This document shows, piece after piece, positions 1 through 64,000 of a stretch of DNA of 64,000 bases. Under the pieces are notes generated by a model, which was not told the origin of the DNA, did no database searches, and saw nothing but the letters and a program-made list of their open reading frames with translations. Source of the stretch: a virus. Taxonomy: Duplodnaviria; Caudoviricetes. The translations under genes were made by a program, and so were the position numbers. The first letter of the stretch is position 1. The number at the start of each line of letters is the position of its first letter. The DNA lies in IMG/VR virus record IMGVR_UViG_2595698595_000001, positions 128,001 through 192,000 of that record; one strand, given 5' to 3'.

Positions 1-903
1 ACCTTTCAGACATTAAGTAATTACGAAGCTTCATTCTTTGAAGATATCGGTTGTGCTATATTCGATGAAGCTCATACAGCTAAAACTCGTTCAATTAAGG
101 AGGAGATCATACCAAAATTACCTTGGGCTAAATGTCGCTCATTTCATGGAATGACAGGTACTGAACCTGATGACGAAATTGGTAAGCTAATTTTAGAATG
201 TTACATAGGCCCTACATTACAGTTTACACCTACTTCAGAACTTGAAGAAGCTGGTTCTATCGTTCCAACTAAAGTTTTAATGGTTGGAATAAAACATACT
301 AGAAAAACTGCTGAATTGTATTATACTTCACCTGAAACATCTGAACCAAATCAAAAGAGAATAGCTTTCGAAAAACAAGTAGTTCTATATAATGAAGAAC
401 GTTTAGCATTTATAGCTGAGATTTTGAACAAACTTCAGAAATCAACTTTAATGCTATTTAATACTGTAGAATATGCTAGATACATGATGGATCATCTAAA
501 TCATAATTCTCATAAAAAGATTCGATTGATATACGGTGCTACACCTGATGCTGAACGTCAAAGAATATTCGAAGAACTTGAGAATCATGATGATATAATT
601 TTGTTAGCAACTTTCGGAACAATGTCAACTGGTATTTCTATTGATAACATTCACAATTTAGCTACAGCTGATGGTGGTAAATCTACGATCATTATAAATC
701 AGTCAATAGGTCGTGGTGTTCGTTTACATAAGGATAAAGAATTCTTACGTTATATAGATTTCTATGACATTATTCCAAAATATGATCCAGATTGGGGTGG
801 TCCAAGAACTAACGTATTTCAAAGACAGTCTGATGCTAGACGTAAGATATATGATAAACGTAAAACTGAACATAAGACTAAGATTGTAGAACTTAAGTCA
901 TAA
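1..903 (+). CDS. uvsW: UvsW-like SF2 DNA helicase (5'-truncated by window)
   Basis: Frame open from base 1 (TFQTLS...IFDEAH). Has MTGT motif III, TGISI motif V and QSIGRGVR motif VI, as in T4 UvsW. Confidence 0.85.
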   Translation, partial: TFQTLSNYEASFFEDIGCAIFDEAHTAKTRSIKEEIIPKLPWAKCRSFHGMTGTEPDDEIGKLILECYIGPTLQFTPTSELEEAGSIVPTKVLMVGIKHTRKTAELYYTSPETSEPNQKRIAFEKQVVLYNEERLAFIAEILNKLQKSTLMLFNTVEYARYMMDHLNHNSHKKIRLIYGATPDAERQRIFEELENHDDIILLATFGTMSTGISIDNIHNLATADGGKSTIIINQSIGRGVRLHKDKEFLRYIDFYDIIPKYDPDWGGPRTNVFQRQSDARRKIYDKRKTEHKTKIVELKS

Positions 904-968
904 ACTTTAGTAATATTTACTTACTCAACACTTTATACATATCATATAACATCATCTATTTATTGACT

Positions 969-1436
969 ATGACCGAACAATTTCCAGAACATATAATTGA
1001 ATCACAAATAAAGATTTCGCACAGTGATTTATCTATTGATATGGATTACGATACTCTAATCGATGAGTATGACAAAACAGAATTTCTTGAATATTTGAAA
1101 GAAGTATTACCAAGATTAATTAATAATCTTCCAGAAAGGAAGGGAAAGGTTCAACCTGAAATTCAGGTATGTTCTAATTTCTTTATTGAATGTAAGAAGA
1201 AATTTCCAGGAATTACGGCGATGATAATATTCGACGAACTTACGGAAGTTTTAGAAATATCACCGGAATTATTACTTGCTAATTTGGCTAAACCTATCAA
1301 AAATCAATTGATAATCGAATTGAAAAGGAAGATAAGTTTAGACAAATATAACAAGAAAGTTCAAAAGGAATTCATAGAAAGAAATGGTGCTATTCAGCCA
1401 ACATTCTCATCTAGATTTCATAATCAAACTTTTTAA
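969..1436 (+). CDS. hypothetical protein
   Basis: ORF (ATG 969 or TTG 963) preceded by TATACATA at 934. Confidence 0.6.
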   Translation: MTEQFPEHIIESQIKISHSDLSIDMDYDTLIDEYDKTEFLEYLKEVLPRLINNLPERKGKVQPEIQVCSNFFIECKKKFPGITAMIIFDELTEVLEISPELLLANLAKPIKNQLIIELKRKISLDKYNKKVQKEFIERNGAIQPTFSSRFHNQTF

Positions 1437-2305
1437 TCTTTACGTGGTAACGGTTTTATAGTAATATGTTCAGGTATTGGATTTTCAACAGTACCGTCAT
1501 AATCTGTTCTAGTTTCGAAAGAATTGTTTTTATCTTTGATGTGATGAGACCATTTAACTTTGTTCTCACCATCTGTGATATCTTCTAAATCTGGGTCAGG
1601 AATTATACCACCGTTACCATTTCCATCATTATCTGGATCACCATCGAGACCGTTACCAAATGAACCTTCTGGAGGCATTCCAACACCTGGATATTTTCTA
1701 AACAGATTATAGCTTGGATATTGTAACTGTAATGATAATTCTGTAGTTATGATTCTATTACGTCTTTCATGATCATAAGACATAGTTAGATTCTTTTCTT
1801 CTCCCATATTGAAGTTGAAAATATAAGCTCCGCTATAAGTCTTACTTAGATATGTAAATTCGTAAACGTTATGTTTAGCTAGAATCATTGTAAGAATCTC
1901 CATATATTTAAGAGCTGATAAAATGTTATCAGTTATTAAATGTAAACCGATATTCATGGTCATTGGAATCCGTTGAACTTTTGTTCTGAATTCTCTTGTA
2001 CCTTCTGACATATTAAGTTTAAACTTAGCTGTTTGATGTGGATTCGTTATTTCATCTCTCTGGAAATCGATATTTTGAATATCTAATTCGATTCTAGGTC
2101 TTTGTTGATATAATGTTTCACGGTCTCTGTTACTATCTTTGAATCCGGAATTTTGATCCATTATGAAAGCTTCATCACCAGTATTCAAAACAAATACTGG
2201 AATCTTAACAGGACCCATCCATAAAGACAAATCGTTAATCATCCCAACTAACGCATTTTCTAAATAATCGTGTGAAAAACTATCTAAAACTTTGGTAATA
2301 TTCAT
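1433..2305 (-). CDS. T4 gp15-like tail terminator / sheath stabiliser
   Basis: QRPRIELDIQNIDFQ and RIPMTMNIGL resemble the gp15 motifs LPRMS..I.YD and PVPY.L.F.L. Only convincing minus-strand gene. Confidence 0.6.
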   Translation of the reverse strand: MNITKVLDSFSHDYLENALVGMINDLSLWMGPVKIPVFVLNTGDEAFIMDQNSGFKDSNRDRETLYQQRPRIELDIQNIDFQRDEITNPHQTAKFKLNMSEGTREFRTKVQRIPMTMNIGLHLITDNILSALKYMEILTMILAKHNVYEFTYLSKTYSGAYIFNFNMGEEKNLTMSYDHERRNRIITTELSLQLQYPSYNLFRKYPGVGMPPEGSFGNGLDGDPDNDGNGNGGIIPDPDLEDITDGENKVKWSHHIKDKNNSFETRTDYDGTVENPIPEHITIKPLPRKD

Positions 2306-2323
2306 ATAACTAATAATTCAAAA

Positions 2324-2875
2324 ATGAAAGAACTTAGAATCAAATTAGATTGGCTAATAAGTCCATTGATATATGTATTTAATGCATTGTTTTTTCCAAT
2401 CCTGATAAAGGAACTTCAGTATAATCTGAGAATCTATAAACAATGTATCGATTTCATAAAACATAAGATTCAAAACGATGAGAACTTTATCAAATTTCTC
2501 GACAATCATGAATTTGAAGAAGCTTGGTTTGGAAGATTATACGCTCAACAAACGATTCCAGAACAATTAGCAAGAAATCTATCAGATGACGATTTACATA
2601 CAGGTGTTCTACAGAATTTGGCTGAGAAACATGAGTTCTTAGTTAATCAAGGATTTCTAGAAATATTGATAATGAAAACAAAAAGAATTGATCGTGAAAA
2701 TTACTTATTGATTTTAGAAATTGCTAACTTCCAAGCAATACTTTCGATAGTTTATCATCTAATATTTTCATTGATTCTTTGGACTTTCATAGGTAGAATC
2801 ATATATGTATTTTATCTTAACGAATTGATATCGATTCTAGAACCAATCAAAAACTTCTTTATACATATCTTTTAA
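2324..2875 (+). CDS. membrane protein
   Basis: Hydrophobic segments at both ends. Confidence 0.6.
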   Translation: MKELRIKLDWLISPLIYVFNALFFPILIKELQYNLRIYKQCIDFIKHKIQNDENFIKFLDNHEFEEAWFGRLYAQQTIPEQLARNLSDDDLHTGVLQNLAEKHEFLVNQGFLEILIMKTKRIDRENYLLILEIANFQAILSIVYHLIFSLILWTFIGRIIYVFYLNELISILEPIKNFFIHIF

Positions 2876-2904
2876 TACTAATATCAAATTACATAAATAA
2901 ACAA

Positions 2905-3540
2905 ATGAACAATCAAAACGTACAGACCGGAAAAATGAAAGCTTTTGAAACTTTAGCTCCACGAACAAAAGAAGAATTACTACAACTTTATAGTAATCAC
3001 ATGGACGCTTTGGAAGCTTTCGATCAAGCTACAAACAATCTTGAAAATCTTCAATTCGATAAGAAAGGTGATTTAAAAGAAGCTTACGATTATATCATGG
3101 GTCCTCTTTTAGATACTGTTGATTTACCTTACGATGTTGCTTATATCGTAGCTAAATTAGACGATAACGCTAAATCTAAATTCATTACAAGAAATGAAAT
3201 GACTTTGATTCAAACTGTTGTTACTAAATCTACCTTTAGAGGTCGTGAAGATGGTAAGAAATTATTCAAAGCTATGACAGCTTTAGGTAAACCAATGCAA
3301 GCTATTACTGAACTTCAAATGGAACAATCTAACATTGCACAAGATCATGTTAAACTTGAATCAGCTTTTAATACTAGAGTTGCACAAGTAAAAGCTAATC
3401 GTGATGAGATCGCTAAAGTTTGGGAAGAGTTGAATCAAGATCACCCAGCTGTTGTAAGATATTACGCTGAACGTGAAGCTGCTTTAGGTAAAACTGAAGA
3501 ACCTGCTAAAGTTAAAACAATTAAGAAAGCTGCAAAATAA
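2905..3540 (+). CDS. helical/coiled-coil protein
   Basis: ORF with high-expression-like codon use, followed by a palindromic terminator. Confidence 0.65.
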   Translation: MNNQNVQTGKMKAFETLAPRTKEELLQLYSNHMDALEAFDQATNNLENLQFDKKGDLKEAYDYIMGPLLDTVDLPYDVAYIVAKLDDNAKSKFITRNEMTLIQTVVTKSTFRGREDGKKLFKAMTALGKPMQAITELQMEQSNIAQDHVKLESAFNTRVAQVKANRDEIAKVWEELNQDHPAVVRYYAEREAALGKTEEPAKVKTIKKAAK

Positions 3541-3566
3541 TTACATTTTGACATATTAAATAAAGG

Positions 3567-3596
3567 AAACGATACTGATAATTATCAGTATCGTTT
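3567..3596 (+). terminator. perfect 30-bp palindrome, intrinsic terminator
   Basis: AAACGATACTGATAA|TTATCAGTATCGTTT followed by Ts. Confidence 0.75.
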
Positions 3597-3605
3597 TTTA
3601 GTTTC

Positions 3606-3634
3606 TGTAACTTTTTATCAATCTTTAGTACAAT
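3606..3634 (+). promoter_or_regulatory. phage early/middle-type promoter variant
   Basis: TGTAAC-N14-TAGTACAAT upstream of the glycosyltransferase cluster. Confidence 0.55.
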
Positions 3635-3656
3635 ATTTCTATAATTCAAAATCAAT

Positions 3657-4832
3657 ATGCGTAAACTATACATACTGAAATTCGATGAATCTTTGGATGA
3701 CGTCTCATGGTATTCTAAAGATTCAGATCATTTAACAGTTTCTGAAGTTAAGAACTTTGTAGAATTTGCTAAAGACGGATTCGAAATAAATCTAATTTCG
3801 TATATATCAGAAACTAGGAAACGTGACAATCTTACATTTCTAAACGTTTTCGATTTCATAGATACCGATATAAAGGAATCAGATGTTGTAATTTTCTGGA
3901 CTGGTTACAATTATTCGACTAGAGTTAAATGTGGTGTTTATGGAACTTTATGGTATACATGTTTCGCTTCACTACATAACAAACCAGTAACCCCTTACGT
4001 TTTATGTACTGATACTAGATGTTTCATGATGAATCCAGAATTCTTCATGGATAACAAAGTTTATAGTTCAGTTATCGGTAATACAATTGACAGTTTAGCT
4101 AAATCTGTTGATAAAGTAAAATTCAAATATCTAACACAGGCTAGAAATACTGAAGAATTTAAGAATCTTGTAAGAGCTAATCGAGACGCTAATCAAAATT
4201 TCTTAGAAACTATACATATTCCAACTCACTTACTTCCATTAGTTTCTCACAGAATGGAAAATATTACATATGAACATGACAATCAATATGTTTATTATGG
4301 TAGCGCTCCAATAGATTTTAGTAAGAAACGTGATTATCGTACTGAGAATATCTTTAATCTTTTCTATGCTAATAACTTTACAAATAAAGCTAAGGGTCGT
4401 TTAATCATAAATACTAAAGCTTGTGAAGTTCCAACTCAAATTACTAGTAATATCAAAGTATCTGATAGAATACCTTATTCAGAAATAAAGAATATGCTTA
4501 ATAAATCATTCGCTTCTGTTATTCTATCTGAAGAAGCTTATCAAAAGTGTGAGTTAATACCTAATCGTTTAATCGAAGGGTTAGCTGCTAAAACGTTATT
4601 ACTAATACATGAACAAGTATTGGGAGGTCTTATGAAAACTATTCATGATATTGGTTTTTCGTTATTACAGGTTATTGATATATCCAATGAAAGAGATTAC
4701 GAAACATCTAAACAGATCGATGAGCTAGCTTCAAATCATGAATTACGTAGAAGTATTATCATCAGTAATCAAAAACTTCTGAAAACTATTTTCAATCCAT
4801 TGAATCTTACAAATACAATAAATCGACTATAA
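3657..4832 (+). CDS. GT-B DNA glycosyltransferase (T4 beta-glucosyltransferase-like), paralog 1
   Basis: LCTDTRC, YLTQA, YYGS, IPYSE and PNRLIEGLAAKTLLLIH resemble BGT motifs (FTDIRL, YGG, TLRVWETMASDAVMLID). Confidence 0.65.
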   Translation: MRKLYILKFDESLDDVSWYSKDSDHLTVSEVKNFVEFAKDGFEINLISYISETRKRDNLTFLNVFDFIDTDIKESDVVIFWTGYNYSTRVKCGVYGTLWYTCFASLHNKPVTPYVLCTDTRCFMMNPEFFMDNKVYSSVIGNTIDSLAKSVDKVKFKYLTQARNTEEFKNLVRANRDANQNFLETIHIPTHLLPLVSHRMENITYEHDNQYVYYGSAPIDFSKKRDYRTENIFNLFYANNFTNKAKGRLIINTKACEVPTQITSNIKVSDRIPYSEIKNMLNKSFASVILSEEAYQKCELIPNRLIEGLAAKTLLLIHEQVLGGLMKTIHDIGFSLLQVIDISNERDYETSKQIDELASNHELRRSIIISNQKLLKTIFNPLNLTNTINRL

Positions 4833-4834
4833 AA

Positions 4835-5992
4835 ATGAATACAACAAAGAGACGACTATTTTTAATCAAATTCAAAGATTCGTTATCACCTGAATGTATC
4901 GATAAAGATACTATCAGATACAAAGAAATCTACAATGTTTTAAGATTCGTACCAACTAATGAATTCGAAATCAATCTAGTAAATTACGATAATCCGAAAG
5001 TTTCTGAAGAAAATAATCAACAGTATTACAAATACATTCATTATGAAGATTTCAAGAATCTGGAATTACTTGAAACGGATTTGTTAATTTTCTGGACTGG
5101 TTATATTTACGTTCCAACAGATGTCGATGTATCTAAAACTGATGCTTCTAATATTCGAGCATTTTATGAATGTTTAGAATCTACAAGAAATAAAGATAAC
5201 AAGCGATATCTGATTTGTACAGATACTAGATGTCCATTGATTAAGCCTGGTTTTTATTCAAGTAATGAAATATTCAAAGAAGAACTTAAGGATATCAATA
5301 TCGATGACATTCATTTGACATACCTAACACAAGCTATCGATCCTGAAGCATTTATCGAAATCGTTAAATCTTCAGAAATTAATAGTGTTCATAAAAATGT
5401 ATCAGCTATTCATATGAAGCTACATTTAGCTCCGTTAGTTTCACATGACATTCCAAAGATTAAGGAAAATCATAATGGTAAGTTTTTCTATTACGCTGGT
5501 GACTTACGTGATATCAGTAAACATAGATACGATAATATCATTAAGTTCTATTCAGTAGATTCTTCAGATTTATCAGTTAAACCATTGATAGCTTCAAACG
5601 TTCATCCAGATATTTACGATAAATTACCAAATGTTGAATTTATCAATAAGATACCATATTCTGAAGTTCCTGTAAGATTAAATGAAATGTTCGCTTCTGT
5701 TTGTTTCTCTGAAGCTGATTACGAAAAATGTAGACTTTTACCAAATCGTATTGCTGAAGGTATTGCTGCAAAAACACTTTTATTGATTCATCATAATATC
5801 GATCCAGAACGTAAGTTGAATTTAGAACCTTTACAGTATTTCGAAACTGTTGAAGACTTTAAGAAATCTTTGAAGTATTATTCAGAAAAACCTCATAGAC
5901 GTATTAACGCTATCAACAATCAACGTTATCAACTTTCGATAGAAGGTGATTTAGATGCTTTTCAGTTTTCAAGGGACTTTAGTACTATTTAA
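4835..5992 (+). CDS. GT-B DNA glycosyltransferase (BGT-like), paralog 2
   Basis: Shares FWTGY, CTDTRC, YLTQA, IPYSE and PNR..EG.AAKTLLLIH with 3657..4832. Confidence 0.65.
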   Translation: MNTTKRRLFLIKFKDSLSPECIDKDTIRYKEIYNVLRFVPTNEFEINLVNYDNPKVSEENNQQYYKYIHYEDFKNLELLETDLLIFWTGYIYVPTDVDVSKTDASNIRAFYECLESTRNKDNKRYLICTDTRCPLIKPGFYSSNEIFKEELKDINIDDIHLTYLTQAIDPEAFIEIVKSSEINSVHKNVSAIHMKLHLAPLVSHDIPKIKENHNGKFFYYAGDLRDISKHRYDNIIKFYSVDSSDLSVKPLIASNVHPDIYDKLPNVEFINKIPYSEVPVRLNEMFASVCFSEADYEKCRLLPNRIAEGIAAKTLLLIHHNIDPERKLNLEPLQYFETVEDFKKSLKYYSEKPHRRINAINNQRYQLSIEGDLDAFQFSRDFSTI

Positions 5993-5995
5993 TAT

Positions 5996-7228
5996 ATGAA
6001 TAAACCATTAATACTTAGAGAACTAATATTCCAACAATATTCTAGTTACGATAAGAACATCCAGATGTACAACATACATCTGGATGGTAACTTAAATGCT
6101 ACATTACATGCAATTTGTAACGATTTCAAAGTTATGACAAATGTAGCATTACATTTGAAACGTAATTTCCATCTAGAATATACAATCACTATTCCAAAGA
6201 ATACAAAACCTAATTCGTTAACATTGATTACTAATTTCGTAGAAGGTTTAGAAAAACTGATATCTAACGAAAACGTTTCATTATCCATCGTATTCAAAAA
6301 TATCAAATATAGAAACTCTGCTAAAGAAAATCGAGATAACGGTGAATGGATATTAGCAGATGGTATTAACGAAATCGATATTAACGAATTCGATTCTATA
6401 TCAACTAATTTCGAAAAATCTTTAGACTTAGTTAGTTCTTTCGAAGCTTTATACAATTGGAAATCTGAAGTATCTGAAGCTTTTAGAATCCTAGACATTA
6501 AGAAACGTAGATTCAGTTCTAGATTAAACGTTTCGTTACATTCTAAGGAAGATGAACGTGAATATCTTAAAGGTCTTGAGAAGAACTGTTCAACACTTTT
6601 CGCATTTTCAGATTCTGTGACATTACATAATCAAGCTCAATTAGATTACATAAAGAATTATTATGTTTCAGATACATATGATAAATTTAGACTTTTGAAT
6701 GGTAAAATAAACAAAGGTTTTAATGCTGAATTTATAGAATATCAAATGTCATTTTACAAATCTGTAAATACGATAAAGAAAAATCAATTGATTCAGTTCT
6801 TCGAAAACTATGATATAGAATACATATTTCCTTTTAGACTAACTGACCCGGATTGGGGATTTCAAAATCTTACTGATGAAGAGAAATCAAAAACTGTAGT
6901 AACTGATCCAACGAATTCGATACTATTAGTAACTGATGAAATACAAAAAGCTTTCATCGAATGTGTCAGAGGTTTGGATAAACGTACATTATTATTTACG
7001 TTATTCGATCTTATCAGAACTAAGAAAATAGATGTAAAGATTCCACTGTTTTCTAATCCTTTGAATATTTTACATCAGACAAGTATCGAAATACTTTATT
7101 TGATATACGATAATATCGATTTCAGATTCGATAAACATGATACTTTCGAAACTGACATTTACGATATGTTCTATGTAACTGGGAATACAACAAATTGGTT
7201 AAACAAAATAACAAAAACAAATGACTAA
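5996..7228 (+). CDS. putative nucleotide/DNA glycosyltransferase, RB69-like arabinosylation-cluster family
   Basis: LDGN, ITIPKN, FPFRLTD and VTDPTNS match, from memory, the gene next to the dCMP-modifying TS homolog in arabinosylating T4-like phages. Overlaps the TS-like gene. Confidence 0.5.
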   Translation: MNKPLILRELIFQQYSSYDKNIQMYNIHLDGNLNATLHAICNDFKVMTNVALHLKRNFHLEYTITIPKNTKPNSLTLITNFVEGLEKLISNENVSLSIVFKNIKYRNSAKENRDNGEWILADGINEIDINEFDSISTNFEKSLDLVSSFEALYNWKSEVSEAFRILDIKKRRFSSRLNVSLHSKEDEREYLKGLEKNCSTLFAFSDSVTLHNQAQLDYIKNYYVSDTYDKFRLLNGKINKGFNAEFIEYQMSFYKSVNTIKKNQLIQFFENYDIEYIFPFRLTDPDWGFQNLTDEEKSKTVVTDPTNSILLVTDEIQKAFIECVRGLDKRTLLFTLFDLIRTKKIDVKIPLFSNPLNILHQTSIEILYLIYDNIDFRFDKHDTFETDIYDMFYVTGNTTNWLNKITKTND

Positions 7229-7928
7229 AATACAAGATAAACAAGAATTCGATAGTTTAGATGAAGCTTATCTAACTTTACTAAAAAGTTTGATCGATTT
7301 AGAACCTAACGAATTAGGTGAACGTGAAATGTTTGGTATCGCTTTCGATATCAAAAATATTGATGAAACTGATCCTAAAACTAATTTCAGTAAAATCAAA
7401 GAACGTAATATCAATTTAGTATTTCAAAATGCTTTCGCTCGTTGGTTAATGTCAGGTTCTAATTCAGCTGATGAGCTTTTACCACTGAATAAACGAACTT
7501 CTCAGTTTAATGAAATCGAAGGTAGAAATCTTCTATATCCACCACGTATTCAGAATCAAATTTATGACATAGTTGATGAATTAACCGAAAATCCTATGTC
7601 AAGACGTGCTACATTATTGATACTTGACGAAAGGGATCAGATAGTTAGAAAAGAAAAACGTGAGAAATCTGATTGTAAGAAAGAATATCCTTGTACAATA
7701 GCATTACATTTCTTTATTCGTAATAACAGATTACATTCAAATGTTATGATGCGTTCTAATAATGCTGTTAAAACTATATGTTTCGATTTTTCTAATTTCG
7801 CTTTCGTACAAAATTGTATAGCTAGAGAATTAGATTTGAAAGCTGGAACTATGCATTATTACATATCAAATGCTCACATTTTACCTGAAGATTATGAACA
7901 TGCTTTAAAAATCTGTGAAGCTAACTAA
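7221..7928 (+). CDS. thymidylate-synthase-fold dCMP-modifying enzyme (gp42-like hydroxymethylase/hydroxylase)
   Basis: SRRA, catalytic PCT, FFIRNNRL, MRSNN, Asp at the cytosine-specificity position (ICFD), and NAHI. Confidence 0.85.
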   Translation: MTKIQDKQEFDSLDEAYLTLLKSLIDLEPNELGEREMFGIAFDIKNIDETDPKTNFSKIKERNINLVFQNAFARWLMSGSNSADELLPLNKRTSQFNEIEGRNLLYPPRIQNQIYDIVDELTENPMSRRATLLILDERDQIVRKEKREKSDCKKEYPCTIALHFFIRNNRLHSNVMMRSNNAVKTICFDFSNFAFVQNCIARELDLKAGTMHYYISNAHILPEDYEHALKICEAN

Positions 7929-7976
7929 GAAACATTCGAATTGAGTTTGGTAATATTATACCAAACTCAATTTAAC

Positions 7977-9134
7977 ATGGCTAGAATAATAAAACTAGCA
8001 ATAATTGGTAACAGTGAGTATAACGATTTCGATCAGTTTACGAATCAGGTTACTGATGTATTGCAAAAATTAAAGAACACTACAGAAGACGTTTTGATCG
8101 AATATCATTACGTATCGATTGGTAGTAAATTAGGTGAATTGTCGAAGAGATTTCTAAATGCTAACCCAAAGCAACTCTATTCATCTCATACTATTCAATA
8201 CAAGAATCTTAATGCTAAACCTTGTACTGTAAGAATAGATAAGAACGGTGATTCTTATAACAGTTTAGCTCCTTTAGCTACACTTATAAATCTAATGAAT
8301 GTAGCAGATTATGTAATAGCTTTCTGGAATGGTACTGAAAAAGATTCTTTCATAAAAAGGGCTTTGACTAAATTCAAATCGAAATATTCTAAGAATTCTG
8401 AATATCGACAAAGATTACGAATAGTAAAATTCGAATCAGCTTGGATGCAAGCAAAAGGTGATTATGTTAAAGACATAGATCAGAATAAGGATTCATTGTT
8501 TTCAAAAGATTCTAAAGAATCGTATGTAACGATTAAAACTAAATTGAATACTATCAATCAGTCAGGATTAACACATGACGAGATAAACAAAAAGTTCAAT
8601 GATGTTGTAAAGAATCTAACAATAACTACTGAATCGCATTTACATGGTCCTAACTTTAAAATGTTACATGGTAATGGATCGTTAGAAGGTAAGCATACTA
8701 TCAGAATAAGTGGAACTCTCAGAAAGACTATGAATATCGAAAATCTTAACGATAATAACATAGCAACTGTAGCCTTTTATCTACCTGTAAATGAATTTGC
8801 AGATTTACTAAAGTTCATAATTTGGTGTCATGAAAACATAAAGATTATGGATGTTTCAGAAACTACAGAACTTCATAATAACGATGCTATAAATCCTCAA
8901 TGGTCTTACATGAATCATAAGGGTGAAAGTGTACATTTCTGTTACTATGAACAGAAACTTCCTGAAGTATCTTTCCAAATGATTAAGATGTATTCGATAG
9001 TTAACAATGTATCATACGAACAATTCGTAAATCTTTCACAATGGGGATTGTTTAACGCTAAAGGTTCTATCGTTTTCAAAGCTAGGAAATACTTGGAATG
9101 TTTACATGATTTGAAACTTATCCAAAAAGATTAG
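7977..9134 (+). CDS. SLOG/YspA (DUF2493)-like domain fused to an unknown domain
   Basis: LAIIGNSEYNDF...ADYVIAFWNG. ATG 7977 preferred because a promoter-like box covers 7928-7956. Confidence 0.55.
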   Translation: MARIIKLAIIGNSEYNDFDQFTNQVTDVLQKLKNTTEDVLIEYHYVSIGSKLGELSKRFLNANPKQLYSSHTIQYKNLNAKPCTVRIDKNGDSYNSLAPLATLINLMNVADYVIAFWNGTEKDSFIKRALTKFKSKYSKNSEYRQRLRIVKFESAWMQAKGDYVKDIDQNKDSLFSKDSKESYVTIKTKLNTINQSGLTHDEINKKFNDVVKNLTITTESHLHGPNFKMLHGNGSLEGKHTIRISGTLRKTMNIENLNDNNIATVAFYLPVNEFADLLKFIIWCHENIKIMDVSETTELHNNDAINPQWSYMNHKGESVHFCYYEQKLPEVSFQMIKMYSIVNNVSYEQFVNLSQWGLFNAKGSIVFKARKYLECLHDLKLIQKD

Positions 9135-9165
9135 TACTTTATATTTAATCAAATACTTATACAAC

Positions 9166-9708
9166 ATGAAACATTTAATGACTATTTTCATGATGTTAAT
9201 AGTTTCATTAACGTCATGTAACAAAGAGGAAATCATAGAACCTGAACCACCAAAGAAAATCAAATACGAATTGTTTCTTTGGTCTCCCGCTAGAATGGAA
9301 ACTTATTTTCTGATACGAGATGATTCAGATAAGCAATATCAAAGTTTCTTAGATTACGCTGATTGGAATATGTTTGCAGGTCCTGAAGATCGTAATAAAT
9401 CTGAAATTACATTTTCAGGTGAAATGTTAGAATCTGAAACTTTAAGATTCCATTTACGTGGATTAGATTACGATTTAATGCCAATGGAATATAATTTCAA
9501 GGATTTCGTTTTAACTATAGACGATGAAATTGTTTATGTCGATAAAGGTATCAGAATACATGAAATTCAAATCATATATGAAGCTAAAACTGGTAAGGTT
9601 ACTGTAAACAAAAATACTAATTACGATAACGAATTACCACGTATTCCAGCTGACAGACTTGATAGCTATTATCGACCTAACTATACTATCAAAAGACCTA
9701 GAAATTAA
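9166..9708 (+). CDS. lipoprotein
   Basis: Signal peptide with lipobox LTSC followed by NKEE. Promoter TGAAAC-N14-TAGTACTTT at 9112. Confidence 0.7.
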   Translation: MKHLMTIFMMLIVSLTSCNKEEIIEPEPPKKIKYELFLWSPARMETYFLIRDDSDKQYQSFLDYADWNMFAGPEDRNKSEITFSGEMLESETLRFHLRGLDYDLMPMEYNFKDFVLTIDDEIVYVDKGIRIHEIQIIYEAKTGKVTVNKNTNYDNELPRIPADRLDSYYRPNYTIKRPRN

Positions 9709-9738
9709 AACTTACCGTTTCGCAATACCCTTCTCAAT

Positions 9739-9766
9739 GAAAACCTGATAGAAATATCAGGTTTTC
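9739..9766 (+). terminator. intrinsic terminator
   Basis: GAAAACCTGATA-GAAA-TATCAGGTTTTC. Confidence 0.75.
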
Positions 9767-9771
9767 TAGTT

Positions 9772-9800
9772 TGAAACTTTGTTCAAATCATTAGTACTAT
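9772..9800 (+). promoter_or_regulatory. phage promoter for rml operon
   Basis: TGAAAC-N14-TAGTACTAT. Confidence 0.65.
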
Positions 9801-9822
9801 TCATTTAAATCAAATAATAATT

Positions 9823-10845
9823 ATGTCAAATATTAAACGTTCAGTTCTTGTAACTGGTGCTCTTGGATTCATTGGTTCTAATTTCGTTAGAACTATGGCA
9901 AAAAGATATCCAGATTACTTATTCATTCCACTTGATAATTTCGGATATGCTGCAAACCTGGAACATATCCCAGTCTTTGAAAAACTTACAAACGTTACAA
10001 AAGTTCAAGAAATAACTTTAGGTAGTTTCGATGAAGCTGAAAACTTTATTCTAGCTTCAATTTTCAAAACTTATGACATTGATACTGTGGTACATTTTGC
10101 TGCTGAATCACATGTCGATAATTCGATTTCTAATCCTGACATATTCGTTTTAGCTAATGTCAAAGGTACTGTCGATTTATTGAATGTTGCTAAGAATTAT
10201 TGGGCTGATCGTAAAGATGTAATATTCCATCATGTTTCAACCGATGAAGTATTTGGGGCTCTTGGAATGGAAGGTTCATTTAACGATGATTCTAATTACG
10301 ACCCACATTCACCTTATTCAGCTTCAAAAGCTGCAAGTGATATGTTCGTTAAAGCTTATGCTACGACTTACAATATGTTAGTATCGATTTCTAATTGTTC
10401 AAATAACTTCGGACCATATCAACACAAGGAAAAACTGATTCCAAAAGTTTTAGACGCAATTAAGAACAAAACTGAAATACCTCTTTACGGACATGGTCAA
10501 AATGTTAGAGATTGGTTACATGTTTTAGATCATAACGACGCTATAGATATGATTATCCATCATACTTTGAAATCTAAAGAATCTCGTAGAACTTGGTTAA
10601 TCGGTGGAGGTGTTGAATTAACAAATATAGAATTAATCGATAGACTAACAGAATCTGCTAATGAACATGATAATACATTTGATTATAAGTCATTGATTAA
10701 ATTCGTATCAGATCGTGCTGGTCATGATTTACGATATTCAATAGATTCTAGCACCTTACGTAAAGAACTTGAATGGAAGCCAAAATACGACATTACTAAA
10801 TGTATACCTTACATGATCGGAGAAACTTTAGGATTTACGAAATAA
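9823..10845 (+). CDS. rmlB: dTDP-glucose 4,6-dehydratase
   Basis: GALGFIG, HFAAESHVD, STDEVFG, YSASK, RDWLHV, DRAGHDLRY. Confidence 0.95.
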   Translation: MSNIKRSVLVTGALGFIGSNFVRTMAKRYPDYLFIPLDNFGYAANLEHIPVFEKLTNVTKVQEITLGSFDEAENFILASIFKTYDIDTVVHFAAESHVDNSISNPDIFVLANVKGTVDLLNVAKNYWADRKDVIFHHVSTDEVFGALGMEGSFNDDSNYDPHSPYSASKAASDMFVKAYATTYNMLVSISNCSNNFGPYQHKEKLIPKVLDAIKNKTEIPLYGHGQNVRDWLHVLDHNDAIDMIIHHTLKSKESRRTWLIGGGVELTNIELIDRLTESANEHDNTFDYKSLIKFVSDRAGHDLRYSIDSSTLRKELEWKPKYDITKCIPYMIGETLGFTK

Positions 10846-11417
10846 TGAAAAACATACCAGCAGGAATTGAAGGATGTATTTTTATACAGAATTCACAATT
10901 TAAAGATGAACGTGGATCGTTCAGAGAAACTTTCAGTAAAGAACGATTATCGTTCATATGTAAACATGAATTTGTTCAGGACAATGTTTCGATATCACAT
11001 AAGAATGTATTACGTGGAATGCATATTCAAACAGGTGATTCTGTACAAGGTAAACTTGTTACATGTCTTAAAGGTAGATTAATCGATTTAGTTGTAGACA
11101 TTCGTAAAGATTCTCTTACTTACGGTAAGACTATTACAGTATTACTACATGAACCAAATATGTCGTTATTTGTACCACGTGGTTGTCTACATGGATTCAT
11201 ATCATTAGAAGACGATACAATCATGCATTACAAATGTGATAACTATTATTCGAAAGAACATGAAGTATCTTATGACCCTTTAAGTTTACCGGAAAATATA
11301 TTCATACAAATCGAACAGGGTTTTAATATCGGTATAGACGATTTGATTATCAATTCTAAAGACAGAACTGGTAAAATGATCTATACTAACGAAGGAATTT
11401 TAAGTTCATTCATTTAA
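10845..11417 (+). CDS. rmlC: dTDP-4-dehydrorhamnose 3,5-epimerase
   Basis: DERGSFRE, FVQDNVS, LRGMH, QGKLV, HGF, YKC. ATG overlaps the rmlB stop (TAATG). Confidence 0.93.
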   Translation: MKNIPAGIEGCIFIQNSQFKDERGSFRETFSKERLSFICKHEFVQDNVSISHKNVLRGMHIQTGDSVQGKLVTCLKGRLIDLVVDIRKDSLTYGKTITVLLHEPNMSLFVPRGCLHGFISLEDDTIMHYKCDNYYSKEHEVSYDPLSLPENIFIQIEQGFNIGIDDLIINSKDRTGKMIYTNEGILSSFI

Positions 11418-11420
11418 CAT

Positions 11421-12302
11421 ATGCTTACAAGAAATAGAAAAGGAATTATTTTAGCAGGTGGGTCTGGGACCCGCTTGCATCCATTGACTATCAGTGTTTC
11501 GAAACAGTTATTACCTGTATACGATAAACCAATGATTTACTATCCATTGACAACTCTTATCGAAGCTGGTATAAACGAAATACTTATAATATCAACACCA
11601 CAGGATAGAAATTCTTTCGAGAACTTACTAGGTAACGGTTCACAATTTGGTGTTAGAATAGAATACGCTGTTCAAGAAAAACCTAATGGTTTAGCACAAG
11701 CTTTCGTTATCGGTGAAGAATTCATAGGTAAATCTAAAGTAGCTCTGATTTTAGGTGACAACATTTTCCATGCTTCTAATATAGATAGATTACTTATGGA
11801 AGCTAATATGTCTGATAAAAATACGATATTTGCATATCGTGTAAATGATCCTCAGAGATATGGTGTAGTTGAATTCGATGAATATGATAACGCTGTTTCG
11901 ATCGAAGAAAAACCTTTGAATCCTAAATCTAATTACGCAGTACCAGGCTTATATTTCTATAATAACGATGTTATCGAAGTAGCTAAGACTATCAAACCTT
12001 CAGCTCGTGGAGAATACGAAATATCAGATATTAACGCATATTACTTAGATAAGAATCAATTATCAGTTAAAGCTTTTGACAGAAGTGGTACTACATGGTT
12101 AGATACTGGTACTATTCAGTCTTTAGCTGAAGCTTCTTTATTTGTTGAAGTCATGCAAAATCGTACCGGTAATTTAATAGGTAGCCCCGAAGAAGCTGCA
12201 TTTAGACATGATGAAATATCTAAAGACTCATTAATTGAATCTGCTAAGAAATATGATAAGTCTGGTTATGGTGAGTATCTTTTGAAACTTGTACAGAAAT
12301 GA
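11421..12302 (+). CDS. rmlA: glucose-1-phosphate thymidylyltransferase
   Basis: GIILAGGSGTRLHP, SKQLLPVYDKPMIYYP, LGDNIF, EEKP, SARGEYEI, WLDTGT. Confidence 0.96.
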   Translation: MLTRNRKGIILAGGSGTRLHPLTISVSKQLLPVYDKPMIYYPLTTLIEAGINEILIISTPQDRNSFENLLGNGSQFGVRIEYAVQEKPNGLAQAFVIGEEFIGKSKVALILGDNIFHASNIDRLLMEANMSDKNTIFAYRVNDPQRYGVVEFDEYDNAVSIEEKPLNPKSNYAVPGLYFYNNDVIEVAKTIKPSARGEYEISDINAYYLDKNQLSVKAFDRSGTTWLDTGTIQSLAEASLFVEVMQNRTGNLIGSPEEAAFRHDEISKDSLIESAKKYDKSGYGEYLLKLVQK

Positions 12303-12312
12303 AAAACAAGAC

Positions 12313-12353
12313 TTGGAATGCTGTTTAAACAGCATTCCAATCTTTAGTATAAT
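12313..12353 (+). promoter_or_regulatory. palindrome-embedded promoter / terminator
   Basis: 28-bp perfect palindrome TTGGAATGCTGTTT|AAACAGCATTCCAA containing TTAAAC-N14-TAGTATAAT. Confidence 0.65.
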
Positions 12354-12389
12354 CAATTTATACATATATCTATAAACTATTTAGAACTA

Positions 12390-13184
12390 ATGAAACACAG
12401 AAGTAAAATTCTAACGTGGGCTTATTGGTTAGCTTCCAGAGAAGCTGCAGCAGTCTTCGTTCTAATGGGTATCATTTCCCAATTCTCTCATGTTTATTTC
12501 ATAACATACGAAATCTCATCACTCGTTGGATTCTGGAAAATAGCTCAAGCTATTATCATGTCTTTGTTTTTCTCATGTGGTCTTGCATACTTCATTTTAC
12601 GTGGTGTAAATGAAGACGATGATTCTAAAGAAAACAAGAGGTCTAAGAATCTGATATTACTTTTCACTTGGATTGAAGCTCTTATTAACTTTGCTTATTG
12701 GGGTGGTCATTTGATTTATGATCCATTAATGAACAATGAACAAGTTAACTGGTTCCAATTTGGTATTTCTATTCCATTCGCGGTATTGATTCCAGTATTG
12801 TTGAAAGCTTATGGATTCTCTATCTTAGTTAATGAACCTTCTATGATTGAAGAAATCGAAGAAGAAACTTCAGATATCAGTGAAACTATGTACAATGAAT
12901 TACTTGATAAACTGAAAGAATCTGAAGAGAAATACAAAAATCTACAAGGTGCTTACAAAATGAAATTCACTGGTGAAACTGGCGGAAACAAAGTTATAGA
13001 TGTTGAATTACAACCTAAAGATTTATCAGTTATTGAAGAAACTAAATCTGAAGAATCGATTATAGAAGAACCTATAACTAACGAAATCGAAGAAACTGTA
13101 AAAGTTGAAGAACCTAAACGTTTATCAGTTACTGAAGAAATCGATTTAGAAATGCAAAAGATAAATGAGCAACAATCTACTTAA
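12390..13184 (+). CDS. multi-pass membrane protein with acidic C-terminal tail
   Basis: About 4 hydrophobic segments followed by an E-rich region. Confidence 0.65.
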   Translation: MKHRSKILTWAYWLASREAAAVFVLMGIISQFSHVYFITYEISSLVGFWKIAQAIIMSLFFSCGLAYFILRGVNEDDDSKENKRSKNLILLFTWIEALINFAYWGGHLIYDPLMNNEQVNWFQFGISIPFAVLIPVLLKAYGFSILVNEPSMIEEIEEETSDISETMYNELLDKLKESEEKYKNLQGAYKMKFTGETGGNKVIDVELQPKDLSVIEETKSEESIIEEPITNEIEETVKVEEPKRLSVTEEIDLEMQKINEQQST

Positions 13185-13506
13185 ATCTATAGTCAATTTC
13201 GATATTGACAAAGCTACAAAAGATTATACCAAGTTCTTAGAAACAGAACAAGCTGAAACTGTTATGAACAGTATCTTGCTAAACTATTCTGAGAACTTAG
13301 GTAGAATCGTAGAAGTAGCACATAAGGAAATGTCAGAAGATATTCTTGAACAAATACTTCAAAGATATTCTAACAATATGCTAAAGCTTTGGAATAATCT
13401 TCAAAATCTACATAAAGAATCTTATTTCGAATTCAATTTAGATAATCCTTTTAAAGACGAATTAGCAAAAAACGACAAAGAACTTTCTAATCTATTATTT
13501 AAATGA
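13165..13506 (+). CDS. hypothetical protein
   Basis: ORF overlapping neighbours. Confidence 0.6.
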   Translation: MSNNLLKSIVNFDIDKATKDYTKFLETEQAETVMNSILLNYSENLGRIVEVAHKEMSEDILEQILQRYSNNMLKLWNNLQNLHKESYFEFNLDNPFKDELAKNDKELSNLLFK

Positions 13507-14165
13507 CCAAAATAAATGATATCGGTTTCGCTAAACTGAATTTAATCACAGCTTATGATGCTGTAGTTACATGTTTCAAAGATGTTGAAAAACTATTTAG
13601 AAACGATGATCATCTACATGAACTTAAATCTGTAGAATATTACAAAGGACAAGGATTACCTTATGAATTGCTAATCGAACGTTTATATCACGAACTTTCA
13701 AGACATCCAGTTTTCAAAGTCTATACTAAACGTAAGCATGTGAATAATATCAGTTTGATTAAAGGATGGGCTGAATTACTTAGTAATGCTAATATAAAAT
13801 CGACTTATAGTTTAGAACAAGTTTTCAAATCTGTATTTCAAAATGTTAAAACTACAGTTTACGATGGTCAACGTTCAGCTATTCAAATATTCTCACATTC
13901 TTTTACGAACAAAGAAACTAATGTTAAAGTTTCTGATTTAACTGAGATTCCTGATAAAGCTATAAGGATAACTAAATCAGAAACTGTTGATTCTATGTAT
14001 CTTATCGAAGAAACAGAATCTTATTGTAGATACGCTTTCAAGGAATATGAAGACTCCAGAATATTCGATTTAAAGATTTTGAAAGCTTCACCATATCTAG
14101 AAAATCGTCATTATACAGGATATTCTATATCTGACGCAGTTGCTTACATTTTATTTTTACGATAA
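13503..14165 (+). CDS. hypothetical protein
   Basis: ORF with coupled start/stop. Confidence 0.6.
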   Translation: MTKINDIGFAKLNLITAYDAVVTCFKDVEKLFRNDDHLHELKSVEYYKGQGLPYELLIERLYHELSRHPVFKVYTKRKHVNNISLIKGWAELLSNANIKSTYSLEQVFKSVFQNVKTTVYDGQRSAIQIFSHSFTNKETNVKVSDLTEIPDKAIRITKSETVDSMYLIEETESYCRYAFKEYEDSRIFDLKILKASPYLENRHYTGYSISDAVAYILFLR

Positions 14166-14371
14166 TGAGTAGATGGAAATTATCAGACGGTTCTAGTGCT
14201 GTCGAGGAAGTATTCAATGAACTTGGAATCGTTAATGAAGAAAACATACAAGTTACTATAGATATTTGGAAAGATAGTTTAACTGATATCACTGATATCA
14301 CTTTATTGCAGAAAACTAAAGACGATATCGAAATTTTCAAAGACATGTTAAAACATATGAAAAATCTGTAA
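14165..14371 (+). CDS. hypothetical protein
   Basis: TAATG-coupled small ORF. Confidence 0.55.
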   Translation: MSRWKLSDGSSAVEEVFNELGIVNEENIQVTIDIWKDSLTDITDITLLQKTKDDIEIFKDMLKHMKNL

Positions 14372-14375
14372 ATAA

Positions 14376-14417
14376 AAACCCATGTAACTGAAACTTACAT
14401 GGGTTTCGTAGTATAAT
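14376..14417 (+). promoter_or_regulatory. hairpin promoter cassette, type A
   Basis: AAACCCATGTAA-CTGAAAC-TTACATGGGTTT-CG-TAGTATAAT. Confidence 0.8.
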
Positions 14418-14480
14418 ACATTTAATTAATTAAATGCATTTCGTTACTTTGTAACATATATACAAAAAATACTTTCAATT

Positions 14481-14684
14481 ATGGCTAAAACTACATTAAC
14501 TCCACAAGAAATCGAAAAGGCTAAGGAATATTTCGGAAGAGGTGAATATCTTCATTTGGAAATCGTTTCGTGGAAAGACGAACCGTCATCATTCCCTTTC
14601 GTGACTTCATTGGAAGAGCTTATTAATGCTTTCAAACTTTGGGGTGACGCTAAAGATGTAAGACGTCTTTCGATCGAATGGTAA
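14481..14684 (+). CDS. hypothetical early protein
   Basis: TTTCAATT-ATG start downstream of the cassette. Confidence 0.6.
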   Translation: MAKTTLTPQEIEKAKEYFGRGEYLHLEIVSWKDEPSSFPFVTSLEELINAFKLWGDAKDVRRLSIEW

Positions 14685-14713
14685 TCTATTTCTAACTTTT
14701 ATTTTTTTCAATT

Positions 14714-15241
14714 ATGTACTTATCAAACATATACGAATCTTTCGTAGATTCTCAGATTTCTAATCCGTTTATCAATAACATGATTAAGAATCTTCCTTTC
14801 GAACAAATCACAGAAGGTAAATTTCCTGAACTGTTAAATACGTACCCCGAAGGTGTACGTAAAACTATCGAAGTTCTTCCAAATATTCTACACAAGCTAC
14901 ATACTTATTACAATGTTCCTGTAAAATGTGTTAAAGTAAATCACGAGTTGGAATTCGAACATGTTTCAAGTGAATGTACAACTGTTCAAGCCTTTCAATC
15001 TATTGTAAAGGCTGATCTTTGTACTAACTTTTCATTTACTGTCGATTTCGATAAGTTTACTGGTAGATTACCAATTAACAAATATCATCAAAAACGTACA
15101 CAGGACGATATTTTCATCATTGTAAGAAAACATTCAGGATTCATAAGTGTCGAAATCAGTGTATTCGATTACAAATCGTTTATCAGTAATGTAGAAATCG
15201 ATGAAATATTCGATCTTATCGTAGGTACTCCAAATTTCTAA
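14714..15241 (+). CDS. hypothetical protein, paralog of 18858..19391
   Basis: NLPFEQITEGKFP and SFISNVEIDEIFDLI shared with 18858. Confidence 0.65.
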   Translation: MYLSNIYESFVDSQISNPFINNMIKNLPFEQITEGKFPELLNTYPEGVRKTIEVLPNILHKLHTYYNVPVKCVKVNHELEFEHVSSECTTVQAFQSIVKADLCTNFSFTVDFDKFTGRLPINKYHQKRTQDDIFIIVRKHSGFISVEISVFDYKSFISNVEIDEIFDLIVGTPNF

Positions 15242-15244
15242 ATC

Positions 15245-15805
15245 ATGAACATATTCTTCCTAGATAACGATGAAACTATTTCAGCTTCATTATATACTGA
15301 TAAGCATATTATCAAAATGATTACAGAAACTTGTCAGATGCTTTCAACTTACGCTCATGAGAAATTCGAAAATCATCCTGTAGAGCTTTACAAACCTACA
15401 CATCGTAATCATCCATGTACTAAATGGTTATTCGAATCAACTAATAACGTTATACGTTTATGTAATATCGGTATTGCATTAGTTTCTGAATATCATTACA
15501 GATTCGGTAAACTTAACAATTTCTATAAAGCTAAACAAATACTTCATTATGTTTCGTTTAGAATTCTAGATTGCAGTTTCGAACTAGGTACCGAATTACC
15601 CTGTGTTGTAGCTGAATATGATGAGAATCTTTCAGTTTTCGAAAATTACGAAAAGTATTACATTACTCACAAGTTACAAAATGCTAAGTTTACTAACAGA
15701 CGTGAGTCAGAATTACATTGGACTAATAAAGCTGTAACATATTACGGGCAACAAAAGATTAAGGAAATTCAACAGATACTTCAAATACCAATAGAAAGAT
15801 TTTAA
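15245..15805 (+). CDS. pyrimidine-dimer glycosylase/endonuclease V-related phage protein
   Basis: MNIFFLD, DKHIIKMITETCQMLST and YKPTHRNHPCTKW family signature. Confidence 0.7.
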   Translation: MNIFFLDNDETISASLYTDKHIIKMITETCQMLSTYAHEKFENHPVELYKPTHRNHPCTKWLFESTNNVIRLCNIGIALVSEYHYRFGKLNNFYKAKQILHYVSFRILDCSFELGTELPCVVAEYDENLSVFENYEKYYITHKLQNAKFTNRRESELHWTNKAVTYYGQQKIKEIQQILQIPIERF

Positions 15806-15806
15806 C

Positions 15807-16238
15807 ATGGCTAACGAAACAAAAACATTACCAGTTCCAAGTTTAATACCTGACTGTATAATATACGACTATGATGGTAGAAATCCAGAATTAGCTTGGA
15901 CTAGAGATTTAAACCGATCTGCACAATTTGCAACAATTACTACAGTAATGGGTGATACATCAGTACCATGGGATAGAATCGTATTAGTACATAGATTACA
16001 GGATCAATTACTTAATCTATTGAAATACAAATTAAGCCTAATGACTACTTGGAGTAGAGGAATTTCACATTCTGATATCATTGATGCTATTAACACCAAG
16101 AAAGCTTTGATACGTGACATTGGTTGGAAACTTAGATGGGATGTATTTAATCAAACGAAATCAGAAATTATTGAAATAATCGAATCGTTAGGTTCTATGA
16201 ACCTTGAACAAGCAATAGAATTTAGAAAGGACAAATAA
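15807..16238 (+). CDS. hypothetical protein
   Basis: Tightly packed ORF. Confidence 0.55.
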   Translation: MANETKTLPVPSLIPDCIIYDYDGRNPELAWTRDLNRSAQFATITTVMGDTSVPWDRIVLVHRLQDQLLNLLKYKLSLMTTWSRGISHSDIIDAINTKKALIRDIGWKLRWDVFNQTKSEIIEIIESLGSMNLEQAIEFRKDK

Positions 16239-16239
16239 C

Positions 16240-16596
16240 ATGAAAAACTTACATTGGTTACTCGCATACAAACTCGATCTTAGATGTGCTGAATCTATTC
16301 AGGAACTTGAAGATAACGTAAAGGATATTCTATCTATTCTTGATAAAGTTAAGAACGATATTAAACCTCTTGAGGATAAACTATCTGAAGACGTTTTCTG
16401 GGATTTACAAGAACAATTAGAATCTTGTATAGAATCGTTCGAAATTATTAAAGTAATGAGAGACATGGAATTCGAAGATGCTGCTGGAAATTACAATGAA
16501 GCTTTAGCTTGTTTGTATGATTTCTGTGATGAAAAACTATTTATAGACGATCAGGTTAGAAGATTCATTTGGTTAGAACTTTCACATACTATTTAA
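16240..16596 (+). CDS. hypothetical protein
   Basis: Tightly packed ORF; LYDFCD...RFIW tail seen in small phage proteins. Confidence 0.6.
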   Translation: MKNLHWLLAYKLDLRCAESIQELEDNVKDILSILDKVKNDIKPLEDKLSEDVFWDLQEQLESCIESFEIIKVMRDMEFEDAAGNYNEALACLYDFCDEKLFIDDQVRRFIWLELSHTI

Positions 16597-16597
16597 C

Positions 16598-17824
16598 ATG
16601 AATAAATTTAATCAAGTTTTCAAATCTTCGTTAATCAATACTATCGGATACGATCCTATCGAAGTCGAAAGATTACCACTATTACAGAAATACTATATTC
16701 GGTTATATTATAAGTTATTCAATTCAAGTCCTTCTGAAAGAATAAGAACTTTCGTAGAATTCGAATGTAGTGACGCTTATAAAGCACAATTACTAACCTT
16801 AGAATCTATAAACTTACCTGAAGAATATAGTTGTTCGTATTACAAGATATCGTTATATGATTTGTTCTTTTCTGATACACAAACGTCATATTTACTGTTT
16901 CTCGAATTAGCTACAACTGATGTAATATTCGACAAAGTATTTCAGGAAAGATTCCATTGGATTTTTGATAAAGCTTACATAAAGTTTCTAGTTGAAAGTA
17001 ATCAAACTATCGTAATACTTAATGATAAGATATTTGACGAACAGATTCTTACGAATTTCGAGCTTTCTAAATTGTACGTTAATCATATCAAATTCGAAGA
17101 TCATACATCAGAATTCTTACATGAAAGACTTACGAAATTATTTGATCCTGTTAAAAACTTAGCATTCATTAAATATTACCTTCTAACTGAATGTGAAGAA
17201 TGCATAAACGATTTAACAGAATGGATCATAAAATCTATAGAATACGATTACGAGGATAAATCAAAGTATAAATATCGTAAAGATTTCTTTAACGATCTTT
17301 TCAAAGTCATATGTATAGACGCTTTCTCAGGTAAGTTTATTCATAAGATTTACAAGATTCAGAATTTAATAAGTCTAGAAAACAGGGAAGCTTATGTTAG
17401 ATTAGTTGAAGAACATGTAAAGACTTTCGGTTCTTCAAGATATTCCATACTTCTACTTTTTCCAAGTTCTTTAACTTCTACTGAAATCGTTCAGAAAGCT
17501 TTGAACGATTTGTCAAATCGTTTAACAGACAATACTAGTAAATCTGAAAACGTTTATAACTGTATCGATTCAGTTTATAGGATTTTTACTAGTTACGACT
17601 TCAACAATACAAGGATTCGTGACGAAATAAAAAGTTCACCATATTTCGATTCATTAAAGCTATATACGATATTTGCTATATACGTTAAACATCATAATTT
17701 CAATTTTCTTATGCATATTCCTAGAAATTGTATGACTCACAATATTCTTATGAGATTTGCTAAAGATTATCCGTTTTACCTTGGACAATATATGAAAGAC
17801 TGTCCAGATTTATTTGAAGACTAA
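16598..17824 (+). CDS. hypothetical protein
   Basis: 408-aa ORF. Confidence 0.6.
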   Translation: MNKFNQVFKSSLINTIGYDPIEVERLPLLQKYYIRLYYKLFNSSPSERIRTFVEFECSDAYKAQLLTLESINLPEEYSCSYYKISLYDLFFSDTQTSYLLFLELATTDVIFDKVFQERFHWIFDKAYIKFLVESNQTIVILNDKIFDEQILTNFELSKLYVNHIKFEDHTSEFLHERLTKLFDPVKNLAFIKYYLLTECEECINDLTEWIIKSIEYDYEDKSKYKYRKDFFNDLFKVICIDAFSGKFIHKIYKIQNLISLENREAYVRLVEEHVKTFGSSRYSILLLFPSSLTSTEIVQKALNDLSNRLTDNTSKSENVYNCIDSVYRIFTSYDFNNTRIRDEIKSSPYFDSLKLYTIFAIYVKHHNFNFLMHIPRNCMTHNILMRFAKDYPFYLGQYMKDCPDLFED

Positions 17825-18147
17825 TGGAAAATACAGACTTACAATACAGAGATAATTCTTATTTTAACGAAAAAGATTATTACATATTCGAATCACATGG
17901 TCAGTTAATGCTCAGACAAGTTGAGTTTTCTGGAACTAACTGGTTTGTAAAAGATGGTGTACCTTACAAAGCTACAACTGTTAGATGTGTAGTTTCCAAC
18001 GTTGGTAACTTTATCAAATCTATAGAAACTTTACTTGAAAGTATTAACAAGAAACGTAAATATGGTGAACGTACTGGATTCTTTTATGCTGACTTGGGTA
18101 CTGGTTTAACATTAAATTATGATATGAGTTTCATGAAATATACATAA
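17824..18147 (+). CDS. hypothetical protein
   Basis: TAATG-coupled ORF. Confidence 0.55.
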   Translation: MENTDLQYRDNSYFNEKDYYIFESHGQLMLRQVEFSGTNWFVKDGVPYKATTVRCVVSNVGNFIKSIETLLESINKKRKYGERTGFFYADLGTGLTLNYDMSFMKYT

Positions 18148-18166
18148 TACATAAATCAAATAAGAC

Positions 18167-18715
18167 ATGAAATCAATATCAGAACTATACGAAGCTTTCG
18201 TAGAATTAAAACATATTAACAAAGACAAAGAATTTATAGCAGGTAAGGATGTAAAAATCGATTACAAATCTTTACCTAAGCATGCTCAAAAATTCTTTGA
18301 TGCTTTGTATTCGGGATTCGAACAATTAGGTAACAAGATAACATTCGAAGCTAATGAATCTAAATTAAACTTGAATAATGCTAGTTATAATCTTGTAAGA
18401 GTTTCAAAACCTGGATCAGACTATGGAACTATTCTTACTAGAGAAGAAGTTCTAGAACATAACGCTAAAAAGGTTGTACATTTGACTTCAGGATTTTACA
18501 TTCATTCAGCCTCAAATGATAAACCTATTTATATTACGTTATTCCTTAACATGGGTCCTAAAGGTGACGCTTCATTCAAGCTTAGCTTTAACATGGATTC
18601 AACTAAAGATTTGAAATATGCTCCAGGAATGGATGGCTTAAAATTAGCGACATCTGTAGTTAAGGCTATGATATCAAAGAACAAAGCTTATCAGAATAGT
18701 TTCTTCAATATGTAA
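18167..18715 (+). CDS. MK-x5-YE leader protein (possible capsid-internal protein)
   Basis: N-terminus MKSISELYEAF; tandem WATACATA boxes at 18139/18146. Confidence 0.55.
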   Translation: MKSISELYEAFVELKHINKDKEFIAGKDVKIDYKSLPKHAQKFFDALYSGFEQLGNKITFEANESKLNLNNASYNLVRVSKPGSDYGTILTREEVLEHNAKKVVHLTSGFYIHSASNDKPIYITLFLNMGPKGDASFKLSFNMDSTKDLKYAPGMDGLKLATSVVKAMISKNKAYQNSFFNM

Positions 18716-18739
18716 GAAAAATTAAGAAAAAATGTAAAA

Positions 18740-18783
18740 GAAACCCTCGGAAACTGAAACTTTCGAGGGTTTCGTAGTACTAT
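18740..18783 (+). promoter_or_regulatory. hairpin promoter cassette, type B
   Basis: GAAACCCTCG-GAAACTGAAACTTT-CGAGGGTTTC-G-TAGTACTAT. Confidence 0.8.
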
Positions 18784-18857
18784 ACATTTATAAATAAATG
18801 GATTCCGTTACTTTGTAACGTATATACTAAATTAATAAATAAATATATCTTTCAATT

Positions 18858-19391
18858 ATGACAACTATCAAATCAAAACTTTGGCAAGAACATGTAACTT
18901 CAGTAACAGAAAACTTTCATGTTGTAGAATATCTTTGGAATCTTCCATTTTCAGAAATTACAAACGCTAACTTCCCAGATTTCTTCAATTATGGTTCTAT
19001 TGACAGAACTAACGAAATCGTTAAACAAATAATCTGTCACTTTCTGAAATACAATGTTGATGTTATTTTGACATACGATAACATGATTACTCAACGTATT
19101 TCAAATGTATTCGAATTAAAAGATTTAAGTAAGTTCGTAAACCTTAAACAAGTTTGTATCGTAGATTTACAGGGTCAATTCAGAAACGAGAAAGAAGAAT
19201 CTAAACGATATGGTGACGCTTTTACTATCGCTTTCGATACTCTTACCGATTTGGAGAAATCTAAACAAGATTACCGTCCTAACTTAGATGTAAGATGTTT
19301 CCGAATTATGGATATTGAAATGGAATCGTTCATCAAAGCTTCGGAAGTTGAAGAAATATCTGACCTAATTATTGACAGTCTTCAAAAATAA
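18858..19391 (+). CDS. hypothetical protein, paralog of 14714..15241
   Basis: NLPFSEITNANFP and SFIKASEVEEISDLI. Confidence 0.65.
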   Translation: MTTIKSKLWQEHVTSVTENFHVVEYLWNLPFSEITNANFPDFFNYGSIDRTNEIVKQIICHFLKYNVDVILTYDNMITQRISNVFELKDLSKFVNLKQVCIVDLQGQFRNEKEESKRYGDAFTIAFDTLTDLEKSKQDYRPNLDVRCFRIMDIEMESFIKASEVEEISDLIIDSLQK

Positions 19392-19408
19392 AAAGTAAAA
19401 AATAATTA

Positions 19409-19452
19409 AAAACCTACGGAAACTGAAACTTTCGTAGGTTTTGTAGTATAAT
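19409..19452 (+). promoter_or_regulatory. hairpin promoter cassette, compensatory variant
   Basis: AAAACCTACG-GAAACTGAAACTTT-CGTAGGTTTT-G-TAGTATAAT. Confidence 0.8.
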
Positions 19453-19488
19453 ATACTCAAATAACAAATTTATAAATATATTTCAATT

Positions 19489-19803
19489 ATGGCTTTATTA
19501 TCAATGTCTAACGGACCAAAACAAACATTAAACGTTAACTACGCGTTAGAAACTCTTCGAAATTCTGGAATCGATGCAATGAAACATTGCTTCAAACTTA
19601 CTGTTATGACTGATAACGGTTACGAGGAAGTTAAAACCTTCACTCATAAATCCATTCAAAAATGTTATGTTGTAACTTTAGCTGGTGGAAAATCTTTCAC
19701 ATTGTCTGAATTACTTCACTTACAAAAGGAATTAAAACAAGCTCGTATTAAAAATAACGAATCTTTAAACTGCAAAAAAGTTTACAGATATGAAGCAAAA
19801 TAA
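19489..19803 (+). CDS. hypothetical early protein
   Basis: TTTCAATT-ATG start. Confidence 0.6.
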   Translation: MALLSMSNGPKQTLNVNYALETLRNSGIDAMKHCFKLTVMTDNGYEEVKTFTHKSIQKCYVVTLAGGKSFTLSELLHLQKELKQARIKNNESLNCKKVYRYEAK

Positions 19804-20113
19804 TTTCGAGATTTTGGAGATTAACGGAAGACAATTAGTCTTCTGTTCTCCATCTTATGCTGAAACTTTATATGATTCTAAGATATTAGACATATCACCA
19901 GTAGGTCAAGCTACTACTCTTTCAAAAGAAGTTTATGAAGCATTAACACCTGTTCGTCTAAATACAGTTTATTACGATTACCTTAATAGTGGTAAATATT
20001 TCTTAGACCCTCGTGACAGTTTTATGTCATTCATGGAAGCTTCAGGAATGACTAAACGTTTTCCAAAAGAACCACCTTTCATTTTCATCATTCGTCAAGA
20101 CTTTTTAAACTAA
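19790..20113 (+). CDS. hypothetical protein
   Basis: Overlapping ORF. Confidence 0.55.
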   Translation: MKQNNFEILEINGRQLVFCSPSYAETLYDSKILDISPVGQATTLSKEVYEALTPVRLNTVYYDYLNSGKYFLDPRDSFMSFMEASGMTKRFPKEPPFIFIIRQDFLN

Positions 20114-20125
20114 ATACTTTCAATT

Positions 20126-20326
20126 ATGCAAGACCAATCAGTAATAGTCTGGAACTCTGAGACTAATCAAAACGATACTTTAGTAATCGATCAACAAGTA
20201 ATCGATTTCGCAAAGAACTACAAACAAGATCAAAAGAATTTCGACATTCTTTACCTTTCGTCAATTTCCACATTAATCGTTATAGCAATTGTAGTATCGT
20301 TAATCAAAAAATCTAGAAGAAAATAA
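20126..20326 (+). CDS. small single-TM protein
   Basis: TTTCAATT-ATG; C-terminal TM helix followed by KKSRRK. Confidence 0.6.
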   Translation: MQDQSVIVWNSETNQNDTLVIDQQVIDFAKNYKQDQKNFDILYLSSISTLIVIAIVVSLIKKSRRK

Positions 20327-20328
20327 TC

Positions 20329-20919
20329 ATGAAAATAACTCCGAAAATCCACCTAAGAATCTTCATTTCTATGATTGTAATTGTAGCTCTTTGTGCTGCT
20401 ACAGGTAATCCGTATTTAGCTGTTCTTTCTCTATTTCTAGCTTTATTCGTTTTGAAAGCTTTAGTAAACGAAAGGATTCTTTCCAGAATCGAAAGTTTCA
20501 ATATTGATTTCTTTTCAGAATCTAGAAGTAAACGATTAGAACGTTCGCAACTTAAGAAATACAAAGAACTTCTTAAAGACGGTTTTACTGAAGTTGAGAA
20601 TTCACCAGAATATCTGTTACGTCAAGATAATGGTACGAATACGTACGCATTAAATCCTAAGAATTACAATACGTTATCGAAGCTTATCATAATCAAGAAT
20701 CCTATTACGAAAGGTGGTTATACATCTCGTAAGATTGATAAAGTTTACGTAGAACATAATTTAGCTACTAACGAAATCGATATGTACTGTACAGATTCTA
20801 AAGATCGTTTGTATTTGAAATCTGAGATAAGAATATTCGAAGATTTCGATATTAACGAATTGTATGTCATATTAATGAAACGTCTAACTAAATCTATCGA
20901 ACATGGAAGATATAACTAA
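20329..20919 (+). CDS. membrane-anchored protein
   Basis: Two N-terminal TM helices. Confidence 0.6.
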   Translation: MKITPKIHLRIFISMIVIVALCAATGNPYLAVLSLFLALFVLKALVNERILSRIESFNIDFFSESRSKRLERSQLKKYKELLKDGFTEVENSPEYLLRQDNGTNTYALNPKNYNTLSKLIIIKNPITKGGYTSRKIDKVYVEHNLATNEIDMYCTDSKDRLYLKSEIRIFEDFDINELYVILMKRLTKSIEHGRYN

Positions 20920-21151
20920 GCATGCTAATTTGATTACAAGTATAACTCTCGTATTAGCTTGGGTTATTTGTATAGTTTCTGTACTTACTATTGGTTTTAT
21001 GAACGACAAGATTTCAGGTAAAAGTCTTATTATCATAATACTAATAGGATTAATGACAGCTTTACTAATGATTGGTATCAAATATGTTTTCAATGAAATG
21101 TCAGCAATCATATTTAAATTGAATCAGGAACTAAAAGAATTTAAACAGTAA
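20903..21151 (+). CDS. small 2-TM protein
   Basis: Two hydrophobic helices. Confidence 0.55.
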   Translation: MEDITKHANLITSITLVLAWVICIVSVLTIGFMNDKISGKSLIIIILIGLMTALLMIGIKYVFNEMSAIIFKLNQELKEFKQ

Positions 21152-21152
21152 C

Positions 21153-21181
21153 TGAAACTTTTTGACAATCTGTAGTATAAT
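21153..21181 (+). promoter_or_regulatory. promoter without hairpin
   Basis: TGAAAC-N14-TAGTATAAT upstream of the ligase. Confidence 0.7.
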
Positions 21182-21215
21182 ACATCTATATATTTAAACT
21201 ATAATCATTTCAATT

Positions 21216-23090
21216 ATGCAATTCGAAAAACATTCTGTTCAATTTCTTATCGATCTTTACAACAATGCTAAAGAACAGTATTACAATACTGGAAATTCCC
21301 CACTTACCGATTCAGAATTCGATGAATTAGAGGATTATTTGCTATCTAATGAATACGTCGAGAAATATGTTGGTACTGAAGAAATCAAAGGTACTAAATC
21401 ACCTCATGTAACTCCAATGTTATCTCTTGACAAAGTTCAAGTATTTACTGATGGATTTGAAGGGCATCATTTCGATCATGTTCTTGCAGCTCTTGGTAGA
21501 TATGATCAATTTGTTACTCATAAACATGGTGATCATATGCTTCAAGCTTCATTTAAATTAGATGGTTTAGCTGCAAATATCACATATGCTGATGGAGTTC
21601 TTAAAACTATCGCAACACGTGGTAACGGTAAAATAGGTTCTGATATTACTGAAAAATGTAAACATTTAGTTCCAAACAAATTATCAACAAATTTCAGTGG
21701 TGAGGTTCGTGGTGAAATCTTTATCAAGAAATCTACATTCATTCAGAAATATTCTGAATACAAAAATCCAAGAAACTTAGCTGCCGGTATTGTTGGTCAA
21801 AACGATATCAAGGACCCAAGATTAAAAGATTTGAATATCTTCTTATTTGAAGTGAAAGGTTCGGTTAAGACTTTATTCGAAATCGTTGACTTACGTCCAT
21901 TGATAATCGATTCTATTTCGTTCTTCAATACATTCGATGAAATGTCGAAAGCTTATCATGAATTACTTGATAAACGTACAAATCTCGATTATCCAACAGA
22001 TGGTATCGTAATTAGATTATCAAGTGCTGTTGAACATCGTGATAATGGTTTAGCACCACTTTACTCAGTAGCTGTTAAATTCCCTCCAATGTTAGCAAGA
22101 ACTAAAATTGCTAAAATCTCATGGAATCTTCGTAAATCTGGAAAATTCATTCCACATGCAACATTAGAACCTGTAGAATTGGATGGAACTATCGTAACTC
22201 ATGCAGCTTTACATAACTATGGATGGGTTAATGAAAGAGGTTGTTGGGAAGGTGCTGAGGTTGTAATTGGTAAAAATGGTGACATCATTCCACAAATTCA
22301 ATCAGTAGTAACAAAATCAGAACCTTCTAATCTACCAGAAAATCATGTAATTTCTGATAACGGTCTTCATATGTTACCATCGGGTGATATGTCTGACGTT
22401 ATTAATCGCAACAAATTCGTTCAAGGTTTTTATACTTTAGGAATGTTTGGATTCGGTGGTGCTACATTCATCAAACTTTATGATTTGATGGAAGGTAAAA
22501 TCGAAAACATCTTTAACGATGATTTGTTTACTAAGAAAAATCTAGCACCAATACTAGGTTTAGGAATGACTGGTCCTAAATTCCTTAAGGAACGTCAACA
22601 TGTTTTAGTAAATATGAATCTTCCTAAGTTGCTATTAGCTATGCAATTCGATTCTTGTGGCTGGAGACATTGTTTGAAACTGTCTAAAGCGTATTCGAAA
22701 CCGGATGCTGAACTTGATACATCTGGATTAAATTCTAAAGTTGTATATTCAGTAACACAGGATCAAAACAATATCTATCGTATAACTTCAGCAATTCAAT
22801 TAGCGTTAAGAAACGGTATCGAACTTGAAGATATCGAAGAAAAAGTTATCGAAAAAGGTTCAGTTACTTTTGAAATGACTGGATCACCTAAATTAGCTGG
22901 ATTCAAATCTAAGGAAGCTTTCGTACAATATGTATCAACTTGGAATCATACGAAACTTAAGAAAGATACCACTTATCTGATAACAGATGATAAGGTTTCG
23001 AAAACTTCAAAAATGAAATTCGCGGACGCTAACAATGTAACAGTTTTAACTTACGAAGAAGCTGTAGCTAAATTTAAAGAATCTTTGTAA
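21216..23090 (+). CDS. ligA: NAD-dependent DNA ligase
   Basis: YYNTGNSPLTDSEFD (domain Ia), PMLSLDK, KLDGLA, TRGNG, EVRGE, NPRNLAAG, TDGIV, GDIIPQI, C-terminal BRCT. Confidence 0.95.
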   Translation: MQFEKHSVQFLIDLYNNAKEQYYNTGNSPLTDSEFDELEDYLLSNEYVEKYVGTEEIKGTKSPHVTPMLSLDKVQVFTDGFEGHHFDHVLAALGRYDQFVTHKHGDHMLQASFKLDGLAANITYADGVLKTIATRGNGKIGSDITEKCKHLVPNKLSTNFSGEVRGEIFIKKSTFIQKYSEYKNPRNLAAGIVGQNDIKDPRLKDLNIFLFEVKGSVKTLFEIVDLRPLIIDSISFFNTFDEMSKAYHELLDKRTNLDYPTDGIVIRLSSAVEHRDNGLAPLYSVAVKFPPMLARTKIAKISWNLRKSGKFIPHATLEPVELDGTIVTHAALHNYGWVNERGCWEGAEVVIGKNGDIIPQIQSVVTKSEPSNLPENHVISDNGLHMLPSGDMSDVINRNKFVQGFYTLGMFGFGGATFIKLYDLMEGKIENIFNDDLFTKKNLAPILGLGMTGPKFLKERQHVLVNMNLPKLLLAMQFDSCGWRHCLKLSKAYSKPDAELDTSGLNSKVVYSVTQDQNNIYRITSAIQLALRNGIELEDIEEKVIEKGSVTFEMTGSPKLAGFKSKEAFVQYVSTWNHTKLKKDTTYLITDDKVSKTSKMKFADANNVTVLTYEEAVAKFKESL

Positions 23091-23506
23091 TGATAGAACT
23101 AAGTAAATATAGTTATTCTAATGTATTCGATAATACCGTAAGATTGGATTCTTACGGTAATCTTTCAATAATCCGTAAGTTTAATACTGTAGAATCTAAT
23201 ATTACTGTTAAACTTAATGTTAAGGATATCCAAAATCTTATCGATATTCAAGAGAAAATACTAGCTTTATATGGTAACGTATTTTCAGATTCTTTAACTT
23301 GGTATGTAAATTCTGAAGATTATCATATCAATGTCAATTTTCGAAGACATTTAAGAATCGATAATACTAGTTACGGTAATGTTTCAGTATTCGATAATCG
23401 TAAGAATCTTATCGTTTCATTTCCATGCTTTAATAAAGTCGATAAATCTGTAATCTATGAATTACTTCCAATAATCGACAGACTTAACAAATCAAAACAA
23501 TCTTAA
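23090..23506 (+). CDS. hypothetical protein
   Basis: Coupled ORF with a weak internal duplication (D.YGNLS / SYGNVS). Confidence 0.55.
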   Translation: MIELSKYSYSNVFDNTVRLDSYGNLSIIRKFNTVESNITVKLNVKDIQNLIDIQEKILALYGNVFSDSLTWYVNSEDYHINVNFRRHLRIDNTSYGNVSVFDNRKNLIVSFPCFNKVDKSVIYELLPIIDRLNKSKQS

Positions 23507-23544
23507 TAATACATATTATCTATAAACTATAACTGTAACTTATC

Positions 23545-24090
23545 ATGAATACGCACGACTCACAACAGAAAATCAATATTTTAGAAAAAGCCTTGTACAA
23601 TCAACTTTATGTACATGGTACTATTCAAGCCGATACTTTAGTAAAACTTATTCCAGATCGCAATACTAACGAAACCACTGCTATCTTATTTATTGAAAGT
23701 AATAATATTACTAAACAAAACTTTTCGATAGCTTTCAGAGTAACGATAAGTAACGATTACACAACAATCATAACTTCTGATAACAGATATAATCGAAATC
23801 TGATAATACTTGATATCGATAATACTGGAACAGAAAAACGCAATACTGAAACATTGAATGTCATGTTATCGAAACTTGACAATACGTTAAGAACTTACAG
23901 AATTCAATATTCAAACACTCCGTTAATGCTTTCTGGATATAATGATTTCATTGACGAAAATGGTGAGAAATCATTGTTTCCAATGTTCTCTGAACGTAAG
24001 TTTAAATTGTATGCGTCATTGAACACAGTATTACATACTATCAAGAAAATCAATATCGAACATCCTAACCTAAAAGTTACATGGATATAA
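23545..24090 (+). CDS. hypothetical protein
   Basis: ORF after AATACATA at 23508. Confidence 0.6.
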   Translation: MNTHDSQQKINILEKALYNQLYVHGTIQADTLVKLIPDRNTNETTAILFIESNNITKQNFSIAFRVTISNDYTTIITSDNRYNRNLIILDIDNTGTEKRNTETLNVMLSKLDNTLRTYRIQYSNTPLMLSGYNDFIDENGEKSLFPMFSERKFKLYASLNTVLHTIKKINIEHPNLKVTWI

Positions 24091-24581
24091 CAGTAGTTTT
24101 CGAATCGAAAGAAGACAAAAATAGATTACAGGTATCATTGAAAGACGATACCTTATCTGTTTGGAATTCATTATTCGAGATAGAAGAAAGAGCATATAAT
24201 CCAATACATAAAGAAGTAGTTAGAACTGATTTTGTATTTGAAGGTATTGGAACTTCTATGCAATTTATTTCGGACATAATCGAATTACCAACTAACGAAT
24301 TGTTTCAAGTTGAAATACTTAGAAGAAATCTAACAGAACCATTTGTATGCTGTGTCAAACCTTCGACAACGTTCGCAATATGTGTTGAAACGACTAACGC
24401 AATATTAGCTTTCGTAAAGACTATAGAAGTTTTCATATCAAAAATGGATTCGTATAAACAATTTCAAAGTGTCTTTGGTCAATCTTGGGACGGTTCGGTG
24501 CTAAGAAATCTAAACGATTTCATCATAAAAAGTCTACTAAAAGACTGTCATTCTTATAAACAATCAATCAATCAAAAATGA
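24081..24581 (+). CDS. hypothetical protein
   Basis: Overlapping ORF. Confidence 0.55.
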   Translation: MDITVVFESKEDKNRLQVSLKDDTLSVWNSLFEIEERAYNPIHKEVVRTDFVFEGIGTSMQFISDIIELPTNELFQVEILRRNLTEPFVCCVKPSTTFAICVETTNAILAFVKTIEVFISKMDSYKQFQSVFGQSWDGSVLRNLNDFIIKSLLKDCHSYKQSINQK

Positions 24582-25087
24582 TCTTTTTACTTATTTTACT
24601 TATTGTCGGAGCTATAGCTTCGTTAAACAGAAAATCAAATCCGTTCTATGGTAAACAGGAAGGTTTGTCAAGAATAGTTGGTGGTGCTTTTGTAGGGTTT
24701 CTATTATGGCTATTCATATTGAATCCAGTTTTAAGTATCGTTTCTAAAAATATCAAGTTTACAAAAACTAGTCAAATAGATTCGATACAAGCTATTACTG
24801 TTGATACTGATTTCGATACTTTCAAAATATCTTTAAAGGATTCTTCTTTACTAATGAATTCTAGTAGTCCAGCTTTATTCATAGTTAATGACAGTTTAAT
24901 CTTTGAAGGTGATACAATTATTAATATTTCCAAATTAGTGAAAGTTACTAGTAAGTCATCTAATAAACTACTTTATATCGATATGAACATTGTTCCAGAT
25001 TATGAAATACATCTAACTGAATCAGATTATTCGAAACTAAATCCAATGTATAGAAACGAATTCAGTCATATGTTTATCAGAAGATAA
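24578..25087 (+). CDS. membrane protein
   Basis: Two N-terminal hydrophobic segments. Confidence 0.55.
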   Translation: MIFLLILLIVGAIASLNRKSNPFYGKQEGLSRIVGGAFVGFLLWLFILNPVLSIVSKNIKFTKTSQIDSIQAITVDTDFDTFKISLKDSSLLMNSSSPALFIVNDSLIFEGDTIINISKLVKVTSKSSNKLLYIDMNIVPDYEIHLTESDYSKLNPMYRNEFSHMFIRR

Positions 25088-25151
25088 GGAAACGATAATA
25101 CATACTTAAGTAATATACATCTATATTTCAATTTCAAAACATAAGAAACGT

Positions 25152-25970
25152 ATGACCCAACGATTAGATAAATTTCTCTATAACGGAGAAGTATATGACA
25201 AAAAGAATCATTTCGTATTCACAACGATAGTTGATAGAAATGGATTCGCTTTGACAAAATATCCATTCATTCAAGAATACTTTACAAGAATTCATGACTT
25301 TATCAAAAATGACACTCAAATCATTTGCGATAGATACGCATTCGATGATTCGAAACTTCATGAAATTCTAACATCAAATTTCTTCAGAGTAGTACATTCT
25401 AAGAAAATACTAGAACATTGGAAAGACCCTGAAATGGAACGTGCTAGAGTTCCGAAAACTAATCATATGTTCTTCAAAAGTTTAGCAGGTGCTTTACATT
25501 CGACTGAAGAATATTTCGATGGAATCATTTGGTTCTTTGGTAATTTCAAAATGTTTGAAACTATAGCACCAATGATAAACCGAGTTTTTATCGTAAGACT
25601 TAACTGTGATTTTGGTGAATTATGTCCAGAACTTCTAGACATTGACGGTGTTTATGACGAACATCTTTTCAGTAGTTTCAATCTTACTCATAAGAAAATC
25701 ATGGAATCTGAACAATCCATCGAATGGGTTAAAACTATGAATAAACCTGTCGAAACTCGTGTAGAGGTTGTAAGTGAACATATGAAACTTGTAACTAAAG
25801 CTGCTGATGTTCGTGAAGAACGTAAAGACATTCCAATGTTTCATGATTATCAATTCGAAGAATATGCATTAACTTCTAAATTTAAATTGTCTCGTAAGAG
25901 ACAGAAAGAAGTTGAAGCTCGTAAAGAAGCAAAATTACATGAATCCGAAGAACTTCAAGAAATCGACTAA
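25152..25970 (+). CDS. hypothetical protein
   Basis: 272-aa ORF. Confidence 0.65.
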   Translation: MTQRLDKFLYNGEVYDKKNHFVFTTIVDRNGFALTKYPFIQEYFTRIHDFIKNDTQIICDRYAFDDSKLHEILTSNFFRVVHSKKILEHWKDPEMERARVPKTNHMFFKSLAGALHSTEEYFDGIIWFFGNFKMFETIAPMINRVFIVRLNCDFGELCPELLDIDGVYDEHLFSSFNLTHKKIMESEQSIEWVKTMNKPVETRVEVVSEHMKLVTKAADVREERKDIPMFHDYQFEEYALTSKFKLSRKRQKEVEARKEAKLHESEELQEID

Positions 25971-26024
25971 TAGTAAAGAACTATTAGTCTTCATAAATGG
26001 TAAAATCCAAATAATCAAAAACAA

Positions 26025-26744
26025 ATGAACAAACAAACTAATCTCCTGTTTGACGACAGACAAGACTTAGCTAAATCATTGGAACATAGACTGACCAATG
26101 TGAACAACCAACTTAACCAATTTGTAGCTGAATTCCGTAAACTTGTACAAGACCCGCAAAGTAATGTATTACACATGTTCGATATGATTATCAACAAAAA
26201 TGATAGAATCGATATCGATCATACAATCTATTTATGTGGTATCGGTAAGAACATTCCATCACTTCGTAAAGCTTCAGCAACTTTTAAATCGTTAGGTCTT
26301 AAATGTGAAGTACTTGACGCAGTTGATGCTTTACATGGTGATTTAGGTTGTATCAGGGATTATGATACTGTAATATTCTTTTCGAAATCTGGTAATACTT
26401 CAGAATTGTTAAGAACTATGCAATATTTAGATTCCATAAACACTGTAATTGATGGTGAAAGTTCTGTATCGAATAAATCTATTTGTATAGATATGTTTGC
26501 AGTTTCAATGAATAGCGAATTCGATTCAGGTTTTGAAAACTTCAAAACCATCAATCATGTAGTATTACCGAAAACCGGTGAAGCTGACGAATTCAATAAA
26601 GTCCCAACCACTTCACCGATAGCCTTCCAAATCTTCTTAGACATGTTAGCTTGTGAATATGCTTCTGTTTATGATTTGACTTTAGAAGATTTCGGTGGTA
26701 ATCACCCGGGTGGTGACATTGGAAAATTCATAAACAAAAACTAA
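26025..26744 (+). CDS. SIS-domain arabinose-5-phosphate isomerase (KdsD/GutQ-like, no CBS)
   Basis: GIGKN, DALHGDLG, SKSGNTSEL, PTTS, NHPGG. Confidence 0.88.
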   Translation: MNKQTNLLFDDRQDLAKSLEHRLTNVNNQLNQFVAEFRKLVQDPQSNVLHMFDMIINKNDRIDIDHTIYLCGIGKNIPSLRKASATFKSLGLKCEVLDAVDALHGDLGCIRDYDTVIFFSKSGNTSELLRTMQYLDSINTVIDGESSVSNKSICIDMFAVSMNSEFDSGFENFKTINHVVLPKTGEADEFNKVPTTSPIAFQIFLDMLACEYASVYDLTLEDFGGNHPGGDIGKFINKN

Positions 26745-26749
26745 ATACC

Positions 26750-26947
26750 ATGTCAACATTTTTAGAACGACTGATAACAGAACAAAAGGAATTGTCTGAA
26801 AAGATTTCTAAGCTTCATGATTATATTTCGAATAATTCACATTTCGAAACATTAACTGAAAGAAATCAAGAATTACTTGAAGATCAATACGAAACTATGA
26901 GTAATTACAATTCAATTCTTTTAGAACGAATCAAAATCAATCGTTAA
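26750..26947 (+). CDS. small helical phage protein (crAss001_48-like)
   Basis: F.ERL..E..EL..KI.KL...LL..Q...M..Y..IL.ERI pattern. Confidence 0.65.
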   Translation: MSTFLERLITEQKELSEKISKLHDYISNNSHFETLTERNQELLEDQYETMSNYNSILLERIKINR

Positions 26948-26950
26948 ATC

Positions 26951-26979
26951 AAAAGTCGTATCGAATAGATACGACTTTT
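26951..26979 (+). terminator. intrinsic terminator
   Basis: AAAAGTCGTATC-GAATA-GATACGACTTTT. Confidence 0.75.
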
Positions 26980-26993
26980 TCATTCTTTCAATT

Positions 26994-27416
26994 ATGAACA
27001 AATACGATTTCAATTGGGTAAGGGATGAATCCTTAGACACTTATGATGGTTATTATCATGCTTATATCGTTACTAGAAAGTTTGGAAACGTTAAAGCTAG
27101 ACTAGGAATAAATCTAGACCCTTACATGAATTGTTATGTTTCTTTAAGTAGTGGTAGGAAACGTAAGCAATTAAGTATTTACGAAGACAAACCTGAAAAG
27201 AATTCATGTGGAATCGAAATATTGATATGGACTAAGGAGGCTATGCTAGATTTCCCTATTTGGTTTAATGACCGTCATATCAATAAACTTAATTCTATGC
27301 TAGTTACAGGTTCTGATACTAGACGTTTCAAAATATACAAGCGTTATTTGATACCTCATGGATTCTATACACAAAAACAGCATGACGGTGGAATCTATCT
27401 GTTCAAGAAACTTTAG
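26994..27416 (+). CDS. hypothetical protein
   Basis: TTTCAATT-ATG; RRFKIYKRYL motif. Confidence 0.6.
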   Translation: MNKYDFNWVRDESLDTYDGYYHAYIVTRKFGNVKARLGINLDPYMNCYVSLSSGRKRKQLSIYEDKPEKNSCGIEILIWTKEAMLDFPIWFNDRHINKLNSMLVTGSDTRRFKIYKRYLIPHGFYTQKQHDGGIYLFKKL

Positions 27417-27434
27417 TCAGTTTCTTAGTAATAT
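27405..27434 (+). promoter_or_regulatory. promoter with short hairpin
   Basis: AGAAAC-N14-TAGTAATAT inside AAGAAACT-N6-AGTTTCTT. Confidence 0.55.
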
Positions 27435-27466
27435 TCAATTATAAAAACTTAACAAAAACAAATTTA

Positions 27467-29197
27467 ATGGAGCATGTAGTTATATTGGCTGGTGGTCTTG
27501 GTTCTAGACTTCATAAATTTACAGCTAATCTTTATCCTAAGATTTTGATTTCGATGGGTAACGAAACTATGTTAGACAAACTTGTAAATTACTATTCAGT
27601 TTACAAGGATTTGAAATCGTTTAACATTGTCGTTTCGACTGAAGAAAATCAAAGACTTATATCTAATTATCTGAATCGATATCATTCTAACGCTTTCGGA
27701 AAAAATACAAAAATCGATGTATTACTTTACAAAAAGTTAGATGGTTCTTTCAATACGATTTACAACCTATTCAAGGGTCAGGGATTGAAGAATGTAGTAT
27801 TCAATTGGTCTGATATCATTCCAACATCACATCTTCAGGTAACAAAATTATTGACTAACGAATTCAAGATAATTACTGATGTTCAAAAACGTCATAGGAT
27901 GGGTATCGAATTTAGACAAGGTACAAGAACTTATGAAGTTGTCAAATATTCGAAAGATGATATGAAGGGTAACATTCCAGGATATTTCTTTATAGGTGAT
28001 TTCGATAGTATATTCGATCATGTATTCGTTGATAACTTAAGACTATATCATAATCTGTCACCAGAAATAGATTTGATGGATGCTTTAGAAGCACAAATCG
28101 AAAAGAATAGATGTATAGTTTCAACTAATGAAATAGATTTTATCGATATCGGAGATGTTGAAAAATATGAAAAATACATGGAAACGATATCGTTAGAAAC
28201 TAGATATTTCAATAGTTTAGAAATTACTGAAAATACAGTTCGTAAGAAAGCTTTAAACGAAAAAGGTATGTCAGTAATCGATAATGAATTGAATTGGTAT
28301 TCTACAGTTGGTAGATTCTTTCCAGATACTAAAAATCGTCCAGCTATTCCAAGAATTTCTAATATTCAAAAGAATTATGATTATCCTCAAGGTGAACAGA
28401 AATTTCATTCTATTGAATTTTCAATGAATCGTATTGACGGTAAAACTGTTGACGAATATCTTTGGAACGATCCTTTAGAAATGTATAATGTATTACGTTT
28501 ATTTGATACTGAGATTTCTAAGTTTCATAATATCGAACAATCGAATAAACCTGAAAAACGTTGGAATGAACATCATATGCATGAATATTTCAAAGTTACA
28601 TATCAACGTTTAGATGAAATATTCTTCATGTTACAAGCTGATGTACATCATTTCAAAATCGGTGATAAGATTCATAGTTTCAAAGGTGATACTATTCATT
28701 TACTTGAACATACTATGAAATATCTTTATGACGCTTATTCTAAATCTGAAGCTAATGAATGGGGATTGATTCATGGTGACCCAAACACTTCTAACGTAAT
28801 GATTTCTAATGATGGTACCGAAATGTTCTTTATCGACCCAAGAGGATTATTCGGACATTCTTTGATGTTTGGTGATATTTATTACGATTGGGCTAAATTC
28901 ATATATGGACTTCAAGGTTATTCTAGATTCAATTTAGATAAGACTTTCGAATTACATTATGACGAACATAGTAAAACTATGCAAGTAGATTTCTTCAAAT
29001 ATGGAATCTATGATATCGATACAGTGTTACATACTGTAAAACAGATTAGACCTGATTTAGATATCAAGCGTTTACGTGTTATCGTTGGTTTGATTCATGT
29101 TAAATTAGCACAGTACATAAGAAACAATCCATCAAAAATGTACGCAACTTATTATTACGGTAAATACTTATTAGAAACAACCTTATCTGAAAAATAA
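27467..29197 (+). CDS. sugar-phosphate nucleotidyltransferase fused to an APH/choline-kinase-like domain
   Basis: N-terminal ILAGGLGSR..YPKIL and DIGD; C-terminal IHGDPNTSN, FIDPRG, YDWAK. Confidence 0.85.
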   Translation: MEHVVILAGGLGSRLHKFTANLYPKILISMGNETMLDKLVNYYSVYKDLKSFNIVVSTEENQRLISNYLNRYHSNAFGKNTKIDVLLYKKLDGSFNTIYNLFKGQGLKNVVFNWSDIIPTSHLQVTKLLTNEFKIITDVQKRHRMGIEFRQGTRTYEVVKYSKDDMKGNIPGYFFIGDFDSIFDHVFVDNLRLYHNLSPEIDLMDALEAQIEKNRCIVSTNEIDFIDIGDVEKYEKYMETISLETRYFNSLEITENTVRKKALNEKGMSVIDNELNWYSTVGRFFPDTKNRPAIPRISNIQKNYDYPQGEQKFHSIEFSMNRIDGKTVDEYLWNDPLEMYNVLRLFDTEISKFHNIEQSNKPEKRWNEHHMHEYFKVTYQRLDEIFFMLQADVHHFKIGDKIHSFKGDTIHLLEHTMKYLYDAYSKSEANEWGLIHGDPNTSNVMISNDGTEMFFIDPRGLFGHSLMFGDIYYDWAKFIYGLQGYSRFNLDKTFELHYDEHSKTMQVDFFKYGIYDIDTVLHTVKQIRPDLDIKRLRVIVGLIHVKLAQYIRNNPSKMYATYYYGKYLLETTLSEK

Positions 29198-30186
29198 TGA
29201 AATTTAAAGGAACTGACCAAAAAACTTCAAGACTGATATTCACCGACTTCGATGGTATCTTCAGTCATGATATGCAATACTCATATATTGACAGAACTAG
29301 TAACGGTCCTGAGAAAAATGCAAAAACTGTAGCATTCGGTATTCGTGATGTTGTTAAGATTCTGAATTACGCTGGTTTCGAAATTCATATTGTTTCGGGT
29401 GATTCTACAGAAAAAGGTCAAGCTTTAACTAAGAAGTTTTTACATAACATTCATGTGGAATCTGTAAACTTTGTACCAACCGATCAAAAACTTGATAGAA
29501 TTCTTGAACTAGCTAATGGTAGGGATTTCATCTGGATCGGTGAGGACTTGATTGACTTACAAATCAAGGAATTCGCCATGAATTACATAACTACCGATAA
29601 CGCTCCAAACATGTTGAAGGAATTAGCTGATGCTAACTTTAGACAAGATTATTTTTGGCACGATTTGTTATCATATTTAATGAAAACTAAAATCTTCAAT
29701 GTTGTTGACGAAGATACACATTGTCTGATAAAATACGCTTTACAGAAATACATCAAACCAGATTTCTTCAAGTTAGTAAGTTACGGATTGATTGATAAAA
29801 ACTATCTAATCGAATCCTTAGAAACATATCGAGGTGTTGAAGAACTTAACGAAATCAAAGTTAACGATATTGAAGACTTCATGGATAAGATAAAAACTAC
29901 AGAAGTTCTAAAAACTGTACCAGTCTTTGGTAAACTCGATTTGATTTCATCTATGAAAGTTTTAGTCAATAACATTTGTAAACATGAACTTAAGTTTGTA
30001 TATACTAAGAACGTTCATTTGTTTTCAGACACTGTAAATATCGGTGACATATTCGAAGTTCTTTCATCATTAAGATTTACAGAATCTTCTAACAGTTTCC
30101 ACGATTACTATATCTACGGATTTACAAAAATCGTAGAAGGTAAGATTGAAAACATGTTAAACGAGAAGTTAGGAGCTAAATTCTAG
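29197..30186 (+). CDS. HAD phosphatase (KdsC-like) with C-terminal extension
   Basis: FTDFDG, VSGD, K, IGEDLID; TAATG-coupled to the upstream gene. Confidence 0.75.
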   Translation: MKFKGTDQKTSRLIFTDFDGIFSHDMQYSYIDRTSNGPEKNAKTVAFGIRDVVKILNYAGFEIHIVSGDSTEKGQALTKKFLHNIHVESVNFVPTDQKLDRILELANGRDFIWIGEDLIDLQIKEFAMNYITTDNAPNMLKELADANFRQDYFWHDLLSYLMKTKIFNVVDEDTHCLIKYALQKYIKPDFFKLVSYGLIDKNYLIESLETYRGVEELNEIKVNDIEDFMDKIKTTEVLKTVPVFGKLDLISSMKVLVNNICKHELKFVYTKNVHLFSDTVNIGDIFEVLSSLRFTESSNSFHDYYIYGFTKIVEGKIENMLNEKLGAKF

Positions 30187-30236
30187 GAAACTATTATTAC
30201 AGTGTAGGTATTATACATATCTACTAATAATTAATT

Positions 30237-30262
30237 AGGGAGACATTTGATCTTGTCTCCCT
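30237..30262 (+). other. GC-rich hairpin in the leader of the glucosaminidase gene
   Basis: AGGGAGACA-TTTGATCT-TGTCTCCCT. Confidence 0.55.
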
Positions 30263-30287
30263 TCATGGTTTCACTAAAATAAAAATA

Positions 30288-30923
30288 ATGTTTAGTTCAA
30301 AAAATGAAAAATCAGATCAGAAACACCCAATCTTAAAATTAATCGAATCTATAAAGAAATTCTTTGATTTCGATACAGTACTGTCAATTATTATAATGGT
30401 ATTCATACTATGGTTACTATTAGCTTCTAAAGGTTCAGCAAAGGCTGAAATGCTGTCAACAGATTCTGATATTGTTGACGTAAATCTCCCAGAAAAATTC
30501 AATGAAAAATCTACTTCAAGTAAAATCAAGAACAAAGAGGATTTGTATGTTTACATGAAGAAAGCTGGAATTAAGTTTCCTGAGCTTGTATGGTCTCAAG
30601 CTATGATGGAATCTGCTTGGATGAATTCAGCAGTTTTTAATCGTTCTAATAATCTTTTTGGAATGAAGAAATCTGGAAAACGTGACCATTTACAAATACA
30701 TAAACGTAACGATTCTTATTCACATTTCGAAACAATCAAGAAGTGTGTATTAGATTACAAGTTACATCAAGAACAAGTTCTTAAAATCGAAAACATTAAA
30801 AACGAATCTCAATATATGAGAAGGTTAATCAAAACTGGTTATTGTCCTGATGAAGGATATGCTAGAAAGATATTAGCTATTCGTAAGAATACAGATTTTA
30901 ACGAATTGAAAAAATCTAGTTAG
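30288..30923 (+). CDS. membrane-anchored GH73 glucosaminidase-like peptidoglycan hydrolase
   Basis: N-terminal TM, SQAMMESAW (catalytic E), NNLFGMK, GYCPD.GY..KI. Confidence 0.75.
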   Translation: MFSSKNEKSDQKHPILKLIESIKKFFDFDTVLSIIIMVFILWLLLASKGSAKAEMLSTDSDIVDVNLPEKFNEKSTSSKIKNKEDLYVYMKKAGIKFPELVWSQAMMESAWMNSAVFNRSNNLFGMKKSGKRDHLQIHKRNDSYSHFETIKKCVLDYKLHQEQVLKIENIKNESQYMRRLIKTGYCPDEGYARKILAIRKNTDFNELKKSS

Positions 30924-30954
30924 TAATACATATTCAAATAAAAAATATACTATC

Positions 30955-31284
30955 ATGACCGAACAAGAAATTAATATTCGTATAGCTGAAGATAACAAGG
31001 TTATCAAACTTCAGGAAGAAACTGTAGAAACTCCAATCGTAAAGTATTACGAAGTTGTTAAAACTTCATGTAGTTCTGAGATTCTATTTTATGGTAATAA
31101 TCCAAAACTTAAAGAAGGTGATTTATTCGAATGTTCGAATTCTTTACAATCTAACGTGTTAGGTGTAAGTAAATGGTTACTACCGAATCATCTTGAATTT
31201 TCTGGATTGAATTCTATAGCTTTAGAATGCTGTCAAGAATTGACAGAAATGGAATACAAACAAAAATTAGCAAGACGTGATTAA
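30955..31284 (+). CDS. hypothetical protein
   Basis: ORF after AATACATA at 30925. Confidence 0.55.
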   Translation: MTEQEINIRIAEDNKVIKLQEETVETPIVKYYEVVKTSCSSEILFYGNNPKLKEGDLFECSNSLQSNVLGVSKWLLPNHLEFSGLNSIALECCQELTEMEYKQKLARRD

Positions 31285-31561
31285 ATCTTTTGAAGAACGT
31301 AAATCAGAATTTCTTCGAAATTTCAAAGATTTTAGATTACCTAATGAAGCTAATTACGATACTAAGATTCGATATGTTGTAGCTTACGAATTTCTAAACA
31401 ACATTATGATAAACCGTAATGTTAGTTTCGATGGTAATGTATTCAAACTATCTAACGGTATGATAGTAAACAAAATAATAGCATTACGAAGGGCTAAACC
31501 TTACGAACCTAAGAACGCTTTTCATATTACTAACGAAATTCTAAAATCTGGAAAACTATAA
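31277..31561 (+). CDS. hypothetical protein
   Basis: GTG start, overlapping ORF. Confidence 0.5.
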   Translation: MIKSFEERKSEFLRNFKDFRLPNEANYDTKIRYVVAYEFLNNIMINRNVSFDGNVFKLSNGMIVNKIIALRRAKPYEPKNAFHITNEILKSGKL

Positions 31562-31938
31562 TGAAAACTTTAACAAAACTTTTTGAAAGTTCTATATATG
31601 TTGTTTCTTCAAAAGAAGCTTCTGAACAATATACCATGATTTCCGGTAACGAGTATGGTACGAAAAAGGGTATTGATATTTACGTAAATGACGTTTTAGT
31701 ATGTAAGACTAGAAAATATAAGATGTACATAGCTAAAGGCTACAGTCAAGTACTTAAAACTGTATCAGATACTGATTATGATCATAATAATTTAGCTAAA
31801 GCTTTGAACTCAGACGTCAATGTTGTACAAAAATACTTCAGGTCTGATTTTCATAATACTAGAGTATGGAATCCTGGTACTTATACAACAGTTAAAAATT
31901 TCAAAGAAAAGCTAGAATTCTTTTTAAAGCATAATTAG
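31561..31938 (+). CDS. MK-x5-FE leader protein
   Basis: N-terminus MKTLTKLFESS. Confidence 0.6.
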   Translation: MKTLTKLFESSIYVVSSKEASEQYTMISGNEYGTKKGIDIYVNDVLVCKTRKYKMYIAKGYSQVLKTVSDTDYDHNNLAKALNSDVNVVQKYFRSDFHNTRVWNPGTYTTVKNFKEKLEFFLKHN

Positions 31939-31942
31939 TAAA

Positions 31943-31988
31943 ACGAAACCCTCGGAAACTGAAACTTTCGAGGGTTTCGTAGTAATAT
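31943..31988 (+). promoter_or_regulatory. hairpin promoter cassette, type B
   Basis: ACGAAACCCTCG-GAAACTGAAACTTT-CGAGGGTTTCGT-AGTAATAT. Confidence 0.8.
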
Positions 31989-32016
31989 ACATTTATAACT
32001 TTATAATTTATCAACT

Positions 32017-32502
32017 ATGGGACTATCTACAAAGGTTATCATTAACCCAAAGACCAAACTATCTGAAATCATTACATTTCTGGAAACTAAATTCAAAACT
32101 AAGGTAGAATTACGTGAAGCTGCTTCAGGTATGTTCAGCTTAATGTTTACTATAAACTTAGACAAATCCGGAACAAAAGAACAAAGAGTTTTATACGTTT
32201 TCATGGATCGGACAACATGTCGATATGATTTCGAAATCGATGGAATTCTTATAAGTTTCAATTGCTGGGGGATGTTTAAATCTATAGCAGATTCACTATG
32301 TAACGAATTTGGTGGAATGGTTGACTATAACGATTGTGACGATGAAGGATTCATAACTATCTGTCCTGAAAAATTCTTTAATTCTGAAGCTCCAGAAAAC
32401 AAAGAACTTGATTCTGTATTACATGAAATCATATTAGCTTTCGGTAATGACAAAGTTAATAAGTTCATAGAATTATCTAACAAATATCAAAACGTAAAGT
32501 AA
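32017..32502 (+). CDS. hypothetical early protein
   Basis: First ORF after the cassette; FGG..D.NDCDD motif. Confidence 0.65.
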   Translation: MGLSTKVIINPKTKLSEIITFLETKFKTKVELREAASGMFSLMFTINLDKSGTKEQRVLYVFMDRTTCRYDFEIDGILISFNCWGMFKSIADSLCNEFGGMVDYNDCDDEGFITICPEKFFNSEAPENKELDSVLHEIILAFGNDKVNKFIELSNKYQNVK

Positions 32503-33023
32503 TGAAATACGAAATGAAAACTTGGAAGTTATCTACAGAAATTGAAACTTCTAATTTATTCAAAGCTATTAGAACATTAGCTGATAGATACATGTCAGCT
32601 TCAAGATTCGACGCTCCAGGAAATTCAATAATCGAAGGTTTGACTGGTACAGAATTAACTGGAAAACAAGCTAAATATATGTTCCTGTTCAAAGAACTTG
32701 AACTATTCGGTAAGAAACAAATGGTGAACTATATGTCTTTATCTTCTCAACCGTTTTCAAGAAATCATTATTGGAAAGAAGAACCTGAAGATAAAATTCC
32801 AGCAATGGATGGAATTCTTAGATGTGAAATAAAGGATTATGGTAACGAATTACCTGACAAATCTTATCCTACTTTAATGTATTTCGAAATTGATGATAAA
32901 TTCAAATGTATCAAAGTCGAAGCTTACAGTAAAGATGGTAAAGTAATTGGTACTATGACGAATCCAACACAGAAACGTTTCGAGAAAACATTCGAACATG
33001 CTTTAGAACATTTTAAATCTTAA
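32502..33023 (+). CDS. hypothetical protein
   Basis: Coupled ORF. Confidence 0.6.
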   Translation: MKYEMKTWKLSTEIETSNLFKAIRTLADRYMSASRFDAPGNSIIEGLTGTELTGKQAKYMFLFKELELFGKKQMVNYMSLSSQPFSRNHYWKEEPEDKIPAMDGILRCEIKDYGNELPDKSYPTLMYFEIDDKFKCIKVEAYSKDGKVIGTMTNPTQKRFEKTFEHALEHFKS

Positions 33024-33027
33024 CATC

Positions 33028-33639
33028 ATGAATTTCCATAATCCACTATCGTTTACATTCAGATGTAAGAAAACAAACTCTACGTCTGATATAGCTATTC
33101 AAGACATTGATATCGCATACAGTTTTCTAAAGATGTTAGATAACATCGAAATGACACCTGATGATATTTACAAAGTCTATAAATATCTTGAGAAGGCGTT
33201 TCCAGATCATTCATTAAAGGATAAGATATTCTGGGAGGATTTCGATATGTTAGTTTCTGTTACTAGAATGTATGATGTATCGATTTTACAAATAGAACCT
33301 ATTCAGTTATCGAGATTCAATAGTTCATTTAACGTACAGAACTTTAGACATGAAATATGTGTCAGAACATTAGCGATATTAACAGATTCTTATGACTGTG
33401 AGAAAATAGTCAACATTCTTAATGATAGTATCTTTTCATTCTTTACAAAATATTTAGATGTTTCGATCGAAACTGAAAGAAGTATTTCGTATCTAGTGAG
33501 CAATGTTGAGAATAACGAAACTATAGTTCTAAAGAATCTTGACGAAACAGATGAAATCCATTTCAAGTATTCGACTATCGAAGAAGTAAAAACAATCAAA
33601 CGTAAACTATACATCTATAAAAATGACAGTAATTCCTAA
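33028..33639 (+). CDS. hypothetical protein
   Basis: ORF. Confidence 0.55.
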   Translation: MNFHNPLSFTFRCKKTNSTSDIAIQDIDIAYSFLKMLDNIEMTPDDIYKVYKYLEKAFPDHSLKDKIFWEDFDMLVSVTRMYDVSILQIEPIQLSRFNSSFNVQNFRHEICVRTLAILTDSYDCEKIVNILNDSIFSFFTKYLDVSIETERSISYLVSNVENNETIVLKNLDETDEIHFKYSTIEEVKTIKRKLYIYKNDSNS

Positions 33640-34030
33640 TCAATCGAATTTAGTAGATTCTAATATCCAATCCGAACTTCAAGTTAAACAAGAAAAACCT
33701 TCGAAGTTATTGTTAGTAGATTGTATCAAACCTCATAACAATCATTCAGTATTCGAAATTAACTTGTCTGAACAAACTATTCAAGTAGCTTCATTCGTTT
33801 CTAAAGATACTATCACTTGGTGGGAAGCTTTAGATGGTTCTTACAAGAATCTTGAGATTATCCGTAAACCTAATTGCGTTTATCATACAGCTTTGAATGT
33901 TGAAAATTTGGCAAAAAGAGTCAAAAGGGATTACGACTACGATTTATCAGGATTCGAATACATTGCTGACAATTCAAATGGTGGTAGTAACCTGAAAGTT
34001 AATGTTAATGATTTAGTAAGTTCAGTTTAA
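33623..34030 (+). CDS. hypothetical protein
   Basis: ORF. Confidence 0.6.
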   Translation: MTVIPNQSNLVDSNIQSELQVKQEKPSKLLLVDCIKPHNNHSVFEINLSEQTIQVASFVSKDTITWWEALDGSYKNLEIIRKPNCVYHTALNVENLAKRVKRDYDYDLSGFEYIADNSNGGSNLKVNVNDLVSSV

Positions 34031-34042
34031 AGCATTATATCA

Positions 34043-34429
34043 ATGTCATACGAAAGATTGAACAAAATTATAGAACTTGAATCTGATGGATTCAGATATA
34101 AGTTAATGCAATTACGTTGGAATACTTTCATGAGTTCGAATCCACCTGAAAAGTTTCATCCAGAAAACGTATTACTGGATGACAATGAAACGATAATGAT
34201 TCTATCTGTTTATAGCTTACCATTCACTTTAGAAATCTCTAATGTTGATTTACATGCTAACAGATTAGTTTTCGAAAATTCTGGAAACAATAAAAGTAAA
34301 ATGGCTAAACGTAACAGTATTTACGAGCAAGATTATCGAATCTTTGGTTGTGAACCTGAAATGAAAAAGATTTCATATCATCCTAGCATCTGTTATAAGA
34401 TTTTAGAAAAAGTTCAAATTAATACATAA
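34043..34429 (+). CDS. hypothetical protein
   Basis: ORF. Confidence 0.55.
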   Translation: MSYERLNKIIELESDGFRYKLMQLRWNTFMSSNPPEKFHPENVLLDDNETIMILSVYSLPFTLEISNVDLHANRLVFENSGNNKSKMAKRNSIYEQDYRIFGCEPEMKKISYHPSICYKILEKVQINT

Positions 34430-34505
34430 TTCATGGTACCATATATCTTCACTTTCATGTGTCAAGAACAGTAATAGTTCAATTGCTGTTCTATGACTTA
34501 TTATC

Positions 34506-34754
34506 ATGAAAGAAAATAGAACAATCGCTTATCGTAGACATAAAGCTTCTACGAAACTAAACAGAAAAATCAAACTAACTTATGACATAGATTTAATACA
34601 TGAAGAAATGTCATATTCTGATTACAGTAAATCAGTATTATCAGGTAAGTTACATACTTGGATGCGTTCAATGAACACTGCATGCTCCTGTTACATGTGT
34701 TCAGGATATTACAAGTATAAACGTATCAAGTTTGATTTCGATTCAGAAATGTAA
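34506..34754 (+). CDS. small basic protein with CSCYMC motif
   Basis: R/K-rich with CxCxxC near the C-terminus; leader hairpin at 34461-34497. Confidence 0.6.
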   Translation: MKENRTIAYRRHKASTKLNRKIKLTYDIDLIHEEMSYSDYSKSVLSGKLHTWMRSMNTACSCYMCSGYYKYKRIKFDFDSEM

Positions 34755-34756
34755 AA

Positions 34757-34800
34757 GAAACCCTCAGAAACTGAAACTTCTGAGGGTTTCGTAGTATAAT
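34757..34800 (+). promoter_or_regulatory. hairpin promoter cassette, variant
   Basis: GAAACCCTCAGAA-ACTGAAAC-TTCTGAGGGTTTC-G-TAGTATAAT. Confidence 0.8.
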
Positions 34801-34829
34801 AATCAATATAATCTATAAACTATATTCGT

Positions 34830-35381
34830 ATGTCAACTATTATCAATACTAAAGAGCTTAGAACTCGTATCGAAAGCAATCAAACTAAGTATCAAGATGT
34901 GAGATACATTCACAATCTTCTAGAATCTAAGGTTCTTGAAGAAGAGAACTTACGATACTTGCTACAATTACCATTATCGAATTTACGATCTGAATCTACA
35001 GAACATTTGAATTTCGTTTCAGAAACTCTTAACAATTTAGGATATCACGTAAAAACTGACAGTAATCATATATATGTTAAGTATGCTGATAGAGTTATGG
35101 ATTCTATATTCAAATCTAAATCTTTATATTTTCTATATTCGATTTCAGCTGATAGACTTTCCATCAAGTACAATAATGTTCAGAAAGCTAAGGAACTTTA
35201 TCATAGACTAATGAAGGTTATGGAAATCGAATTGTTCTTTAATGGTAGTCAATACGATCAAATTTTAGACAATGATCTCGTTCTTAAAGAATTAATCGTT
35301 TTGTTACAAATAAATGGTTTCAGAACTGAGAAAACTGTTATATCTGACAAGAAAGCTAACCTTAAAATTTCTTTAATATGA
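34830..35381 (+). CDS. hypothetical early protein
   Basis: First ORF after the cassette. Confidence 0.6.
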   Translation: MSTIINTKELRTRIESNQTKYQDVRYIHNLLESKVLEEENLRYLLQLPLSNLRSESTEHLNFVSETLNNLGYHVKTDSNHIYVKYADRVMDSIFKSKSLYFLYSISADRLSIKYNNVQKAKELYHRLMKVMEIELFFNGSQYDQILDNDLVLKELIVLLQINGFRTEKTVISDKKANLKISLI

Positions 35382-35854
35382 AAAGTGTAAACTGGTACGA
35401 TTTCGGTGCAATGGAAGTTAATCCTCCAGCTAATCGTAGAACTGAACATGGATTTAGATCATATGATTTTCGAGCACCTAAACGAAACGATAAGAAAAAC
35501 TGGAAAAAGTTCTTATTATGGTTTCTAACATTTCGAGAGGAAAACGTCGTACGTTTCAAAGACGTAATGAAACTTTATGGTGTAACTTTGGAAAATGTTG
35601 AACGTGAACGTAAGTCCTCTTACAACAGAATTAAACGTAATAACGTTGAAGCAAGGAGATTAAACAAAAGGATTAGAACCCCCGAAACTGCTGCGAAACT
35701 TGACATAGAATTTCAATACCATTCTTATCGCTTAGACTGGATGAAAGAAAATCCAAAGAAAAATGATAAAGCGATCAAAAAATTGAAAACTAAATGTGAA
35801 CGATTAAATTCACCTTCTAGAAGGAAACGAATTCAGAAAATCCTAGAATCATGA
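35378..35854 (+). CDS. basic hypothetical protein
   Basis: K/R-rich ORF. Confidence 0.55.
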   Translation: MKSVNWYDFGAMEVNPPANRRTEHGFRSYDFRAPKRNDKKNWKKFLLWFLTFREENVVRFKDVMKLYGVTLENVERERKSSYNRIKRNNVEARRLNKRIRTPETAAKLDIEFQYHSYRLDWMKENPKKNDKAIKKLKTKCERLNSPSRRKRIQKILES

Positions 35855-36267
35855 TAATAACAGTATTCATAATATTAGCAGTAATGATTACTGCAGTATC
35901 TTTCATAACTATTAATGAAGAACCATCGAAAGTTAACAAACATGGACTGAAATATAAACTTGAAGAATTTGCTTCTACAAGTTACAATCTAGCATTTTGG
36001 GACGAATCTAAGAAAAAGTTAATTTGGATATTATACGTTGGTATCGATGTAGATAATTTCAATAGAAATCTTGTAACATATCCTCCGAAACTTGATAGAG
36101 CTTTCTTCGAAATGGGTAGAAAAATCGATTATGCGATTGACAAATTCGAAACTATCGAACAAGTTTACGAATATAACAAAGTTAGAGAATCAGAAGCTAT
36201 AAGAGCTAATGAAAGATACGAAAATAGGGTAAAACAATTCGAGGAACAAAGATCAAAATATGAATAA
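35851..36267 (+). CDS. membrane-anchored protein
   Basis: N-terminal TM helix. Confidence 0.55.
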   Translation: MIITVFIILAVMITAVSFITINEEPSKVNKHGLKYKLEEFASTSYNLAFWDESKKKLIWILYVGIDVDNFNRNLVTYPPKLDRAFFEMGRKIDYAIDKFETIEQVYEYNKVRESEAIRANERYENRVKQFEEQRSKYE

Positions 36268-36300
36268 TTCTATACATTCGTTATAATAAACTAAAGAAAC

Positions 36301-36915
36301 ATGAAAAATATTAAAAACGCTGACATACTAACTGACTACATATTACGTACATTCAAAGAATTAGATAACATTAGATTTACTTCTAACTATATCAAGGGTT
36401 CGATGACTAAACGTACTTTATGTGACACTGTTCAAGTAAATGACAATCTTGAAATATTTACAGCTTTATCTGGAAAACGTTTGTCACATGTGACAAAACT
36501 TGGATTAGTTTTCAAGGATGTGAATACTATTGTAAAAATCGACATTAACGAAATCAATTCAGAAAATCTTTCATTCGTTATAGCACATCTTAGTAATAGA
36601 ACTGTTAGTAAACTAATGAAAGTCATAACTAATACTAAGATGACAGAATCTACGAAATGTCGTGAAATTTCGAACCATTTCGTAAAGAAATACAAATTAC
36701 ATTTAGTAGATTCTGATGGTCATTTATGTTGGATTAAATGTTTGCATTCGAATACATATCTTAATAACTATCATTCGAAATGTCATAGTAATGACAACGT
36801 TCTTGAAAAACTAAGGAAGGAAAGAACTAGTCTAATTCTAGAACTTGATATTGTCAATGCTAAAATAGAAATGATAGAAAACAAAAATGCAATTTTAGAA
36901 AAACTAAATACTTAA
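36301..36915 (+). CDS. hypothetical protein
   Basis: ORF. Confidence 0.55.
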   Translation: MKNIKNADILTDYILRTFKELDNIRFTSNYIKGSMTKRTLCDTVQVNDNLEIFTALSGKRLSHVTKLGLVFKDVNTIVKIDINEINSENLSFVIAHLSNRTVSKLMKVITNTKMTESTKCREISNHFVKKYKLHLVDSDGHLCWIKCLHSNTYLNNYHSKCHSNDNVLEKLRKERTSLILELDIVNAKIEMIENKNAILEKLNT

Positions 36916-36919
36916 AATT

Positions 36920-37066
36920 ATGCAATCGATCCTATATCTACCAATGACAATTTTATTCTTCACAGCTTTATCATTCTTCACGATTTGGGGATCGTACAAG
37001 ATTGGTAAATTAATCTTTCAATTATGCTCAGAAAAACTTCGAAATCTCAGAAACGTAAGTCTTTAA
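36920..37066 (+). CDS. 48-aa TM microprotein (not in ORF track)
   Basis: MQSILYLPMTILFFTALSFFTIWGSYKIGKLIFQ...; fills the gap between neighbours. Confidence 0.45.
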   Translation: MQSILYLPMTILFFTALSFFTIWGSYKIGKLIFQLCSEKLRNLRNVSL

Positions 37067-37269
37067 TTCGTAAAGTTTTCATCAGTTTATATCCTGATGG
37101 AATGACTAATAACGCTCATAAATCTATGACAGAAATCATAGAATCTGGATATTGTAATAATCGAAAACGTTTGAGATGGTTTATCAAGAAAGGTTTGACA
37201 AGTTTCCAGAAATCTGGAATGGTTGCAACCCGTAAGAAAATTATCAATCGTCTTATAGCTTCAATTTAA
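37024..37269 (+). CDS. small basic protein
   Basis: TTTCAATT-ATG start. Confidence 0.55.
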   Translation: MLRKTSKSQKRKSLIRKVFISLYPDGMTNNAHKSMTEIIESGYCNNRKRLRWFIKKGLTSFQKSGMVATRKKIINRLIASI

Positions 37270-37274
37270 TCGAA

Positions 37275-37670
37275 ATGTCAGTATCAGAACAAACTATAAT
37301 AAATTCATTACATGATTTGAAACAGTTATTAGAAAGAAATCATTTAATAGACAATTTCGATTCTTTAGACAATTCAATTTTTTCAAAACATTTGAAACTT
37401 ACTAGTAGTATATACACTCACTGTCTTTATATAAATCTATTTCTTTTTGATTCTACTTGGTATAAAATCGATAATACTGTAATAGGTTTGATAAAACGAA
37501 TAGAATATGTAAAATGGTTCTTTCAGAATAGAAAGGAATCGTTTTATAGTAGTTATACTACATTGATGCGATTAAACTCAGAACTTAAATCAATTCAGAC
37601 ACGATACTGGGATAAACCTATTCAAATGTTTTTAGAATTCGACAAGCTTGCTAAATTTCCAAGAAGATGA
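37275..37670 (+). CDS. hypothetical protein
   Basis: ORF. Confidence 0.5.
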   Translation: MSVSEQTIINSLHDLKQLLERNHLIDNFDSLDNSIFSKHLKLTSSIYTHCLYINLFLFDSTWYKIDNTVIGLIKRIEYVKWFFQNRKESFYSSYTTLMRLNSELKSIQTRYWDKPIQMFLEFDKLAKFPRR

Positions 37671-38053
37671 AAACGTTAATATTATCAATATTCATAGCTT
37701 TGATGTTTCTTAGCTGTGAAGACAAAATCGAAATACTTTCTATCAATAAGAATTCTGTTATAGATTCTAAAGATATCGAAAAGTTCAATACTGTAACAAC
37801 TTACTATTCTGATAGTACTGTTACCTTGTATTACAACAGTCCTACAAAAACTGTTAATATTAAATCGAAAGGTTCTTATACGATACTTGATACTTTGGAA
37901 TCTGGTAGTAAGATTACAACTTACTTGGGTGATTTGAAACGTAAAACAGGTACTTTGAAATTCTCGATATCTGATAACAAATCAACAAAACTAAATTGTA
38001 CAGCCACTGATTCTATATTCGTAGCTGGTGTAAAGATAGTAAATTATAACTAA
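37667..38053 (+). CDS. lipoprotein
   Basis: MKTLILSIFIALMFLSC-EDK lipobox. Confidence 0.7.
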   Translation: MKTLILSIFIALMFLSCEDKIEILSINKNSVIDSKDIEKFNTVTTYYSDSTVTLYYNSPTKTVNIKSKGSYTILDTLESGSKITTYLGDLKRKTGTLKFSISDNKSTKLNCTATDSIFVAGVKIVNYN

Positions 38054-38060
38054 ACTATTT

Positions 38061-38109
38061 ACAAAAAGTTTCATCGTAAGTGAAACTTTTTGTCGTTTCG
38101 TAGTATAAT
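38061..38109 (+). promoter_or_regulatory. promoter with alternative hairpin
   Basis: ACAAAAAGTTTCA-TCGTAAG-TGAAACTTTTTGT; TGAAAC-N14-TAGTATAAT. Confidence 0.75.
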
Positions 38110-38171
38110 ATACTAAATAAATCAAATATACTTCATTTATGAAGCGCATTAGCTTCGCTAATTTTTCAACT

Positions 38172-38279
38172 ATGGAAATTCTTCAAACAATCGTTCAAAC
38201 TGTAATGACAGGATTATTCGTTACAGCTTTAGTTCTTTTCGTTACTATCGGAATCAGAAATCTTATTAAACTTTTCTAA
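38172..38279 (+). CDS. 35-aa TM microprotein (not in ORF track)
   Basis: TTTCAACT-ATG; MEILQTIVQTVMTGLFVTALVLFVTIGIRNLIKLF; alternative in-frame ATG at 38139. Confidence 0.6.
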   Translation: MEILQTIVQTVMTGLFVTALVLFVTIGIRNLIKLF

Positions 38280-38280
38280 T

Positions 38281-38361
38281 ATGTTTAAGTTCTGTAAGAA
38301 ATGCTGTACTATGGTACTGGTTAAATCATCTAAATGTACAATCTGTAAACGTAGCATATAA
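38281..38361 (+). CDS. 26-aa zinc-ribbon microprotein (not in ORF track)
   Basis: MFKFCKKCCTMVLVKSSKCTICKRSI; stop overlaps the next ATG (TAATG). Confidence 0.6.
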   Translation: MFKFCKKCCTMVLVKSSKCTICKRSI

Positions 38362-38564
38362 TGTCATCTATCAAAGAAGTAAACGCTAAGGTAAGAGCTA
38401 ACAAAATAATCGAAAAATTAGAATTTCTTAAATCTAATGGATGTGATCAAAGAATTTATGTTCCAAATACTATCGATAAATTAATTATCGAAGAATTAGA
38501 AAGTCGAAACTATGTAGTTGAAGACAACTTTCATGATTTAATCGTTTATCCTAAAATCAAATAA
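38361..38564 (+). CDS. hypothetical protein
   Basis: Coupled ORF. Confidence 0.55.
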   Translation: MSSIKEVNAKVRANKIIEKLEFLKSNGCDQRIYVPNTIDKLIIEELESRNYVVEDNFHDLIVYPKIK

Positions 38565-38565
38565 C

Positions 38566-38910
38566 ATGTACTTACTTCTTAAAAACAATATCTCAGATTC
38601 ATCGAACTGGGAAGCTATAGCTACTTACGAAATTATTCCTTCACCTGAAGAACTTCTAAATCTTGAATGTTTCGGAGAAGGTTCTGATGCTAAACATAAA
38701 GAAACTGGTGAATCTTTAAACGAATTACTATGTAAACAGTTATCAGAAAAACTAATTACTAGTACGTTTCAATTTTCTTCAAGTTTTAGATTCGAATATA
38801 TGCTAATAGAATTCAAACATGGTGAAGATTTGAATTTACATGATTATCTTCTAACAGGTTATACAGATATCAATCCTGGAATCGGATTCGATTTGGATAA
38901 TTTTTGTTAA
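38566..38910 (+). CDS. hypothetical protein
   Basis: ORF. Confidence 0.55.
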   Translation: MYLLLKNNISDSSNWEAIATYEIIPSPEELLNLECFGEGSDAKHKETGESLNELLCKQLSEKLITSTFQFSSSFRFEYMLIEFKHGEDLNLHDYLLTGYTDINPGIGFDLDNFC

Positions 38911-38927
38911 CTTTATTTTTCAGCAAC

Positions 38928-38956
38928 TGAAACAATCTAAACTTTCGTAGTATAAT
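38928..38956 (+). promoter_or_regulatory. promoter without hairpin
   Basis: TGAAAC-N14-TAGTATAAT. Confidence 0.7.
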
Positions 38957-38994
38957 ATCTTCATAAATATCATAAATAAAAAACATTTTCAACT

Positions 38995-39978
38995 ATGGCT
39001 AAGGTAAAACTTACAAAAAACGAACAATCAATTCTTGATGCTATAAAAAACGGTTCAACAACTATCGAATCGATCTCAGAAAAAGCTAACGTTGCTAAAA
39101 ACGTAGCACATCTTCTTGCAGGTTCACTTGTTAAGAAATCATTAGTTCGTAAAAATCCAAACGATAAAACTTTCTCAATTGTTCCAGAAGGTGCTGATAC
39201 TTCTAAAATCGTATGTTACGGTAACTTGTTATTACCGGTTCGTTTCTATGTAAACAAACAAACTAAACAACGTTACGCTATTCGTGGAACTTGGAATCCA
39301 GTTGAGGATCATATTACTGAAGATGATATTCAATGGATCGATGATACAATTTCTCAGAAATCTAAGAAAGGTAAAACTGAATCTAAAAATCGTGATGGTT
39401 TAGCTAAACCAAGATTACGTGTAATAACACCTTCAAAATTCCAAGTTTGGTCAGAATTACCTTTAACTGATAAACAATTATCGGGTGAATACAAAGGTAA
39501 AACAGGTGATTTCAATATTGATTTCAAGGTCAAGGAATCTCGTGGTGAACAAACTCATATCGAAGCTTGTATCAATTTCAAAATCGGTAAAATTACTTGG
39601 AGCATGTACCCAGTAACTAAAACTGATGTTCTTGTTGATACTGATAAATTGGAAAAATTCATCAAAGGAAAGGGTGAATCTATCTTCACTTTGGAACAAT
39701 TCATTTGGCGAAATCCAGACCAAGTAATTCAATATCCAGTCGATATCAAAGTTAACGAAGACACATCTTTGATTGGTACAACAATTCAATTCGTTAAATG
39801 GAAAGATATTAATAATCTTTCTTGGAATGTTTTCCAAATCACTTGTGCTGCTACAAACGGTAACTGTAAATTCAAGAAAATGTCATCTGGTACTGGGTCA
39901 TTAGAGGAAGCTTTGAAATCTGTAAATGGAATGCCAGCATTTGTATCAGCTTTAGAAGCTTTCAAAATCGTAAAATAA
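38995..39978 (+). CDS. winged-helix DNA-binding protein
   Basis: LTKNEQSILDAI...TIESISEKANV...LAGSLVKKSLV wHTH pattern. Confidence 0.65.
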   Translation: MAKVKLTKNEQSILDAIKNGSTTIESISEKANVAKNVAHLLAGSLVKKSLVRKNPNDKTFSIVPEGADTSKIVCYGNLLLPVRFYVNKQTKQRYAIRGTWNPVEDHITEDDIQWIDDTISQKSKKGKTESKNRDGLAKPRLRVITPSKFQVWSELPLTDKQLSGEYKGKTGDFNIDFKVKESRGEQTHIEACINFKIGKITWSMYPVTKTDVLVDTDKLEKFIKGKGESIFTLEQFIWRNPDQVIQYPVDIKVNEDTSLIGTTIQFVKWKDINNLSWNVFQITCAATNGNCKFKKMSSGTGSLEEALKSVNGMPAFVSALEAFKIVK

Positions 39979-39999
39979 TAACACACTACTAAATCCTAA

Positions 40000-40027
40000 G
40001 ATTCGGAAGATTTTTATCTTCCGAATC
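40000..40027 (+). terminator. intrinsic terminator
   Basis: GATTCGGAAGAT-TTTT-ATCTTCCGAATC followed by ATTTTT. Confidence 0.65.
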
Positions 40028-40052
40028 ATTTTTAAAAGCTAAAAACGAAATA

Positions 40053-40676
40053 ATGATTAACACACCATACGAAAAACAAGTTGCGATTTTTGAAGAACTT
40101 AAAGAAGATTTTACTGACAGATTAGCACTTTTACTTGATAGTGAATTTGGACAAGACACTCAAGATTTACTTGATGTAAAATTCCTAGAAACTGGTATCA
40201 TAATCTGTGACAAAGTATTTGTCGAATACGATCAAACTGTTATAACACCAACTTTCAATATCAAACCATTATCTTCGTTTGAAGATTTCAAAATCATTAA
40301 TGCTGTACTTTCGAATAAAGATGAAATCAAAGATTTCGTTAAGAAATATCATATAACTTTGGAAACTATTAAATCGTTTTCGAACAAATCAATTTCTGAG
40401 GAAAATCCAATCATTGAAGAAATCAAAAACGAAATCCAAGCTGGAATCTTGGAAGGTGATATCACTGATAACGTTTACGAAATCAATGAAAACTTGTTCT
40501 TGAAAATCTTATCATATGGTACTTCAAGACAATTACATGTAACTGTTGGATTTTTCAGAGACATTCAATTAGAAGAAAATCCTTTCAGAATAGATCGAAT
40601 CAATAAAGATGATTTATTCGAAAGACTAACATATCTTATCAATCACGAATTAGACAATACTACTTTAGTAGACTAG
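40053..40676 (+). CDS. acidic hypothetical protein
   Basis: D/E-rich ORF. Confidence 0.6.
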   Translation: MINTPYEKQVAIFEELKEDFTDRLALLLDSEFGQDTQDLLDVKFLETGIIICDKVFVEYDQTVITPTFNIKPLSSFEDFKIINAVLSNKDEIKDFVKKYHITLETIKSFSNKSISEENPIIEEIKNEIQAGILEGDITDNVYEINENLFLKILSYGTSRQLHVTVGFFRDIQLEENPFRIDRINKDDLFERLTYLINHELDNTTLVD

Positions 40677-40711
40677 GTTGTAGTTGACCATTTTATATTT
40701 TTGTTATTTTT

Positions 40712-40745
40712 AAAGAACTGGATATTAACGTATCCAGTTCTTTTC
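40712..40745 (+). terminator. intrinsic terminator
   Basis: AAAGAACTGGATA-TTAACG-TATCCAGTTCTTT(T). Confidence 0.75.
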
Positions 40746-40770
40746 GATTAGATCAAATCGTTATTCAGAT

Positions 40771-40799
40771 TGAAACGATTTCATATTTGTTAGTATAAT
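40771..40799 (+). promoter_or_regulatory. promoter without hairpin
   Basis: TGAAAC-N14-TAGTATAAT upstream of DinG. Confidence 0.7.
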
Positions 40800-40838
40800 A
40801 TATTTCAATACAAATATATTTACACTAATGTCATACAA

Positions 40839-42767
40839 ATGAACGACAAAGATTTTATCGACGACCTAGATGCGTTATTATCCCCAAAACCTGAAAATGT
40901 TTCAACGGAAACTGAAGAAACAAAAGAACTTGTAGAAAAACGTTCAAGGATTCTTGAATGTCTTGATAAAGTAATCGATAAGCTATGCGAGAATCCTGGA
41001 ATCTTACGAGAAAGAATCGAACAAACTCAGAAACCTATTATCGAAAAAGCTCTTAACGCTTATATCAAAGGTGTTAAGAATTACATTGTAGAAGCACCTA
41101 CAGGTGCTGGTAAATCAATCATTGGATTACTTATTAACGAATCAATCTATCTTTACAACAATAAAGATATTGCAGCTTATACGTTAACACCTACAAAGAT
41201 TTTACAGGATCAGTTAGATGAAGACAACAAACGTTTGAATCTTGGATGGGCTTTGTTAAAGGGTCAAGGTAATTACATGTGTCTTGAAAACAATGAAAAC
41301 TTTACGAAAAGAGCTTGCCATAAGTTAGCTATTTCTAAAGCAGCTCAATTACCTTGTGCTGAAACATGTGAATACATTCAAAAACGTAAAGCTGCTATTT
41401 TGTCACATAACGCTGTATTATCTTACGCTTATTGGTTATCTGCTATGAATTACATGTATAACATGCTTGGAGATAATTCACCATTTCAACCGAGAGAAGT
41501 TACAGTATTTGATGAATGTCATATGTTAGCTGATACAGTTCAAAGTATGTTTCAAGTTGAAATATCGAATCAAGTTCAGGATAGAATCGTTAAGCTAATT
41601 TCATTCTATGAATCTGTTGAAAAAGATGTTTACAAGCTTGAAAGAATGTTTGGACTCACTAAAGATTTCAAGAAATGTTTCGATCATCTTTTCAAGATTA
41701 CTAACGAACAATCATTGAAAGATGTTTACGATACTATGCTAATGACTACAGCATATATTCATAGGATTTCGAATATGTTCTTAGACTTCATTCAAGAATA
41801 TTTTCCTAAGAATACTAACCTTTGGTCTGTTGGTCAACAAGAATTCGATAAGAACTTTGAAAGATTCGCATCAGTTTCTTCAAACATGAAATTCTTCTTA
41901 TCAAATAACAAAGATATTGAAAACATTGTTGCAGATAAAACAGTTTTAGATGATGGTACCGTAGTTCTACTATTTAGAACTCTTAACGAATCTAGTTTAA
42001 TGGCTAGACATGTTCATAAGTATACACAATTCGCAGTATGGACTTCAGCTACATTAGGTGGACGTAAAGGTTTAGAATCTTGGGCTGAACAAAATGGTAT
42101 TACGAATTACGAATATACTATCATGGAATCTAATTTCGATTTCGAAAATTGTCCTATCAATATCTGTTCACCTACTATTTCAATGTCATTCAAAGATAAG
42201 GCGAATAACATGAATGCTTTAATGATGCGAATCATGACTTTGATCAATTGTCACGAAGATGAACGTGGTATCATTCATACTGGTAATTTCGAAATAGCTA
42301 GAAATCTTAAGACTCGTACTGAAAAAGGTAATGACAGATTCATTTTCTATAACAATTCATTTGAAAAAGCTCACGCTATCGAAGAACTTAAACGTTCTAA
42401 AAATGGTATTATCGTTGGACCTTCGTTATCAGAAGGATTGGATTTGAAAGATGATTTAGCCAGATTCGCTATTCTCGCTAAAGTACCTTATCCGTCACTA
42501 GCTGATTCATTGAACAAATTAAAACTTGAAAGAATTCCAGGATGGTATGATTGGCAAACAGTTGTAACTGTTCAACAGCAGTTAGGTAGACACGTAAGAC
42601 ATAAAACGGATTGGGGTACAACTTATATGTTAGATTCGGGATTCGAAAGAGTTATAACTAATTCTACATTCCCGAATTACATTGCTAACCGTTTTACAAA
42701 AATCAATGTCAATAAATTAGTAACAGATTTCCAAAATCAAGATTCAGATTTCGATGACTTATACTAA
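40839..42767 (+). CDS. DinG/XPD-family Fe-S helicase
   Basis: EAPTGAGKS, KGQGNYMC..C..C..C, DECH, SATL, EGLDL, KVPYP, QQLGRHVRH..DWG. Confidence 0.9.
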   Translation: MNDKDFIDDLDALLSPKPENVSTETEETKELVEKRSRILECLDKVIDKLCENPGILRERIEQTQKPIIEKALNAYIKGVKNYIVEAPTGAGKSIIGLLINESIYLYNNKDIAAYTLTPTKILQDQLDEDNKRLNLGWALLKGQGNYMCLENNENFTKRACHKLAISKAAQLPCAETCEYIQKRKAAILSHNAVLSYAYWLSAMNYMYNMLGDNSPFQPREVTVFDECHMLADTVQSMFQVEISNQVQDRIVKLISFYESVEKDVYKLERMFGLTKDFKKCFDHLFKITNEQSLKDVYDTMLMTTAYIHRISNMFLDFIQEYFPKNTNLWSVGQQEFDKNFERFASVSSNMKFFLSNNKDIENIVADKTVLDDGTVVLLFRTLNESSLMARHVHKYTQFAVWTSATLGGRKGLESWAEQNGITNYEYTIMESNFDFENCPINICSPTISMSFKDKANNMNALMMRIMTLINCHEDERGIIHTGNFEIARNLKTRTEKGNDRFIFYNNSFEKAHAIEELKRSKNGIIVGPSLSEGLDLKDDLARFAILAKVPYPSLADSLNKLKLERIPGWYDWQTVVTVQQQLGRHVRHKTDWGTTYMLDSGFERVITNSTFPNYIANRFTKINVNKLVTDFQNQDSDFDDLY

Positions 42768-43038
42768 AATCAAAGAACAATTCAAAGATCGATACAATCA
42801 GATTTGTATCGATCTAATGGAAATGATAATCGAGGAAGTTCTATACATAAACGTTTCTATAAACGAATCCGATCAAATGGAAAGCATTTTAGATTCTATG
42901 GAACTATCAGCTTTAAGTTCTGTAATCGATAAATACTATCAAGTTTCGATAAGTAATACTGAAATAAGTTATAAGACTTTCGAAGAGTTAGTATGTCGAA
43001 TCATTTACTTACAAGTAACACCACAGTCAAGGTTATGA
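42754..43038 (+). CDS. acyl-carrier-protein-like (retains DSM serine)
   Basis: LDSMELSALSSVIDKYYQVSIS...KTFEELV matches the ACP pattern DSL..E....E..F.I.I...T..D.V. Confidence 0.6.
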   Translation: MTYTKIKEQFKDRYNQICIDLMEMIIEEVLYINVSINESDQMESILDSMELSALSSVIDKYYQVSISNTEISYKTFEELVCRIIYLQVTPQSRL

Positions 43039-43295
43039 AAAAGACACATAGTGAAATCATCTCTACTATAAATTCAGATTTAGAAGATTTTATGCGATCT
43101 AATAGCATGAATACTAGATTTTCGTATAATGAATATCTTTATAGACTTTGGAGAAGAGAAGATTACGAAGCTTTCTGTGAACATGTAATACATAAGTACG
43201 ATGGATATAACATCAAACGTCAGTTTTTCATGACTATGAACACACTTATAACTAATCTAGCGAACAGGGAAATTATTAAACAACAAAATTCTTAA
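43035..43295 (+). CDS. degenerate ACP-like paralog
   Basis: Same length and helix pattern as neighbours (EYL..LWRREDY...Y...TMNTL); ATG 43035 preferred. Confidence 0.4.
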   Translation: MKKTHSEIISTINSDLEDFMRSNSMNTRFSYNEYLYRLWRREDYEAFCEHVIHKYDGYNIKRQFFMTMNTLITNLANREIIKQQNS

Positions 43296-43300
43296 AAACT

Positions 43301-43564
43301 ATGATATCAAAGAAACGTTATCAATCAAAATATGACGAAATCAGGTTAGACTTGAATTTCTTCTTAGTAACAGAATTAGATCAGTCTAAAGACTTACAGG
43401 ATTCTGATGTTCTAAACAAAGTATTAGATCATATGGAAATTGCTGATTTGAAAGACTATTTAGAATCAGAATATAACTGTAAAGTTGGAATCGATGCTAT
43501 GACTTATCATGATCTTATCGATCTTCTAACTTTAAGATACTTCGTAAATATAGATTCCGAATAG
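43301..43564 (+). CDS. ACP-like protein, Ser replaced by His
   Basis: LDHMEIADLKDYLESEYNCKV...TYHDLIDLL. Confidence 0.55.
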   Translation: MISKKRYQSKYDEIRLDLNFFLVTELDQSKDLQDSDVLNKVLDHMEIADLKDYLESEYNCKVGIDAMTYHDLIDLLTLRYFVNIDSE

Positions 43565-43566
43565 AC

Positions 43567-43878
43567 ATGGAAAATTTCAAAGAAGTTTGCGATTATCTAA
43601 AGTCTGAACTAAAAGAAGTATGTTCTTTAGATTACGAAATATATGCTTACGAAACTCTTTCAGACTTTATCGACGATTATGATATCTTGAATTTCATTTC
43701 AATAATCAAACATAAGAATCGAGGTTTATGTAATATCGAAGTATCGGATTACAGGAAACTGACATTAACTGATATAGCGAACAATATTCTATATAATAAA
43801 AATAGATTGGAACTTTTCGATCTATTTTCTAAAGCTAGTAAAAGAATGAGAGAATCTTGTAAAATCTTGTACACGTAA
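43567..43878 (+). CDS. ACP-like protein, Ser replaced by Asp
   Basis: ETLSDFIDDYDILNFISII...NIEVSDYRKLTLTDIANNI. Confidence 0.5.
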   Translation: MENFKEVCDYLKSELKEVCSLDYEIYAYETLSDFIDDYDILNFISIIKHKNRGLCNIEVSDYRKLTLTDIANNILYNKNRLELFDLFSKASKRMRESCKILYT

Positions 43879-43939
43879 ACATAAAATATCAAGTTTAGTA
43901 TAATACATATAATTCAATATATAAATTCAGACAAAGAAC

Positions 43940-44206
43940 ATGACAGAACCTATCATTACAGTGTTGTCTAAAAACGGTTGCGTTCCCTGCGAAACTGTTA
44001 AAGCTACACTTAAATCGAGTAACATAAAGTTTGAAGAAATCAACTTATTCGATAACGCACATATTGCTACCAAATTCAAAATTCGAAACGTACCAACTGT
44101 AATGTTTACTAATAAACCATTAACAGATGATACAGCTATAGAAGTTTCGGAAAAATTCACAGGTCCTGGAACATTGGACAAAATTCAACAATACGTTTCT
44201 AAATAA
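43940..44206 (+). CDS. nrdH: NrdH/glutaredoxin-like redoxin
   Basis: CVPC motif and IRNVPT; first gene of the nrd operon. Confidence 0.75.
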   Translation: MTEPIITVLSKNGCVPCETVKATLKSSNIKFEEINLFDNAHIATKFKIRNVPTVMFTNKPLTDDTAIEVSEKFTGPGTLDKIQQYVSK

Positions 44207-44577
44207 TGACTATCGTTTATGACTCAAGGACTGGGAATATTGAACGATTCATTAACAAAGTAAAAGAACAAACTGGATGGACTTTCGTTAAGATTGATAA
44301 GAATCTTGTCATCGATGAGAAAGTCCATCTTGTTACTTATACTACAGGTTTCGGACACCTCCCAAATCCTACAAAGGCTTTTCTAGCAAATCAATCTAAT
44401 GTAAACAATTTACTTTCTGTATCAGTAAGTGGTAATCGTAACTGGGGACCTAATTTCGGTAAGGCTGGTGATATCATCTCAGATGAATACAACGTTCCGT
44501 TACTATTGAAATTCGAATTATCTGGTAATCCCTCTGAAATAGAAGCATTCATTGAAAACATTCAAAAATTCTCTTAA
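44206..44577 (+). CDS. nrdI: class Ib RNR flavodoxin
   Basis: YDSRTGNIERF, YTTGFG, SGNRNWG..F, KFELSG. Confidence 0.93.
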   Translation: MTIVYDSRTGNIERFINKVKEQTGWTFVKIDKNLVIDEKVHLVTYTTGFGHLPNPTKAFLANQSNVNNLLSVSVSGNRNWGPNFGKAGDIISDEYNVPLLLKFELSGNPSEIEAFIENIQKFS

Positions 44578-44583
44578 TACAAT

Positions 44584-47166
44584 ATGAACAATCCTTGGAT
44601 TTTACTTAACAACCAGCTGTTAAATCGAGCTGAAGGAACAATCGATTTAGAAAAAGACAAAGAAGCCGCGAGACAATTCTTCCTAGGATATGTAAACAAG
44701 AATATGGTTTGGTTCCATTCGTTACATGAGAAACTATGTCATTTGGTTAACGAAGGTTACTATTTCGATATGTTTCAGAATTACGAATATGAAGAAATCA
44801 AGGAGGTATTTTCATTCGTATATTCTAAGAAATTTCGTTTCCAATCGTATATGGCTGCATTCTTATTTTACAAGAACTATGCAATGCGTGATGGAGAAAC
44901 AGATCAATTCTTTGAAAGATATGAAGATCGTATAGCTACAGTAGCATTATATACTTCAATTGATCTTAAAACTGGTAAAGGTGATTTACAAAAAGCTTTA
45001 GCACAAGCTGAAATCATGATTAATCAGGAATATCAACCTGCTACCCCGACATTCTCAAACGCTGGAAAACTTAAAGGTGGTGAATTGGTATCATGTTTCT
45101 TAGATGAAATCGGTGATTCTAAAGTTGGAATATCCAAATCTATTCAAGCCGCATTGGATTTATCTTCGATGGGTGGAGGTGTATCGTTTAACGTATCTAA
45201 ATTACGTGCACGTGGTGAAGCTATTAAAGGAATCGACGGAAGAGCTTCAGGTGTTTTACCAGTAATGAAAATCCTTGAAGATGCTTTTTCATATGCTAAT
45301 CAATTAGGACAACGTCCAGGTGCTGGAGCTGCTTATATCAATATCTTCCATTCAGATGTTGAAGAATTTCTAGATTCTAAGAAAATCAACGCTGACGAAA
45401 AATCACGTCTTAAATCGCTTTCGTTAGGTGTTATCGTTCCTGACAAATTCATGGAATTAGCTGAGAAGGATGAACCATTTTATGTTTTCTATCCATATAC
45501 AGTTAAGAAAGAATACGGTAAACATCTAGATGATTTGGATATCGATACAATGTATTCCGAATTAGTTTCTAATCCTAATGTTAAGAAACGTAAGTTAAAT
45601 GCTAGACGTATGTTAACTAAGATTGCACAAGTTCAGAAAGAATCAGGTTATCCATATTTCTTCTTGAAAACTAATGCTAACGAATATCATCCTTTGAAGA
45701 ATTTGGGAGACGTTAAGTTTTCTAATTTATGTTTTACTGGTGATACTTTAGTTAACATAATTACTAGAGATGGTCAATATGTTAAACGTACTATTGAAGA
45801 TTTATCTACAAATTTCGATCATGAAAAAGAAGGATGTATAACAGTACAGGGTGCGTATTGGTCCGATGATAAAGGTCAATGGGACTATGAATGGTTTTAT
45901 GCTACAGCTTTCCAGACAGGTTGGAAAAAAGTAATAAAACTTGAACTATCTAACGGTGGTAATATAAAATGTACACCCAATCATGAAATAGCTACAATTC
46001 ATGGAAAGTATGTCAAGGCTTCAGAATCGATTGGTTCTATTTTAGCTTCAGATTCTAATAATGTATATGTAACTGATATTAAAGAATTAAACGAATGTGT
46101 TCCAGTGTACGATTTGAATGTACAAGGCCCCCATAATTTTACTATTTCTGTAAGTGATAACGAATCGGTTTTAGTTCATAACTGTACCGAAATCATGCAA
46201 TATTCAGAAGTGTCAGAATACAATGATTACGATAAGCAACATAACGATAAAATCAATTACGGTATTTCATGTAACTTAGGTTCTCTAAACATCGCAACTG
46301 TTATGAAGAATTCTAAAGATACTAATCGTTTCGAAAGGATCATAAGTACTGCAATGGATTCTTTAACTCATGTAACTGATCGAACTAACATTGCTGCTGT
46401 TCCTGCTATTGCTAGAGCTAACAAACATTTCAGGTCTGTTGGATTAGGTGCTATGAATTTACATGGTTATCTTGCACAAAATGAAATCATGTTCGAATCT
46501 GATGAAGCTTTAGATTTCGTTAATGTATTCTTCGGAATGGTAAATTACTATTCATTGAAACGTTCCATGGAAATTAGTAGAGAACGTGATTGTGACACTT
46601 TCGAAGGATTTGATGAATCTGAATATGGAAATGGTAAGTACTTTGACAGATACATAGATAACTTCAATCTAGAACCTAAATTCGATAAAACTAGTGAGTT
46701 ATTCGAAGGTATCGAAATTCCAAGTTTACAAGATTGGGTTGACTTAAAGGATGATGTAATGAATTACGGTATCTATCATGCATATCGTTTAGCTATTGCA
46801 CCTAACCAGTCAACAGCTTACATTATGTCAGCCACTCCTTCGATAATGCCAATATCTGATCAAGTTGAAGTACGTGAATATGATCATTCGACAACCTTTT
46901 ATCCTATGCCTGGAATGAACGATGATAACATGTTCTTCTATAAATCAGCATACGATATGGATCAGTTTAAGGTATTACGTTTAGTATCAGTTATTCAACG
47001 TCATATCGATCAAGGAATTTCATGTATTTTACATACAAATTCTGAAGATGATACCGCATTAATGGCAAGATATTACATCTACGCTTGGAAGATGAAACTG
47101 AAATCGTTGTATTATACACGAACTCGTAAATCCTCTATTGACGGATGTATATCCTGTTCAGCTTAA
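44584..47166 (+). CDS. nrdE: class Ib ribonucleotide reductase alpha subunit, intein-containing
   Basis: FQSYMAA, PATPTF, LVSCF, SNL/CTE, CNLGS, APNQS, KSLYYTR, C-terminal CISC. Confidence 0.96.
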   Translation: MNNPWILLNNQLLNRAEGTIDLEKDKEAARQFFLGYVNKNMVWFHSLHEKLCHLVNEGYYFDMFQNYEYEEIKEVFSFVYSKKFRFQSYMAAFLFYKNYAMRDGETDQFFERYEDRIATVALYTSIDLKTGKGDLQKALAQAEIMINQEYQPATPTFSNAGKLKGGELVSCFLDEIGDSKVGISKSIQAALDLSSMGGGVSFNVSKLRARGEAIKGIDGRASGVLPVMKILEDAFSYANQLGQRPGAGAAYINIFHSDVEEFLDSKKINADEKSRLKSLSLGVIVPDKFMELAEKDEPFYVFYPYTVKKEYGKHLDDLDIDTMYSELVSNPNVKKRKLNARRMLTKIAQVQKESGYPYFFLKTNANEYHPLKNLGDVKFSNLCFTGDTLVNIITRDGQYVKRTIEDLSTNFDHEKEGCITVQGAYWSDDKGQWDYEWFYATAFQTGWKKVIKLELSNGGNIKCTPNHEIATIHGKYVKASESIGSILASDSNNVYVTDIKELNECVPVYDLNVQGPHNFTISVSDNESVLVHNCTEIMQYSEVSEYNDYDKQHNDKINYGISCNLGSLNIATVMKNSKDTNRFERIISTAMDSLTHVTDRTNIAAVPAIARANKHFRSVGLGAMNLHGYLAQNEIMFESDEALDFVNVFFGMVNYYSLKRSMEISRERDCDTFEGFDESEYGNGKYFDRYIDNFNLEPKFDKTSELFEGIEIPSLQDWVDLKDDVMNYGIYHAYRLAIAPNQSTAYIMSATPSIMPISDQVEVREYDHSTTFYPMPGMNDDNMFFYKSAYDMDQFKVLRLVSVIQRHIDQGISCILHTNSEDDTALMARYYIYAWKMKLKSLYYTRTRKSSIDGCISCSA
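45730..46182 (+). mobile_element. mini-intein (151 aa, no endonuclease) in NrdE
   Basis: Starts CFTGDT; block B CTPNH; block F VYDLNV..HNF; ends VHN before the catalytic Cys. Confidence 0.92.
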
Positions 47167-47171
47167 AAACT

Positions 47172-47213
47172 AAACCCATGTAACTGAAACTTACATGGGT
47201 TTCTTAGTAAGAT
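47172..47213 (+). promoter_or_regulatory. hairpin cassette, type A (also a likely nrdE terminator)
   Basis: AAACCCATGTAA-CTGAAAC-TTACATGGGTTT-CT-TAGTAAGAT. Confidence 0.75.
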
Positions 47214-47237
47214 ATACATACTATTAAAAATAACTAA

Positions 47238-47915
47238 ATGAAAACACTTACTAAGATATACGAAAGTCTTTCATAGATTAATGTCGGTGATTATGTAAAA
47301 CTTACAGGATATGATAAAGATTACAGAGAAGCTGTAAGAGATTCTATAACACAAAATTTACTTGGTTTCGAATTCAATGGTGATAGAATTGCATGGGTAG
47401 CTGCTGCTAAATACATAAACGATGCTGTAATGCAAGTTACAGGAATAGAAGATTCTAATTGGGGTGTTCGTGCTAATCTTGAATTGTCGACAGGTGTAAG
47501 TCCTGAGAAACGTAGAATGTCTATCCCTTTAACATTCTTATCACCTGCTTCAAAATCGGAAGTTAAATCATGGTATGACATGAAATTCGATGACTATATC
47601 AAAGAATATGGTACACCTAAAATTCTATCAGAAAAAGAATTTAAAGAAAGACAATCAGTACCAAGTTCTAAAATGTTCCTAGTAACAAAACCATTTACGT
47701 TTAAAGGTAAACATGGTCAACTTAAATTCAGTAAGAATGATATAGCTAAATACTGGAATCAGAGTGGTAGTTTGGGTGACTTATTTACAGTAACTAATGT
47801 TACCACTGATAAATCTGATTCTAAAATGGAAACCGGTTATTCTGATACTCAAAATACTTCTGACAATCTTAAAGAATTGACTTATAAAGATTACGTAAAG
47901 TACATAAATAAATAA
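47238..47915 (+). pseudogene. MK-x5-YE leader gene interrupted by an in-frame TAG at 47274-47276
   Basis: MKTLTKIYESLS*INVGDYVKL... continues in frame into ORF 47430..47915. Confidence 0.65.
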
Positions 47916-47935
47916 TTGTTTTAGTATTTTTAAAA

Positions 47936-47979
47936 GAAACCCTCGGAAACTGAAACTTTCGAGGGTTTCGTAGTATAAT
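47936..47979 (+). promoter_or_regulatory. hairpin promoter cassette, type B
   Basis: GAAACCCTCG-GAAACTGAAACTTT-CGAGGGTTTC-G-TAGTATAAT. Confidence 0.8.
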
Positions 47980-48007
47980 ATATACTAATAACAAATATAT
48001 TTCAACT

Positions 48008-48712
48008 ATGAATACTATTTACAATCACCCATGTACTAATGAAGAACTTTTAACTATCGCTCTAGACAGAGTTAACTCTAACATTAAAGGAAAATGGCTT
48101 CATGTTTCAAGTCAATTCAATAACTTTGACAATGATTTTGAATACTATCTAGAAAAACCTATCTATACAGAATTCAAAGACAAATACGGAAACATTAATA
48201 CTGGTTATATTACTGTAATCGAATGTGAGAAATCACTATTCATTAATAAGTGGGAATTCAGTTTATTAGTAATATCTTCAGAAGGTCATGACAAAACTGT
48301 TACAAAAACGAATTCAGGTTTTCATTATACGAAAACTGATAACATAAAAGATCATTATCTTTTCAATTCTAGAAATGCTGTTGTAAGCTGTTCTAAACGT
48401 AACACTTTAAACAAAGCTGATTGGGATTTAATCGTTAGCATAACTAAAACTTTGAAAGTTGACGATTTCTTAAATTCTGGAAATGTATCACCTGAAACTA
48501 AACGTGATATAGTTAATAACAGAATTACATCAGATGGTGGAAATGTTACCTTTCATGATCATGATGATTTGATTCTTTTCACAGAACCGGATAATAGTAA
48601 GGTTTACACTTACTTAGATGTTGAACCTTCTGAAATGTTTCCAGATGGAAAACATAAGTTTCTAGCATCTAACGAACAAATAGATATCGCTTACAATAAA
48701 ATCGTAAAATAA
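48008..48712 (+). CDS. hypothetical early protein
   Basis: TTTCAACT-ATG; single gene between two cassettes. Confidence 0.6.
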   Translation: MNTIYNHPCTNEELLTIALDRVNSNIKGKWLHVSSQFNNFDNDFEYYLEKPIYTEFKDKYGNINTGYITVIECEKSLFINKWEFSLLVISSEGHDKTVTKTNSGFHYTKTDNIKDHYLFNSRNAVVSCSKRNTLNKADWDLIVSITKTLKVDDFLNSGNVSPETKRDIVNNRITSDGGNVTFHDHDDLILFTEPDNSKVYTYLDVEPSEMFPDGKHKFLASNEQIDIAYNKIVK

Positions 48713-48715
48713 ATC

Positions 48716-48759
48716 AGAAACCCATGTAACTGAAACTTACATGGGTTTCTTAGTATAAT
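48716..48759 (+). promoter_or_regulatory. hairpin promoter cassette, type A
   Basis: AGAAACCCATGTAA-CTGAAAC-TTACATGGGTTTCT-TAGTATAAT. Confidence 0.8.
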
Positions 48760-48788
48760 ATTTCTTTATCAATGGTATATTAAACATC

Positions 48789-49163
48789 ATGAAATTCGAA
48801 ACAGTTACATTAGGTATTTCAAATAAGGAAATCGAAAGTCTAAAGACTTATAATATAGACCCTCAAACAGAACTTAAACGTAGACTTCTTGAAGAATTTG
48901 CAGCAGAGTTAGCTAATACTGAATTAGATTTGACAAAGGATCATATAGTCAAACTATCAGTTGAAGAATCTGAATATGTTAACTTTCATCACTTACAAGT
49001 TGGCGAAACCTATCATGTTGTAAATGGTTGTTGGGATTTCAAAGTTCTTGAATTACATGAAAAGTCTGTTAAGATTCTTATATACGATGGTGATGACACT
49101 GAAAAGACTTGGACTAGAAATGAATTTTCTTCTAACAACGTAACATTATCATCAAATGATTAA
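48789..49163 (+). CDS. hypothetical protein
   Basis: ORF. Confidence 0.55.
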   Translation: MKFETVTLGISNKEIESLKTYNIDPQTELKRRLLEEFAAELANTELDLTKDHIVKLSVEESEYVNFHHLQVGETYHVVNGCWDFKVLELHEKSVKILIYDGDDTEKTWTRNEFSSNNVTLSSND

Positions 49164-49467
49164 ATTCGTAAAATCTTTATTCGAACCTAAACCGTTCACT
49201 ATCGAAACTCTTATAGCTGATTCAGACGGAACTTGGAATGTTTCTGTATCAAGATTATCAGAAAACTCTTATTCGTATAAAGCTGCTGGATATTTCTTTA
49301 GTTCACATAATAACGAAATAATAGATATTGACAAAGTTAAGAAAGTCATGAAGAAATCTAGATGGGGTTATCTAGCAATTGAACGTGACGGTAAGATGAA
49401 AACATTTACAGATTCTGATAAAATTCGAGAGTTTCTTAAATCGAATGAACATTTAATTCAAAGATAA
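49156..49467 (+). CDS. hypothetical protein
   Basis: ORF. Confidence 0.55.
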   Translation: MIKFVKSLFEPKPFTIETLIADSDGTWNVSVSRLSENSYSYKAAGYFFSSHNNEIIDIDKVKKVMKKSRWGYLAIERDGKMKTFTDSDKIREFLKSNEHLIQR

Positions 49468-49814
49468 TGAATACAATATACTTTAGAGGTAAAGACATTT
49501 TAACAGGATCATGGGTTTACGGTTACTACTATAAACATAATGAAGTTCATGGTATATTTACACCCGGTCGAGGTTCTGAAAGAGTAACTTTAGAAACTGT
49601 TGGTCAACTAGTTTACGAATTAGATGATACTATGGTTTTCGTTGGTGATATTATGACTAATCCGAGAGGTCAGAAATTTGAAGTCGTAATATACGACAAC
49701 TTACCTAGCCTTAAACCAATCGATAGACAACAGTATAATGCTATGTCTAACGGTTATATGCAGAACAAAACATTGATTGGAAACAAATTCGATAATCCTG
49801 AATTACTTAAATAA
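49467..49814 (+). CDS. YopX-family protein
   Basis: I.FRGK...WVYG, TVGQ, VFVGDI, IGNKFDNPELL. Confidence 0.8.
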   Translation: MNTIYFRGKDILTGSWVYGYYYKHNEVHGIFTPGRGSERVTLETVGQLVYELDDTMVFVGDIMTNPRGQKFEVVIYDNLPSLKPIDRQQYNAMSNGYMQNKTLIGNKFDNPELLK

Positions 49815-50047
49815 TGAAACCAGAAAATTTCGATATAGAAAAAGTAAAAGAACATTTACAAGGTACTTGCATGTCTTTAGATGAAGGCTTATCAGACTTA
49901 TATCCAGACATGGATCAGTTTGACTTAGAAATGTCAGATCATGAAGCTATAGACATGGAAATGTTTAGATGTGATGGTTGTGGATGGTGGTTTGATAACT
50001 CAGAAATGGGTGAAGAAGAATGTCAAGATTGTGAAGAAACAGAATAA
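49814..50047 (+). CDS. acidic zinc-ribbon protein
   Basis: FRCDGCGWW...CQDC. Confidence 0.65.
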   Translation: MKPENFDIEKVKEHLQGTCMSLDEGLSDLYPDMDQFDLEMSDHEAIDMEMFRCDGCGWWFDNSEMGEEECQDCEETE

Positions 50048-50049
50048 AA

Positions 50050-50577
50050 ATGAAAAACGAATCAAAAACTATATCAGCTAAAGCTATAGCAACTGGAAAG
50101 GTTTATCATTCAGGTGAAAATAAATGCATCAGACTAAAAGATTTAACAATCGGGGAATTAGCTGACAAACTTAAAACTTCTTCAGATTTTCGAGATAATT
50201 CAGAATCGTATCATTTTCGCTTGTTCTCTGATAACGAAATTGAAATGATAAGGGATAATTATCCACATTTATTAGAAGGTCATGAAGTTATCGACATACC
50301 CTTAGAAGTAGGTTACTGTGTGATTGATAGAGAAATTGATCAGTTATACAAGATTTATAGAAATGATATAATATCCGAAGAAGATGGAGAACTTTATACA
50401 GTTGTTAGAAAGTATAACGGTTCTAATCTTAAATCGATTATGAACGGATTTTCTTCTGAATTGTATTTTGTTAAATCCTCAAAACTTGAATTCATTTCTA
50501 CCGAAGAACTTAGAAATCTTAGAAATCTTGGATATCATATGAAACATGATCGCGGTGATTCATATCTAGTTTGCTAG
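50050..50577 (+). CDS. divergent YopX-like protein
   Basis: ISAKAI.TGK, VGY..D, KIYRNDII echo the YopX pattern. Confidence 0.45.
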   Translation: MKNESKTISAKAIATGKVYHSGENKCIRLKDLTIGELADKLKTSSDFRDNSESYHFRLFSDNEIEMIRDNYPHLLEGHEVIDIPLEVGYCVIDREIDQLYKIYRNDIISEEDGELYTVVRKYNGSNLKSIMNGFSSELYFVKSSKLEFISTEELRNLRNLGYHMKHDRGDSYLVC

Positions 50578-50608
50578 ATTATACATATTACTGATACTTA
50601 TTTTTAAC

Positions 50609-51604
50609 ATGACCGATAAAAAATATACTGCTGTAAACTGGAACAATCCAGATAACGATTATGCCCAAATGTTCTGGGATCAAAATATTAAACAATTCTG
50701 GATCGATACAGAATATGTACCTTCTAACGATATAACTTCTTGGAAGTCGTTAGAACCTGAAATGAAGAAAACATACATGAGAGCTTTAGGAGGTCTTACA
50801 TTACTTGACACTTTACAAAGTCATACAGGTATGCCTAAGATCATAGATCATATCGACTCTCTACAAAACAAAGCTGTATTATCGTATATGTGTATGATGG
50901 AAGCGATACATGCTAAATCATACTCAACGATATTTACAACAGTAGCTAATAAAGATGAAATCGATGAAATCTTTAGTTGGATAACTACAAACCCTCAGAT
51001 TCAATATAAAGCTAGTGTTATCGATTCTTACTATCAAAAGTTAGCAAATCCTGAAGTCGATCCAAAGGATTTATTCATGGGGTTAGCTGCATCAGTAATG
51101 TTAGAATCATTTCTATTTTATTCTGGATTCTTTTTACCATTATATCTTTCTGGTAACGGTAAGATGAAAGCTTCAGCTGATATCATTAAGAAAATCGTAG
51201 CTGATGAATCTATTCATGGTGTATTCGTTGGATTACTTGCACAAGAAGTTTACAACACTTTCGATGATACTACAAAGAAAGAATTAAAAGATGAACTGTT
51301 AAGAACTATTTACAGTTTATACGAAAACGAAGCTAAGTATACTGATTACATTTATACCGAAGTTGGATTATCTTCAGATGTAAAAGAATACGTTAAATAC
51401 AATGCTAATAAAGCTTTGATGAATCTTGGATTCGATCCAGAATTCACACATGGTGAAATAAATCCAATCGTATTGAATGGACTTAACACCGAAACAACTC
51501 AACATGATTTCTTTTCTATGAAATCTACTAATTACGAAATGGCTATTAATGTAAAACCAGTACATAATGAAGATTTCGAATTAGACTTAAGCTGTCCAAT
51601 CTAG
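50609..51604 (+). CDS. nrdF: class Ib ribonucleotide reductase beta subunit
   Basis: AVNWN, QFW, GGLTLLDTLQ, MEAIHAKSYS, LESFLFYSGF, DESIHG, HDFFS. Confidence 0.96.
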   Translation: MTDKKYTAVNWNNPDNDYAQMFWDQNIKQFWIDTEYVPSNDITSWKSLEPEMKKTYMRALGGLTLLDTLQSHTGMPKIIDHIDSLQNKAVLSYMCMMEAIHAKSYSTIFTTVANKDEIDEIFSWITTNPQIQYKASVIDSYYQKLANPEVDPKDLFMGLAASVMLESFLFYSGFFLPLYLSGNGKMKASADIIKKIVADESIHGVFVGLLAQEVYNTFDDTTKKELKDELLRTIYSLYENEAKYTDYIYTEVGLSSDVKEYVKYNANKALMNLGFDPEFTHGEINPIVLNGLNTETTQHDFFSMKSTNYEMAINVKPVHNEDFELDLSCPI

Positions 51605-51648
51605 GCAAATTATCAATCGACGTTTTGGAACAACGTTCATATCCTTCG

Positions 51649-51678
51649 AACCCTTACATTAACTTGTAAGGGTTTTTC
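51649..51678 (+). terminator. intrinsic terminator
   Basis: AACCCTTACA-TTAACT-TGTAAGGGTT followed by TTT. Confidence 0.75.
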
Positions 51679-51694
51679 TGTTTATACATAATCT

Positions 51695-52936
51695 ATGATA
51701 GGAATATTAAACGATAGTAATTTTTCTTTAGCTAGTCTTGATAACGTTCATAACTATGAACTTATGGTTAGGGCTATAGCTAATAAAACTGTAACACATC
51801 ACGTTTCAGCAATTGAAAGATTCAAATCAAGCCCTTACGTAGACGATCCATTATTTCTAGGATATCGACCACTGTTTCATTATACGGTAAATTCTGGATT
51901 ATTAGCACCAGAGGAATTCACAGATTCAGCTTTAGCTTATCTGAAAAGAATCGGTGAGGAAACTAGATATGAAGCGTTAAAACAGTTTATCAGACAATTA
52001 CAAAAAGTTAATGTCGATATGCCATACATGTTTCAAACTATCGAAGGGTTAGCAGAAGCTAAGAATAACTTCAATAAAACTATATTGAAAGAAAACAATA
52101 TAATTTCTTTTGGTATGCTTGAAACTTTAGATATGCGAATTCAAGGATTGATTCAATCTTATCAAAACATAGCATATGATTCGATAAGACATGTATGGGT
52201 TCTTCCAAGAAATCTTAGACAATTTTCTATATCTATTGTCGTATATCCTATCGGTGTTTATAATGTTGGAACTAATCTTGAAGCTGAATCAATCCCAAAC
52301 GCTAAATCGGATGGAACTGGATTCAAGAAACCTGCTGACAATATTTTAGCGTTTAATCATTTAATGTTTGAATTCGCTCAATGTGAATTCGATATTGAAA
52401 GTTCAGGGCAGACATTTATAGAAAGTGTTAATAACGCTGAGATAGAAATGGCTACAACTTCATTAGCTTTCAAATATACTAGAGTAAGACAATCCGGTGT
52501 ATTCAAATCTTTACTTGGTCAAAAAGTAATATCACCTTCCTCTTTCGCTATCATAAATGCTGTAAAAGAAAAACAATCAGGTAACAGAATTCTCAATTTT
52601 GTTAAGGATGCAGCAGCACCAGTTCTAAGAGATATAAATCAGTTAAAGGAAAGATTCAAATCGTTAGAAGATTTCAAAGCTGGTTTCGGTGAACTATTTG
52701 GATCAGCTAGAGAATATCTTGAAAGGAACGCACAAGCCTTTCTAACGAATCAAATCAATAGATTATATCTTGGAAACGTTTACGAAACTTCACCCGCTGA
52801 TATAGTAGCTATGGCTAATTCTAGAACATTTGAAAATCTATTGATAAATTCTGGAAGAGCCTTTAATAACGATTCTAGACGTGGAACTTCTGGACAAGGT
52901 ACACCACCAAACGAAAACATATATGGACAATCTTAA
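51695..52936 (+). CDS. putative virion (tail/baseplate) protein
   Basis: First gene of the late-type block, after TATACATA at 51683. Confidence 0.5.
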   Translation: MIGILNDSNFSLASLDNVHNYELMVRAIANKTVTHHVSAIERFKSSPYVDDPLFLGYRPLFHYTVNSGLLAPEEFTDSALAYLKRIGEETRYEALKQFIRQLQKVNVDMPYMFQTIEGLAEAKNNFNKTILKENNIISFGMLETLDMRIQGLIQSYQNIAYDSIRHVWVLPRNLRQFSISIVVYPIGVYNVGTNLEAESIPNAKSDGTGFKKPADNILAFNHLMFEFAQCEFDIESSGQTFIESVNNAEIEMATTSLAFKYTRVRQSGVFKSLLGQKVISPSSFAIINAVKEKQSGNRILNFVKDAAAPVLRDINQLKERFKSLEDFKAGFGELFGSAREYLERNAQAFLTNQINRLYLGNVYETSPADIVAMANSRTFENLLINSGRAFNNDSRRGTSGQGTPPNENIYGQS

Positions 52937-53141
52937 TAATGCTTTAAATCGTTTACAGGAAAGTACTAAACGGTTAAATGCTTCATATGAATCAATAATA
53001 AAACGATTCGATGAATTAGATGAAAGTATTTCAGAATTGAAGAATCTAAATACTGAAATATTGTTCAAATCTGTAACTAAGTTACATGAAGTCGAAACAG
53101 AATTACATAAACAAATAACAGAAATCAAACAACTAATATAA
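52923..53141 (+). CDS. coiled-coil small protein
   Basis: Heptad pattern; ATG 52923 preferred. Confidence 0.5.
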   Translation: MDNLNNALNRLQESTKRLNASYESIIKRFDELDESISELKNLNTEILFKSVTKLHEVETELHKQITEIKQLI

Positions 53142-53143
53142 AA

Positions 53144-55153
53144 ATGAAAACTCAGAAACTATTAATATCGTTAGTTCTATTTATTACGACATTAACGACA
53201 TTCGCTCAAAACGATTTGAAAGTTCGTACAAGATCAGCAGATGGATATCTTCAAACTGATTACTTTCTAAACGTTCCAAAAAGATTAACAATTCCTTCAG
53301 GTCCTACTGAAACATTAAATTCGAGTTTAATCGATACTACTAAACAAGCTTCATTATTCTTCAACACTACAACTAAGAAACTTAGAGCATTCGATCCAGT
53401 TGGAATGTCATGGGCTGATGTTGTAGCTGGAGGAAGTGACAGTCCTATTAAACTTAACAATAGCACTATTTACGATTCTAGAACTTCTAATTACTCAAAC
53501 AATAACAGTATTTTTCTAGGTGATATGGCTGGAAGAAATGCCACTAATGCTAACAATTCGATAATACTTGGTTATTATTCTGGTAATAATGCAACTAATT
53601 CTAGAAATTCTGTATTTATTGGTAACAGTACAGGTAATGGTGCTACAGCCGCAAACGAATCTGTATTTCTAGGTAGCTACGCAGGTGATGGTGCTACAGG
53701 TGCACATAGCTCAATAATGTTAGGAGAAAATGCAGGTTATAATGCAACAGGTGCTAGTATGTCTATTCTTTTAGGGAAACAGGCAGGTAAAGGTTTTACT
53801 GATAATGGTAATGTAAATACTATAGGAACTAATAATATCATCATTGGTAGAAATATATCATTACCAAACGCATTCACGAATGGTATAAATATCGGTGGTA
53901 TTCTTTTTGGTACTGGAACTAATGCTATTACAGGACTTAATCCAGTAATAACCCCAGTAATTGGTGGTAAAATTGGTATAGGTGTTATACCAACAACTAG
54001 TACTTTTGAAGTTGCTGGAACTGGTTCGTTTACTGGAACTGTTAAAGGTTCTAACGCAATAAATGCTAACGAATTCGCAACAAAAGGTCAAATGGACGCT
54101 CAATCAGTTATAGAAGGTGTTGACGTCAGTGGTAGATTAGCTTATAGATTGAGAGGTATTGGAGCGTTAGCTGGTGGTGCTGGATCAATAAATCTTTCAT
54201 CTGCTCCAGTTAGTCAAGCTGTTGGTGAAAATTCAGTAATCATAGGTGTTGGTGCTGCTGATGCAACATCGTCAATAAAAGCCAATGGGAACAATTCCGT
54301 TATCATTGGAGGTAATGCAGGACAGGGTGGTACATTAAGTACAACAGGTAACGGTATTTTATTAGGAGGTAATGTATATGCAGGTGGAAAAATATCATCA
54401 AATGGTACGACTATAAAATTAGATGCAGCTAATAGTAATGTAACAAACAATGGTACTATCATAGCATCAAGTATATCACAGGGTACGCATACATTTGAGT
54501 CAGCTACATCGATTTTTTCATCATATTTAACGTCACCTTCGTTCGAATTTAATCTTAGACCTAATATACTTTTGGGTGTTAGATTTGATAGAGGTGCTAT
54601 TAAACTAGGTAAAGGTACAAACGAAGACAGTGAATCAAATGCTACTATGATAGGTGGGTATTATCATGCTAGTATCTCAGACATGTCAACCAATATAACA
54701 TCAAATGGTAGAGGTAATGTCATCATTGGAGGTTTTGAACAAACATCATCTACTAACAAAACTATTAATAAATTTGCATACGGTAATGGTTCAGTTTTAC
54801 TTGGTGGTACTGGATTACAATCTAATACACATGCGGCTGTTACTATGGGTGTATATAACGATCCAATAATAACAACTAAACGAAACAGTTATGTTGCTAC
54901 TGATCCTATTTTCATAATAGGTAATGGTACAAGTGATGTAGCACGTAGTAATTCGTACGTGATGCATGGTAACGGTAATTCTTTACAGATTGGAACAGCT
55001 ACAGCTAAACAATTTAACGTATCTAATCTTAATGAAGCACCAACCTCAGCTACAGACACAGGTACGATAGGTGAGATAAGAATAACAGCTGATTACATTT
55101 ACATATGCGTTGGTGCTAACGAATGGAAACGTACAGCATTATCAACTTGGTAA
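53144..55153 (+). CDS. fibre/adhesin-like Gly/Asn-rich repeat protein with N-terminal signal peptide
   Basis: 17-aa repeats NS(I/V)FLG..AG.NAT.A; SVIIGG repeats; C-terminal GTIGEIRITADYIYICV...WKR fibre-tip motif. Confidence 0.65.
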   Translation: MKTQKLLISLVLFITTLTTFAQNDLKVRTRSADGYLQTDYFLNVPKRLTIPSGPTETLNSSLIDTTKQASLFFNTTTKKLRAFDPVGMSWADVVAGGSDSPIKLNNSTIYDSRTSNYSNNNSIFLGDMAGRNATNANNSIILGYYSGNNATNSRNSVFIGNSTGNGATAANESVFLGSYAGDGATGAHSSIMLGENAGYNATGASMSILLGKQAGKGFTDNGNVNTIGTNNIIIGRNISLPNAFTNGINIGGILFGTGTNAITGLNPVITPVIGGKIGIGVIPTTSTFEVAGTGSFTGTVKGSNAINANEFATKGQMDAQSVIEGVDVSGRLAYRLRGIGALAGGAGSINLSSAPVSQAVGENSVIIGVGAADATSSIKANGNNSVIIGGNAGQGGTLSTTGNGILLGGNVYAGGKISSNGTTIKLDAANSNVTNNGTIIASSISQGTHTFESATSIFSSYLTSPSFEFNLRPNILLGVRFDRGAIKLGKGTNEDSESNATMIGGYYHASISDMSTNITSNGRGNVIIGGFEQTSSTNKTINKFAYGNGSVLLGGTGLQSNTHAAVTMGVYNDPIITTKRNSYVATDPIFIIGNGTSDVARSNSYVMHGNGNSLQIGTATAKQFNVSNLNEAPTSATDTGTIGEIRITADYIYICVGANEWKRTALSTW

Positions 55154-55186
55154 AAATATACATATATCAATTAAACAAAATAGACC

Positions 55187-55711
55187 ATGAAAAGTTTTAT
55201 AGTTAAGCATTTAGTTTTCGATTGGAAATTCAAAACTAATGTATTCTTCATTTTTGCAAATATTTTCATATTTGCTGTTCCACATGCTTATATTACGTCA
55301 TTACGTGTTGGAAACATATTCGCATGTTCTGTAGCATTACTGTATTTGATAGCAATGATTCTAAAGAAACGTGAGAAAGCTGTAATAGTTTCTTCAGTAC
55401 CTAGACCATATCTTATCATATTTGGAGGTCTGTCTATAGTAGCTGCGATTAGTATAGCTTTAGATTTACCGACAATACCAAGTTTTATAGCAGCGTTCTT
55501 AGTATCATGGGTTATCTATTTACTTCCTTTGATTTATCAAAAGATTTTTGGTAGATTCACTTGGAATGATTTAGATGACTCTCAAAAATGGCAATTAGGT
55601 TTAGCTGAAGGTGGTGGTTACATAACTCCTGGAAAGGAAATTATGACGGAAGAAAACTGGAAAGAATGGAGGGATTTAGATCATAAATTTAAACTAGAAT
55701 TATTCGGATAA
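55187..55711 (+). CDS. 4-TM membrane protein
   Basis: Four hydrophobic segments. Confidence 0.6.
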   Translation: MKSFIVKHLVFDWKFKTNVFFIFANIFIFAVPHAYITSLRVGNIFACSVALLYLIAMILKKREKAVIVSSVPRPYLIIFGGLSIVAAISIALDLPTIPSFIAAFLVSWVIYLLPLIYQKIFGRFTWNDLDDSQKWQLGLAEGGGYITPGKEIMTEENWKEWRDLDHKFKLELFG

Positions 55712-55712
55712 A

Positions 55713-56456
55713 ATGTCTCATCAAACATACGGAATTGTAGCAGATATCTCTGACCCTATGAAGAAATCTAGGGTCAGAGTTCGTGTGTTTACTAGAACAG
55801 ATGACGAGAGTAAAATCTCAACAGACCTGTTACCTTGGTACACACTTCATGGTAACACGAATTTACATTCATTACCAGCATTGAACGAAATCGTTAAAGT
55901 ACATTTATACGATGACGATATTCATGTTGGTGAATACGAAAGAATAAAATCAACTTATCTAGCTTTATCTGATGAAGATTACAAATCTGGTAGAATTCTA
56001 TTGTCAGAAAATCTTGACAACTTCGAAGATTCTGGCATAGTAGAAGTATCATATCGTAAAGAAACTGGATTAGAACTACAACTTCGTGAATCTAAAGTAA
56101 CAATTAGAAAGGACGGATCGATTTCGTTATACAATAAAGAATATGACAAGTACATACATCTTTCTAACGAATCGATTTCATTAGGATCGGATCAAAAATC
56201 TGCAGAACCTGGAACTCTTGGTCAGACTAACGTTGATATGCTAAATCAATTAAATGATACTATCAATACGTTAAGAGATGACTTATCAAGCTTTCTTAAG
56301 GATCAAGCTAAATTAGCTTTATCGAATCCTAGAACCGCACATTTAGCAAAGGGTTACATAAAATGTGATGCTACGATAACTAAACTTACATCAACTTTCA
56401 AAAAGAATAGTAGCGATTTCGAAAAGACTAAATCTAAAATAGTAACATTGGATTAA
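55713..56456 (+). CDS. gp5/gpV-like baseplate spike (OB-fold N-terminus)
   Basis: YGIVADISDPMKKSRVRVRVF...LLPW, SLP..NEIV. Confidence 0.7.
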   Translation: MSHQTYGIVADISDPMKKSRVRVRVFTRTDDESKISTDLLPWYTLHGNTNLHSLPALNEIVKVHLYDDDIHVGEYERIKSTYLALSDEDYKSGRILLSENLDNFEDSGIVEVSYRKETGLELQLRESKVTIRKDGSISLYNKEYDKYIHLSNESISLGSDQKSAEPGTLGQTNVDMLNQLNDTINTLRDDLSSFLKDQAKLALSNPRTAHLAKGYIKCDATITKLTSTFKKNSSDFEKTKSKIVTLD

Positions 56457-56471
56457 AATAATACATATATC

Positions 56472-57437
56472 ATGAACACAAATTATTCATTACCTACAGT
56501 TCCAGAAGTTAAATCTAATGTTACATATACATTATCTGAATCAGCTTCAAAGGGTTCTAATTTTGTATTACTAGATCGTAAACTTGACGAACGATTTGAA
56601 ATCGTTAGTGTTCAAGGTAACGTTCATATGATCGTAAGCTCCGTTAAAAGGGAAAACGGTAAAGTATATAACGAAATATATCCAGCTTTATTATCTAACG
56701 TATCTTCAGGTTATGAAATTTCATGTTTATTATATAATCGAAACAATAACAATCTGATACTATCTTCTGAGAATAATTATGATCTGATTTCAAGATTCAT
56801 GATTTTAGCTGAAGAACTTAAATCTCTGTTCAAACAGTTATCTTCAGTTACTCTTAAATTACCTGATGATGCTTATAAGATAGCAGTTCGTAACGGTTTT
56901 ACAGGAACTGAACAACAATGGTTATCTTCGTTAAAAGGTAAGGATGGTATATCTCTTGATCCAGCTTTATATGTTACTTCTATTATCTTTAATCAAACAG
57001 TTAACGATCTTAATGCTAGAATAGATGCTATCGAAATTCCAAGTATATCAATGACATTGAACACTTGGGATAATCAAAGATCATATTCTGAAAACGAATT
57101 CTGTTCTAAAATATTAACTAACGGATTTGAATTAATGTTCAAATCTAAAACTGATGATAATTTAGATAATGATCCTATTTCAGATTCAACTAATTGGGAA
57201 TGTATAAACAATTCTAAAAAGGTAATATTTGATGCTGACAATACTAAAGATGAAACTGAAATAATCGTAGATTCTGAACTAAGATTATTATTCGGTAACT
57301 ATCCTACTGTTAATACTTACGAAGATGGTATCGAACAAATGTCATGTATCGTAAGACGTGAAGTTGACGTTAACGATGATTTAGTTAAACTTATCATAGT
57401 AACAAACAAATTAAATTACAAAATCATATTATCGTAA
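56472..57437 (+). CDS. virion protein with fibre-type AY..AV..GF.GTE..WL.SLKG motif and CBM-like module
   Basis: DAYKIAVRNGFTGTEQQWLSSLKGKDG; W...RSY...FKSK.D.N.D.DP....W. Confidence 0.55.
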   Translation: MNTNYSLPTVPEVKSNVTYTLSESASKGSNFVLLDRKLDERFEIVSVQGNVHMIVSSVKRENGKVYNEIYPALLSNVSSGYEISCLLYNRNNNNLILSSENNYDLISRFMILAEELKSLFKQLSSVTLKLPDDAYKIAVRNGFTGTEQQWLSSLKGKDGISLDPALYVTSIIFNQTVNDLNARIDAIEIPSISMTLNTWDNQRSYSENEFCSKILTNGFELMFKSKTDDNLDNDPISDSTNWECINNSKKVIFDADNTKDETEIIVDSELRLLFGNYPTVNTYEDGIEQMSCIVRREVDVNDDLVKLIIVTNKLNYKIILS

Positions 57438-58192
57438 TGGATTTATTAGTAATAAGAGATTTAGCTACAGATAACGAAACATTAGGTAAACTATATATCG
57501 ATGGTAAGTTTTTCTGTTATACATTGGAAGACGTTTCAAGACCTGTAAAATTGTACGGTGATACTTGTATTCCTTATGACGATAACTATAAAGTTAAGAC
57601 TACTAATTCACCTAGATTCGGTAGACCTTTACCTTTAGTTTGGAATAACTCTAAAGACGAATCCGTAACTAATAGAAATGGTGACAGATGGTCGGGTATT
57701 CGTTTCCATGGTGGTAATCATCATATGCATACTTTAGGATGTTTATTAGTAGCTAAGAATAGATACGATAATAAACCTACGAAATTCGATTACAAAGGAA
57801 AGACTTATACTTTCGATAATTGGATTCAAGGTAGTATGATTGATCCGTTAGTTGCAAAACTTGGAAAGAATACTTCGAATATGAAGATAGTTTTATCAGA
57901 TAGTTTCAAAGATTTAAGAACTATCAATACTGATAAAATCAATTTCAGTTTTAAAGTAAACGAATTAGATAATTCAGATACTTTAAAAATTAAGAACGCT
58001 TTGATTAAACATGGATATCCAATTGAAGATAGTAAGTTCGATTGGGTTATGCAAGAATACGTATACATGTTTCAGAAAGCTAATGGAATAAATCCAAACG
58101 GTATCGTTAACAAAGAAACTATGACAGCTTTAGGTCTGTTATGGGATGATTACGAATTAGTTGAACCAATCGATCATTTAAAAATCAAATAA
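57437..58192 (+). CDS. DUF5675-family putative endolysin with peptidoglycan-binding domain
   Basis: TLGKLYIDGKFFCYTLED, TCIP, SPRF, GIRFHGGN..HTLGCLLV; C-terminal FQKANGINPNGIV. Confidence 0.75.
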   Translation: MDLLVIRDLATDNETLGKLYIDGKFFCYTLEDVSRPVKLYGDTCIPYDDNYKVKTTNSPRFGRPLPLVWNNSKDESVTNRNGDRWSGIRFHGGNHHMHTLGCLLVAKNRYDNKPTKFDYKGKTYTFDNWIQGSMIDPLVAKLGKNTSNMKIVLSDSFKDLRTINTDKINFSFKVNELDNSDTLKIKNALIKHGYPIEDSKFDWVMQEYVYMFQKANGINPNGIVNKETMTALGLLWDDYELVEPIDHLKIK

Positions 58193-58476
58193 TGTCACTA
58201 TCTAGTAAAGTAACAGCTTTAGGAAAGGATATAGAAAAAGCTAGTAAAGAAGCTATGAAATCAGCAATGAAATCAGCTGACAAAATTTCAGTGGTTGAAG
58301 CTAATACTTCTGATGATATATCTGAAACTTATTCTGAAAGATTCGCTTCGGAATTTGGAAAATCGTTTGGTCCTAAATTAGCTGAATTGATAAAGGACTA
58401 TGTTCAGGATGCTGAAGTAAAACACGTACTAACTGCACCTAACGGTCCAGTTAAAGGAGAAATAAAATTGCTATAA
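58192..58476 (+). CDS. small virion-associated protein
   Basis: LAELIKDYV..A.V...NGPV.G pattern in a baseplate/neck context. Confidence 0.5.
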   Translation: MSLSSKVTALGKDIEKASKEAMKSAMKSADKISVVEANTSDDISETYSERFASEFGKSFGPKLAELIKDYVQDAEVKHVLTAPNGPVKGEIKLL

Positions 58477-58478
58477 AA

Positions 58479-59303
58479 ATGACAGAACCTCAAAATCCAG
58501 ATTTCGGTGGTATACAGCTAACAGAAGCTGATTACTCTTTCATGACTTTCATACAATCTGAGATTTCAGAAGACGGTCAAATACCTTTCGAATATCCATT
58601 AGAATCTATGCCAAAAGTCATAAAGAAATGTGCATTGTTTTTCTATACAGAATACGATTTAGCTGTTCAAGAAGAATGGCTAATGATAAAGTATTCTGAT
58701 ATTCGTGACACTAATCAAAATCAATCTATAAGATTACCTGATGATATTCAAAACGTTTACGAATTGAAGGTTATCAATCAAAATAGTTGTATGGCTTGTG
58801 GTAACATGGCTAAGTTCGCACCTTGGGGTATGTTATCGTATATGTCAGGACCTATGAACGGTTCATATTCTTCTATAAGTAGACAACGTTCAACTATGTT
58901 CAATAACTTATATGACAGAGAAATGGGATTTCAGGAAGGTCTTATAAGAATGTTTGAAGTTCAGCAATATGAATCTCTGTTTACAAAAGGAGTAAGATTT
59001 AATTACAATCAGAACACGCATAAACTATTGATACAAGGTGCTTATAACGGTGATTTAGTTCTTTCAGTATTTAAACGAATTCCTCCGGAAGATTTGTATA
59101 ACGATAGATTGTTCATCGAATATGTTACAGCAGCATGTCTAATGCGTGTTAAACGTATCATAAATTCTTTCGATTTCCAATATCCTGGAAATGTTAAACT
59201 GAATGTCGATGAAATCACAGCTGACGCTAAAGAACGTTTCGATAAAGTTGAAGATTATATCAAGGAAACTAGTAACGGTTCCGATTTGATACTAATGAGT
59301 TAA
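58479..59303 (+). CDS. T4 gp13-like neck protein
   Basis: LPDDIQNV; C-terminal F..QYPGNVKLN..EI..DAKE resembles gp13 LPGGV.LNG. Confidence 0.65.
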   Translation: MTEPQNPDFGGIQLTEADYSFMTFIQSEISEDGQIPFEYPLESMPKVIKKCALFFYTEYDLAVQEEWLMIKYSDIRDTNQNQSIRLPDDIQNVYELKVINQNSCMACGNMAKFAPWGMLSYMSGPMNGSYSSISRQRSTMFNNLYDREMGFQEGLIRMFEVQQYESLFTKGVRFNYNQNTHKLLIQGAYNGDLVLSVFKRIPPEDLYNDRLFIEYVTAACLMRVKRIINSFDFQYPGNVKLNVDEITADAKERFDKVEDYIKETSNGSDLILMS

Positions 59304-59324
59304 AAGTTACATGATCATTAATAC

Positions 59325-59358
59325 GAAACCTGTTAGAGAAATCTAACAGGTTTCTTTG
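59325..59358 (+). terminator. intrinsic terminator
   Basis: GAAACCTGTTAGA-GAAA-TCTAACAGGTTTC followed by TTTG. Confidence 0.75.
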
Positions 59359-59404
59359 TTTTATACATAAACTATAACGCATAAAAGAATAGATATTTGA
59401 ACTT

Positions 59405-62400
59405 ATGGCTAACAATCAAACTAGGGCTGAAAACTCACTATCTGAACAACTTAGACAATTGAATCTTAATTCAAACAATATCGTTGATATTATGAATGCT
59501 ATTCAAGAAGCTATAACTTCTGATAAAGTTTCTGTACCTTTTACAATTAAACATCCTGATGGAACTGAAACAACTATTCAGTTACCTACGAATACTTCAT
59601 TGTATAACGAATTAAAAATAGTCTTATCGAATCAAAAGCAAATACTTGGTCTTAATGAATCTGGTCAAAAAGCTGTAGTATTTCAAGATGGGGTAAGACG
59701 TAGTATTGTTCTTTCGTCATATGATAGAATGTTACAGAATTGGCAAAACATAACAAGACTTGAAGACGTTAAGTTATTGAACAAGTCTATTGTTATGAAC
59801 TTTATGAATCCAGTTTCTTCAGTAGCTTTCGATTTACCTTCAAACATTCTATCGACAAATCAAGTATTCGTAAAGAAAATAACTGTATCTAAAGAATTCA
59901 TAACGAATAATACTAACGAATTCGAATATTACGATTTAATACAAGCACTTAGAAATAGTGATACAGTTTTCAAAGAATATGAAGACGTATATGACACTGA
60001 ACCTAGAGTTCAAAGATTTTATGGTAATTTCGATGTTCTTAAGATTACACCTTTGGATAATGGTACAAGTAATGTCGAACTAGAATCATTGAATTACTCT
60101 GATACAGAATCTATATCAAATACTAGAGAATTAGATGCTGGGGATTATCTAACTAACGCTGAAGGTACTAGTAAGTATCTTGTAACTTCAGTAAATAAAA
60201 CTACAAAAGTTGCAAATGTTAAACGTGTTGGTGGTTTTGACGCTATATCGGTTGGTGTAAAACAATTGAATCTTACTGTAGATATCGAAAACGAGCAAAG
60301 ACGTTTACATGTTCCAATCAATGGTAATTCATATCAATATGTTTTCTTAGCACCTGTTAATGTCGATACTAGTGTAAGAACTGAATTATCTAAATCGTAT
60401 AGAATAGATTCAGACGAATTGGTAGTTATCGAAGATTCTGCTAGATTACCATTCAATGCTTATTTCAATCAGAAGGTTCAAAATATAGGTTCGTATCTTT
60501 CTTCATTAATTGAAGAATCTACAATTCCGTTAAGCTTAGGTATTAAACCAGATCGACCACAAGTTGATTCATCCTTCTTCCAAGTTGTTCAAGTTAACGA
60601 ACATTTAATGGATAATACTGACATTAAGAAGATTAATCAGATGCTTACTGAAAAATCTAAAGTATATGCGCAAATCGTAGCTTTAGAAAATTCGATAAGG
60701 GATATTTCTAGTCGTATTAATGCTGGAAAGTATAAGTCAGCTAAAGAACGTAGTCAGGATAGAAACGAACTTCAAAAATTATCCGGTGAACGTAATGATC
60801 GTTCAAAATACTACGATTCTTTGATTAGTGATATAGCTTCGAAAACTCAAAATGAGGATTTGACTACATTAAAACCTAAATACAGAATTCGTGGTTTCTG
60901 GCCAGTACAAGAACCAATATTCTCAGAGAATTCAAGACCTCAGAATATCATTTCGTATTTAGTTCAGTATCGATACTTATCTCCTACGAAAGCTAATACA
61001 AGTTCACAAAGATTAACATATACTGATCAAGGTAAAGAATTAGTTGGTTCGTTTACAGATTGGAACATTTATCCATCCGTAACTTTGAAAAAGGTTAAGA
61101 ATATCGATGGTTCTTATGTATGGGACGCTATTGTAACAGAAGATTCTGATAAGACAAACATAAATCAGTTAGATATTCCTATTAGAGCAGGTGAGAAGGT
61201 TCAGATAAGAATAAAAGCTATTTCAGAAGCTGGTTATCCAGTTTCAGGATTGGAATCTGATTGGTCTGAAATAATTACTGTTGACTTTCCAAACGATTTA
61301 CTAAATACCACTGATGTAATCGATCAAGTAAAATCAAATTTCGAAGACTTAAAACAAGTACAGATAAACGAATTGTTTAGATCAAAAGGAATCGATGAAC
61401 ATTTAGCAACTTCATTCGTTGAACGTGATAAGTATTTCGCTCATAGTTCTCAACAGATAGCATCAGGTTTCTTAACTAACGAACAAACAACGATTTCATT
61501 GTTTGATTATCTTACAAAACAAGCTAACGATCTTACAAGACTTGAAGAATTGTTATCTAAACGTATGGCTAATCTTTCTATTGATATAGTTGACGGTGAT
61601 ACTCAACAGTCTTACTCAGTTCAAAAGAATGCTACTATAAATCTTTTTGGTGGATATTACACTGAGAAAGTTGATTTATCAGAAGCTTCTAATTTCGGTG
61701 ATATCGTTAGGAAACTTTTCTATATTCGTATAACAAACAAATCTGCTATTACAGCTGAGTTACTTTCTACAAGTCCTGGAGTATTATCTAACGATACTAC
61801 AAATAACAATTACAATGTTATAGGAGTTGCTATAAGTGAGGACACAGTTCGTCAGAAAAATGGTCAAGTGTTATACTTACGTAAGAATGATATATCAAGT
61901 TCGATTCCTTTGTATTCTGATGATTTCAGTTTGATTCCAACAACTATTCCATTAGCTGATATCGTAGCTGGTGCTGTCGTAACTGAACATAACGCTGTAC
62001 ATATAAATAATTCAGGAGACGTTGAATCGGTACAAGTAAAAGCTGATTCGGTAGATTTAAACTGGGTTGCGTTAAGTATCAATCATCCTTTCGTTATCGA
62101 ATGGAAAGCTAATCCAAATACAACTACAATAGACAGAATCAAAACTGAATTACAAAGAGTTTCTAGATACAATCAAGTTCATAAAGCTCCAGTTATTCAA
62201 AATGCTTATAATGCTTCAATGACAGCACCTTATAACGTAAATGATAAACATATTGTTGGTTATTTTACAACGGGTTCGAAATTCTTTATGTCTTCGAATA
62301 CGTTTTCATCTATTCAGGTAGCTTCATCAGATGCTGGTGCTGTAAGAGAATTACATCCAGGTGATTCTAATGCTTTGTTAATTCCTATTGTAATGCAATA

Positions 62401-62641
62401 TCGAATGACTGATGCTTTAGGTAGACCTAATGGTGTTTCGACAAACTCATTAAACGATACCTTCGATTACAATAAACTTATAGGTATCGATATGATTATT
62501 AACAATGAACCTTTTAGATTTGACTTAAATGTTCAAGCTAAATTTAGAAGTACAACGTTATCAAATCATGACATATCAATCGATAAAGTGAATCTTGTTA
62601 ACCAATTCCAAACTGGTAACACTTCACCACAAATATCATAA
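59405..62641 (+). CDS. large virion structural protein with coiled-coil and FN3-like segment
   Basis: 1078 aa; YRIRGFWP, VQIRIKAISEAGYP..ESDWS; late box at 59362. Confidence 0.6.
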   Translation: MANNQTRAENSLSEQLRQLNLNSNNIVDIMNAIQEAITSDKVSVPFTIKHPDGTETTIQLPTNTSLYNELKIVLSNQKQILGLNESGQKAVVFQDGVRRSIVLSSYDRMLQNWQNITRLEDVKLLNKSIVMNFMNPVSSVAFDLPSNILSTNQVFVKKITVSKEFITNNTNEFEYYDLIQALRNSDTVFKEYEDVYDTEPRVQRFYGNFDVLKITPLDNGTSNVELESLNYSDTESISNTRELDAGDYLTNAEGTSKYLVTSVNKTTKVANVKRVGGFDAISVGVKQLNLTVDIENEQRRLHVPINGNSYQYVFLAPVNVDTSVRTELSKSYRIDSDELVVIEDSARLPFNAYFNQKVQNIGSYLSSLIEESTIPLSLGIKPDRPQVDSSFFQVVQVNEHLMDNTDIKKINQMLTEKSKVYAQIVALENSIRDISSRINAGKYKSAKERSQDRNELQKLSGERNDRSKYYDSLISDIASKTQNEDLTTLKPKYRIRGFWPVQEPIFSENSRPQNIISYLVQYRYLSPTKANTSSQRLTYTDQGKELVGSFTDWNIYPSVTLKKVKNIDGSYVWDAIVTEDSDKTNINQLDIPIRAGEKVQIRIKAISEAGYPVSGLESDWSEIITVDFPNDLLNTTDVIDQVKSNFEDLKQVQINELFRSKGIDEHLATSFVERDKYFAHSSQQIASGFLTNEQTTISLFDYLTKQANDLTRLEELLSKRMANLSIDIVDGDTQQSYSVQKNATINLFGGYYTEKVDLSEASNFGDIVRKLFYIRITNKSAITAELLSTSPGVLSNDTTNNNYNVIGVAISEDTVRQKNGQVLYLRKNDISSSIPLYSDDFSLIPTTIPLADIVAGAVVTEHNAVHINNSGDVESVQVKADSVDLNWVALSINHPFVIEWKANPNTTTIDRIKTELQRVSRYNQVHKAPVIQNAYNASMTAPYNVNDKHIVGYFTTGSKFFMSSNTFSSIQVASSDAGAVRELHPGDSNALLIPIVMQYRMTDALGRPNGVSTNSLNDTFDYNKLIGIDMIINNEPFRFDLNVQAKFRSTTLSNHDISIDKVNLVNQFQTGNTSPQIS

Positions 62642-62665
62642 GACTTTTCTTTATGCGTAGAACTT

Positions 62666-62693
62666 GGTCGATATCGAAAGATATCGACCTTTC
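62666..62693 (+). terminator. intrinsic terminator
   Basis: GGTCGATATC-GAAA-GATATCGACC followed by TTTC. Confidence 0.7.
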
Positions 62694-62725
62694 TTGTTTT
62701 TATACATATTTCATAAGACTTTACT

Positions 62726-64000
62726 ATGACACTTATCGATCCAACATTAACAGATTCACAGAGAACAAAAACAGGAGTACATTCACTACAAAGAACGAAT
62801 GTAAGATTATCTGGTAACATTAAGTACGTTTACGATAATGATTTCATGTATCTCGAATCGATAAACTCTACAATGTATTTGTCTTCTTCACAATTCAAAG
62901 CTAATAAGATTAACAAGTCAGTTTCTCTTCCATTGGCTGTTAAGAACTTCATGCAAGGTTCTTCTGAATTAACTGAATGGTATACACATAAAAACGTAAA
63001 CTTAGAACAAGCTAAATATCCTTACGAACAGAGGGATTATCTATACGAATGGGGTGCTTATTATGACAGTTCATCACCTTTACAGAAAAATAGATTCTTT
63101 GCACCATTGTTTACTTATGGTGAATTACCTGAAATGTTTTGTATCTTCAGATTAGAAAACGAATCATACGCTAACGATATCAAAAAGATTCTAACGAAAG
63201 GAAAACTAATCAAAGCTGTAGACATGCGTAAAGGTCATAACAGTTATTTCGATTGGATTAGAACATATTTATCGGATAGAAACTTTAGACCTGATTCTTT
63301 ACAGGTAAATTACAGTGGTGACGATAAATCGATTTCGTATTATGGATTTTCAGCTGAGAATGGTAACTGGGCTTCTAAGCGTGAATTCGTTCTTAACGAT
63401 TACTTAGCTAACGAAAGAATGATTCTTGAAACAAATAACGATATCACTAATGGTTATTCCAGGAACTCATTGATTCATCCAGCGTTATTCAATTTCGAAT
63501 TCACTTTCGAAGATTTAGAAGTAGCTAATGGTTGGTCACAATATGTTGGATTCTATTGTAATTTGGATGATATAACAACCGGTGAAGCTGAAAACGTATT
63601 GTTACAAAATCCTGAAGCGTTATTCATTTCCAAACATAAAAACGAATTCGAAAGAACTATTGAACAAGCTGATCCATATTTACAAGTATCGAATAAATTG
63701 ACAGCTTTCAAATCTGAAGAATTAGCTTCACAAGCTGAATTGAATTGGTTATGGATTCCACCTAAGAACTCAGTATTACAGATAAGATTTAATTCGATAA
63801 TTGTTTACGAATTCAAATTTGATTCGTACAATACGATTAAACAGGCGAAACAAGCTTTGTTACGTGATTTTAGGTCAGCTAAGTTGAATAGTGTTTCGTT
63901 AAGAATGTTCGAAGATGGTGATAGATTTTTCATAGCTTCTGTAAATACTTCTGAACAATATGAAAATCTTGAATTAGTTTTACCTTCATCTATAAGAACT
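62726..64000 (+). CDS. large virion structural protein (3'-truncated by window, not in ORF track)
   Basis: MTLIDPTL...SLQRTNVRLSGNIK; frame open at the window end; TATACATA at 62701. Confidence 0.65.
   Translation, partial: MTLIDPTLTDSQRTKTGVHSLQRTNVRLSGNIKYVYDNDFMYLESINSTMYLSSSQFKANKINKSVSLPLAVKNFMQGSSELTEWYTHKNVNLEQAKYPYEQRDYLYEWGAYYDSSSPLQKNRFFAPLFTYGELPEMFCIFRLENESYANDIKKILTKGKLIKAVDMRKGHNSYFDWIRTYLSDRNFRPDSLQVNYSGDDKSISYYGFSAENGNWASKREFVLNDYLANERMILETNNDITNGYSRNSLIHPALFNFEFTFEDLEVANGWSQYVGFYCNLDDITTGEAENVLLQNPEALFISKHKNEFERTIEQADPYLQVSNKLTAFKSEELASQAELNWLWIPPKNSVLQIRFNSIIVYEFKFDSYNTIKQAKQALLRDFRSAKLNSVSLRMFEDGDRFFIASVNTSEQYENLELVLPSSIRT

What the first reader, a model, noticed from the sequence alone, without database searches (positions are those of the whole stretch)
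3657..12302. Candidate new DNA hypermodification pathway: modified cytosine, three glycosyltransferases and dTDP-rhamnose genes
Seen: two tandem paralogous BGT-like GT-B genes, a third transferase overlapping a dCMP-specific TS homolog, then rmlB-rmlC-rmlA. Each block is headed by the same phage promoter type (3606, 9772). Known: T4 makes glucosyl-hmC with gp42 plus BGT, and RB69-type phages make arabinosylated cytosine with a TS homolog, an adjacent transferase and sugar-activation genes. Inference: this phage may build a multi-sugar chain on C5 of cytosine, with arabinose first (see 26025-30186) and then a 6-deoxyhexose/rhamnose from the dTDP-sugar added by the two BGT paralogs. I know of no rhamnosylated or hetero-oligosaccharide DNA base, nor of such a pathway in Bacteroidota phages.
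Basis: partly seen in the sequence, partly recalled or inferred. Interest (0 to 1): 0.92.

Follow-up and report, generated by a model that had tools for sequence, protein, structure and literature searches.

The report
Phage sugar-coated hydroxycytosine DNA pathway
A giant phage, probably of Bacteroidota, carries the genes to swap cytosine in its DNA for 5-hydroxycytosine and attach a short sugar chain, a DNA armour first described in 2026, and it might add rhamnose, a sugar not yet reported on DNA.

Summary
ORFs 3657 and 4835 are paralogs (34% identity). A confident model of ORF3657 matches T4 beta-glucosyltransferase first. ORF5996 is homologous to RL38J1 gp215, the putative first sugar transferase of a 5-hydroxycytosine phage. 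The overlapping thymidylate synthase (TS) homolog has E143/N169/D177, the published signature of 5-hydroxy-dCMP synthases, not of T4 hydroxymethylase. rmlB, rmlC and rmlA are real.

Beyond the finding, the genome holds a divergent RmlD-like reductase, a gp56-type dCTPase and an RB69-type arabinose-activation set at 26025-30186.

The core is therefore a new variant of the glycosylated 5-hydroxycytosine systems of RB69, DLP3 and RL38J1 (Lee et al. 2026), here in a 219-kb phage probably of Bacteroidota, with BGT-like extension enzymes.

The rhamnose-on-DNA idea is neither shown nor excluded (about 0.3).
- For: adjacency, a shared promoter class and a full Rml set.
- Against: 0 of 80 viral rmlA loci carry such genes. 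The relative MA9V-2 has a BGT-like gene and arabinose genes but no rml. DLP3 uses three transferases for arabinose alone.

This scan has seen rml cassettes beside phage transferases in other genomes and mostly judged them separable.

A hetero-oligosaccharide DNA base is already known (RL38J1). Mass spectrometry of virion DNA would decide.

The parts
3606..3630 (+). Phage promoter-like motif TGTAAC-N14-TAGTA heading the transferase/TS operon. It follows a terminator-like hairpin at 3564-3599.
3657..4832 (+). T4 BGT-like GT-B glycosyltransferase, paralog 1 (391 aa)
   Evidence: Model pLDDT 86. Top 5 PDB matches are all T4 BGT. hhalign 96.9% to T4 BGT, with D119/R228/R304/E307 aligned to T4 D100/R195/R269/E272. 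phrog_32512. No Pfam family.
4835..5992 (+). BGT-like glycosyltransferase, paralog 2 (385 aa)
   Evidence: 34% identity to paralog 1, E 5e-55. D119, R228, R304 and E307 equivalents are invariant in alignment A1. Not folded itself.
5996..7228 (+). Probable base-proximal DNA glycosyltransferase (410 aa), homolog of RL38J1_215. Its end overlaps the start of the TS homolog by 8 nt.
   Evidence: tblastn hits only Rhizobium phages RL38J1, RL2RES and P9VFCI: 24% identity, 87-88% coverage, E 2e-3 to 4e-3. The hit is RL38J1_215, next to TS homolog RL38J1_216. phmmer E 5.6e-8. hhalign 95.8%, E 6.7e-9. BFVD fold matches: KARL-1 1.5e-7, Muldoon 4.7e-5, RB69ORF047c 4e-4. Model pLDDT is only 70.
7221..7928 (+). 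TS-superfamily enzyme with the 5-hydroxy-dCMP synthase signature (E143, C146, T147, N169, D177 in E. coli ThyA numbering)
   Evidence: Pfam PF00303. Best PDB matches are MilA (2e-16) and 9iqu/9iqc (1e-14). Signature read from alignments with E. coli ThyA, T4 gp42, RB69 gp48 and RL38J1_216.
7941..9134 (+). Last gene of the operon, function unknown. The likely start is the ATG at 7977. Weak lead to a SLOG/YAcAr-like N-terminal domain.
   Evidence: No family or homolog found. Atlas feature scores 0.76-0.78, a lead only.
9166..9708 (+). Small lipoprotein-like gene with its own promoter motif (9112), lying between the two blocks. Probably not part of the pathway.
   Evidence: Signal peptide ending LTSC seen in the translation. 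Promoter motif.
9772..9796 (+). Promoter-like motif TGAAAC-N14-TAGTA heading rmlBCA. It follows a hairpin at about 9742-9770.
9823..10845 (+). rmlB, dTDP-glucose 4,6-dehydratase
   Evidence: PF16363 236.6 bits. TIGR01181 345 bits, cut-off 365.1.
10800..11417 (+). rmlC, dTDP-4-dehydrorhamnose 3,5-epimerase
   Evidence: PF00908 162.3 bits. TIGR01221 146.7 bits, cut-off 155.75. phrog_8784.
11421..12302 (+). rmlA, glucose-1-phosphate thymidylyltransferase
   Evidence: TIGR01207 419.6 bits, above the cut-off of 360.65. Best cellular matches are Bacteroidota at 61-67% identity.
12313..12340 (+). Terminator-like 12-bp hairpin closing the rml cassette
26025..26744 (+). SIS-domain arabinose-5-phosphate isomerase homolog (RB69 gp55 type)
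   Evidence: PF01380. KpsF/KdsD/GutQ families. phmmer to RB69p055, E 6.8e-15.
27467..29197 (+). Fused sugar-1-phosphate nucleotidyltransferase and kinase (RB69 gp52:53 / DLP3 gp82 / AfhE type)
   Evidence: Pfam NTP_transferase plus APH/EcKL. phmmer to RB69p052 2.2e-23 and to RB69p053 4.3e-10.
29197..30186 (+). HAD-type sugar phosphatase domain (residues 12-148) fused to an unknown C-terminal part. Functional counterpart of RB69 gp51 / DLP3 gp81.
   Evidence: NF058599, E 2e-4. No phmmer match to RB69p051.

Best explanation
The stretch is the core of a cytosine hypermodification system of the 'glycosylated 5-hydroxycytosine' kind.

Proposed course:
1. A gp56-type dCTPase (G000 84904-85407, outside the window) returns dCTP to dCMP. 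This step is inferred.
2. The TS homolog 7221-7928 hydroxylates dCMP to 5-hydroxy-dCMP. The signature is shown; the activity is inferred. Kinases raise it to the triphosphate and the phage polymerase builds it into DNA.
3. After replication the ORF5996 enzyme, whose end overlaps the synthase gene's start, puts the first sugar on the 5-OH. This is inferred from homology to RL38J1 gp215 and fold likeness to RB69 gp46:47.
4. The two T4-BGT-like paralogs add further sugars, or act in different sequence contexts. This is inferred.
5. At least one donor is NDP-arabinose, made by the isomerase, the kinase/nucleotidyltransferase fusion and the HAD phosphatase at 26025-30186. Homology is shown; the product is inferred.

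rmlBCA here, plus an RmlD-like reductase 64 kb downstream, can make a dTDP-6-deoxyhexose, probably L-rhamnose. I put about 0.3 on this sugar reaching DNA and about 0.5 on another target. The confidence given below is for the core (steps 1-5), not for the rhamnose link.
For: TS signature: E143/C146/T147/N169/D177 is identical to the experimentally verified 5hodCMP synthases RB69 gp48 and RL38J1 gp216, and differs from T4 gp42, which has D143/D169/D177. Lee et al. propose D169N as diagnostic, and nine of nine tested D169N enzymes made 5hodC (section 28). A separate canonical ThyA (L143/H147/D169/N177) exists at G000 16974-18305, so the homolog is not needed for dTMP.

ORF5996: hhalign 95.8% to RL38J1_215. 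That gene also abuts its phage's synthase gene.

BGT-like paralogs.

Supply and pool genes: dCTPase homolog, E 2.6e-18. Arabinose genes, E 2.2e-23, 4.3e-10 and 6.8e-15 to the RB69 proteins. HAD phosphatase.

Lineage: the nearest relative visible to my searches is Chryseobacterium phage MA9V-2 (51 of 406 ORFs shared). The MA9V-1 paper names Sphingomonas phage PAU as a relative. Hua et al. 2017 report that PAU DNA runs 26% slower than lambda DNA and holds a partially modified cytosine of undetermined nature. For G000's base composition, three sugars on every C would lower charge per mass by about 18%, and one pentose by about 7%.
Against: - There are no chemical data for this genome.
- The ORF5996 model is mediocre (pLDDT 70). 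It has no PDB match at E<=1e-3 and no profile match to RB69p047.
- The extension enzymes are BGT-like, not the GT4-like enzymes of DLP3 gp76/77 and RB69 gp3, so their role is by analogy only.
- No T4 gp1-type dNMP kinase was found with RL38J1_219 as query (RB69 gp159 was not tried). There is only a thymidylate-kinase-like protein, PF02223 at 30.5 bits and E 1e-3 to RB69p045.
- Pfam recognises none of the three transferases.
- The PAU data apply only if G000 belongs to that lineage, which I did not establish. Those authors read the shift as lost negative or gained positive charge, and speak of partial modification.
Confidence: 0.72

Rival explanations
1. The glycan on cytosine is mixed: arabinose first, then a 6-deoxyhexose (rhamnose) from the phage's own dTDP-sugar, added by one or both BGT-like paralogs.
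For: - rmlBCA lies two genes downstream of the transferase/TS operon.
- The transferase operon, rmlBCA, the distant RmlD-like gene and the operon ending in the dCTPase all carry the TAGTAC subtype of the phage promoter motif.
- The Rml set is complete: RmlD-like, PF04321 at 102.6 bits, and all 8 PDB hits are RmlD.
- No GT2, GT1 or GT1_4 family gene was found elsewhere in the genome, so the three cluster enzymes are the only transferases recognised.
- G000 has two BGT-like genes and rml. MA9V-2 has one and no rml.
- Lee et al. expect further sugar combinations on 5hoC (section 29).
Against: - 0 of 80 IMG/VR rmlA loci (the best 80 of 253, +-10 kb) hold a BGT-like, ORF5996-like, cytosine-type TS, isomerase or kinase/NTase gene. 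The 15 TS genes found near them are all canonical ThyA.
- MA9V-2 couples a BGT-like gene to the arabinose genes without rml.
- DLP3 uses three transferases for arabinose alone, so three enzymes need no second sugar.
- rmlBCA is a self-contained cassette between hairpins, with a lipoprotein gene before it.
- The promoter class has about 40 members.
- Adjacency means little in this genome: the arabinose genes lie 17 kb away and rmlD-like 64 kb away.
- The absence of other Pfam transferases is weak evidence, because the three real ones are also invisible to Pfam.
- rmlC occurs in 166 phage records, mostly phAPEC8-type coliphages.
Confidence: 0.3
2. The rml cassette is an auxiliary gene set unrelated to DNA. 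It feeds a rhamnose-type sugar into host envelope glycans (for example to block superinfection) or into glycosylation of virion proteins. The DNA carries arabinose-type sugars only.
For: - rml genes are common in phages without cytosine-modification genes nearby.
- RmlA is of Bacteroidota type, 61-67% identity, as expected for a gene taken from a host lineage.
- The jumbo-phage review reads NDP-sugar/transferase clusters as envelope polysaccharide modification (passages).
- The RmlD-like gene sits after tail-type genes.
- A lipoprotein gene and a multi-pass membrane protein gene flank the cassette.
- Earlier notes of this scan on other genomes mostly judged rml cassettes separable from neighbouring transferases.
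Against: No transferase that could use the sugar on another target was recognised in the genome (three Pfam families only). The RmlD-like gene has its own promoter of the same subtype as rmlBCA and the transferase operon, not a distinct late signal. The cassette directly neighbours the DNA-modification operon.
Confidence: 0.5
3. The base is 5-hydroxymethylcytosine as in T4, and the BGT-like enzymes glycosylate 5hmC directly.
For: The paralogs' nearest solved fold is T4 BGT, a 5hmC enzyme. The TS homolog's best PDB sequence match is the hydroxymethylase MilA. The relative MA9V-2 has a TS homolog with the gp42-type signature D143/D169/D177.
Against: The window's enzyme has N169, like every verified 5hodCMP synthase in Lee et al., whereas T4 gp42 keeps D169 here and MilA does by my reading of the alignment (the paper's text gives MilA Asp only at positions 177 and 143). 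It also sits beside a homolog of the RL38J1 transferase, a phage whose sugars are ether-linked to C5.
Confidence: 0.06
4. The three transferases do not act on DNA at all. They would glycosylate proteins or lipids instead, and the TS homolog alone modifies the base.
For: No Pfam family and no experiment. GT-B enzymes have many kinds of acceptor. The second-tier fold matches of ORF3657 are protein and LPS transferases such as Gtf3 and WaaG.
Against: The top fold and profile matches are specifically the DNA enzyme T4 BGT, with its key residues kept. T4 alpha-glucosyltransferase is also among the matches. ORF5996 overlaps the base-modifying enzyme's gene and is homologous to the gene abutting RL38J1's synthase gene.
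Confidence: 0.05

Closest known systems
Acinetobacter phage DLP3 gp76-gp83 cluster: tri-arabinosyl-5-hydroxycytosine (Lee et al., NAR 2026, PMC13326640)
   Same: A 5hodCMP synthase with a transferase gene next to it, two further tandem transferase genes, an isomerase, a kinase/nucleotidyltransferase fusion, a HAD phosphatase and a dCTPase (sections 24, 25 and 27; own tests).
   Different: - The two tandem enzymes are T4-BGT-like here, not BshA/GT4-like.
- The first transferase is of the RL38J1_215 type by sequence.
- The sugar-supply genes lie 17 kb away.
- The host is probably Bacteroidota and the genome is 219 kb.
- A full Rml set is present.
Rhizobium phage RL38J1 (Pootjesviridae): galactosyl-(glucosyl)n-5-hydroxycytosine, gp214-216
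   Same: The only sequence-level relatives of ORF5996 among 50,697 phage records are RL38J1_215 and its orthologs. That gene abuts the 5hodCMP synthase gene, as here. The glycan is mixed and has up to three sugars.
   Different: The gene order is reversed (synthase first). Sugar supply is by a UDP-galactopyranose mutase. The other transferases are of other families. The role of gp215 as galactosyltransferase 1 is itself a computational assignment in that paper.
Phage T4 gp42 (dCMP hydroxymethylase) with beta-glucosyltransferase
   Same: A TS-superfamily enzyme acting on dCMP, a dCTPase, and post-replicative sugar transfer by a GT-B enzyme. The BGT gene lies next to gene 42 in T4. The paralogs share fold, profile similarity and the D100/R195/R269/E272 equivalents.
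   Different: N169 instead of D169 in the base-modifying enzyme. About 15% sequence identity to BGT. No Pfam match. Two copies plus a third, unrelated transferase. The phage makes its own sugar nucleotides.
Chryseobacterium phages MA9V-1 and MA9V-2 (the nearest relatives visible to my searches)
   Same: 51 of 406 G000 ORFs have a match in MA9V-2, among them one BGT-like gene, the isomerase, the kinase/NTase fusion and the HAD phosphatase.
   Different: The TS homolog has the gp42-type signature. There is no ORF5996 homolog and no rml gene. No DNA chemistry turned up in a term search of the MA9V-1 paper (6 terms; 12 of 16 passages seen).
rmlA/rmlC genes of phAPEC8-type coliphages and other phages
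   Same: Phage-borne dTDP-rhamnose genes. RmlC is about 40% identical.
   Different: Across other viral contigs, no cytosine-type TS homolog or DNA-type transferase lies next to rmlA (0 of 80 IMG/VR loci; the GenBank phAPEC8-type records were not examined for this).

Membership tests
Glycosylated 5-hydroxycytosine DNA systems (RB69 / DLP3 / RL38J1) | TS-superfamily enzyme with the catalytic Cys plus D169N, N177D and L143E (E. coli ThyA numbering) | tested here: met
   E143, C146, N169 and D177 in two independent MAFFT alignments with E. coli ThyA, RB69 gp48, RL38J1_216 and T4 gp42.
Glycosylated 5-hydroxycytosine DNA systems (RB69 / DLP3 / RL38J1) | The enzyme makes 5-hydroxy-dCMP (flavin- and O2-dependent) | not testable with these tools
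   Needs the in vivo assay of Lee et al. (section 24).
Glycosylated 5-hydroxycytosine DNA systems (RB69 / DLP3 / RL38J1) | A glycosyltransferase gene directly beside the synthase gene | tested here: met
   8-nt overlap. Homology to RL38J1_215. Fold match to RB69ORF047c, E 4e-4. No profile match to RB69p047.
Glycosylated 5-hydroxycytosine DNA systems (RB69 / DLP3 / RL38J1) | Phage-encoded NDP-sugar supply (isomerase, kinase/nucleotidyltransferase, phosphatase) | tested here: met
   The phosphatase matches only at the level of the HAD family.
Glycosylated 5-hydroxycytosine DNA systems (RB69 / DLP3 / RL38J1) | dCTPase and a nucleotide kinase to bias the pool | tested here: inconclusive
   dCTPase homolog, E 2.6e-18. 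The kinase is only weakly supported: PF02223 at 30.5 bits and E 1e-3 to RB69p045. No hit with RL38J1_219.
Glycosylated 5-hydroxycytosine DNA systems (RB69 / DLP3 / RL38J1) | Ether-linked sugars on C5 of cytosine in virion DNA | not testable with these tools
   Only indirect: Hua et al. 2017 on phage PAU (passages). The kinship of G000 to PAU was not established.
T4 beta-glucosyltransferase family (CAZy GT63; the name is recalled) | GT-B fold closest to T4 BGT | tested here: met
   Top 5 of 82 PDB matches at E<=1e-3 are T4 BGT entries.
T4 beta-glucosyltransferase family (CAZy GT63; the name is recalled) | Sequence-profile homology to T4 BGT | tested here: met
   hhalign probability 96.9%, E 2e-10, 273 columns. 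No Pfam family was reported for the protein at E<=0.01.
T4 beta-glucosyltransferase family (CAZy GT63; the name is recalled) | Catalytic Asp100 and nucleotide-binding Arg195, Arg269, Glu272 (the roles are recalled from the BGT structure papers) | tested here: met
   They align with D119, R228, R304 and E307. These are invariant in A1 and invariant or nearly so in the 18-sequence A3. The Arg191 equivalent is not evident.
T4 beta-glucosyltransferase family (CAZy GT63; the name is recalled) | Transfers glucose from UDP-glucose to 5hmC in duplex DNA | not testable with these tools
   Donor and acceptor are unknown. The predicted base here is 5hoC or a sugar already attached to it.
dTDP-L-rhamnose pathway RmlABCD | RmlA, RmlB and RmlC equivalogs | tested here: met
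   RmlA 419.6 bits, above the cut-off of 360.65. RmlB 345 (cut-off 365.1) and RmlC 146.7 (cut-off 155.75) fall just below the NCBIfam cut-offs but far above the Pfam ones.
dTDP-L-rhamnose pathway RmlABCD | RmlD 4-reductase | tested here: inconclusive
   436-aa protein at G000 201664-202974. PF04321 at 102.6 bits (cut-off 27), but TIGR01214 at 96.4 bits (cut-off 224). All 8 PDB hits are RmlD, and the TGxxGxxG and YxxxK motifs are visible. The stereochemistry of the product is unknown.
T4-type 5-hydroxymethylcytosine system (gp42) | Asp kept at ThyA position 169, together with D177 and an acidic residue at 143 | tested here: not met
   N169.

The most novel reading that the evidence does not exclude
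This phage lineage builds a mixed trisaccharide on 5-hydroxycytosine that includes a 6-deoxyhexose (L-rhamnose or an epimer) drawn from a phage-encoded dTDP-sugar pathway. T4-BGT-like enzymes would have been retooled to extend a sugar chain and to use a dTDP donor. This would be the first deoxyhexose on a DNA base and the first dTDP-sugar-dependent DNA glycosylation. It would also explain the unusually large gel retardation and the unidentified modified cytosine reported for the cultured relative PAU.
Probability: 0.3. Interest if true: 0.85.

Novelty: new variant of a known kind. Interest (0 to 1): 0.6.

Why it matters
Glycosylated 5-hydroxycytosine was described only in 2026, and in the sections I read (24, 25, 27-29) only for phages of Proteobacteria: Straboviridae, Pootjesviridae and Shewanella phage Thanatos (the nine IMG/VR enzymes tested there are listed in figures and supplements I could not see).

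- If the reading holds, the chemistry extends to a jumbo phage probably of Bacteroidota.
- It shows the modules can be recombined: an RL38J1-type first transferase, T4-BGT-type extension enzymes and an RB69-type arabinose supply.
- It gives a concrete, testable prediction for a modified cytosine left unidentified since 2017 in a cultured relative (Hua et al.).
- The distant relative MA9V-2 appears to run the same sugar genes on a hydroxymethyl-type base. That would make this lineage a natural experiment on how sugar modules move between bases.
- If the dTDP-sugar also reaches DNA, it would be a new class of DNA sugar and donor, relevant to restriction evasion, type IV restriction targets and enzymatic DNA labelling.

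Tried and rejected
Scans of viral contigs with A1 and A2 and of metagenome contigs with A5 and A2 found pattern matches but no relative.
- So the two uncultured relatives remain unseen. They are inferred only from equal longest-contig lengths: P0008 with P0004 on 68,591 bp, and P0002 with P0006 on 19,372 bp. Whether they carry rml is unknown.
- The BGT-like family is very rare: 26 representatives at E<=1e-3 among 1.84 billion, and only 4 at E<=1e-30, three of which were members of the query alignment.
- The word-based search found 1 relative for ORF3657 besides itself, 3 for ORF5996 and none for ORF7941.
- megablast of the region against 50,697 phage records gave no match.
- ORF5996: the PDB Foldseek search gave nothing at E<=1e-3. 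The Atlas search was uninformative; its own model has pLDDT 0.41. The pdb_via and pdb_via_wide libraries were not available.
- ORF7941: only feature scores of 0.76-0.78 to SLOG/YAcAr clusters.
- ORF12390 after rmlA is a multi-pass membrane protein. The 347-aa gene before the RmlD-like gene carries the capsid-targeting-type leader. Neither looks like a transferase.
- Literature: searches for rhamnose with hypermodification and glycosyltransferase (4 papers; passages of 2 checked) and for rhamnose with modified cytosine (10 papers, listing only) showed no rhamnosylated DNA base. Lee et al. has 0 occurrences of rhamnose, dTDP or deoxyhexose in its main text.
- Supplements were closed. Fig. S3 of Hua et al. 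and the list of the nine IMG/VR enzymes tested by Lee et al. could bear on this and were not seen.
- I did not use complex prediction, the look-up of sequencing runs or read laying. None would decide the sugar question.
- I did not try to tell UDP from dTDP donor preference from the models. I know of no reliable rule for it.

Full report
WHAT IS THERE. The window is bases 128001-192000 of a 219,372-base virus record, G000. It has about 31% G+C, and 164 of 168 ORFs of at least 150 aa lie on the + strand. They are 3657-4832, 4835-5992, 5996-7228, 7221-7928, 7941-9134 and 9166-9708, followed by 9823-10845, 10800-11417 and 11421-12302.

THE TWO PARALOGS. The first two proteins are 34% identical (E 5e-55). 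Neither matches any Pfam or NCBIfam family. Both match phrog_32512, of unknown function, almost perfectly. Their family is very rare: a profile search of 1.84 billion representatives found 26 proteins at E<=1e-3. An AlphaFold2 model of ORF3657 built on 18 family members is confident (pLDDT 86, pTM 0.88). Its five best PDB matches are all phage T4 beta-glucosyltransferase (E 7.5e-14 to 7.6e-11, TM 0.64-0.77). The next fold is far behind (E 3e-8, TM 0.43), and T4 alpha-glucosyltransferase is also listed. A profile comparison with the T4 BGT sequence gives probability 96.9%. In it, T4 D100, R195, R269 and E272 line up with D119, R228, R304 and E307. I recall these T4 residues as the catalytic base and nucleotide-binding residues. 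The four equivalents are invariant among both paralogs and their closest relative, and invariant or nearly so across 18 members. ORF4835 was not folded separately.

THE THIRD TRANSFERASE. The end of ORF5996 overlaps the start of the TS homolog by 8 nt. Its model is mediocre (pLDDT 70) and finds nothing in the PDB at E<=1e-3. Among 50,697 phage records, however, it matches only Rhizobium phages RL38J1, RL2RES and P9VFCI: 6 records of 3 phages, 24% identity over 87-88% of its length. The matched gene is RL38J1_215, which abuts the TS homolog RL38J1_216. phmmer gives E 5.6e-8. hhalign gives 95.8% and E 6.7e-9 over 290 columns, with shared QQYS, DGNL, ENRKN and FPxRLTDxDxG motifs. In the viral structure library, after an identical entry, the matches at E<=1e-3 are proteins of Acinetobacter phage KARL-1, Serratia phage Muldoon and RB69ORF047c. 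Lee et al. label RL38J1 gp215 'galactosyltransferase 1' and RB69 gp46:47 'arabinosyltransferase 1'; both assignments are computational (Table 1).

THE BASE-MODIFYING ENZYME. The 235-aa TS homolog matches MilA and the chains 9iqu/9iqc best in the PDB. I aligned it with E. coli ThyA, T4 gp42, RB69 gp48 and RL38J1 gp216. It has E143, C146, T147, N169 and D177, the same as the two verified 5-hydroxy-dCMP synthases. T4 gp42 has D143, D169 and D177. Lee et al. (NAR 2026, PMC13326640) show that RB69 gp48 and DLP3 gp80 make 5hodCMP. They propose D169N as diagnostic, and nine of nine tested D169N homologs made 5hodC. I read the abstract and sections 24, 25, 27, 28 and 29. The genome also has a canonical ThyA at 16974-18305. 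The predicted base is therefore 5-hydroxycytosine rather than a hydroxymethyl base.

THE REST OF THE PATHWAY.
- phmmer with RB69 proteins finds a gp56-type dCTPase at G000 84904-85407 (E 2.6e-18).
- It finds the kinase/nucleotidyltransferase fusion at window 27467-29197 (E 2.2e-23 and 4.3e-10).
- It finds the arabinose-5-phosphate isomerase at 26025-26744 (E 6.8e-15).
- ORF29197 begins with a HAD sugar-phosphatase domain.
- A thymidylate-kinase-like protein lies at G000 125575-126180, with weak support.

Together with three transferases, this is the parts list of the DLP3 and RB69 arabinosyl-5hoC clusters.

THE RML GENES. RmlA scores above the curated equivalog cut-off. RmlB and RmlC score just under theirs but far above the Pfam thresholds. 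No rmlD is in the window. A 436-aa SDR at G000 201664-202974 matches the RmlD substrate-binding family (102.6 bits), and all 8 of its PDB hits are RmlD. It stays below the equivalog cut-off. It lies after tail-type genes and after a gene with the capsid-targeting-type leader, yet it has its own promoter motif.

PROMOTERS. The motif TGWAAC-N14-TAGTA occurs 15 times in the window, all on the + strand, against 0.16 expected. There are about 40 genome-wide: 16 sites with TAGTAC (any base allowed before GWAAC) plus 24 other TGWAAC sites. The TAGTAC subtype heads the transferase/TS operon (3606), the lipoprotein gene (9112), rmlBCA (9772), the RmlD-like gene, and the operon that ends in the dCTPase. 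Hairpins at about 9742-9770 and at 12313-12340 bracket rmlBCA. The shared promoter type is real, but it is a general class.

DOES THE dTDP-SUGAR GO TO DNA? Points for:
- adjacency to the modification operon
- the shared promoter subtype
- a complete Rml set
- no GT2, GT1 or GT1_4 family gene elsewhere in the genome
- two BGT-like genes here against one in a relative that lacks rml.

Points against:
- In Chryseobacterium phage MA9V-2, 51 of 406 G000 ORFs have matches. It has one BGT-like gene, the isomerase, the kinase/NTase fusion and the HAD phosphatase. It has no rml gene, no ORF5996 homolog, and a TS homolog with the gp42-type signature. BGT-like enzymes of this lineage therefore go with the arabinose-type supply, not with rml.
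- Among the best 80 of 253 IMG/VR loci with an RmlA homolog, 0 of 80 hold a BGT-like, ORF5996-like, cytosine-type TS, isomerase or kinase/NTase gene within 10 kb. Of the same 80, 38 hold rmlB, 30 rmlC and 18 an RmlD-like gene. Fifteen hold a TS gene, and all 15 are canonical ThyA.
- rmlC occurs in 166 phage records, mostly phAPEC8-type.
- DLP3 uses three transferases for arabinose alone.
- The Pfam test for other transferases is weak, since the three real ones also escape Pfam.

I put the mixed-glycan reading at about 0.3.

LINEAGE AND PUBLISHED CHEMISTRY. RmlA is closest to Bacteroidota proteins (61-67% identity), and the nearest relative visible to my searches infects Chryseobacterium. The MA9V-1 paper (passages) names Sphingomonas phage PAU and Tenacibaculum phages PTm1 and pT24 as relatives. 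A genome note proposes that PAU's host is a Sphingobacterium (search listing and abstract start only). Hua et al. 2017 (passages) report that PAU DNA migrates 26% slower than lambda DNA in a constant field. They also report a partially modified cytosine whose nature was not determined. The jumbo-phage review repeats this (passages). For G000's composition, one pentose on every C would lower charge per mass by about 7%, and three sugars by about 18%. I did not establish whether G000 is that phage or a relative, so these data are a lead for the decisive experiment and not evidence about G000 itself.

NOVELTY. The pathway kind is published. What remains new:
- the probable host phylum
- the combination of an RL38J1-type first transferase with two T4-BGT-type enzymes and an RB69-type arabinose supply
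- the unresolved possibility of a deoxyhexose.

I found no report of a rhamnosylated DNA base in the searches, nor in the main text of Lee et al.. The authors themselves expect further sugar combinations (section 29).

VERDICT. This is a new variant of a known kind, with interest 0.6. The boldest reading still open, a dTDP-deoxyhexose on DNA, stands at 0.3.

Noticed in passing
L002/L012/L014 and the rebuilt MA9V-2 record (OR513085.1): about 93.6-94.9 kb, 117.1-117.7 kb, 184.9-187.7 kb: Chryseobacterium phage MA9V-2 has a 448-aa TS homolog with the T4 gp42-type signature (D143, D169, D177). It also has one BGT-like gene and RB69-type isomerase, kinase/NTase and HAD genes. That predicts a pentose- or other sugar-decorated 5-hydroxymethylcytosine. 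No DNA chemistry turned up in the passages of the MA9V-1 paper that my term search returned (12 of 16 shown).
   Followed up: partly
G000:C1:201598-202974 (L007:9598-10974), outside the window: A divergent 436-aa RmlD-like reductase, about 150 aa longer than solved RmlD proteins. It sits after tail-type genes but has its own promoter motif, nearly identical to the one before rmlB.
   Followed up: partly
window 9112-9708: A small gene with a lipoprotein-type signal peptide (cleavage-site motif LTSC) and its own promoter motif lies between the DNA-modification operon and the rml cassette. It is a possible superinfection-exclusion or envelope protein.
   Followed up: no
window 7941-9134: The last gene of the transferase/TS operon has no homolog in 5.8 billion proteins apart from itself. 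Its N-terminal 140 residues look SLOG/YAcAr-like on weak Atlas scores (0.76-0.78). The annotated TTG start is probably wrong; an ATG at 7977 fits better.
   Followed up: partly
whole genome G000; window sites listed: About 40 copies of a phage promoter-like motif, TGWAAC-N14-TAGTA, all on the + strand. There are two subtypes, TAGTAC and TAGTAT-AAT. Many lie inside hairpins, as other notes of this scan describe.
   Followed up: partly
L116-L132 and L149 (IMG/VR loci around rmlA homologs): In 15 of 80 viral contigs a canonical thymidylate synthase gene lies within 10 kb of rmlA, most of them 1-5 kb upstream. This may reflect a dTTP-supply link or simply a shared nucleotide-metabolism module.
   Followed up: partly
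window 15245-15805: A T4 DenV-like pyrimidine-dimer DNA glycosylase domain (PF03013, 26.9 bits).
   Followed up: no
G000:C1:16974-18305, outside the window: The canonical ThyA is 443 aa long, with large insertions: the Pfam match spans residues 2-382 for 238 model positions.
   Followed up: no
L007:8549-9592 (G000 200549-201592): The 347-aa protein upstream of the RmlD-like gene begins with the LNEA-type capsid-targeting-like leader described in another finding on this genome.
   Followed up: no
window 29197-30186: The HAD phosphatase domain is fused to a C-terminal part of about 180 aa of unknown function. It has a weak match to a capsid protein family (PF23369, below the cut-off).
   Followed up: no

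Follow-up and report, generated by a model that had tools for sequence, protein, structure and literature searches.

Predicted composite terminator-promoter cassettes with the −35 box in a hairpin loop in a T4-like jumbo phage

The 64-kb window lies within the 219,372-bp (219-kb) genome of a T4-like jumbo phage, in which the + strand carries 282 of the 285 called ORFs and 5.9% of the sequence is non-coding. The window carries eight intergenic cassettes among non-structural genes, in each of which a hairpin overlaps a putative promoter (Table 1). The sequence-only reading had described these eight copies with an invariant core and a TAGTA box 14 nt past TGAAAC, and all of them were found at the positions given (8/8), the −10 box being TAGTATAAT in five and TAGTACTAT, TAGTAATAT, and TAGTAAGAT in one each. 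Their intergenic position directly past stop codons, also described there, was borne out, with ACTGAAAC beginning 16–38 nt past the end of the upstream ORF in every cassette. The window also has six further TGAAAC-N14-TAGTA sites without a loop-type hairpin (at 9112, 9772, 21153, 38081, 38928, and 40771).

Table 1. Hairpin cassettes and related promoter sites in the window; cassette starts are the first base of the 5′ arm.
Feature	Positions	Strand	Stem (5′ arm / 3′ arm)	−35 box (loop in cassettes 1–8)	−10 box	Next ORF from	Fold (kcal/mol)	z	Remarks
Cassette 1	14376..14417	+	14376-14387 / 14395-14406	CTGAAAC 14388-14394	TAGTATAAT 14409-14417	14481 (67 aa)	-14.7	-4.32	
Cassette 2	18740..18783	+	18740-18752 / 18761-18773	ACTGAAAC 18753-18760	TAGTACTAT 18775-18783	18858 (177 aa)	-20.0	-5.50	
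Cassette 3	19409..19452	+	CCTACGG/TCGTAGG	19422-19429	TAGTATAAT 19444-19452	19489	-15.5	-4.71	two compensated pairs vs cassette 2
Cassette 4	31943..31988	+	15 bp, 31943-31957 / 31966-31980	31958-31965	TAGTAATAT 31980-31988	32017	-23.7	-6.90	
Cassette 5	34757..34800	+	CCCTCAG/CTGAGGG	34770-34777	TAGTATAAT 34792-34800	34830	-21.4	-6.75	
Cassette 6	47172..47213	+		47184-47190	TAGTAAGAT 47205-47213 (weak)	not before 47430 (called ORFs)	-15.5	-4.26	directly past RNR large-subunit gene; late-type TATACATA directly after −10 box, at 47213
Cassette 7	47936..47979	+		47949-47956	TAGTATAAT 47971-47979	48008	-20.0	-5.75	
Cassette 8	48716..48759	+	14 bp	CTGAAAC 48730-48736	TAGTATAAT 48751-48759	48789	-19.1	-5.50	
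Promoter TGAAAC-N14-TAGTACTAT	9772..9800	+				sugar-epimerase gene			separate T-rich terminator hairpin ends 25 nt ahead of TAGTA box
Hairpin-less promoter	21151..21181	+		ACTGAAAC 21151-21158	TAGTATAAT 21173-21181	21216 (NAD-dependent DNA ligase)	-2.1	+1.06	ninth exact AACTGAAACTT (21150); ACTGAAAC overlaps TAA stop of upstream ORF
Variant cassette	38061..38109	+	14-bp hairpin 38061-38093	AGTGAAAC 38079-38086	TAGTATAAT 38101-38109		-15.8	-4.58	−35 box is the 3′ arm, paired with an inverted upstream copy
Hairpin-less promoter	38926..38956	+		ACTGAAAC 38926-38933	TAGTATAAT 38948-38956	38995	-3.2	-0.57	
Weaker copy ATTGAAAC-N13-TTAGTATAAT	40769..40799	+				40839 (DNA helicase)			no overlapping hairpin

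The exact core AACTGAAACTT occurs nine times in the window, on the + strand only, and allowing up to one mismatch gives 18 matches where 4.23 are expected, a number reached by 0 of 100 shuffles. Genome-wide, TGAAAC-N14-TAGTA occurs at 33 forward (coding-strand) sites and one reverse site, with 0.16 in block shuffles, and the TAGTA box lies within a non-coding gap at all 33 forward sites. The −35 box, (AAC)TGAAAC(TT), stands exactly 14 nt ahead of TAGTAYWAT, equivalent to TGAAAC-N17-TATAAT, and the strong matches all share this one spacer length; by this arrangement the pair is a predicted bipartite promoter of the sigma-70-family type. The promoter lies 27–87 nt ahead of the start codon of genes for replication, nucleotide metabolism, and small products of unknown function, including topoisomerase II, DNA polymerase, clamp loader, ligase, helicases, the RNR operon, and many small ORFs. 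A second motif, TATACATA, consists of a −10 box without −35 information and precedes structural genes.

The RNA folds of the eight cassettes range from −14.7 to −23.7 kcal/mol (z −4.3 to −6.9), and for each cassette 0 of 200 shuffles folded as well as the native sequence. The stem arms quoted in the sequence-only reading do pair and were drawn too short, the true stems being 12–15 bp with AAA/TTT pairs included; the 5′ arm shifts in register between copies, yielding loops of 6, 7, or 8 nt, and every loop-type copy holds TGAAAC in its loop. The covariation claimed for the stems was confirmed in 12 genome copies in a common register, where six pairs were altered on both sides compared with 1.4 in shuffles (six reached by 0 of 500), while each of six slid registers gave no such change. 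The 17 hairpin copies found genome-wide have 12 distinct stems, which belong to few lineages, several being one pair apart, so that only about six compensatory changes, not dozens, can be counted as independent. Among their 156 stem cells, 144 are Watson-Crick, seven are G·U, and five are unpaired, all five at the outermost pair, and the 151 paired cells were reached by 0 of 2000 arm permutations (mean 127). As all seven non-Watson-Crick pairs within the stem are G·U, which would be C·A mismatches on the other strand, the hairpin points to a selected RNA structure on the coding strand.

The same promoter also occurs without this structure. The 33 genomic sites comprise 17 with a loop-type hairpin, two with the −35 box as a stem arm, and 14 with no fold better than −6.4 kcal/mol, so that promoter recognition does not involve the hairpin, which is, on this evidence, dispensable for it. 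In addition, at 39 further TAGTA boxes without a loop hairpin, TGAAAC is still visible at −20 to −15 and G/A/A/C information is retained at −19 to −15. The proposal of a hairpin that presents the −35 box, made by analogy with N4, is therefore not upheld. N4 virion-RNAP promoters carry a hairpin with a short stem and a 3-nt loop, and like the cassettes they combine a phage promoter with an inverted repeat. An extruded repeat that displayed the −35 box in its loop, or whose extrusion switched the promoter off, would agree with the perfect 12–15 bp inverted repeats and the constant presence of TGAAAC in the loop; it is very improbable, given the hairpin-less sites with identical boxes and spacing, the sites with the box in the arm, the sliding register, and wobble pairs that are mismatches in DNA. 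The cassettes also differ from N4 promoters in their long stems and in a loop whose −35 box has a standard −10 box after it. No phage RNA polymerase was found in a search whose T7-type control gave no information. Operator-like palindromes for a dimeric phage regulator would account for the inverted symmetry and for the pairing of GTTTCA with TGAAAC at four sites. The arms, however, covary instead of being conserved, with three to four pair types at several positions among the 12 stem haplotypes, which indicates pairing rather than sequence-specific protein contact and makes this explanation barely credible. As for what the RNA hairpin does, it probably stops transcription. The other intergenic hairpins of the genome have the same AAAC..GGGTTT build, and most end 0–18 nt (typically 0–12 nt) ahead of a TAGTA or TATACATA box; the cassette hairpin resembles the phage's other terminator hairpins, which likewise abut −10 boxes. 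The claim of a combined terminator and promoter stands as the best reading. Against its terminator half, a simple consensus terminator scan called none of the eight cassettes of the window on the + strand, the U-tract there (UUUCGUAG) is poor, and formation of the AAA/UUU and ACG/CGU pairs would use it up entirely. The hairpins might instead be RNA 3′-end stabilisers or processing sites of upstream messages, or bidirectional antisense stops, in keeping with that weak U-tract, with stems whose A- and T-tracts are symmetric, and with 3 of 8 cassettes being called on the − strand, for which the A-rich sequence upstream supplies the T-run; the G·U pairs reveal RNA-level structure and are silent on its function. 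We nevertheless regard such roles as rather improbable, since the strand bias of the ORFs leaves little to protect on the − strand, hairpins of identical build with a good T-run precede late promoters, and stem-loops of similar form in promoter-early stem-loop (PeSL) cassettes were shown to terminate transcription (PMC2839356).

A Shine-Dalgarno signal is absent from the ORFs of this phage (4-mer core in 14 of 282 ORFs versus 17 of 282 control windows), A stands at −3 in 63%, and the capsid relatives are all Bacteroidota phages. Judged from these features the host is a member of the Bacteroidota, and as the translation signals fit that group, the host machinery would be expected to use the Bacteroidota housekeeping promoter. 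The published consensus is −33 TTTG and −7 TAnnTTTG, refined to TAHHTTTG, with a G frequency of "virtually zero" where the cassette −10 box has G (PMC6847099). TAHHTTTG is not enriched in the non-coding DNA of the phage, as 65 copies are forward, 6 of them outside coding sequence, and 114 are reverse. In contrast to it, TAGTAYWAT has an invariant G and lacks TTTG, and the putative cassette promoter is, as had been noted, unlike the host housekeeping consensus. The further suggestion of a phage-supplied sigma factor or RNA polymerase fits in so far as the phage encodes sigma factors. One sigma gene (genome 94–1179, outside the window) has regions 2 and 4 that align to RpoD (9e-50 against phrog_351; 52.8 bits against TIGR02937, cut-off 42.9), and a gp55-like ORF of 140 aa (genome 89894–90313) matches phrog_234 at 1e-6; no RNAP beta or beta′ domain was found in the phage genome, although the controls were detected in all 14 genomes tried. 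For the jumbo phages of this group, a minimal and a fuller sigma factor without an RNA polymerase have been reported (PMC7824862). The reader of the bipartite promoter is probably, with some reservation, the sigma factor with regions 2 and 4, and the gp55-like minimal sigma may read the −10-only TATACATA. In T4 late transcription, the minimal sigma gp55 uses a −10-only promoter with the motif TATAAATA, whose core is one base apart from TATACATA; the lack of −35 information and the gp55-like ORF add to this likeness, which concerns the neighbouring promoter class and not the hairpin cassettes.

The assignment to a phage sigma meets a start-up problem, since the operon with the gp55-like gene is driven by the TGAAAC/TAGTA class, a TGAAAC/TAGTATAAT promoter would, should the record be a circular permutation, lie about 160 nt ahead of the sigma gene itself, and host-type promoters are not enriched. 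Phages of the phiEco32 type reportedly encode their own sigma factor and promoter class and have their earliest genes on host-type promoters; the jumbo phage would resemble them in using its own sigma to bring host core polymerase to promoters unread by the host sigma, and differs in that no host-type promoter class was found. Some polymerase that is available when infection begins must then read the class, and the same layout might be read by a host factor, either an alternative or ECF-type sigma or a housekeeping sigma remodelled by a phage protein, with the phage sigma serving another role. This is a possibility to keep in view, if an unlikely one. A −35 box ending in AAC, as TGAAAC does, is typical of ECF-type promoters; the corresponding boxes are 16–17 nt apart in ECF promoters, whereas TGAAAC and CGTA are 12 nt apart here. 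Against a host factor also stand the invariant G, nearly absent at that place in the Bacteroidota element, and the match of two sigma-like genes to two promoter architectures (regions 2 and 4 to the bipartite one, region 2 only to the −10-only one).

The comparison with PeSLs, drawn in the sequence-only reading, fits. PeSLs are composite terminator/promoter cassettes of T4-type myoviruses, whose stem-loops may overlap the −35 or −10 box or lie between the boxes (Arbiol et al., 2010, PMC2839356; Comeau et al., 2014, PMC4122927). The likeness extends to a T4-like myovirus genome, an intergenic element of about 100 bp with −35 and −10 boxes at N17 spacing plus a stem-loop, a tendency to cluster next to small genes without known function, single genes bracketed by two cassettes, and a common A-tract/GC/T-tract build (A3-4G3-loop-C3T3-4 in the PeSL of phage nt-1, A3C3-loop-G3T3 here). 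PeSL promoters follow the host sigma-70 consensus and are early, whereas the present phage has a predicted Bacteroidota host, a non-housekeeping promoter that a phage sigma likely reads, and no Shine-Dalgarno element; the −35 box is in the loop in 17 of 19 overlapping-hairpin cassettes, compared with five placements for PeSLs; and termination, which is predicted for the present cassettes, is documented for PeSLs, as are mini-circles and indels between sister phages.

We therefore favour, as the fairly probable explanation, composite terminator-promoter cassettes that are the functional counterpart of the PeSLs of T4-type coliphages, including a phage-sigma reader and a role in recombination. 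At roughly half of the sites, the upstream transcript would fold into an RNA hairpin built around the promoter, with the 5′ arm upstream of the −35 box, the −35 box as loop, the spacer as 3′ arm, and an end in UUUC/UUUU immediately ahead of the −10 box; this location of the −35 box would follow from the tight packing of the terminator against the −10 box and not from any recognition of the loop. The hairpin would terminate or attenuate upstream read-through, so that each downstream unit starts afresh, with host core RNA polymerase and the sigma with regions 2 and 4 reading the bipartite promoter and the gp55-like sigma reading the late motif. Stems at genome 90587 and 203406 are chimeric, joining two arm types through G·U pairs, and would require crossovers in the loop, where PeSL crossovers were mapped. 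The flanks are mosaic in their homology. The 52 proteins that flank 26 cassettes include no homologous pair, and 15 of the 17 ORFs downstream of hairpin cassettes have no PHROG family. Together, chimeric stems and mosaic flanks suggest that the roughly 70–100 bp of shared cassette sequence may double as a substrate for recombination between unrelated genes.

The eight intergenic cassettes reported from the bare sequence, each a hairpin whose loop holds a -35 box (TGAAAC) followed by a -10 box (TAGTAYWAT), were all recovered at their positions on the + strand of the window, and the spacing and placement described for them hold in 8/8 copies, with TAGTA lying 14 nt after TGAAAC and ACTGAAAC starting 16–38 nt past the end of the upstream ORF, directly after its stop codon. 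The window holds nine exact copies of AACTGAAACTT, all on the + strand, and 18 matches are found with at most one mismatch against 4.23 expected. Across the whole record (219,372 bp, rated complete), TGAAAC-N14-TAGTA has 33 forward matches and 1 reverse match, compared with 0.16 in block shuffles, and the TAGTA box is non-coding in 33/33 forward sites of a genome in which 5.9% of the DNA is non-coding by our own ORF call. These 33 sites divide into 17 with a loop-type hairpin, 2 arm-type sites in which the -35 box forms the 3′ arm of the hairpin and pairs with an inverted copy upstream, and 14 without a fold better than -6.4 kcal/mol. The ninth exact copy and one further copy in the window keep both boxes and lack the hairpin (z of +1.06 and -0.57, respectively). 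TAGTAYWAT by itself has 52 forward (45 non-coding) and 8 reverse matches genome-wide, and the 39 boxes that lack a loop hairpin retain G, A, A, A, and C at -19 to -15, each in 25–37 of the 39. Since the two boxes stand at fixed spacing also where no hairpin is formed, they constitute a promoter-like signal on their own, to which the hairpin is an optional extra.

Coordinates of cassettes, motifs, and genes, numbered by window (bases 128001–192000 of the record) or by genome (the whole record)
Feature	Window	Genome	Remark
Loop-type cassettes 1–8	14376, 18740, 19409, 31943, 34757, 47172, 47936, 48716		+ strand
Ninth exact copy	21150		Hairpin absent
Further hairpin-less copy	38927		Hairpin absent
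Arm-type site		30942	
Arm-type site	38081	166081	
Cassettes bracketing single-gene modules	18753/19422, 47183/47949/48729		
Cassettes with chimeric stems		90587, 203406	
Leader hairpins, first type	~14440–14455, ~18808–18822	~90645–90660	
Cassettes followed by leader hairpin, second type		26337, 91511	
-10 variant TAGTACTATACAT	18775–18790	38957, 90609, 203428, 218874	
TATACATA starts in window	934, 12359, 30212, 42842, 47213, 50580, 51683, 55157, 59362, 62701		
GTTTCA/TGAAAC inverted repeats		219250–219313, 89843–89893	First at record end
362-aa sigma-70-family protein		94–1179	phrog_351 9e-50; TIGR02937 52.8 bits (cut-off 42.9)
844-bp gap after sigma gene		~1183–2026	tRNA-like sequence, GGTTCGAATCC motifs
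140-aa gp55-like ORF		89894–90313	phrog_234 "late sigma transcription factor" 1e-6; weak Sigma70_r2 match
Large terminase gene		56873–59077	Opposite strand
Paralogue family loci	3657–5989	122556–125497, 25530 / 92020	Tandem or dispersed

When cassettes 1–8 were folded as RNA, each gave a single hairpin of 12–15 pairs (-14.7 to -23.7 kcal/mol, z -4.3 to -6.9), and for every one of the eight copies 0/200 shuffles folded as well. The 3′ arm is fixed in register relative to the promoter boxes, and the 5′ arm shifts between copies, so that the loop measures 6, 7, or 8 nt. Aligned in this structural register, the 17 hairpin copies contain 12 distinct stems, whose 156 stem cells comprise 144 Watson-Crick pairs, 7 G.U pairs, and 5 unpaired cells, all 5 at the outermost pair; when arms were permuted among copies, a mean of 127 cells paired and 0/2000 permutations reached the observed 151. 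The covariation claimed for the stems is borne out by six pairs changed on both sides in the 12 copies of the same register, against 1.4 in shuffles (0/500 reach six), with no two-sided changes in six slid registers used as a control. The non-Watson-Crick pairs inside the stem are all G.U, and in cruciform DNA or on the other strand they would be mismatches. The hairpin is therefore under selection, and its pairing favours an RNA structure of + strand transcripts. Two cassettes carry chimeric stems, with the 5′ arm of one type and the 3′ arm of another paired through G.U alone, as expected from a crossover inside the conserved loop. Rfam returned 0 families in the window. Three cassettes are followed in the presumed 5′ leader by a small hairpin, CGTTAC-TTT-GTAACG in two copies and CGTTAC-AAA-GTAACG, with the loop flipped, in the third; a second leader hairpin type, GATTC-N5-GAATC, follows two others. 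Inverted repeats of GTTTCA/TGAAAC also occur elsewhere, one of them directly upstream of the last cassette-type promoter and another as a hairpin with a good T-run and no -10 box, ahead of the gp55-like gene.

A scan of all gaps showed that the other strong intergenic hairpins of this phage share one build, an A-tract, a G+C core, a loop, a second G+C core, and a T-tract, and that most of them end 0–18 nt from a -10-type box, either TAGTAYWAT or TATACATA. The genome habitually sets a hairpin against the next -10 box, and where the promoter also requires a -35 box 14 nt upstream, the geometry makes that box fall within the loop or the 3′ arm. Past the G+C core of the cassettes the tract reads UUUCGUAG or UUUUGUAG, that is, UUUC/UUUU followed by G/U-UAGUA in the transcript. 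The cassettes have the hairpin of an intrinsic (Rho-independent) terminator, and from their RNA-compatible pairing and their likeness to the other terminator hairpins of the genome we infer that they would act as terminators or attenuators of upstream transcription. A consensus terminator scan (rule of 5 T in 8) called 0/8 window copies on the + strand and 3/8 on the - strand; in view of the lack of + strand calls, the hairpins are possibly attenuators and not full stops. They may instead serve the stability of RNA 3′ ends.

A second intergenic motif, tTATACATAt, usually stands 0–18 nt past a T-rich terminator hairpin ahead of structural genes and is probably a late promoter class. It is represented by TATACATA, which has 50 forward (42 non-coding) and 2 reverse matches genome-wide, carries no information upstream of -2 and no -35 element, and resembles the T4 late promoter. 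The genes behind it encode the baseplate wedge, tail sheath, portal, prohead protease, major capsid, and tail proteins; it also stands as a second promoter before a few replication genes (topoisomerase II, helicase, and the RNR small subunit). The TGAAAC/TAGTAYWAT class precedes genes for topoisomerase II, DNA polymerase, clamp loader, ligase, helicases, a thioredoxin-RNR operon, DHFR, and many small ORFs, as well as the operon containing the gp55-like gene. A -10 variant of this class, TAGTACTATACAT, overlaps a near-copy of the late box (TATACAT) at five places, and promoters with this variant might be readable by both holoenzyme classes.

The phage is T4-like in its PHROG matches, which include the tail sheath, baseplate wedge, portal, prohead protease, and a gp23-like capsid among structural proteins, together with a split family-B DNA polymerase, clamp loader, topoisomerase II subunits, a DNA end protector, and a gp55-like sigma. 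Of its 285 called ORFs, 282 lie on one strand, the large terminase gene being among the three opposite. Several paralogue families of no assigned function are present (phrog_32512 ×2, phrog_26327 ×3, phrog_31822 ×2, and phrog_1583 ×2). Capsid relatives among GenBank phages, at 25–37% identity, all come from Bacteroidota hosts (Tenacibaculum, Chryseobacterium, Flavobacterium, and Prevotella). A Shine-Dalgarno signal is absent genome-wide, the 4-mer core being found in 14/282 ORFs vs 17/282 control windows; start codons have A at -3 in 63% of cases, A is also enriched at -11 to -13, and tttcaa(c/t)tATG recurs. The start-codon context described for Flavobacterium johnsoniae matches that of the phage (PMC6847099), and relatives and start context together point to a host among the Bacteroidota. 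The housekeeping -7 element given in the same study is TAHHTTTG, in which G is "virtually zero" at both middle positions (PMC6847099). The mismatch with this consensus proposed from sequence alone is upheld, as TAGTAYWAT has an invariant G at a middle position and no TTTG. The non-coding DNA of the phage shows no enrichment of TAHHTTTG (6/65 forward copies non-coding; 114 copies on the reverse strand), and no host-type promoter class was found in its genome.

The sequence-only reading had proposed a phage-supplied sigma factor or RNA polymerase, of which the former agrees with two sigma-like genes that the phage encodes; RNA polymerase beta/beta′ domains were not found in the phage by searches that were positive in 14/14 control genomes, and a search for a T7-type polymerase gave no match, with a control that was itself blind. 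In the 362-aa sigma protein regions 2 and 4 are present and segments align to RpoD, each single Pfam domain match being below its cut-off; the AlphaFold model (mean pLDDT 43.7) is too poor for use. The 140-aa gp55-like ORF, a candidate minimal sigma encoded downstream of the split DNA polymerase genes, has no significant match among PDB sequences. For a jumbo-phage group including Tenacibaculum phage PTm1, a survey reports the same pairing, one minimal and one fuller sigma and no RNA polymerase (PMC7824862). Matching promoter architecture to domain content assigns the bipartite class to the sigma with regions 2 and 4 and the -10-only class to the region-2-only protein; the chance that the 362-aa protein reads the bipartite promoter is about even, and the gp55-like protein would read the late class. 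Should the record be circularly permuted, a TGAAAC/TAGTATAAT promoter, together with a TATACATA box, would stand ~160 nt ahead of the sigma gene, at the opposite end of the record. For the start of infection, the sigma may enter together with the DNA, a host factor may be the first to read the class, or the few host-like sites may be enough. The gap following the sigma gene, outside the window, holds tRNA-like sequence; within the window ARAGORN found no tRNA.

The spacing of TGAAAC to a TATAAT hexamer is 17 nt (TGAAAC-N17-TATAAT), and the sites are strand-specific, upstream of genes, and 27–87 nt from -10 box to ATG in the hairpin cassettes, as in bipartite promoters of the sigma-70 family; a generic promoter scan matched them to TTGACA-N17/18-TATAAT at 10/12 positions, a consensus that is not that of the inferred Bacteroidota host. 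In hairpin-less copies TTGACA occurs in the spacer, and it was dropped as a -35 box because it lies merely 9 nt from the -10 hexamer. In ECF promoters AAC and CGTA are 16–17 nt apart, and an ECF-type promoter was discarded on the 12 nt found here, as was a MotA-type middle promoter because the -10 box is not host-type. The analogy with the hairpin promoters of phage N4, proposed from sequence alone, fails since the hairpin is dispensable, 14/33 sites with the same boxes being without one; the phage also showed no RNA polymerase beta/beta′ domain.

The analogy with PeSLs, the promoter-early stem-loop cassettes of T4-type phages, fares better, extending to the common phage type, the cassette layout, the build of the stem, and small neighbours of unknown function. 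PeSLs are small composite cassettes of hyperplastic regions, conserved over ~100 bp; their stem-loop is variously placed, between the two boxes, on top of either of them (-35 or -10), or up- or downstream. The stem consensus found in phage nt-1 is A3-4G3-loop-C3T3-4, and recombination between cassettes produces indels as well as mini-circles, one crossover having been traced to the loop (PMC2839356, PMC4122927). Like PeSLs, the present cassettes bracket single-gene modules, and 15/17 ORFs downstream of hairpin cassettes were without a PHROG family at the thresholds used. Homology between copies extends ~20–38 nt to the left of the core and 10–56 nt to the right and is mosaic. The repeats could have spread as by-products of gene duplication, an explanation abandoned because the 52 proteins beside 26 cassettes include 0 homologous pairs. 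PeSLs carry a host sigma-70-like early promoter, and the promoter of the present cassettes does not match the inferred host's housekeeping consensus; moreover, they have no Shine-Dalgarno element, and of the 19 whose hairpin overlaps the -35 box, 17 have that box in the loop. The reading preferred here, with reasonable though incomplete confidence, is a terminator-promoter cassette of PeSL-like design whose bipartite promoter is specific to the phage. A bolder extension of it, which we consider improbable, makes the overlap a hand-over device: upstream RNA would come free with the polymerase positioned on the next promoter's -10 box, and the core enzyme would be recaptured there by the phage sigma and re-initiate, giving a chain of insulated yet polymerase-sharing units with a sigma/promoter pair orthogonal to the Bacteroidota host. 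Bacterial RNA polymerase retained on DNA after termination and re-initiating has been reported (PMC6978380, PMC6978322).

No sequencing run, of RNA or DNA, was listed for window 14000–23900. Megablast of window 44000–56000 against GenBank phages gave no match; a pattern scan of IMG/VR gave 4 single matches, 0 with a hairpin or TATAAT-like box, and a metagenome scan returned at least 118 loci, among the matches listed 0 with a stem of at least 7 pairs, 2 with a TAGTAYWAT-like box, and none multi-copy. Homologues of the 362-aa sigma at 62–63% identity lie on two contigs. Searching IMG/VR with this protein alone gave no locus, and an alignment of 5 sigma homologues led to 46 distant loci, whose 792,601 bases contain 0 matches to the motif. 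In the distant relatives PTm1, pT24, MA9V-2, and MaF61, TGAAAC-N14-TAGTA has 1 match in 4 genomes, and TAGTAYWAT and TATACATA are at control level. Very high PHROG scores (e.g., 4327 bits over 1857 residues) suggest the existence of a near-identical public genome, and the searches for relatives may skip records close to the window's own. No description of the motif was found among the papers listed, nor anything relevant on promoters of Flavobacterium or Tenacibaculum phages, in literature covering few subscription journals.

The observation made in the window is confirmed and extends to the whole genome, for which two mapped promoter classes and their putative terminators amount to a ready regulatory annotation of 219 kb. 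If the preferred reading is true, the PeSL design is not peculiar to proteobacterial T4-type phages and recurs in a distant T4-like lineage on Bacteroidota, where PeSL-type packing of a terminator and promoter into a repeated, recombination-prone unit would be built on a different promoter grammar. The phage would then possess a sigma/promoter pair that should go unread by the housekeeping sigma of its host. Such a compact pair is a candidate for controlling expression orthogonally in Bacteroidota, in which the usual bacterial promoters do not work. The main interest lies in this non-host promoter grammar and in the question it raises of how transcription begins when the sigma gene stands behind its own promoter class.

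Follow-up and report, generated by a model that had tools for sequence, protein, structure and literature searches.

A probable arabinose-donor locus for cytosine hypermodification in an uncultured jumbo phage

Background

Which sugar do the genes at positions 26025-30186 of a metagenomic phage sequence activate, and what is the product used for? The window analysed here, 64,000 nucleotides in length (IMGVR_UViG_2595698595_000001:128001-192000), is part of a metagenomic record of an uncultured virus with a genome of 219,372 bases (~219 kb) and 31% GC. The phage is an uncultured jumbo phage with Tenacibaculum and Chryseobacterium phages as its nearest isolates and, going by these, the host lineage is probably Bacteroidota. 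The initial annotation had placed an isomerase, a nucleotidyltransferase-kinase fusion and a phosphatase in this locus, together supplying NDP-D-arabinose to a transferase encoded at 5996. The locus probably supplies the sugar donor of a system for cytosine hypermodification, in which arabinose would be placed onto 5-hydroxycytosine through the products of the genes at 7221 and 5996.

Organization of the locus

The three open reading frames were all found where the initial annotation had put them, and every feature of the locus described below is on the plus strand. The isomerase gene (26025-26744) is separated by two small ORFs from the fusion gene (27467-29197), which is followed by the phosphatase gene (29197-30186). 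The first small ORF (26750-26947) belongs to the crAss001_48 family (PF21825, E 7e-20), is probably not a member of the pathway and has no similarity to the small ORF in the same place of Chryseobacterium phage MA9V-1. The second (26994-27416) encodes 140 amino acids and has no match in Pfam or PHROGs. A terminator-like hairpin between them (26951-26979), whose stem of 12 pairs runs into a T-rich tail, closes the isomerase unit. The two unrelated small ORFs and the hairpin thus divide the locus into at least two transcription units.

A phage promoter-like bipartite motif of the T-type (27409-27437; an AAC box followed by TTAGTA..AT) is located 42 nt upstream of the fusion start. It does match the type found in the glycosyltransferase cluster, as had been claimed, but the match is weak evidence since 25 of the 48 bipartite promoter-like sites in the whole genome are T-type. 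Downstream of the phosphatase gene, a second hairpin (30237-30262) is the likely end of the fusion-phosphatase unit.

The isomerase and the bifunctional enzyme

The first gene encodes a KdsD/GutQ-like D-arabinose-5-phosphate isomerase of 239 amino acids. An SIS domain is its sole Pfam content (PF01380, E 8e-7), its PHROG match is phrog_5670, 'arabinose 5-phosphate isomerase' (E 4e-79), and it is homologous to RB69 gp55 (30% identity, E 7e-16). The protein ends at the point where the CBS pair of E. coli KdsD would start, and K59, H88, E111, E152 and H193 of KdsD, which we take to be the catalytic residues, are all invariant in the alignment. Its description as a CBS-less KdsD-like enzyme was thereby borne out, and the reaction is probably identical to that of KdsD. 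Among 80 related viral loci, 69 have an SIS isomerase within 10 kb of the fusion; of the 68 isomerases with a gene of their own, 47 are encoded no more than 300 nt upstream of the fusion.

The fusion protein (576 amino acids) has an N-terminal sugar-1-phosphate nucleotidyltransferase and a C-terminal APH-like sugar kinase. Both halves of the proposed fusion were recovered, with Pfam (NTP_transferase and APH/EcKL kinase), with PHROGs (phrog_4098, E 2e-158) and with a profile search of the PDB, which gave nucleotidyltransferases and aminoglycoside kinases. Residues 251-573 are 29% identical to RB69 gp52 (E 4e-28) and residues 1-119 are 29% identical to RB69 gp53 (E 2e-11). The protein is therefore a single-polypeptide homolog of gp52:53 and of AfhE, the latter comparison being made through gp52 and gp53 as stand-ins for the AfhE of phage HY126. 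The motifs of nucleotidyltransferase and kinase, with G10, R14 and K25 as well as H436-G437-D438, N443 and D457, are invariant among 40 homologs. Relatives are found in 354 phage records, every one with less than 60% identity.

The arrangement had been likened to the ADP-heptose route of GmhA, HldE and GmhB, which has the same logic of an isomerase, a bifunctional kinase-nucleotidyltransferase and a phosphatase acting between both steps. HldE is a pair of sugar kinase and cytidylyltransferase, whereas the fusion protein combines an APH-like kinase with a nucleotidyltransferase of the PF00483 family. Pfam assigned NTP_transferase and APH/EcKL domains to the bifunctional enzyme and none of the HldE-type families, and the parallel holds as an analogy only.

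The phosphatase

The third gene starts at the last base of the fusion stop codon (TAATG) and encodes 329 amino acids. Of the claim of a coupled HAD phosphatase, the stop overlap was seen and the HAD assignment is right for residues ~10-165, but the C-terminal ~160 residues fall outside the HAD domain. Pfam and PHROGs gave no HAD match for the protein. A profile of 29 relatives matched Kdo-8-phosphate phosphatases in the PDB (3n07, E 2e-15), and the top Foldseek matches of the structure model were KdsC/YrbI folds. The pLDDT of residues 11-160 was 76-96 per 10-residue block, mostly 85-96, and it was below 50 in most blocks after residue 185. In this KdsC-like (cap-less) domain D17, D19, K98, D117 and D120 are conserved, and the GDD-motif position is E116, in contrast to D in E. 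coli KdsC and most relatives. The protein has no similarity to RB69 gp51 (E 0.21); the slot of the small AfhF/gp51-type HAD phosphatase is filled by a KdsC-like HAD. The departure from the characterised AfhF/gp51 type, the E116 and the extra C-terminal part all count against the main reading.

Eleven related loci have a KdsC-like gene, and in 5 of them it likewise overlaps the fusion stop. A thymidylate-synthase homolog with N169 and D177 is found within 10 kb in 22 of the 80 related viral loci, and a phosphatase was identified in all 22 (18 gp51-like, 3 KdsC-like and 1 histidine phosphatase). The donor module is modular, with isomerase and fusion conserved and the phosphatase replaceable.

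The synthase and the transferase

The gene at 7221-7928 (+) encodes a thymidylate-synthase homolog with E143, C146, N169 and D177 (E. coli ThyA numbering), as read from an alignment with E. coli ThyA, RB69 gp48 and PTm1 gp167. Its sequence matches in the PDB are the CMP hydroxymethylase MilA and 'thymidylate synthase' chains of 234-238 amino acids (9iqu/9iqc). The combination of Cys146, Asn169 and Asp177 is given as diagnostic of 5-hydroxy-dCMP synthases by Lee et al. (2026, PMC13326640). N169 and D177 in the 7221 protein point to 5-hydroxycytosine, and not hydroxymethylcytosine, as the probable modified base. A search of the phage genome for an accessory dCTPase of the MazG type, which would remove dCTP, with PF03819 as the single family, gave no matches.

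The start of the synthase gene is overlapped by the gene at 5996-7228 (+), which by model and homology encodes a GT-B glycosyltransferase, the proposed user of NDP-arabinose. The model had a pLDDT of 87.9 and a pTM of 0.88, and Foldseek matched it to LmbT, HepE and MshA with probability 1.0. The protein is homologous to base-proximal transferases, namely the T4-like transferase adjoining the synthase and gp215 of Rhizobium phage RL38J1 (24% identity, E 3e-10). Among the deposited phages searched with tblastn, only the Rhizobium phages RL38J1, RL2RES and P9VFCI were found (6 records in all).

In the window, ~19 kb separate this pair from the donor genes. In two related viral contigs, L006 and L009, a KdsC-like phosphatase and a 5996-type transferase form one polypeptide, with genes for a synthase, an isomerase and the fusion next to it. 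The L006 protein (7751-9379) is 34% identical to the window phosphatase in residues 5-153 (E 5e-20) and 24% identical to the transferase in residues 187-527, the C-terminal half (E 7e-20). The gene order in L006 is synthase, phosphatase::transferase, isomerase and fusion. The joined polypeptide ties the two distant loci of the window together, which backs the claim that the donor locus serves the transferase at 5996.

The fold and the homology do not fix the sugar of the 5996 transferase, because its family includes RL38J1 gp215, for which Lee et al. (2026, PMC13326640) give galactose as the sugar. RmlB, RmlC and RmlA (9823-12302) are encoded in the cluster that holds 5996 and 7221, and the transferase could thus take a dTDP-deoxyhexose instead; an RmlD-like frame is found at genome position 201976-202524. 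In addition, three ORFs of 385-397 amino acids, at 3657, 4835 and 7941, flank the pair. It is unlikely, though worth considering on these three grounds, that NDP-arabinose is made but that 5996 adds another sugar, such as a dTDP-6-deoxyhexose via Rml, with arabinose attached further out by another transferase or in a mixed glycan. In L006 and L009 the phosphatase of the arabinose route is joined to a transferase of the 5996 type, which argues against this, as does the occurrence of T4-like members of the 5996 family in arabinosylating phages, and a transferase identity could be shown for none of the three flanking ORFs.

Proposed pathway and comparison with known systems

The route that we infer, predicted in every chemical step and also in its nucleotide, its acceptor and the sugar moved by 5996, would start from ribulose-5-phosphate of the host pentose-phosphate pool, which the isomerase at 26025 would convert to D-arabinose-5-phosphate. 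The kinase domain of the fusion protein (27467) would then add a phosphate at C1 to give arabinofuranose-1,5-bisphosphate, the KdsC-like HAD phosphatase (29197), coupled to the fusion in translation, would remove the 5-phosphate to give Ara1P, and the nucleotidyltransferase domain would form NDP-D-arabinofuranose from arabinofuranose-1-phosphate and an NTP, probably UTP. The thymidylate-synthase homolog at 7221, ~19 kb upstream, would make 5-hydroxy-dCMP and the GT-B transferase at 5996 would place the sugar on 5-hydroxycytosine. The modified phage DNA would be resistant to host nucleases.

The scheme of four steps, with isomerisation, C1-phosphorylation, dephosphorylation at C5 and nucleotidylation, agrees with the UDP-D-arabinofuranose route described by Lee et al. 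(2026, PMC13326640) in RB69 (gp55/gp52:53/gp51) and HY126 (AfhE/AfhF) and shared by DLP3, and the initial annotation is in essence supported. The window isomerase is homologous to gp55, and the fusion to gp52 and gp53. The pathway had been published before, and what the window holds is a variant of it. For the UDP-D-arabinofuranose route Lee et al. cite He et al. 2026 and Mahler et al. 2025.

Cytosine arabinosylation clusters are described for Escherichia phage RB69 (gp45-gp55), Acinetobacter phage DLP3 (gp76-gp83) and Escherichia phage HY126 (Afh genes) (PMC13326640). They share with the window an SIS-only isomerase, a nucleotidyltransferase::kinase fusion with a phosphatase directly after it, and an N169/D177 synthase homolog with a GT-B transferase alongside. 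Their phosphatase is of the 128-amino-acid gp51/AfhF type whereas that of the window is KdsC-like with an extra domain, and their genes form a single cluster whereas the donor genes of the window are 19 kb from the pair. The window further differs in having Rml genes in the transferase cluster and a host that is probably of Bacteroidota rather than Pseudomonadota, and the identities are just 24-30%. Phage RL38J1 also has a transferase adjacent to the synthase (gp215/gp216, the synthase being a verified 5-hydroxy-dCMP synthase) and hexosylated 5-hydroxycytosine; according to Lee et al., it uses galactose and glucose with a UDP-galactopyranose mutase and has no arabinose route, in contrast to the window (PMC13326640).

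The Flavobacteriia jumbo phages MA9V-1 and PTm1 have proteins with 27-40% identity to those of the window. Chryseobacterium phage MA9V-1 has the isomerase, two small ORFs and the fusion in the same layout, and a distant KdsC-like protein near its own synthase, but this synthase retains D169 and is thus hydroxymethylase-like. In Tenacibaculum phage PTm1 the genes for the fusion, the phosphatase and an N169/D177 synthase follow one another, the phosphatase being, unlike that of the window, an enzyme of the histidine-phosphatase family. The genes of these two phages are annotated as 'GlmU', 'guanylyltransferase', 'Kdo-8-P phosphatase' and 'histidine phosphatase'; the first three of these deposited labels are probably wrong for such genes.

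Alternative uses of the donor

The fusion family is not bound to the synthase/transferase pair, since 11 of the 20 large fusion-bearing viral records that have no synthase within 10 kb are without any thymidylate-synthase homolog; 7 of these 11 are at least 90% complete, and no N169-type synthase was found in any of the 20. Homologs thus do occur independently of the synthase and transferase genes in the family as a whole, while the instance in the window is tied to the pair. The arabinose pathway is used also without 5-hydroxycytosine. These records would suit a use of NDP-arabinose for virion proteins or a host surface polymer, of the kind proposed for giant viruses, and so would giant-virus bins in which fusion homologs of 848-912 amino acids have an attached HAD_2 phosphatase (in L053 also an SIS domain) and adjoin epimerases and fucosyl- or family-2 transferases. 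For the present phage such a target is quite improbable, as the genome has an N169/D177 synthase overlapping a transferase of a DNA-modifying family and relatives join a 5996-type transferase to the pathway phosphatase beside the synthase.

The E. coli Kdo enzymes KdsD and KdsC share the SIS catalytic residues and the HAD motifs and fold with the window proteins. The window differs from that pathway in having no CBS domains, no KdsA and no KdsB, and the predicted substrate of its phosphatase is, unlike that of KdsC, a pentose bisphosphate. The absence of kdsA (PF00793) and kdsB (PF02348), claimed for the window, extends to the whole 219,372-base phage record with no matches to either family, each of which was positive in 11 of 14 genomes in control searches. 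That the KdsD-like and KdsC-like proteins are auxiliary, boosting host Kdo for LPS or capsule with KdsA and KdsB of a Gram-negative host while the fusion activates an unrelated sugar, is most improbable given the lack of kdsA and kdsB in the phage, the translational coupling of the phosphatase to the AfhE homolog here and likewise in 5 related loci, the placement of the isomerase next to the fusion in 47 of the 68 loci where it has a gene of its own, and the joining of the phosphatase to a DNA-type transferase in relatives.

Discussion

Arabinose on phage cytosines is a recently described anti-defence trick, and the window most likely holds a version of it with a different phosphatase. A more tentative reading is that 5-hydroxycytosine bears a mixed glycan of D-arabinofuranose and a 6-deoxyhexose made by the phage's own Rml enzymes, and that at least six phosphatase lineages were recruited separately to the phosphatase step of the viral arabinose route (gp51-like, KdsC-like, HAD_2, PNKP-type HAD, class-B acid phosphatase-like and histidine phosphatase); we regard this as possible rather than probable. 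On this reading, the occasional joining of the KdsC-like version to the DNA transferase would hint that the donor is channelled to the enzyme that modifies the DNA. The Rml genes beside 5996 suggest DNA glycans that have not yet been described. The phosphatase::transferase fusions constitute a Rosetta-stone link by which DNA glycosyltransferases can be found in metagenomic data. The elucidation of arabinosylated 5-hydroxycytosine dates from no earlier than 2025-2026 and concerns solely T4-like phages of Proteobacteria. The instance in the window would carry the system into a very distant lineage of jumbo phages, probably infecting Bacteroidota as judged from the nearest isolates.

Genes of the proposed donor locus

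The three open reading frames that the initial annotation had placed at 26025..30186 are present as described according to ORF calling. The first (26025-26744, + strand) encodes a SIS-domain isomerase (PF01380) that matches phrog_5670, 'arabinose 5-phosphate isomerase', with an E-value of 4e-79 and the RB69 isomerase gp55 with 30% identity (E 7e-16). In the alignment with E. coli KdsD the protein ends ahead of the CBS pair, and K59, H88, E111, E152 and H193, which we take to be the catalytic residues of KdsD, are invariant. The second (27467-29197, + strand) is a fusion of a PF00483-type nucleotidyltransferase and an APH-like kinase, as identified with Pfam and with phrog_4098 (E 2e-158). In a profile of 40 fusion homologs, the first 220 positions match sugar-1-phosphate nucleotidyltransferases, whereas aminoglycoside kinases are matched by positions 233-410. 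The invariant residues are found in the glycine-rich loop (G10, R14, K25) and the kinase loop (H436, G437, D438, N443), together with D457. RB69 gp52 is matched by residues 251-573 (29%, E 4e-28) and RB69 gp53 by residues 1-119 (29%, E 2e-11); Lee et al. 2026 (PMC13326640) regard these two RB69 ORFs as a single gene that appears divided owing to a sequencing error. The isomerase and the fusion are separated by an ORF of the crAss001_48 family, a terminator-like hairpin, a 140-aa ORF without assignment and a promoter-like motif. The small ORF at 26750 has no similarity to the ORF in the equivalent position of phage MA9V-1.

The RB69 isomerase and fusion (ORF53_52c) were put forward by Thomas et al. 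2018 (PMC6024577) as candidates for UDP-arabinose synthesis. Lee et al. 2026 (PMC13326640) show that the DNA of RB69 and DLP3 bears arabinosylated 5-hydroxycytosine and that 5-hydroxy-dCMP is made by a thymidylate-synthase homolog. They also report that the HY126 counterparts of the fusion and the phosphatase, AfhE and AfhF, were characterised by He et al. 2026, AfhE acting both as an arabinose-5-phosphate kinase and as a UDP-arabinose pyrophosphorylase and AfhF being a Mg-dependent phosphatase acting between these two steps. The four-step NDP-pentose scheme claimed for the window is the same as this RB69/HY126 arabinose pathway, and the interpretation of the locus as an arabinose-donor route is supported.

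The phosphatase

The phosphatase gene (29197-30186, + strand) starts at the last base of the fusion stop codon. Pfam and PHROGs searches with the protein gave no match and a word-indexed search returned only two near homologs; against 1.84 billion representatives there were 35 matches, including itself, at E <= 0.001. A profile built from 30 of the 35 matched Kdo-8-P phosphatases, with an E-value of 2e-15 for 3n07 and of 6e-10 for E. coli YrbI. The structure model is confident at residues 11-160 (pLDDT 76-96 per 10-residue block) and is closest in structure to KdsC/YrbI and KDN-9-P phosphatases. The HAD residues D17, D19, K98, D117 and D120 are retained, while E116 occupies the position of an aspartate in E. 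coli KdsC and most relatives. About 160 C-terminal residues are modelled with low confidence; for this part the hhalign probability with the transferase profile was 0.2 and an Atlas search gave no usable match. A Vp25 capsid match of the protein was weak, below the cut-off and judged to be due to chance. The histidine phosphatase of phage PTm1 was rejected as a relative, having no similarity to the window protein.

Transferase and synthase

The transferase gene (5996-7228, + strand) overlaps the synthase gene (7221-7928), about 19 kb upstream of the donor locus. Aligned to E. coli ThyA, the synthase retains C146 and has D169 replaced by N and N177 by D, a pattern (C146, N169, D177) shared by RB69 gp48 and PTm1 gp167. 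Its PDB sequence matches include the 234-238-aa 'thymidylate synthase' chains 9iqu and 9iqc (E 1e-14), which may be the HY126 enzyme. Lee et al. 2026 (PMC13326640) take the D169N substitution as diagnostic of 5-hydroxy-dCMP synthases.

The transferase model is a GT-B enzyme (pLDDT 87.9) with LmbT (8ixp), HepE and MshA (3c4q) as top structure matches, each at a probability of 1.0 and with TM-scores in the range 0.4-0.5. Lee et al. 2026 (PMC13326640) list 8ixp for RL38J1 gp215 and 3c4q for RB69 gp46:47. Among deposited phages, tblastn with the transferase matched the RL38J1 group only (6 records, E ~2e-3), and the pairwise comparison with gp215 gave an E-value of 3e-10. RL38J1 gp215 adjoins the verified synthase gp216 and matches 295-314-aa transferases beside the synthase in T4-like loci.

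The transferase/synthase pair is flanked by two adjacent paralogs (3657-4832 and 4835-5992; 34% identity, E 5e-55), both matching phrog_32512, which has no assigned function (E ~1e-215 to 1e-225), and by a 397-aa ORF (7941-9134). These three ORFs gave no similarity to RB69 gp3 and no PDB sequence match, and are therefore not called transferases. ORF 9166 has no similarity to the nucleotide kinases RB69 gp45 and RL38J1 gp214. A weak thymidylate-kinase-like match (E 1.6e-4) at G000:C1:125590-125670 of the phage genome, 2.4 kb ahead of the window, falls in a 213-aa frame and is a candidate for an extra nucleotide kinase of the kind found beside the RB69, DLP3 and RL38J1 synthases.

Homologs of RmlB, RmlC and RmlA, at 9823-12302, belong to the cluster that holds the transferase and the synthase, and an RmlD-like 444-aa frame is found at about 202 kb, outside the window (G000:C1:201976-202524). 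It may thus be that the phage produces a dTDP-6-deoxyhexose as well, which could be another sugar for its DNA.

Related loci

The alignment of 40 fusion homologs retrieved 162 relatives in viral contigs, from which 80 loci were kept; the alignment was needed, since the same scan with the single fusion protein as query found no relatives. Domain-limited profiles were used for the isomerase, phosphatase and transferase counts. Iterative HMMs of the phosphatase and of the transferase ended with an identical set of 29 ORFs, owing to phosphatase-transferase fusions, and an iterative isomerase HMM drifted, taking in all 80 fusion proteins.

A SIS isomerase is found within 10 kb of the fusion in 69 of the 80 loci, as a separate gene in 68 and fused in one, and 47 of the 68 separate genes lie at most 300 nt upstream of the fusion. 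An N169/D177 thymidylate-synthase homolog is present within 10 kb in 22 of the 80, and two ORFs within this distance are of a second type (D169/N177). All 22 N169/D177 loci have an identified phosphatase (18 gp51-like, three KdsC-like and, in PTm1, one histidine phosphatase). The PTm1 protein, gp166 (L001:9559-10263), belongs to the histidine phosphatase family and sits between the fusion and the N169/D177 synthase; the deposited labels in this phage are 'guanylyltransferase' and 'histidine phosphatase'.

The link claimed between the donor locus and the transferase at 5996 is corroborated by L006 and L009, which rank first among the loci in identity of the fusion (33-34%). Each encodes a 542- or 551-aa protein in which a KdsC-like phosphatase is fused to a 5996-type transferase, and in L006 the gene order is synthase, 177-aa ORF, phosphatase-transferase, isomerase and fusion. 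By blastp the L006 protein matches the window phosphatase with 34% identity (E 5e-20) and the transferase with 24% identity (E 7e-20). These proteins are independent evidence that 29197 and 5996 serve a common process. For the transferase (40% identity) as for the fusion (43%), the closest relative lies on a contig of 68,591 bases, which suggests that the two are on one contig.

The phosphatases adjoining the fusion in other viral loci are of several types. The HADs among them are gp51-like, KdsC-like, of the HAD_2 family, PNKP-type (L007) or class-B acid-phosphatase-like (L060, L081), and PTm1 has its histidine phosphatase. Pfam was applied to 90 of the 134 candidate neighbour ORFs, near-duplicate loci being omitted. 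From their position we infer that all types serve one step.

The route without the synthase

The expectation that fusion homologs are tied to thymidylate-synthase genes fails as a strict link. Twenty large records were searched in which the fusion lacks a synthase within 10 kb. In 11 of them a thymidylate-synthase homolog is absent altogether, and seven of these 11 are at least 90% complete. Eight of the 20 carry a D143/D169/D177 synthase, hydroxymethylase-like in appearance, one has canonical ThyA only, and none has an N169 synthase. Isomerase, fusion and coupled KdsC-like phosphatase occur without a synthase homolog in L039, L041, L042 and L083 (records G010, G011, G012 and G019, three of which are 97-100% complete). 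Giant-virus bins encode 848-912-aa nucleotidyltransferase-kinase proteins with a fused HAD_2 phosphatase, in L053 also with a SIS domain, and cellular proteins of roughly 920 aa show the same fused arrangement. Hence the route predates 5-hydroxycytosine modification and extends beyond it, and it is only the local context that assigns the instance in the window to DNA.

Chryseobacterium phage MA9V-1 resembles the window in its isomerase, two small ORFs and fusion, with a KdsC-like protein also present. It differs in its 447-aa synthase homolog (L004:13259-14602), which has D169 and D177 and so is hydroxymethylase-like. Judged by these residues, MA9V-1 may arabinosylate hydroxymethylcytosine rather than hydroxycytosine.

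Genome and promoter-like motif

The viral record (219,372 bases, of which the window covers 128001-192000) is rated complete by CheckV and has a GC content of 31.3%, with 282 of the 285 called ORFs on the + strand. The locus gave no blastn match in 50,697 deposited phage genomes. At the protein level, Tenacibaculum phage pT24 and the Chryseobacterium phages MA9V-1 and MA9V-2 come nearest among isolates (about 30% identity in the NAD-dependent ligase), and the virus is an uncultured jumbo phage, probably of a Bacteroidota host. A DenV-like pyrimidine-dimer glycosylase (15245-15805) and the 624-aa NAD-dependent DNA ligase (21216-23090) are encoded between the two loci.

A phage-specific, promoter-like bipartite motif recurs in the genome, consisting of an AAC box, about 13 bases, G- or T-TAGTA and then ..AT. 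Its core has 86 copies, compared with a mean of 51 in 20 shuffles, and 55 of the 86 lie 15-120 nt ahead of a + strand start. The AC box is present in 48 sites, 25 T-type and 23 G-type. T-type sites precede the fusion (27425) and occur in the transferase cluster at 3625, 9131, 9791 and 12344, and at 5979 without the box; G-type sites are found for example at 14408, 18774, 21172 and 31979. The proposed match in promoter type between the fusion and the transferase cluster thus holds in that both have the T-type, but this type is common to about two dozen other genes. Sigma-70-type promoters show no excess over chance in 25000-31000 (29, 34.2 expected). The G-type motif is usually preceded by a GAGGGTTTCG stem resembling the 3' half of a terminator hairpin. 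Intergenic DNA is strongly enriched in the decamer TTATACATAT, one copy (30211-30220) lying between the phosphatase gene and the following hairpin, and 37 of the 50 copies of its 8-mer core, TATACATA, fall in the genome's 12 kb between genes.

Overall, this is a published system in a variant form and not one of a new kind. Distinctive here are the KdsC-type phosphatase with its extra domain, the division between two loci, in which MA9V-1 is alike, the phosphatase-transferase fusions of relatives and the Rml genes adjoining the transferase.
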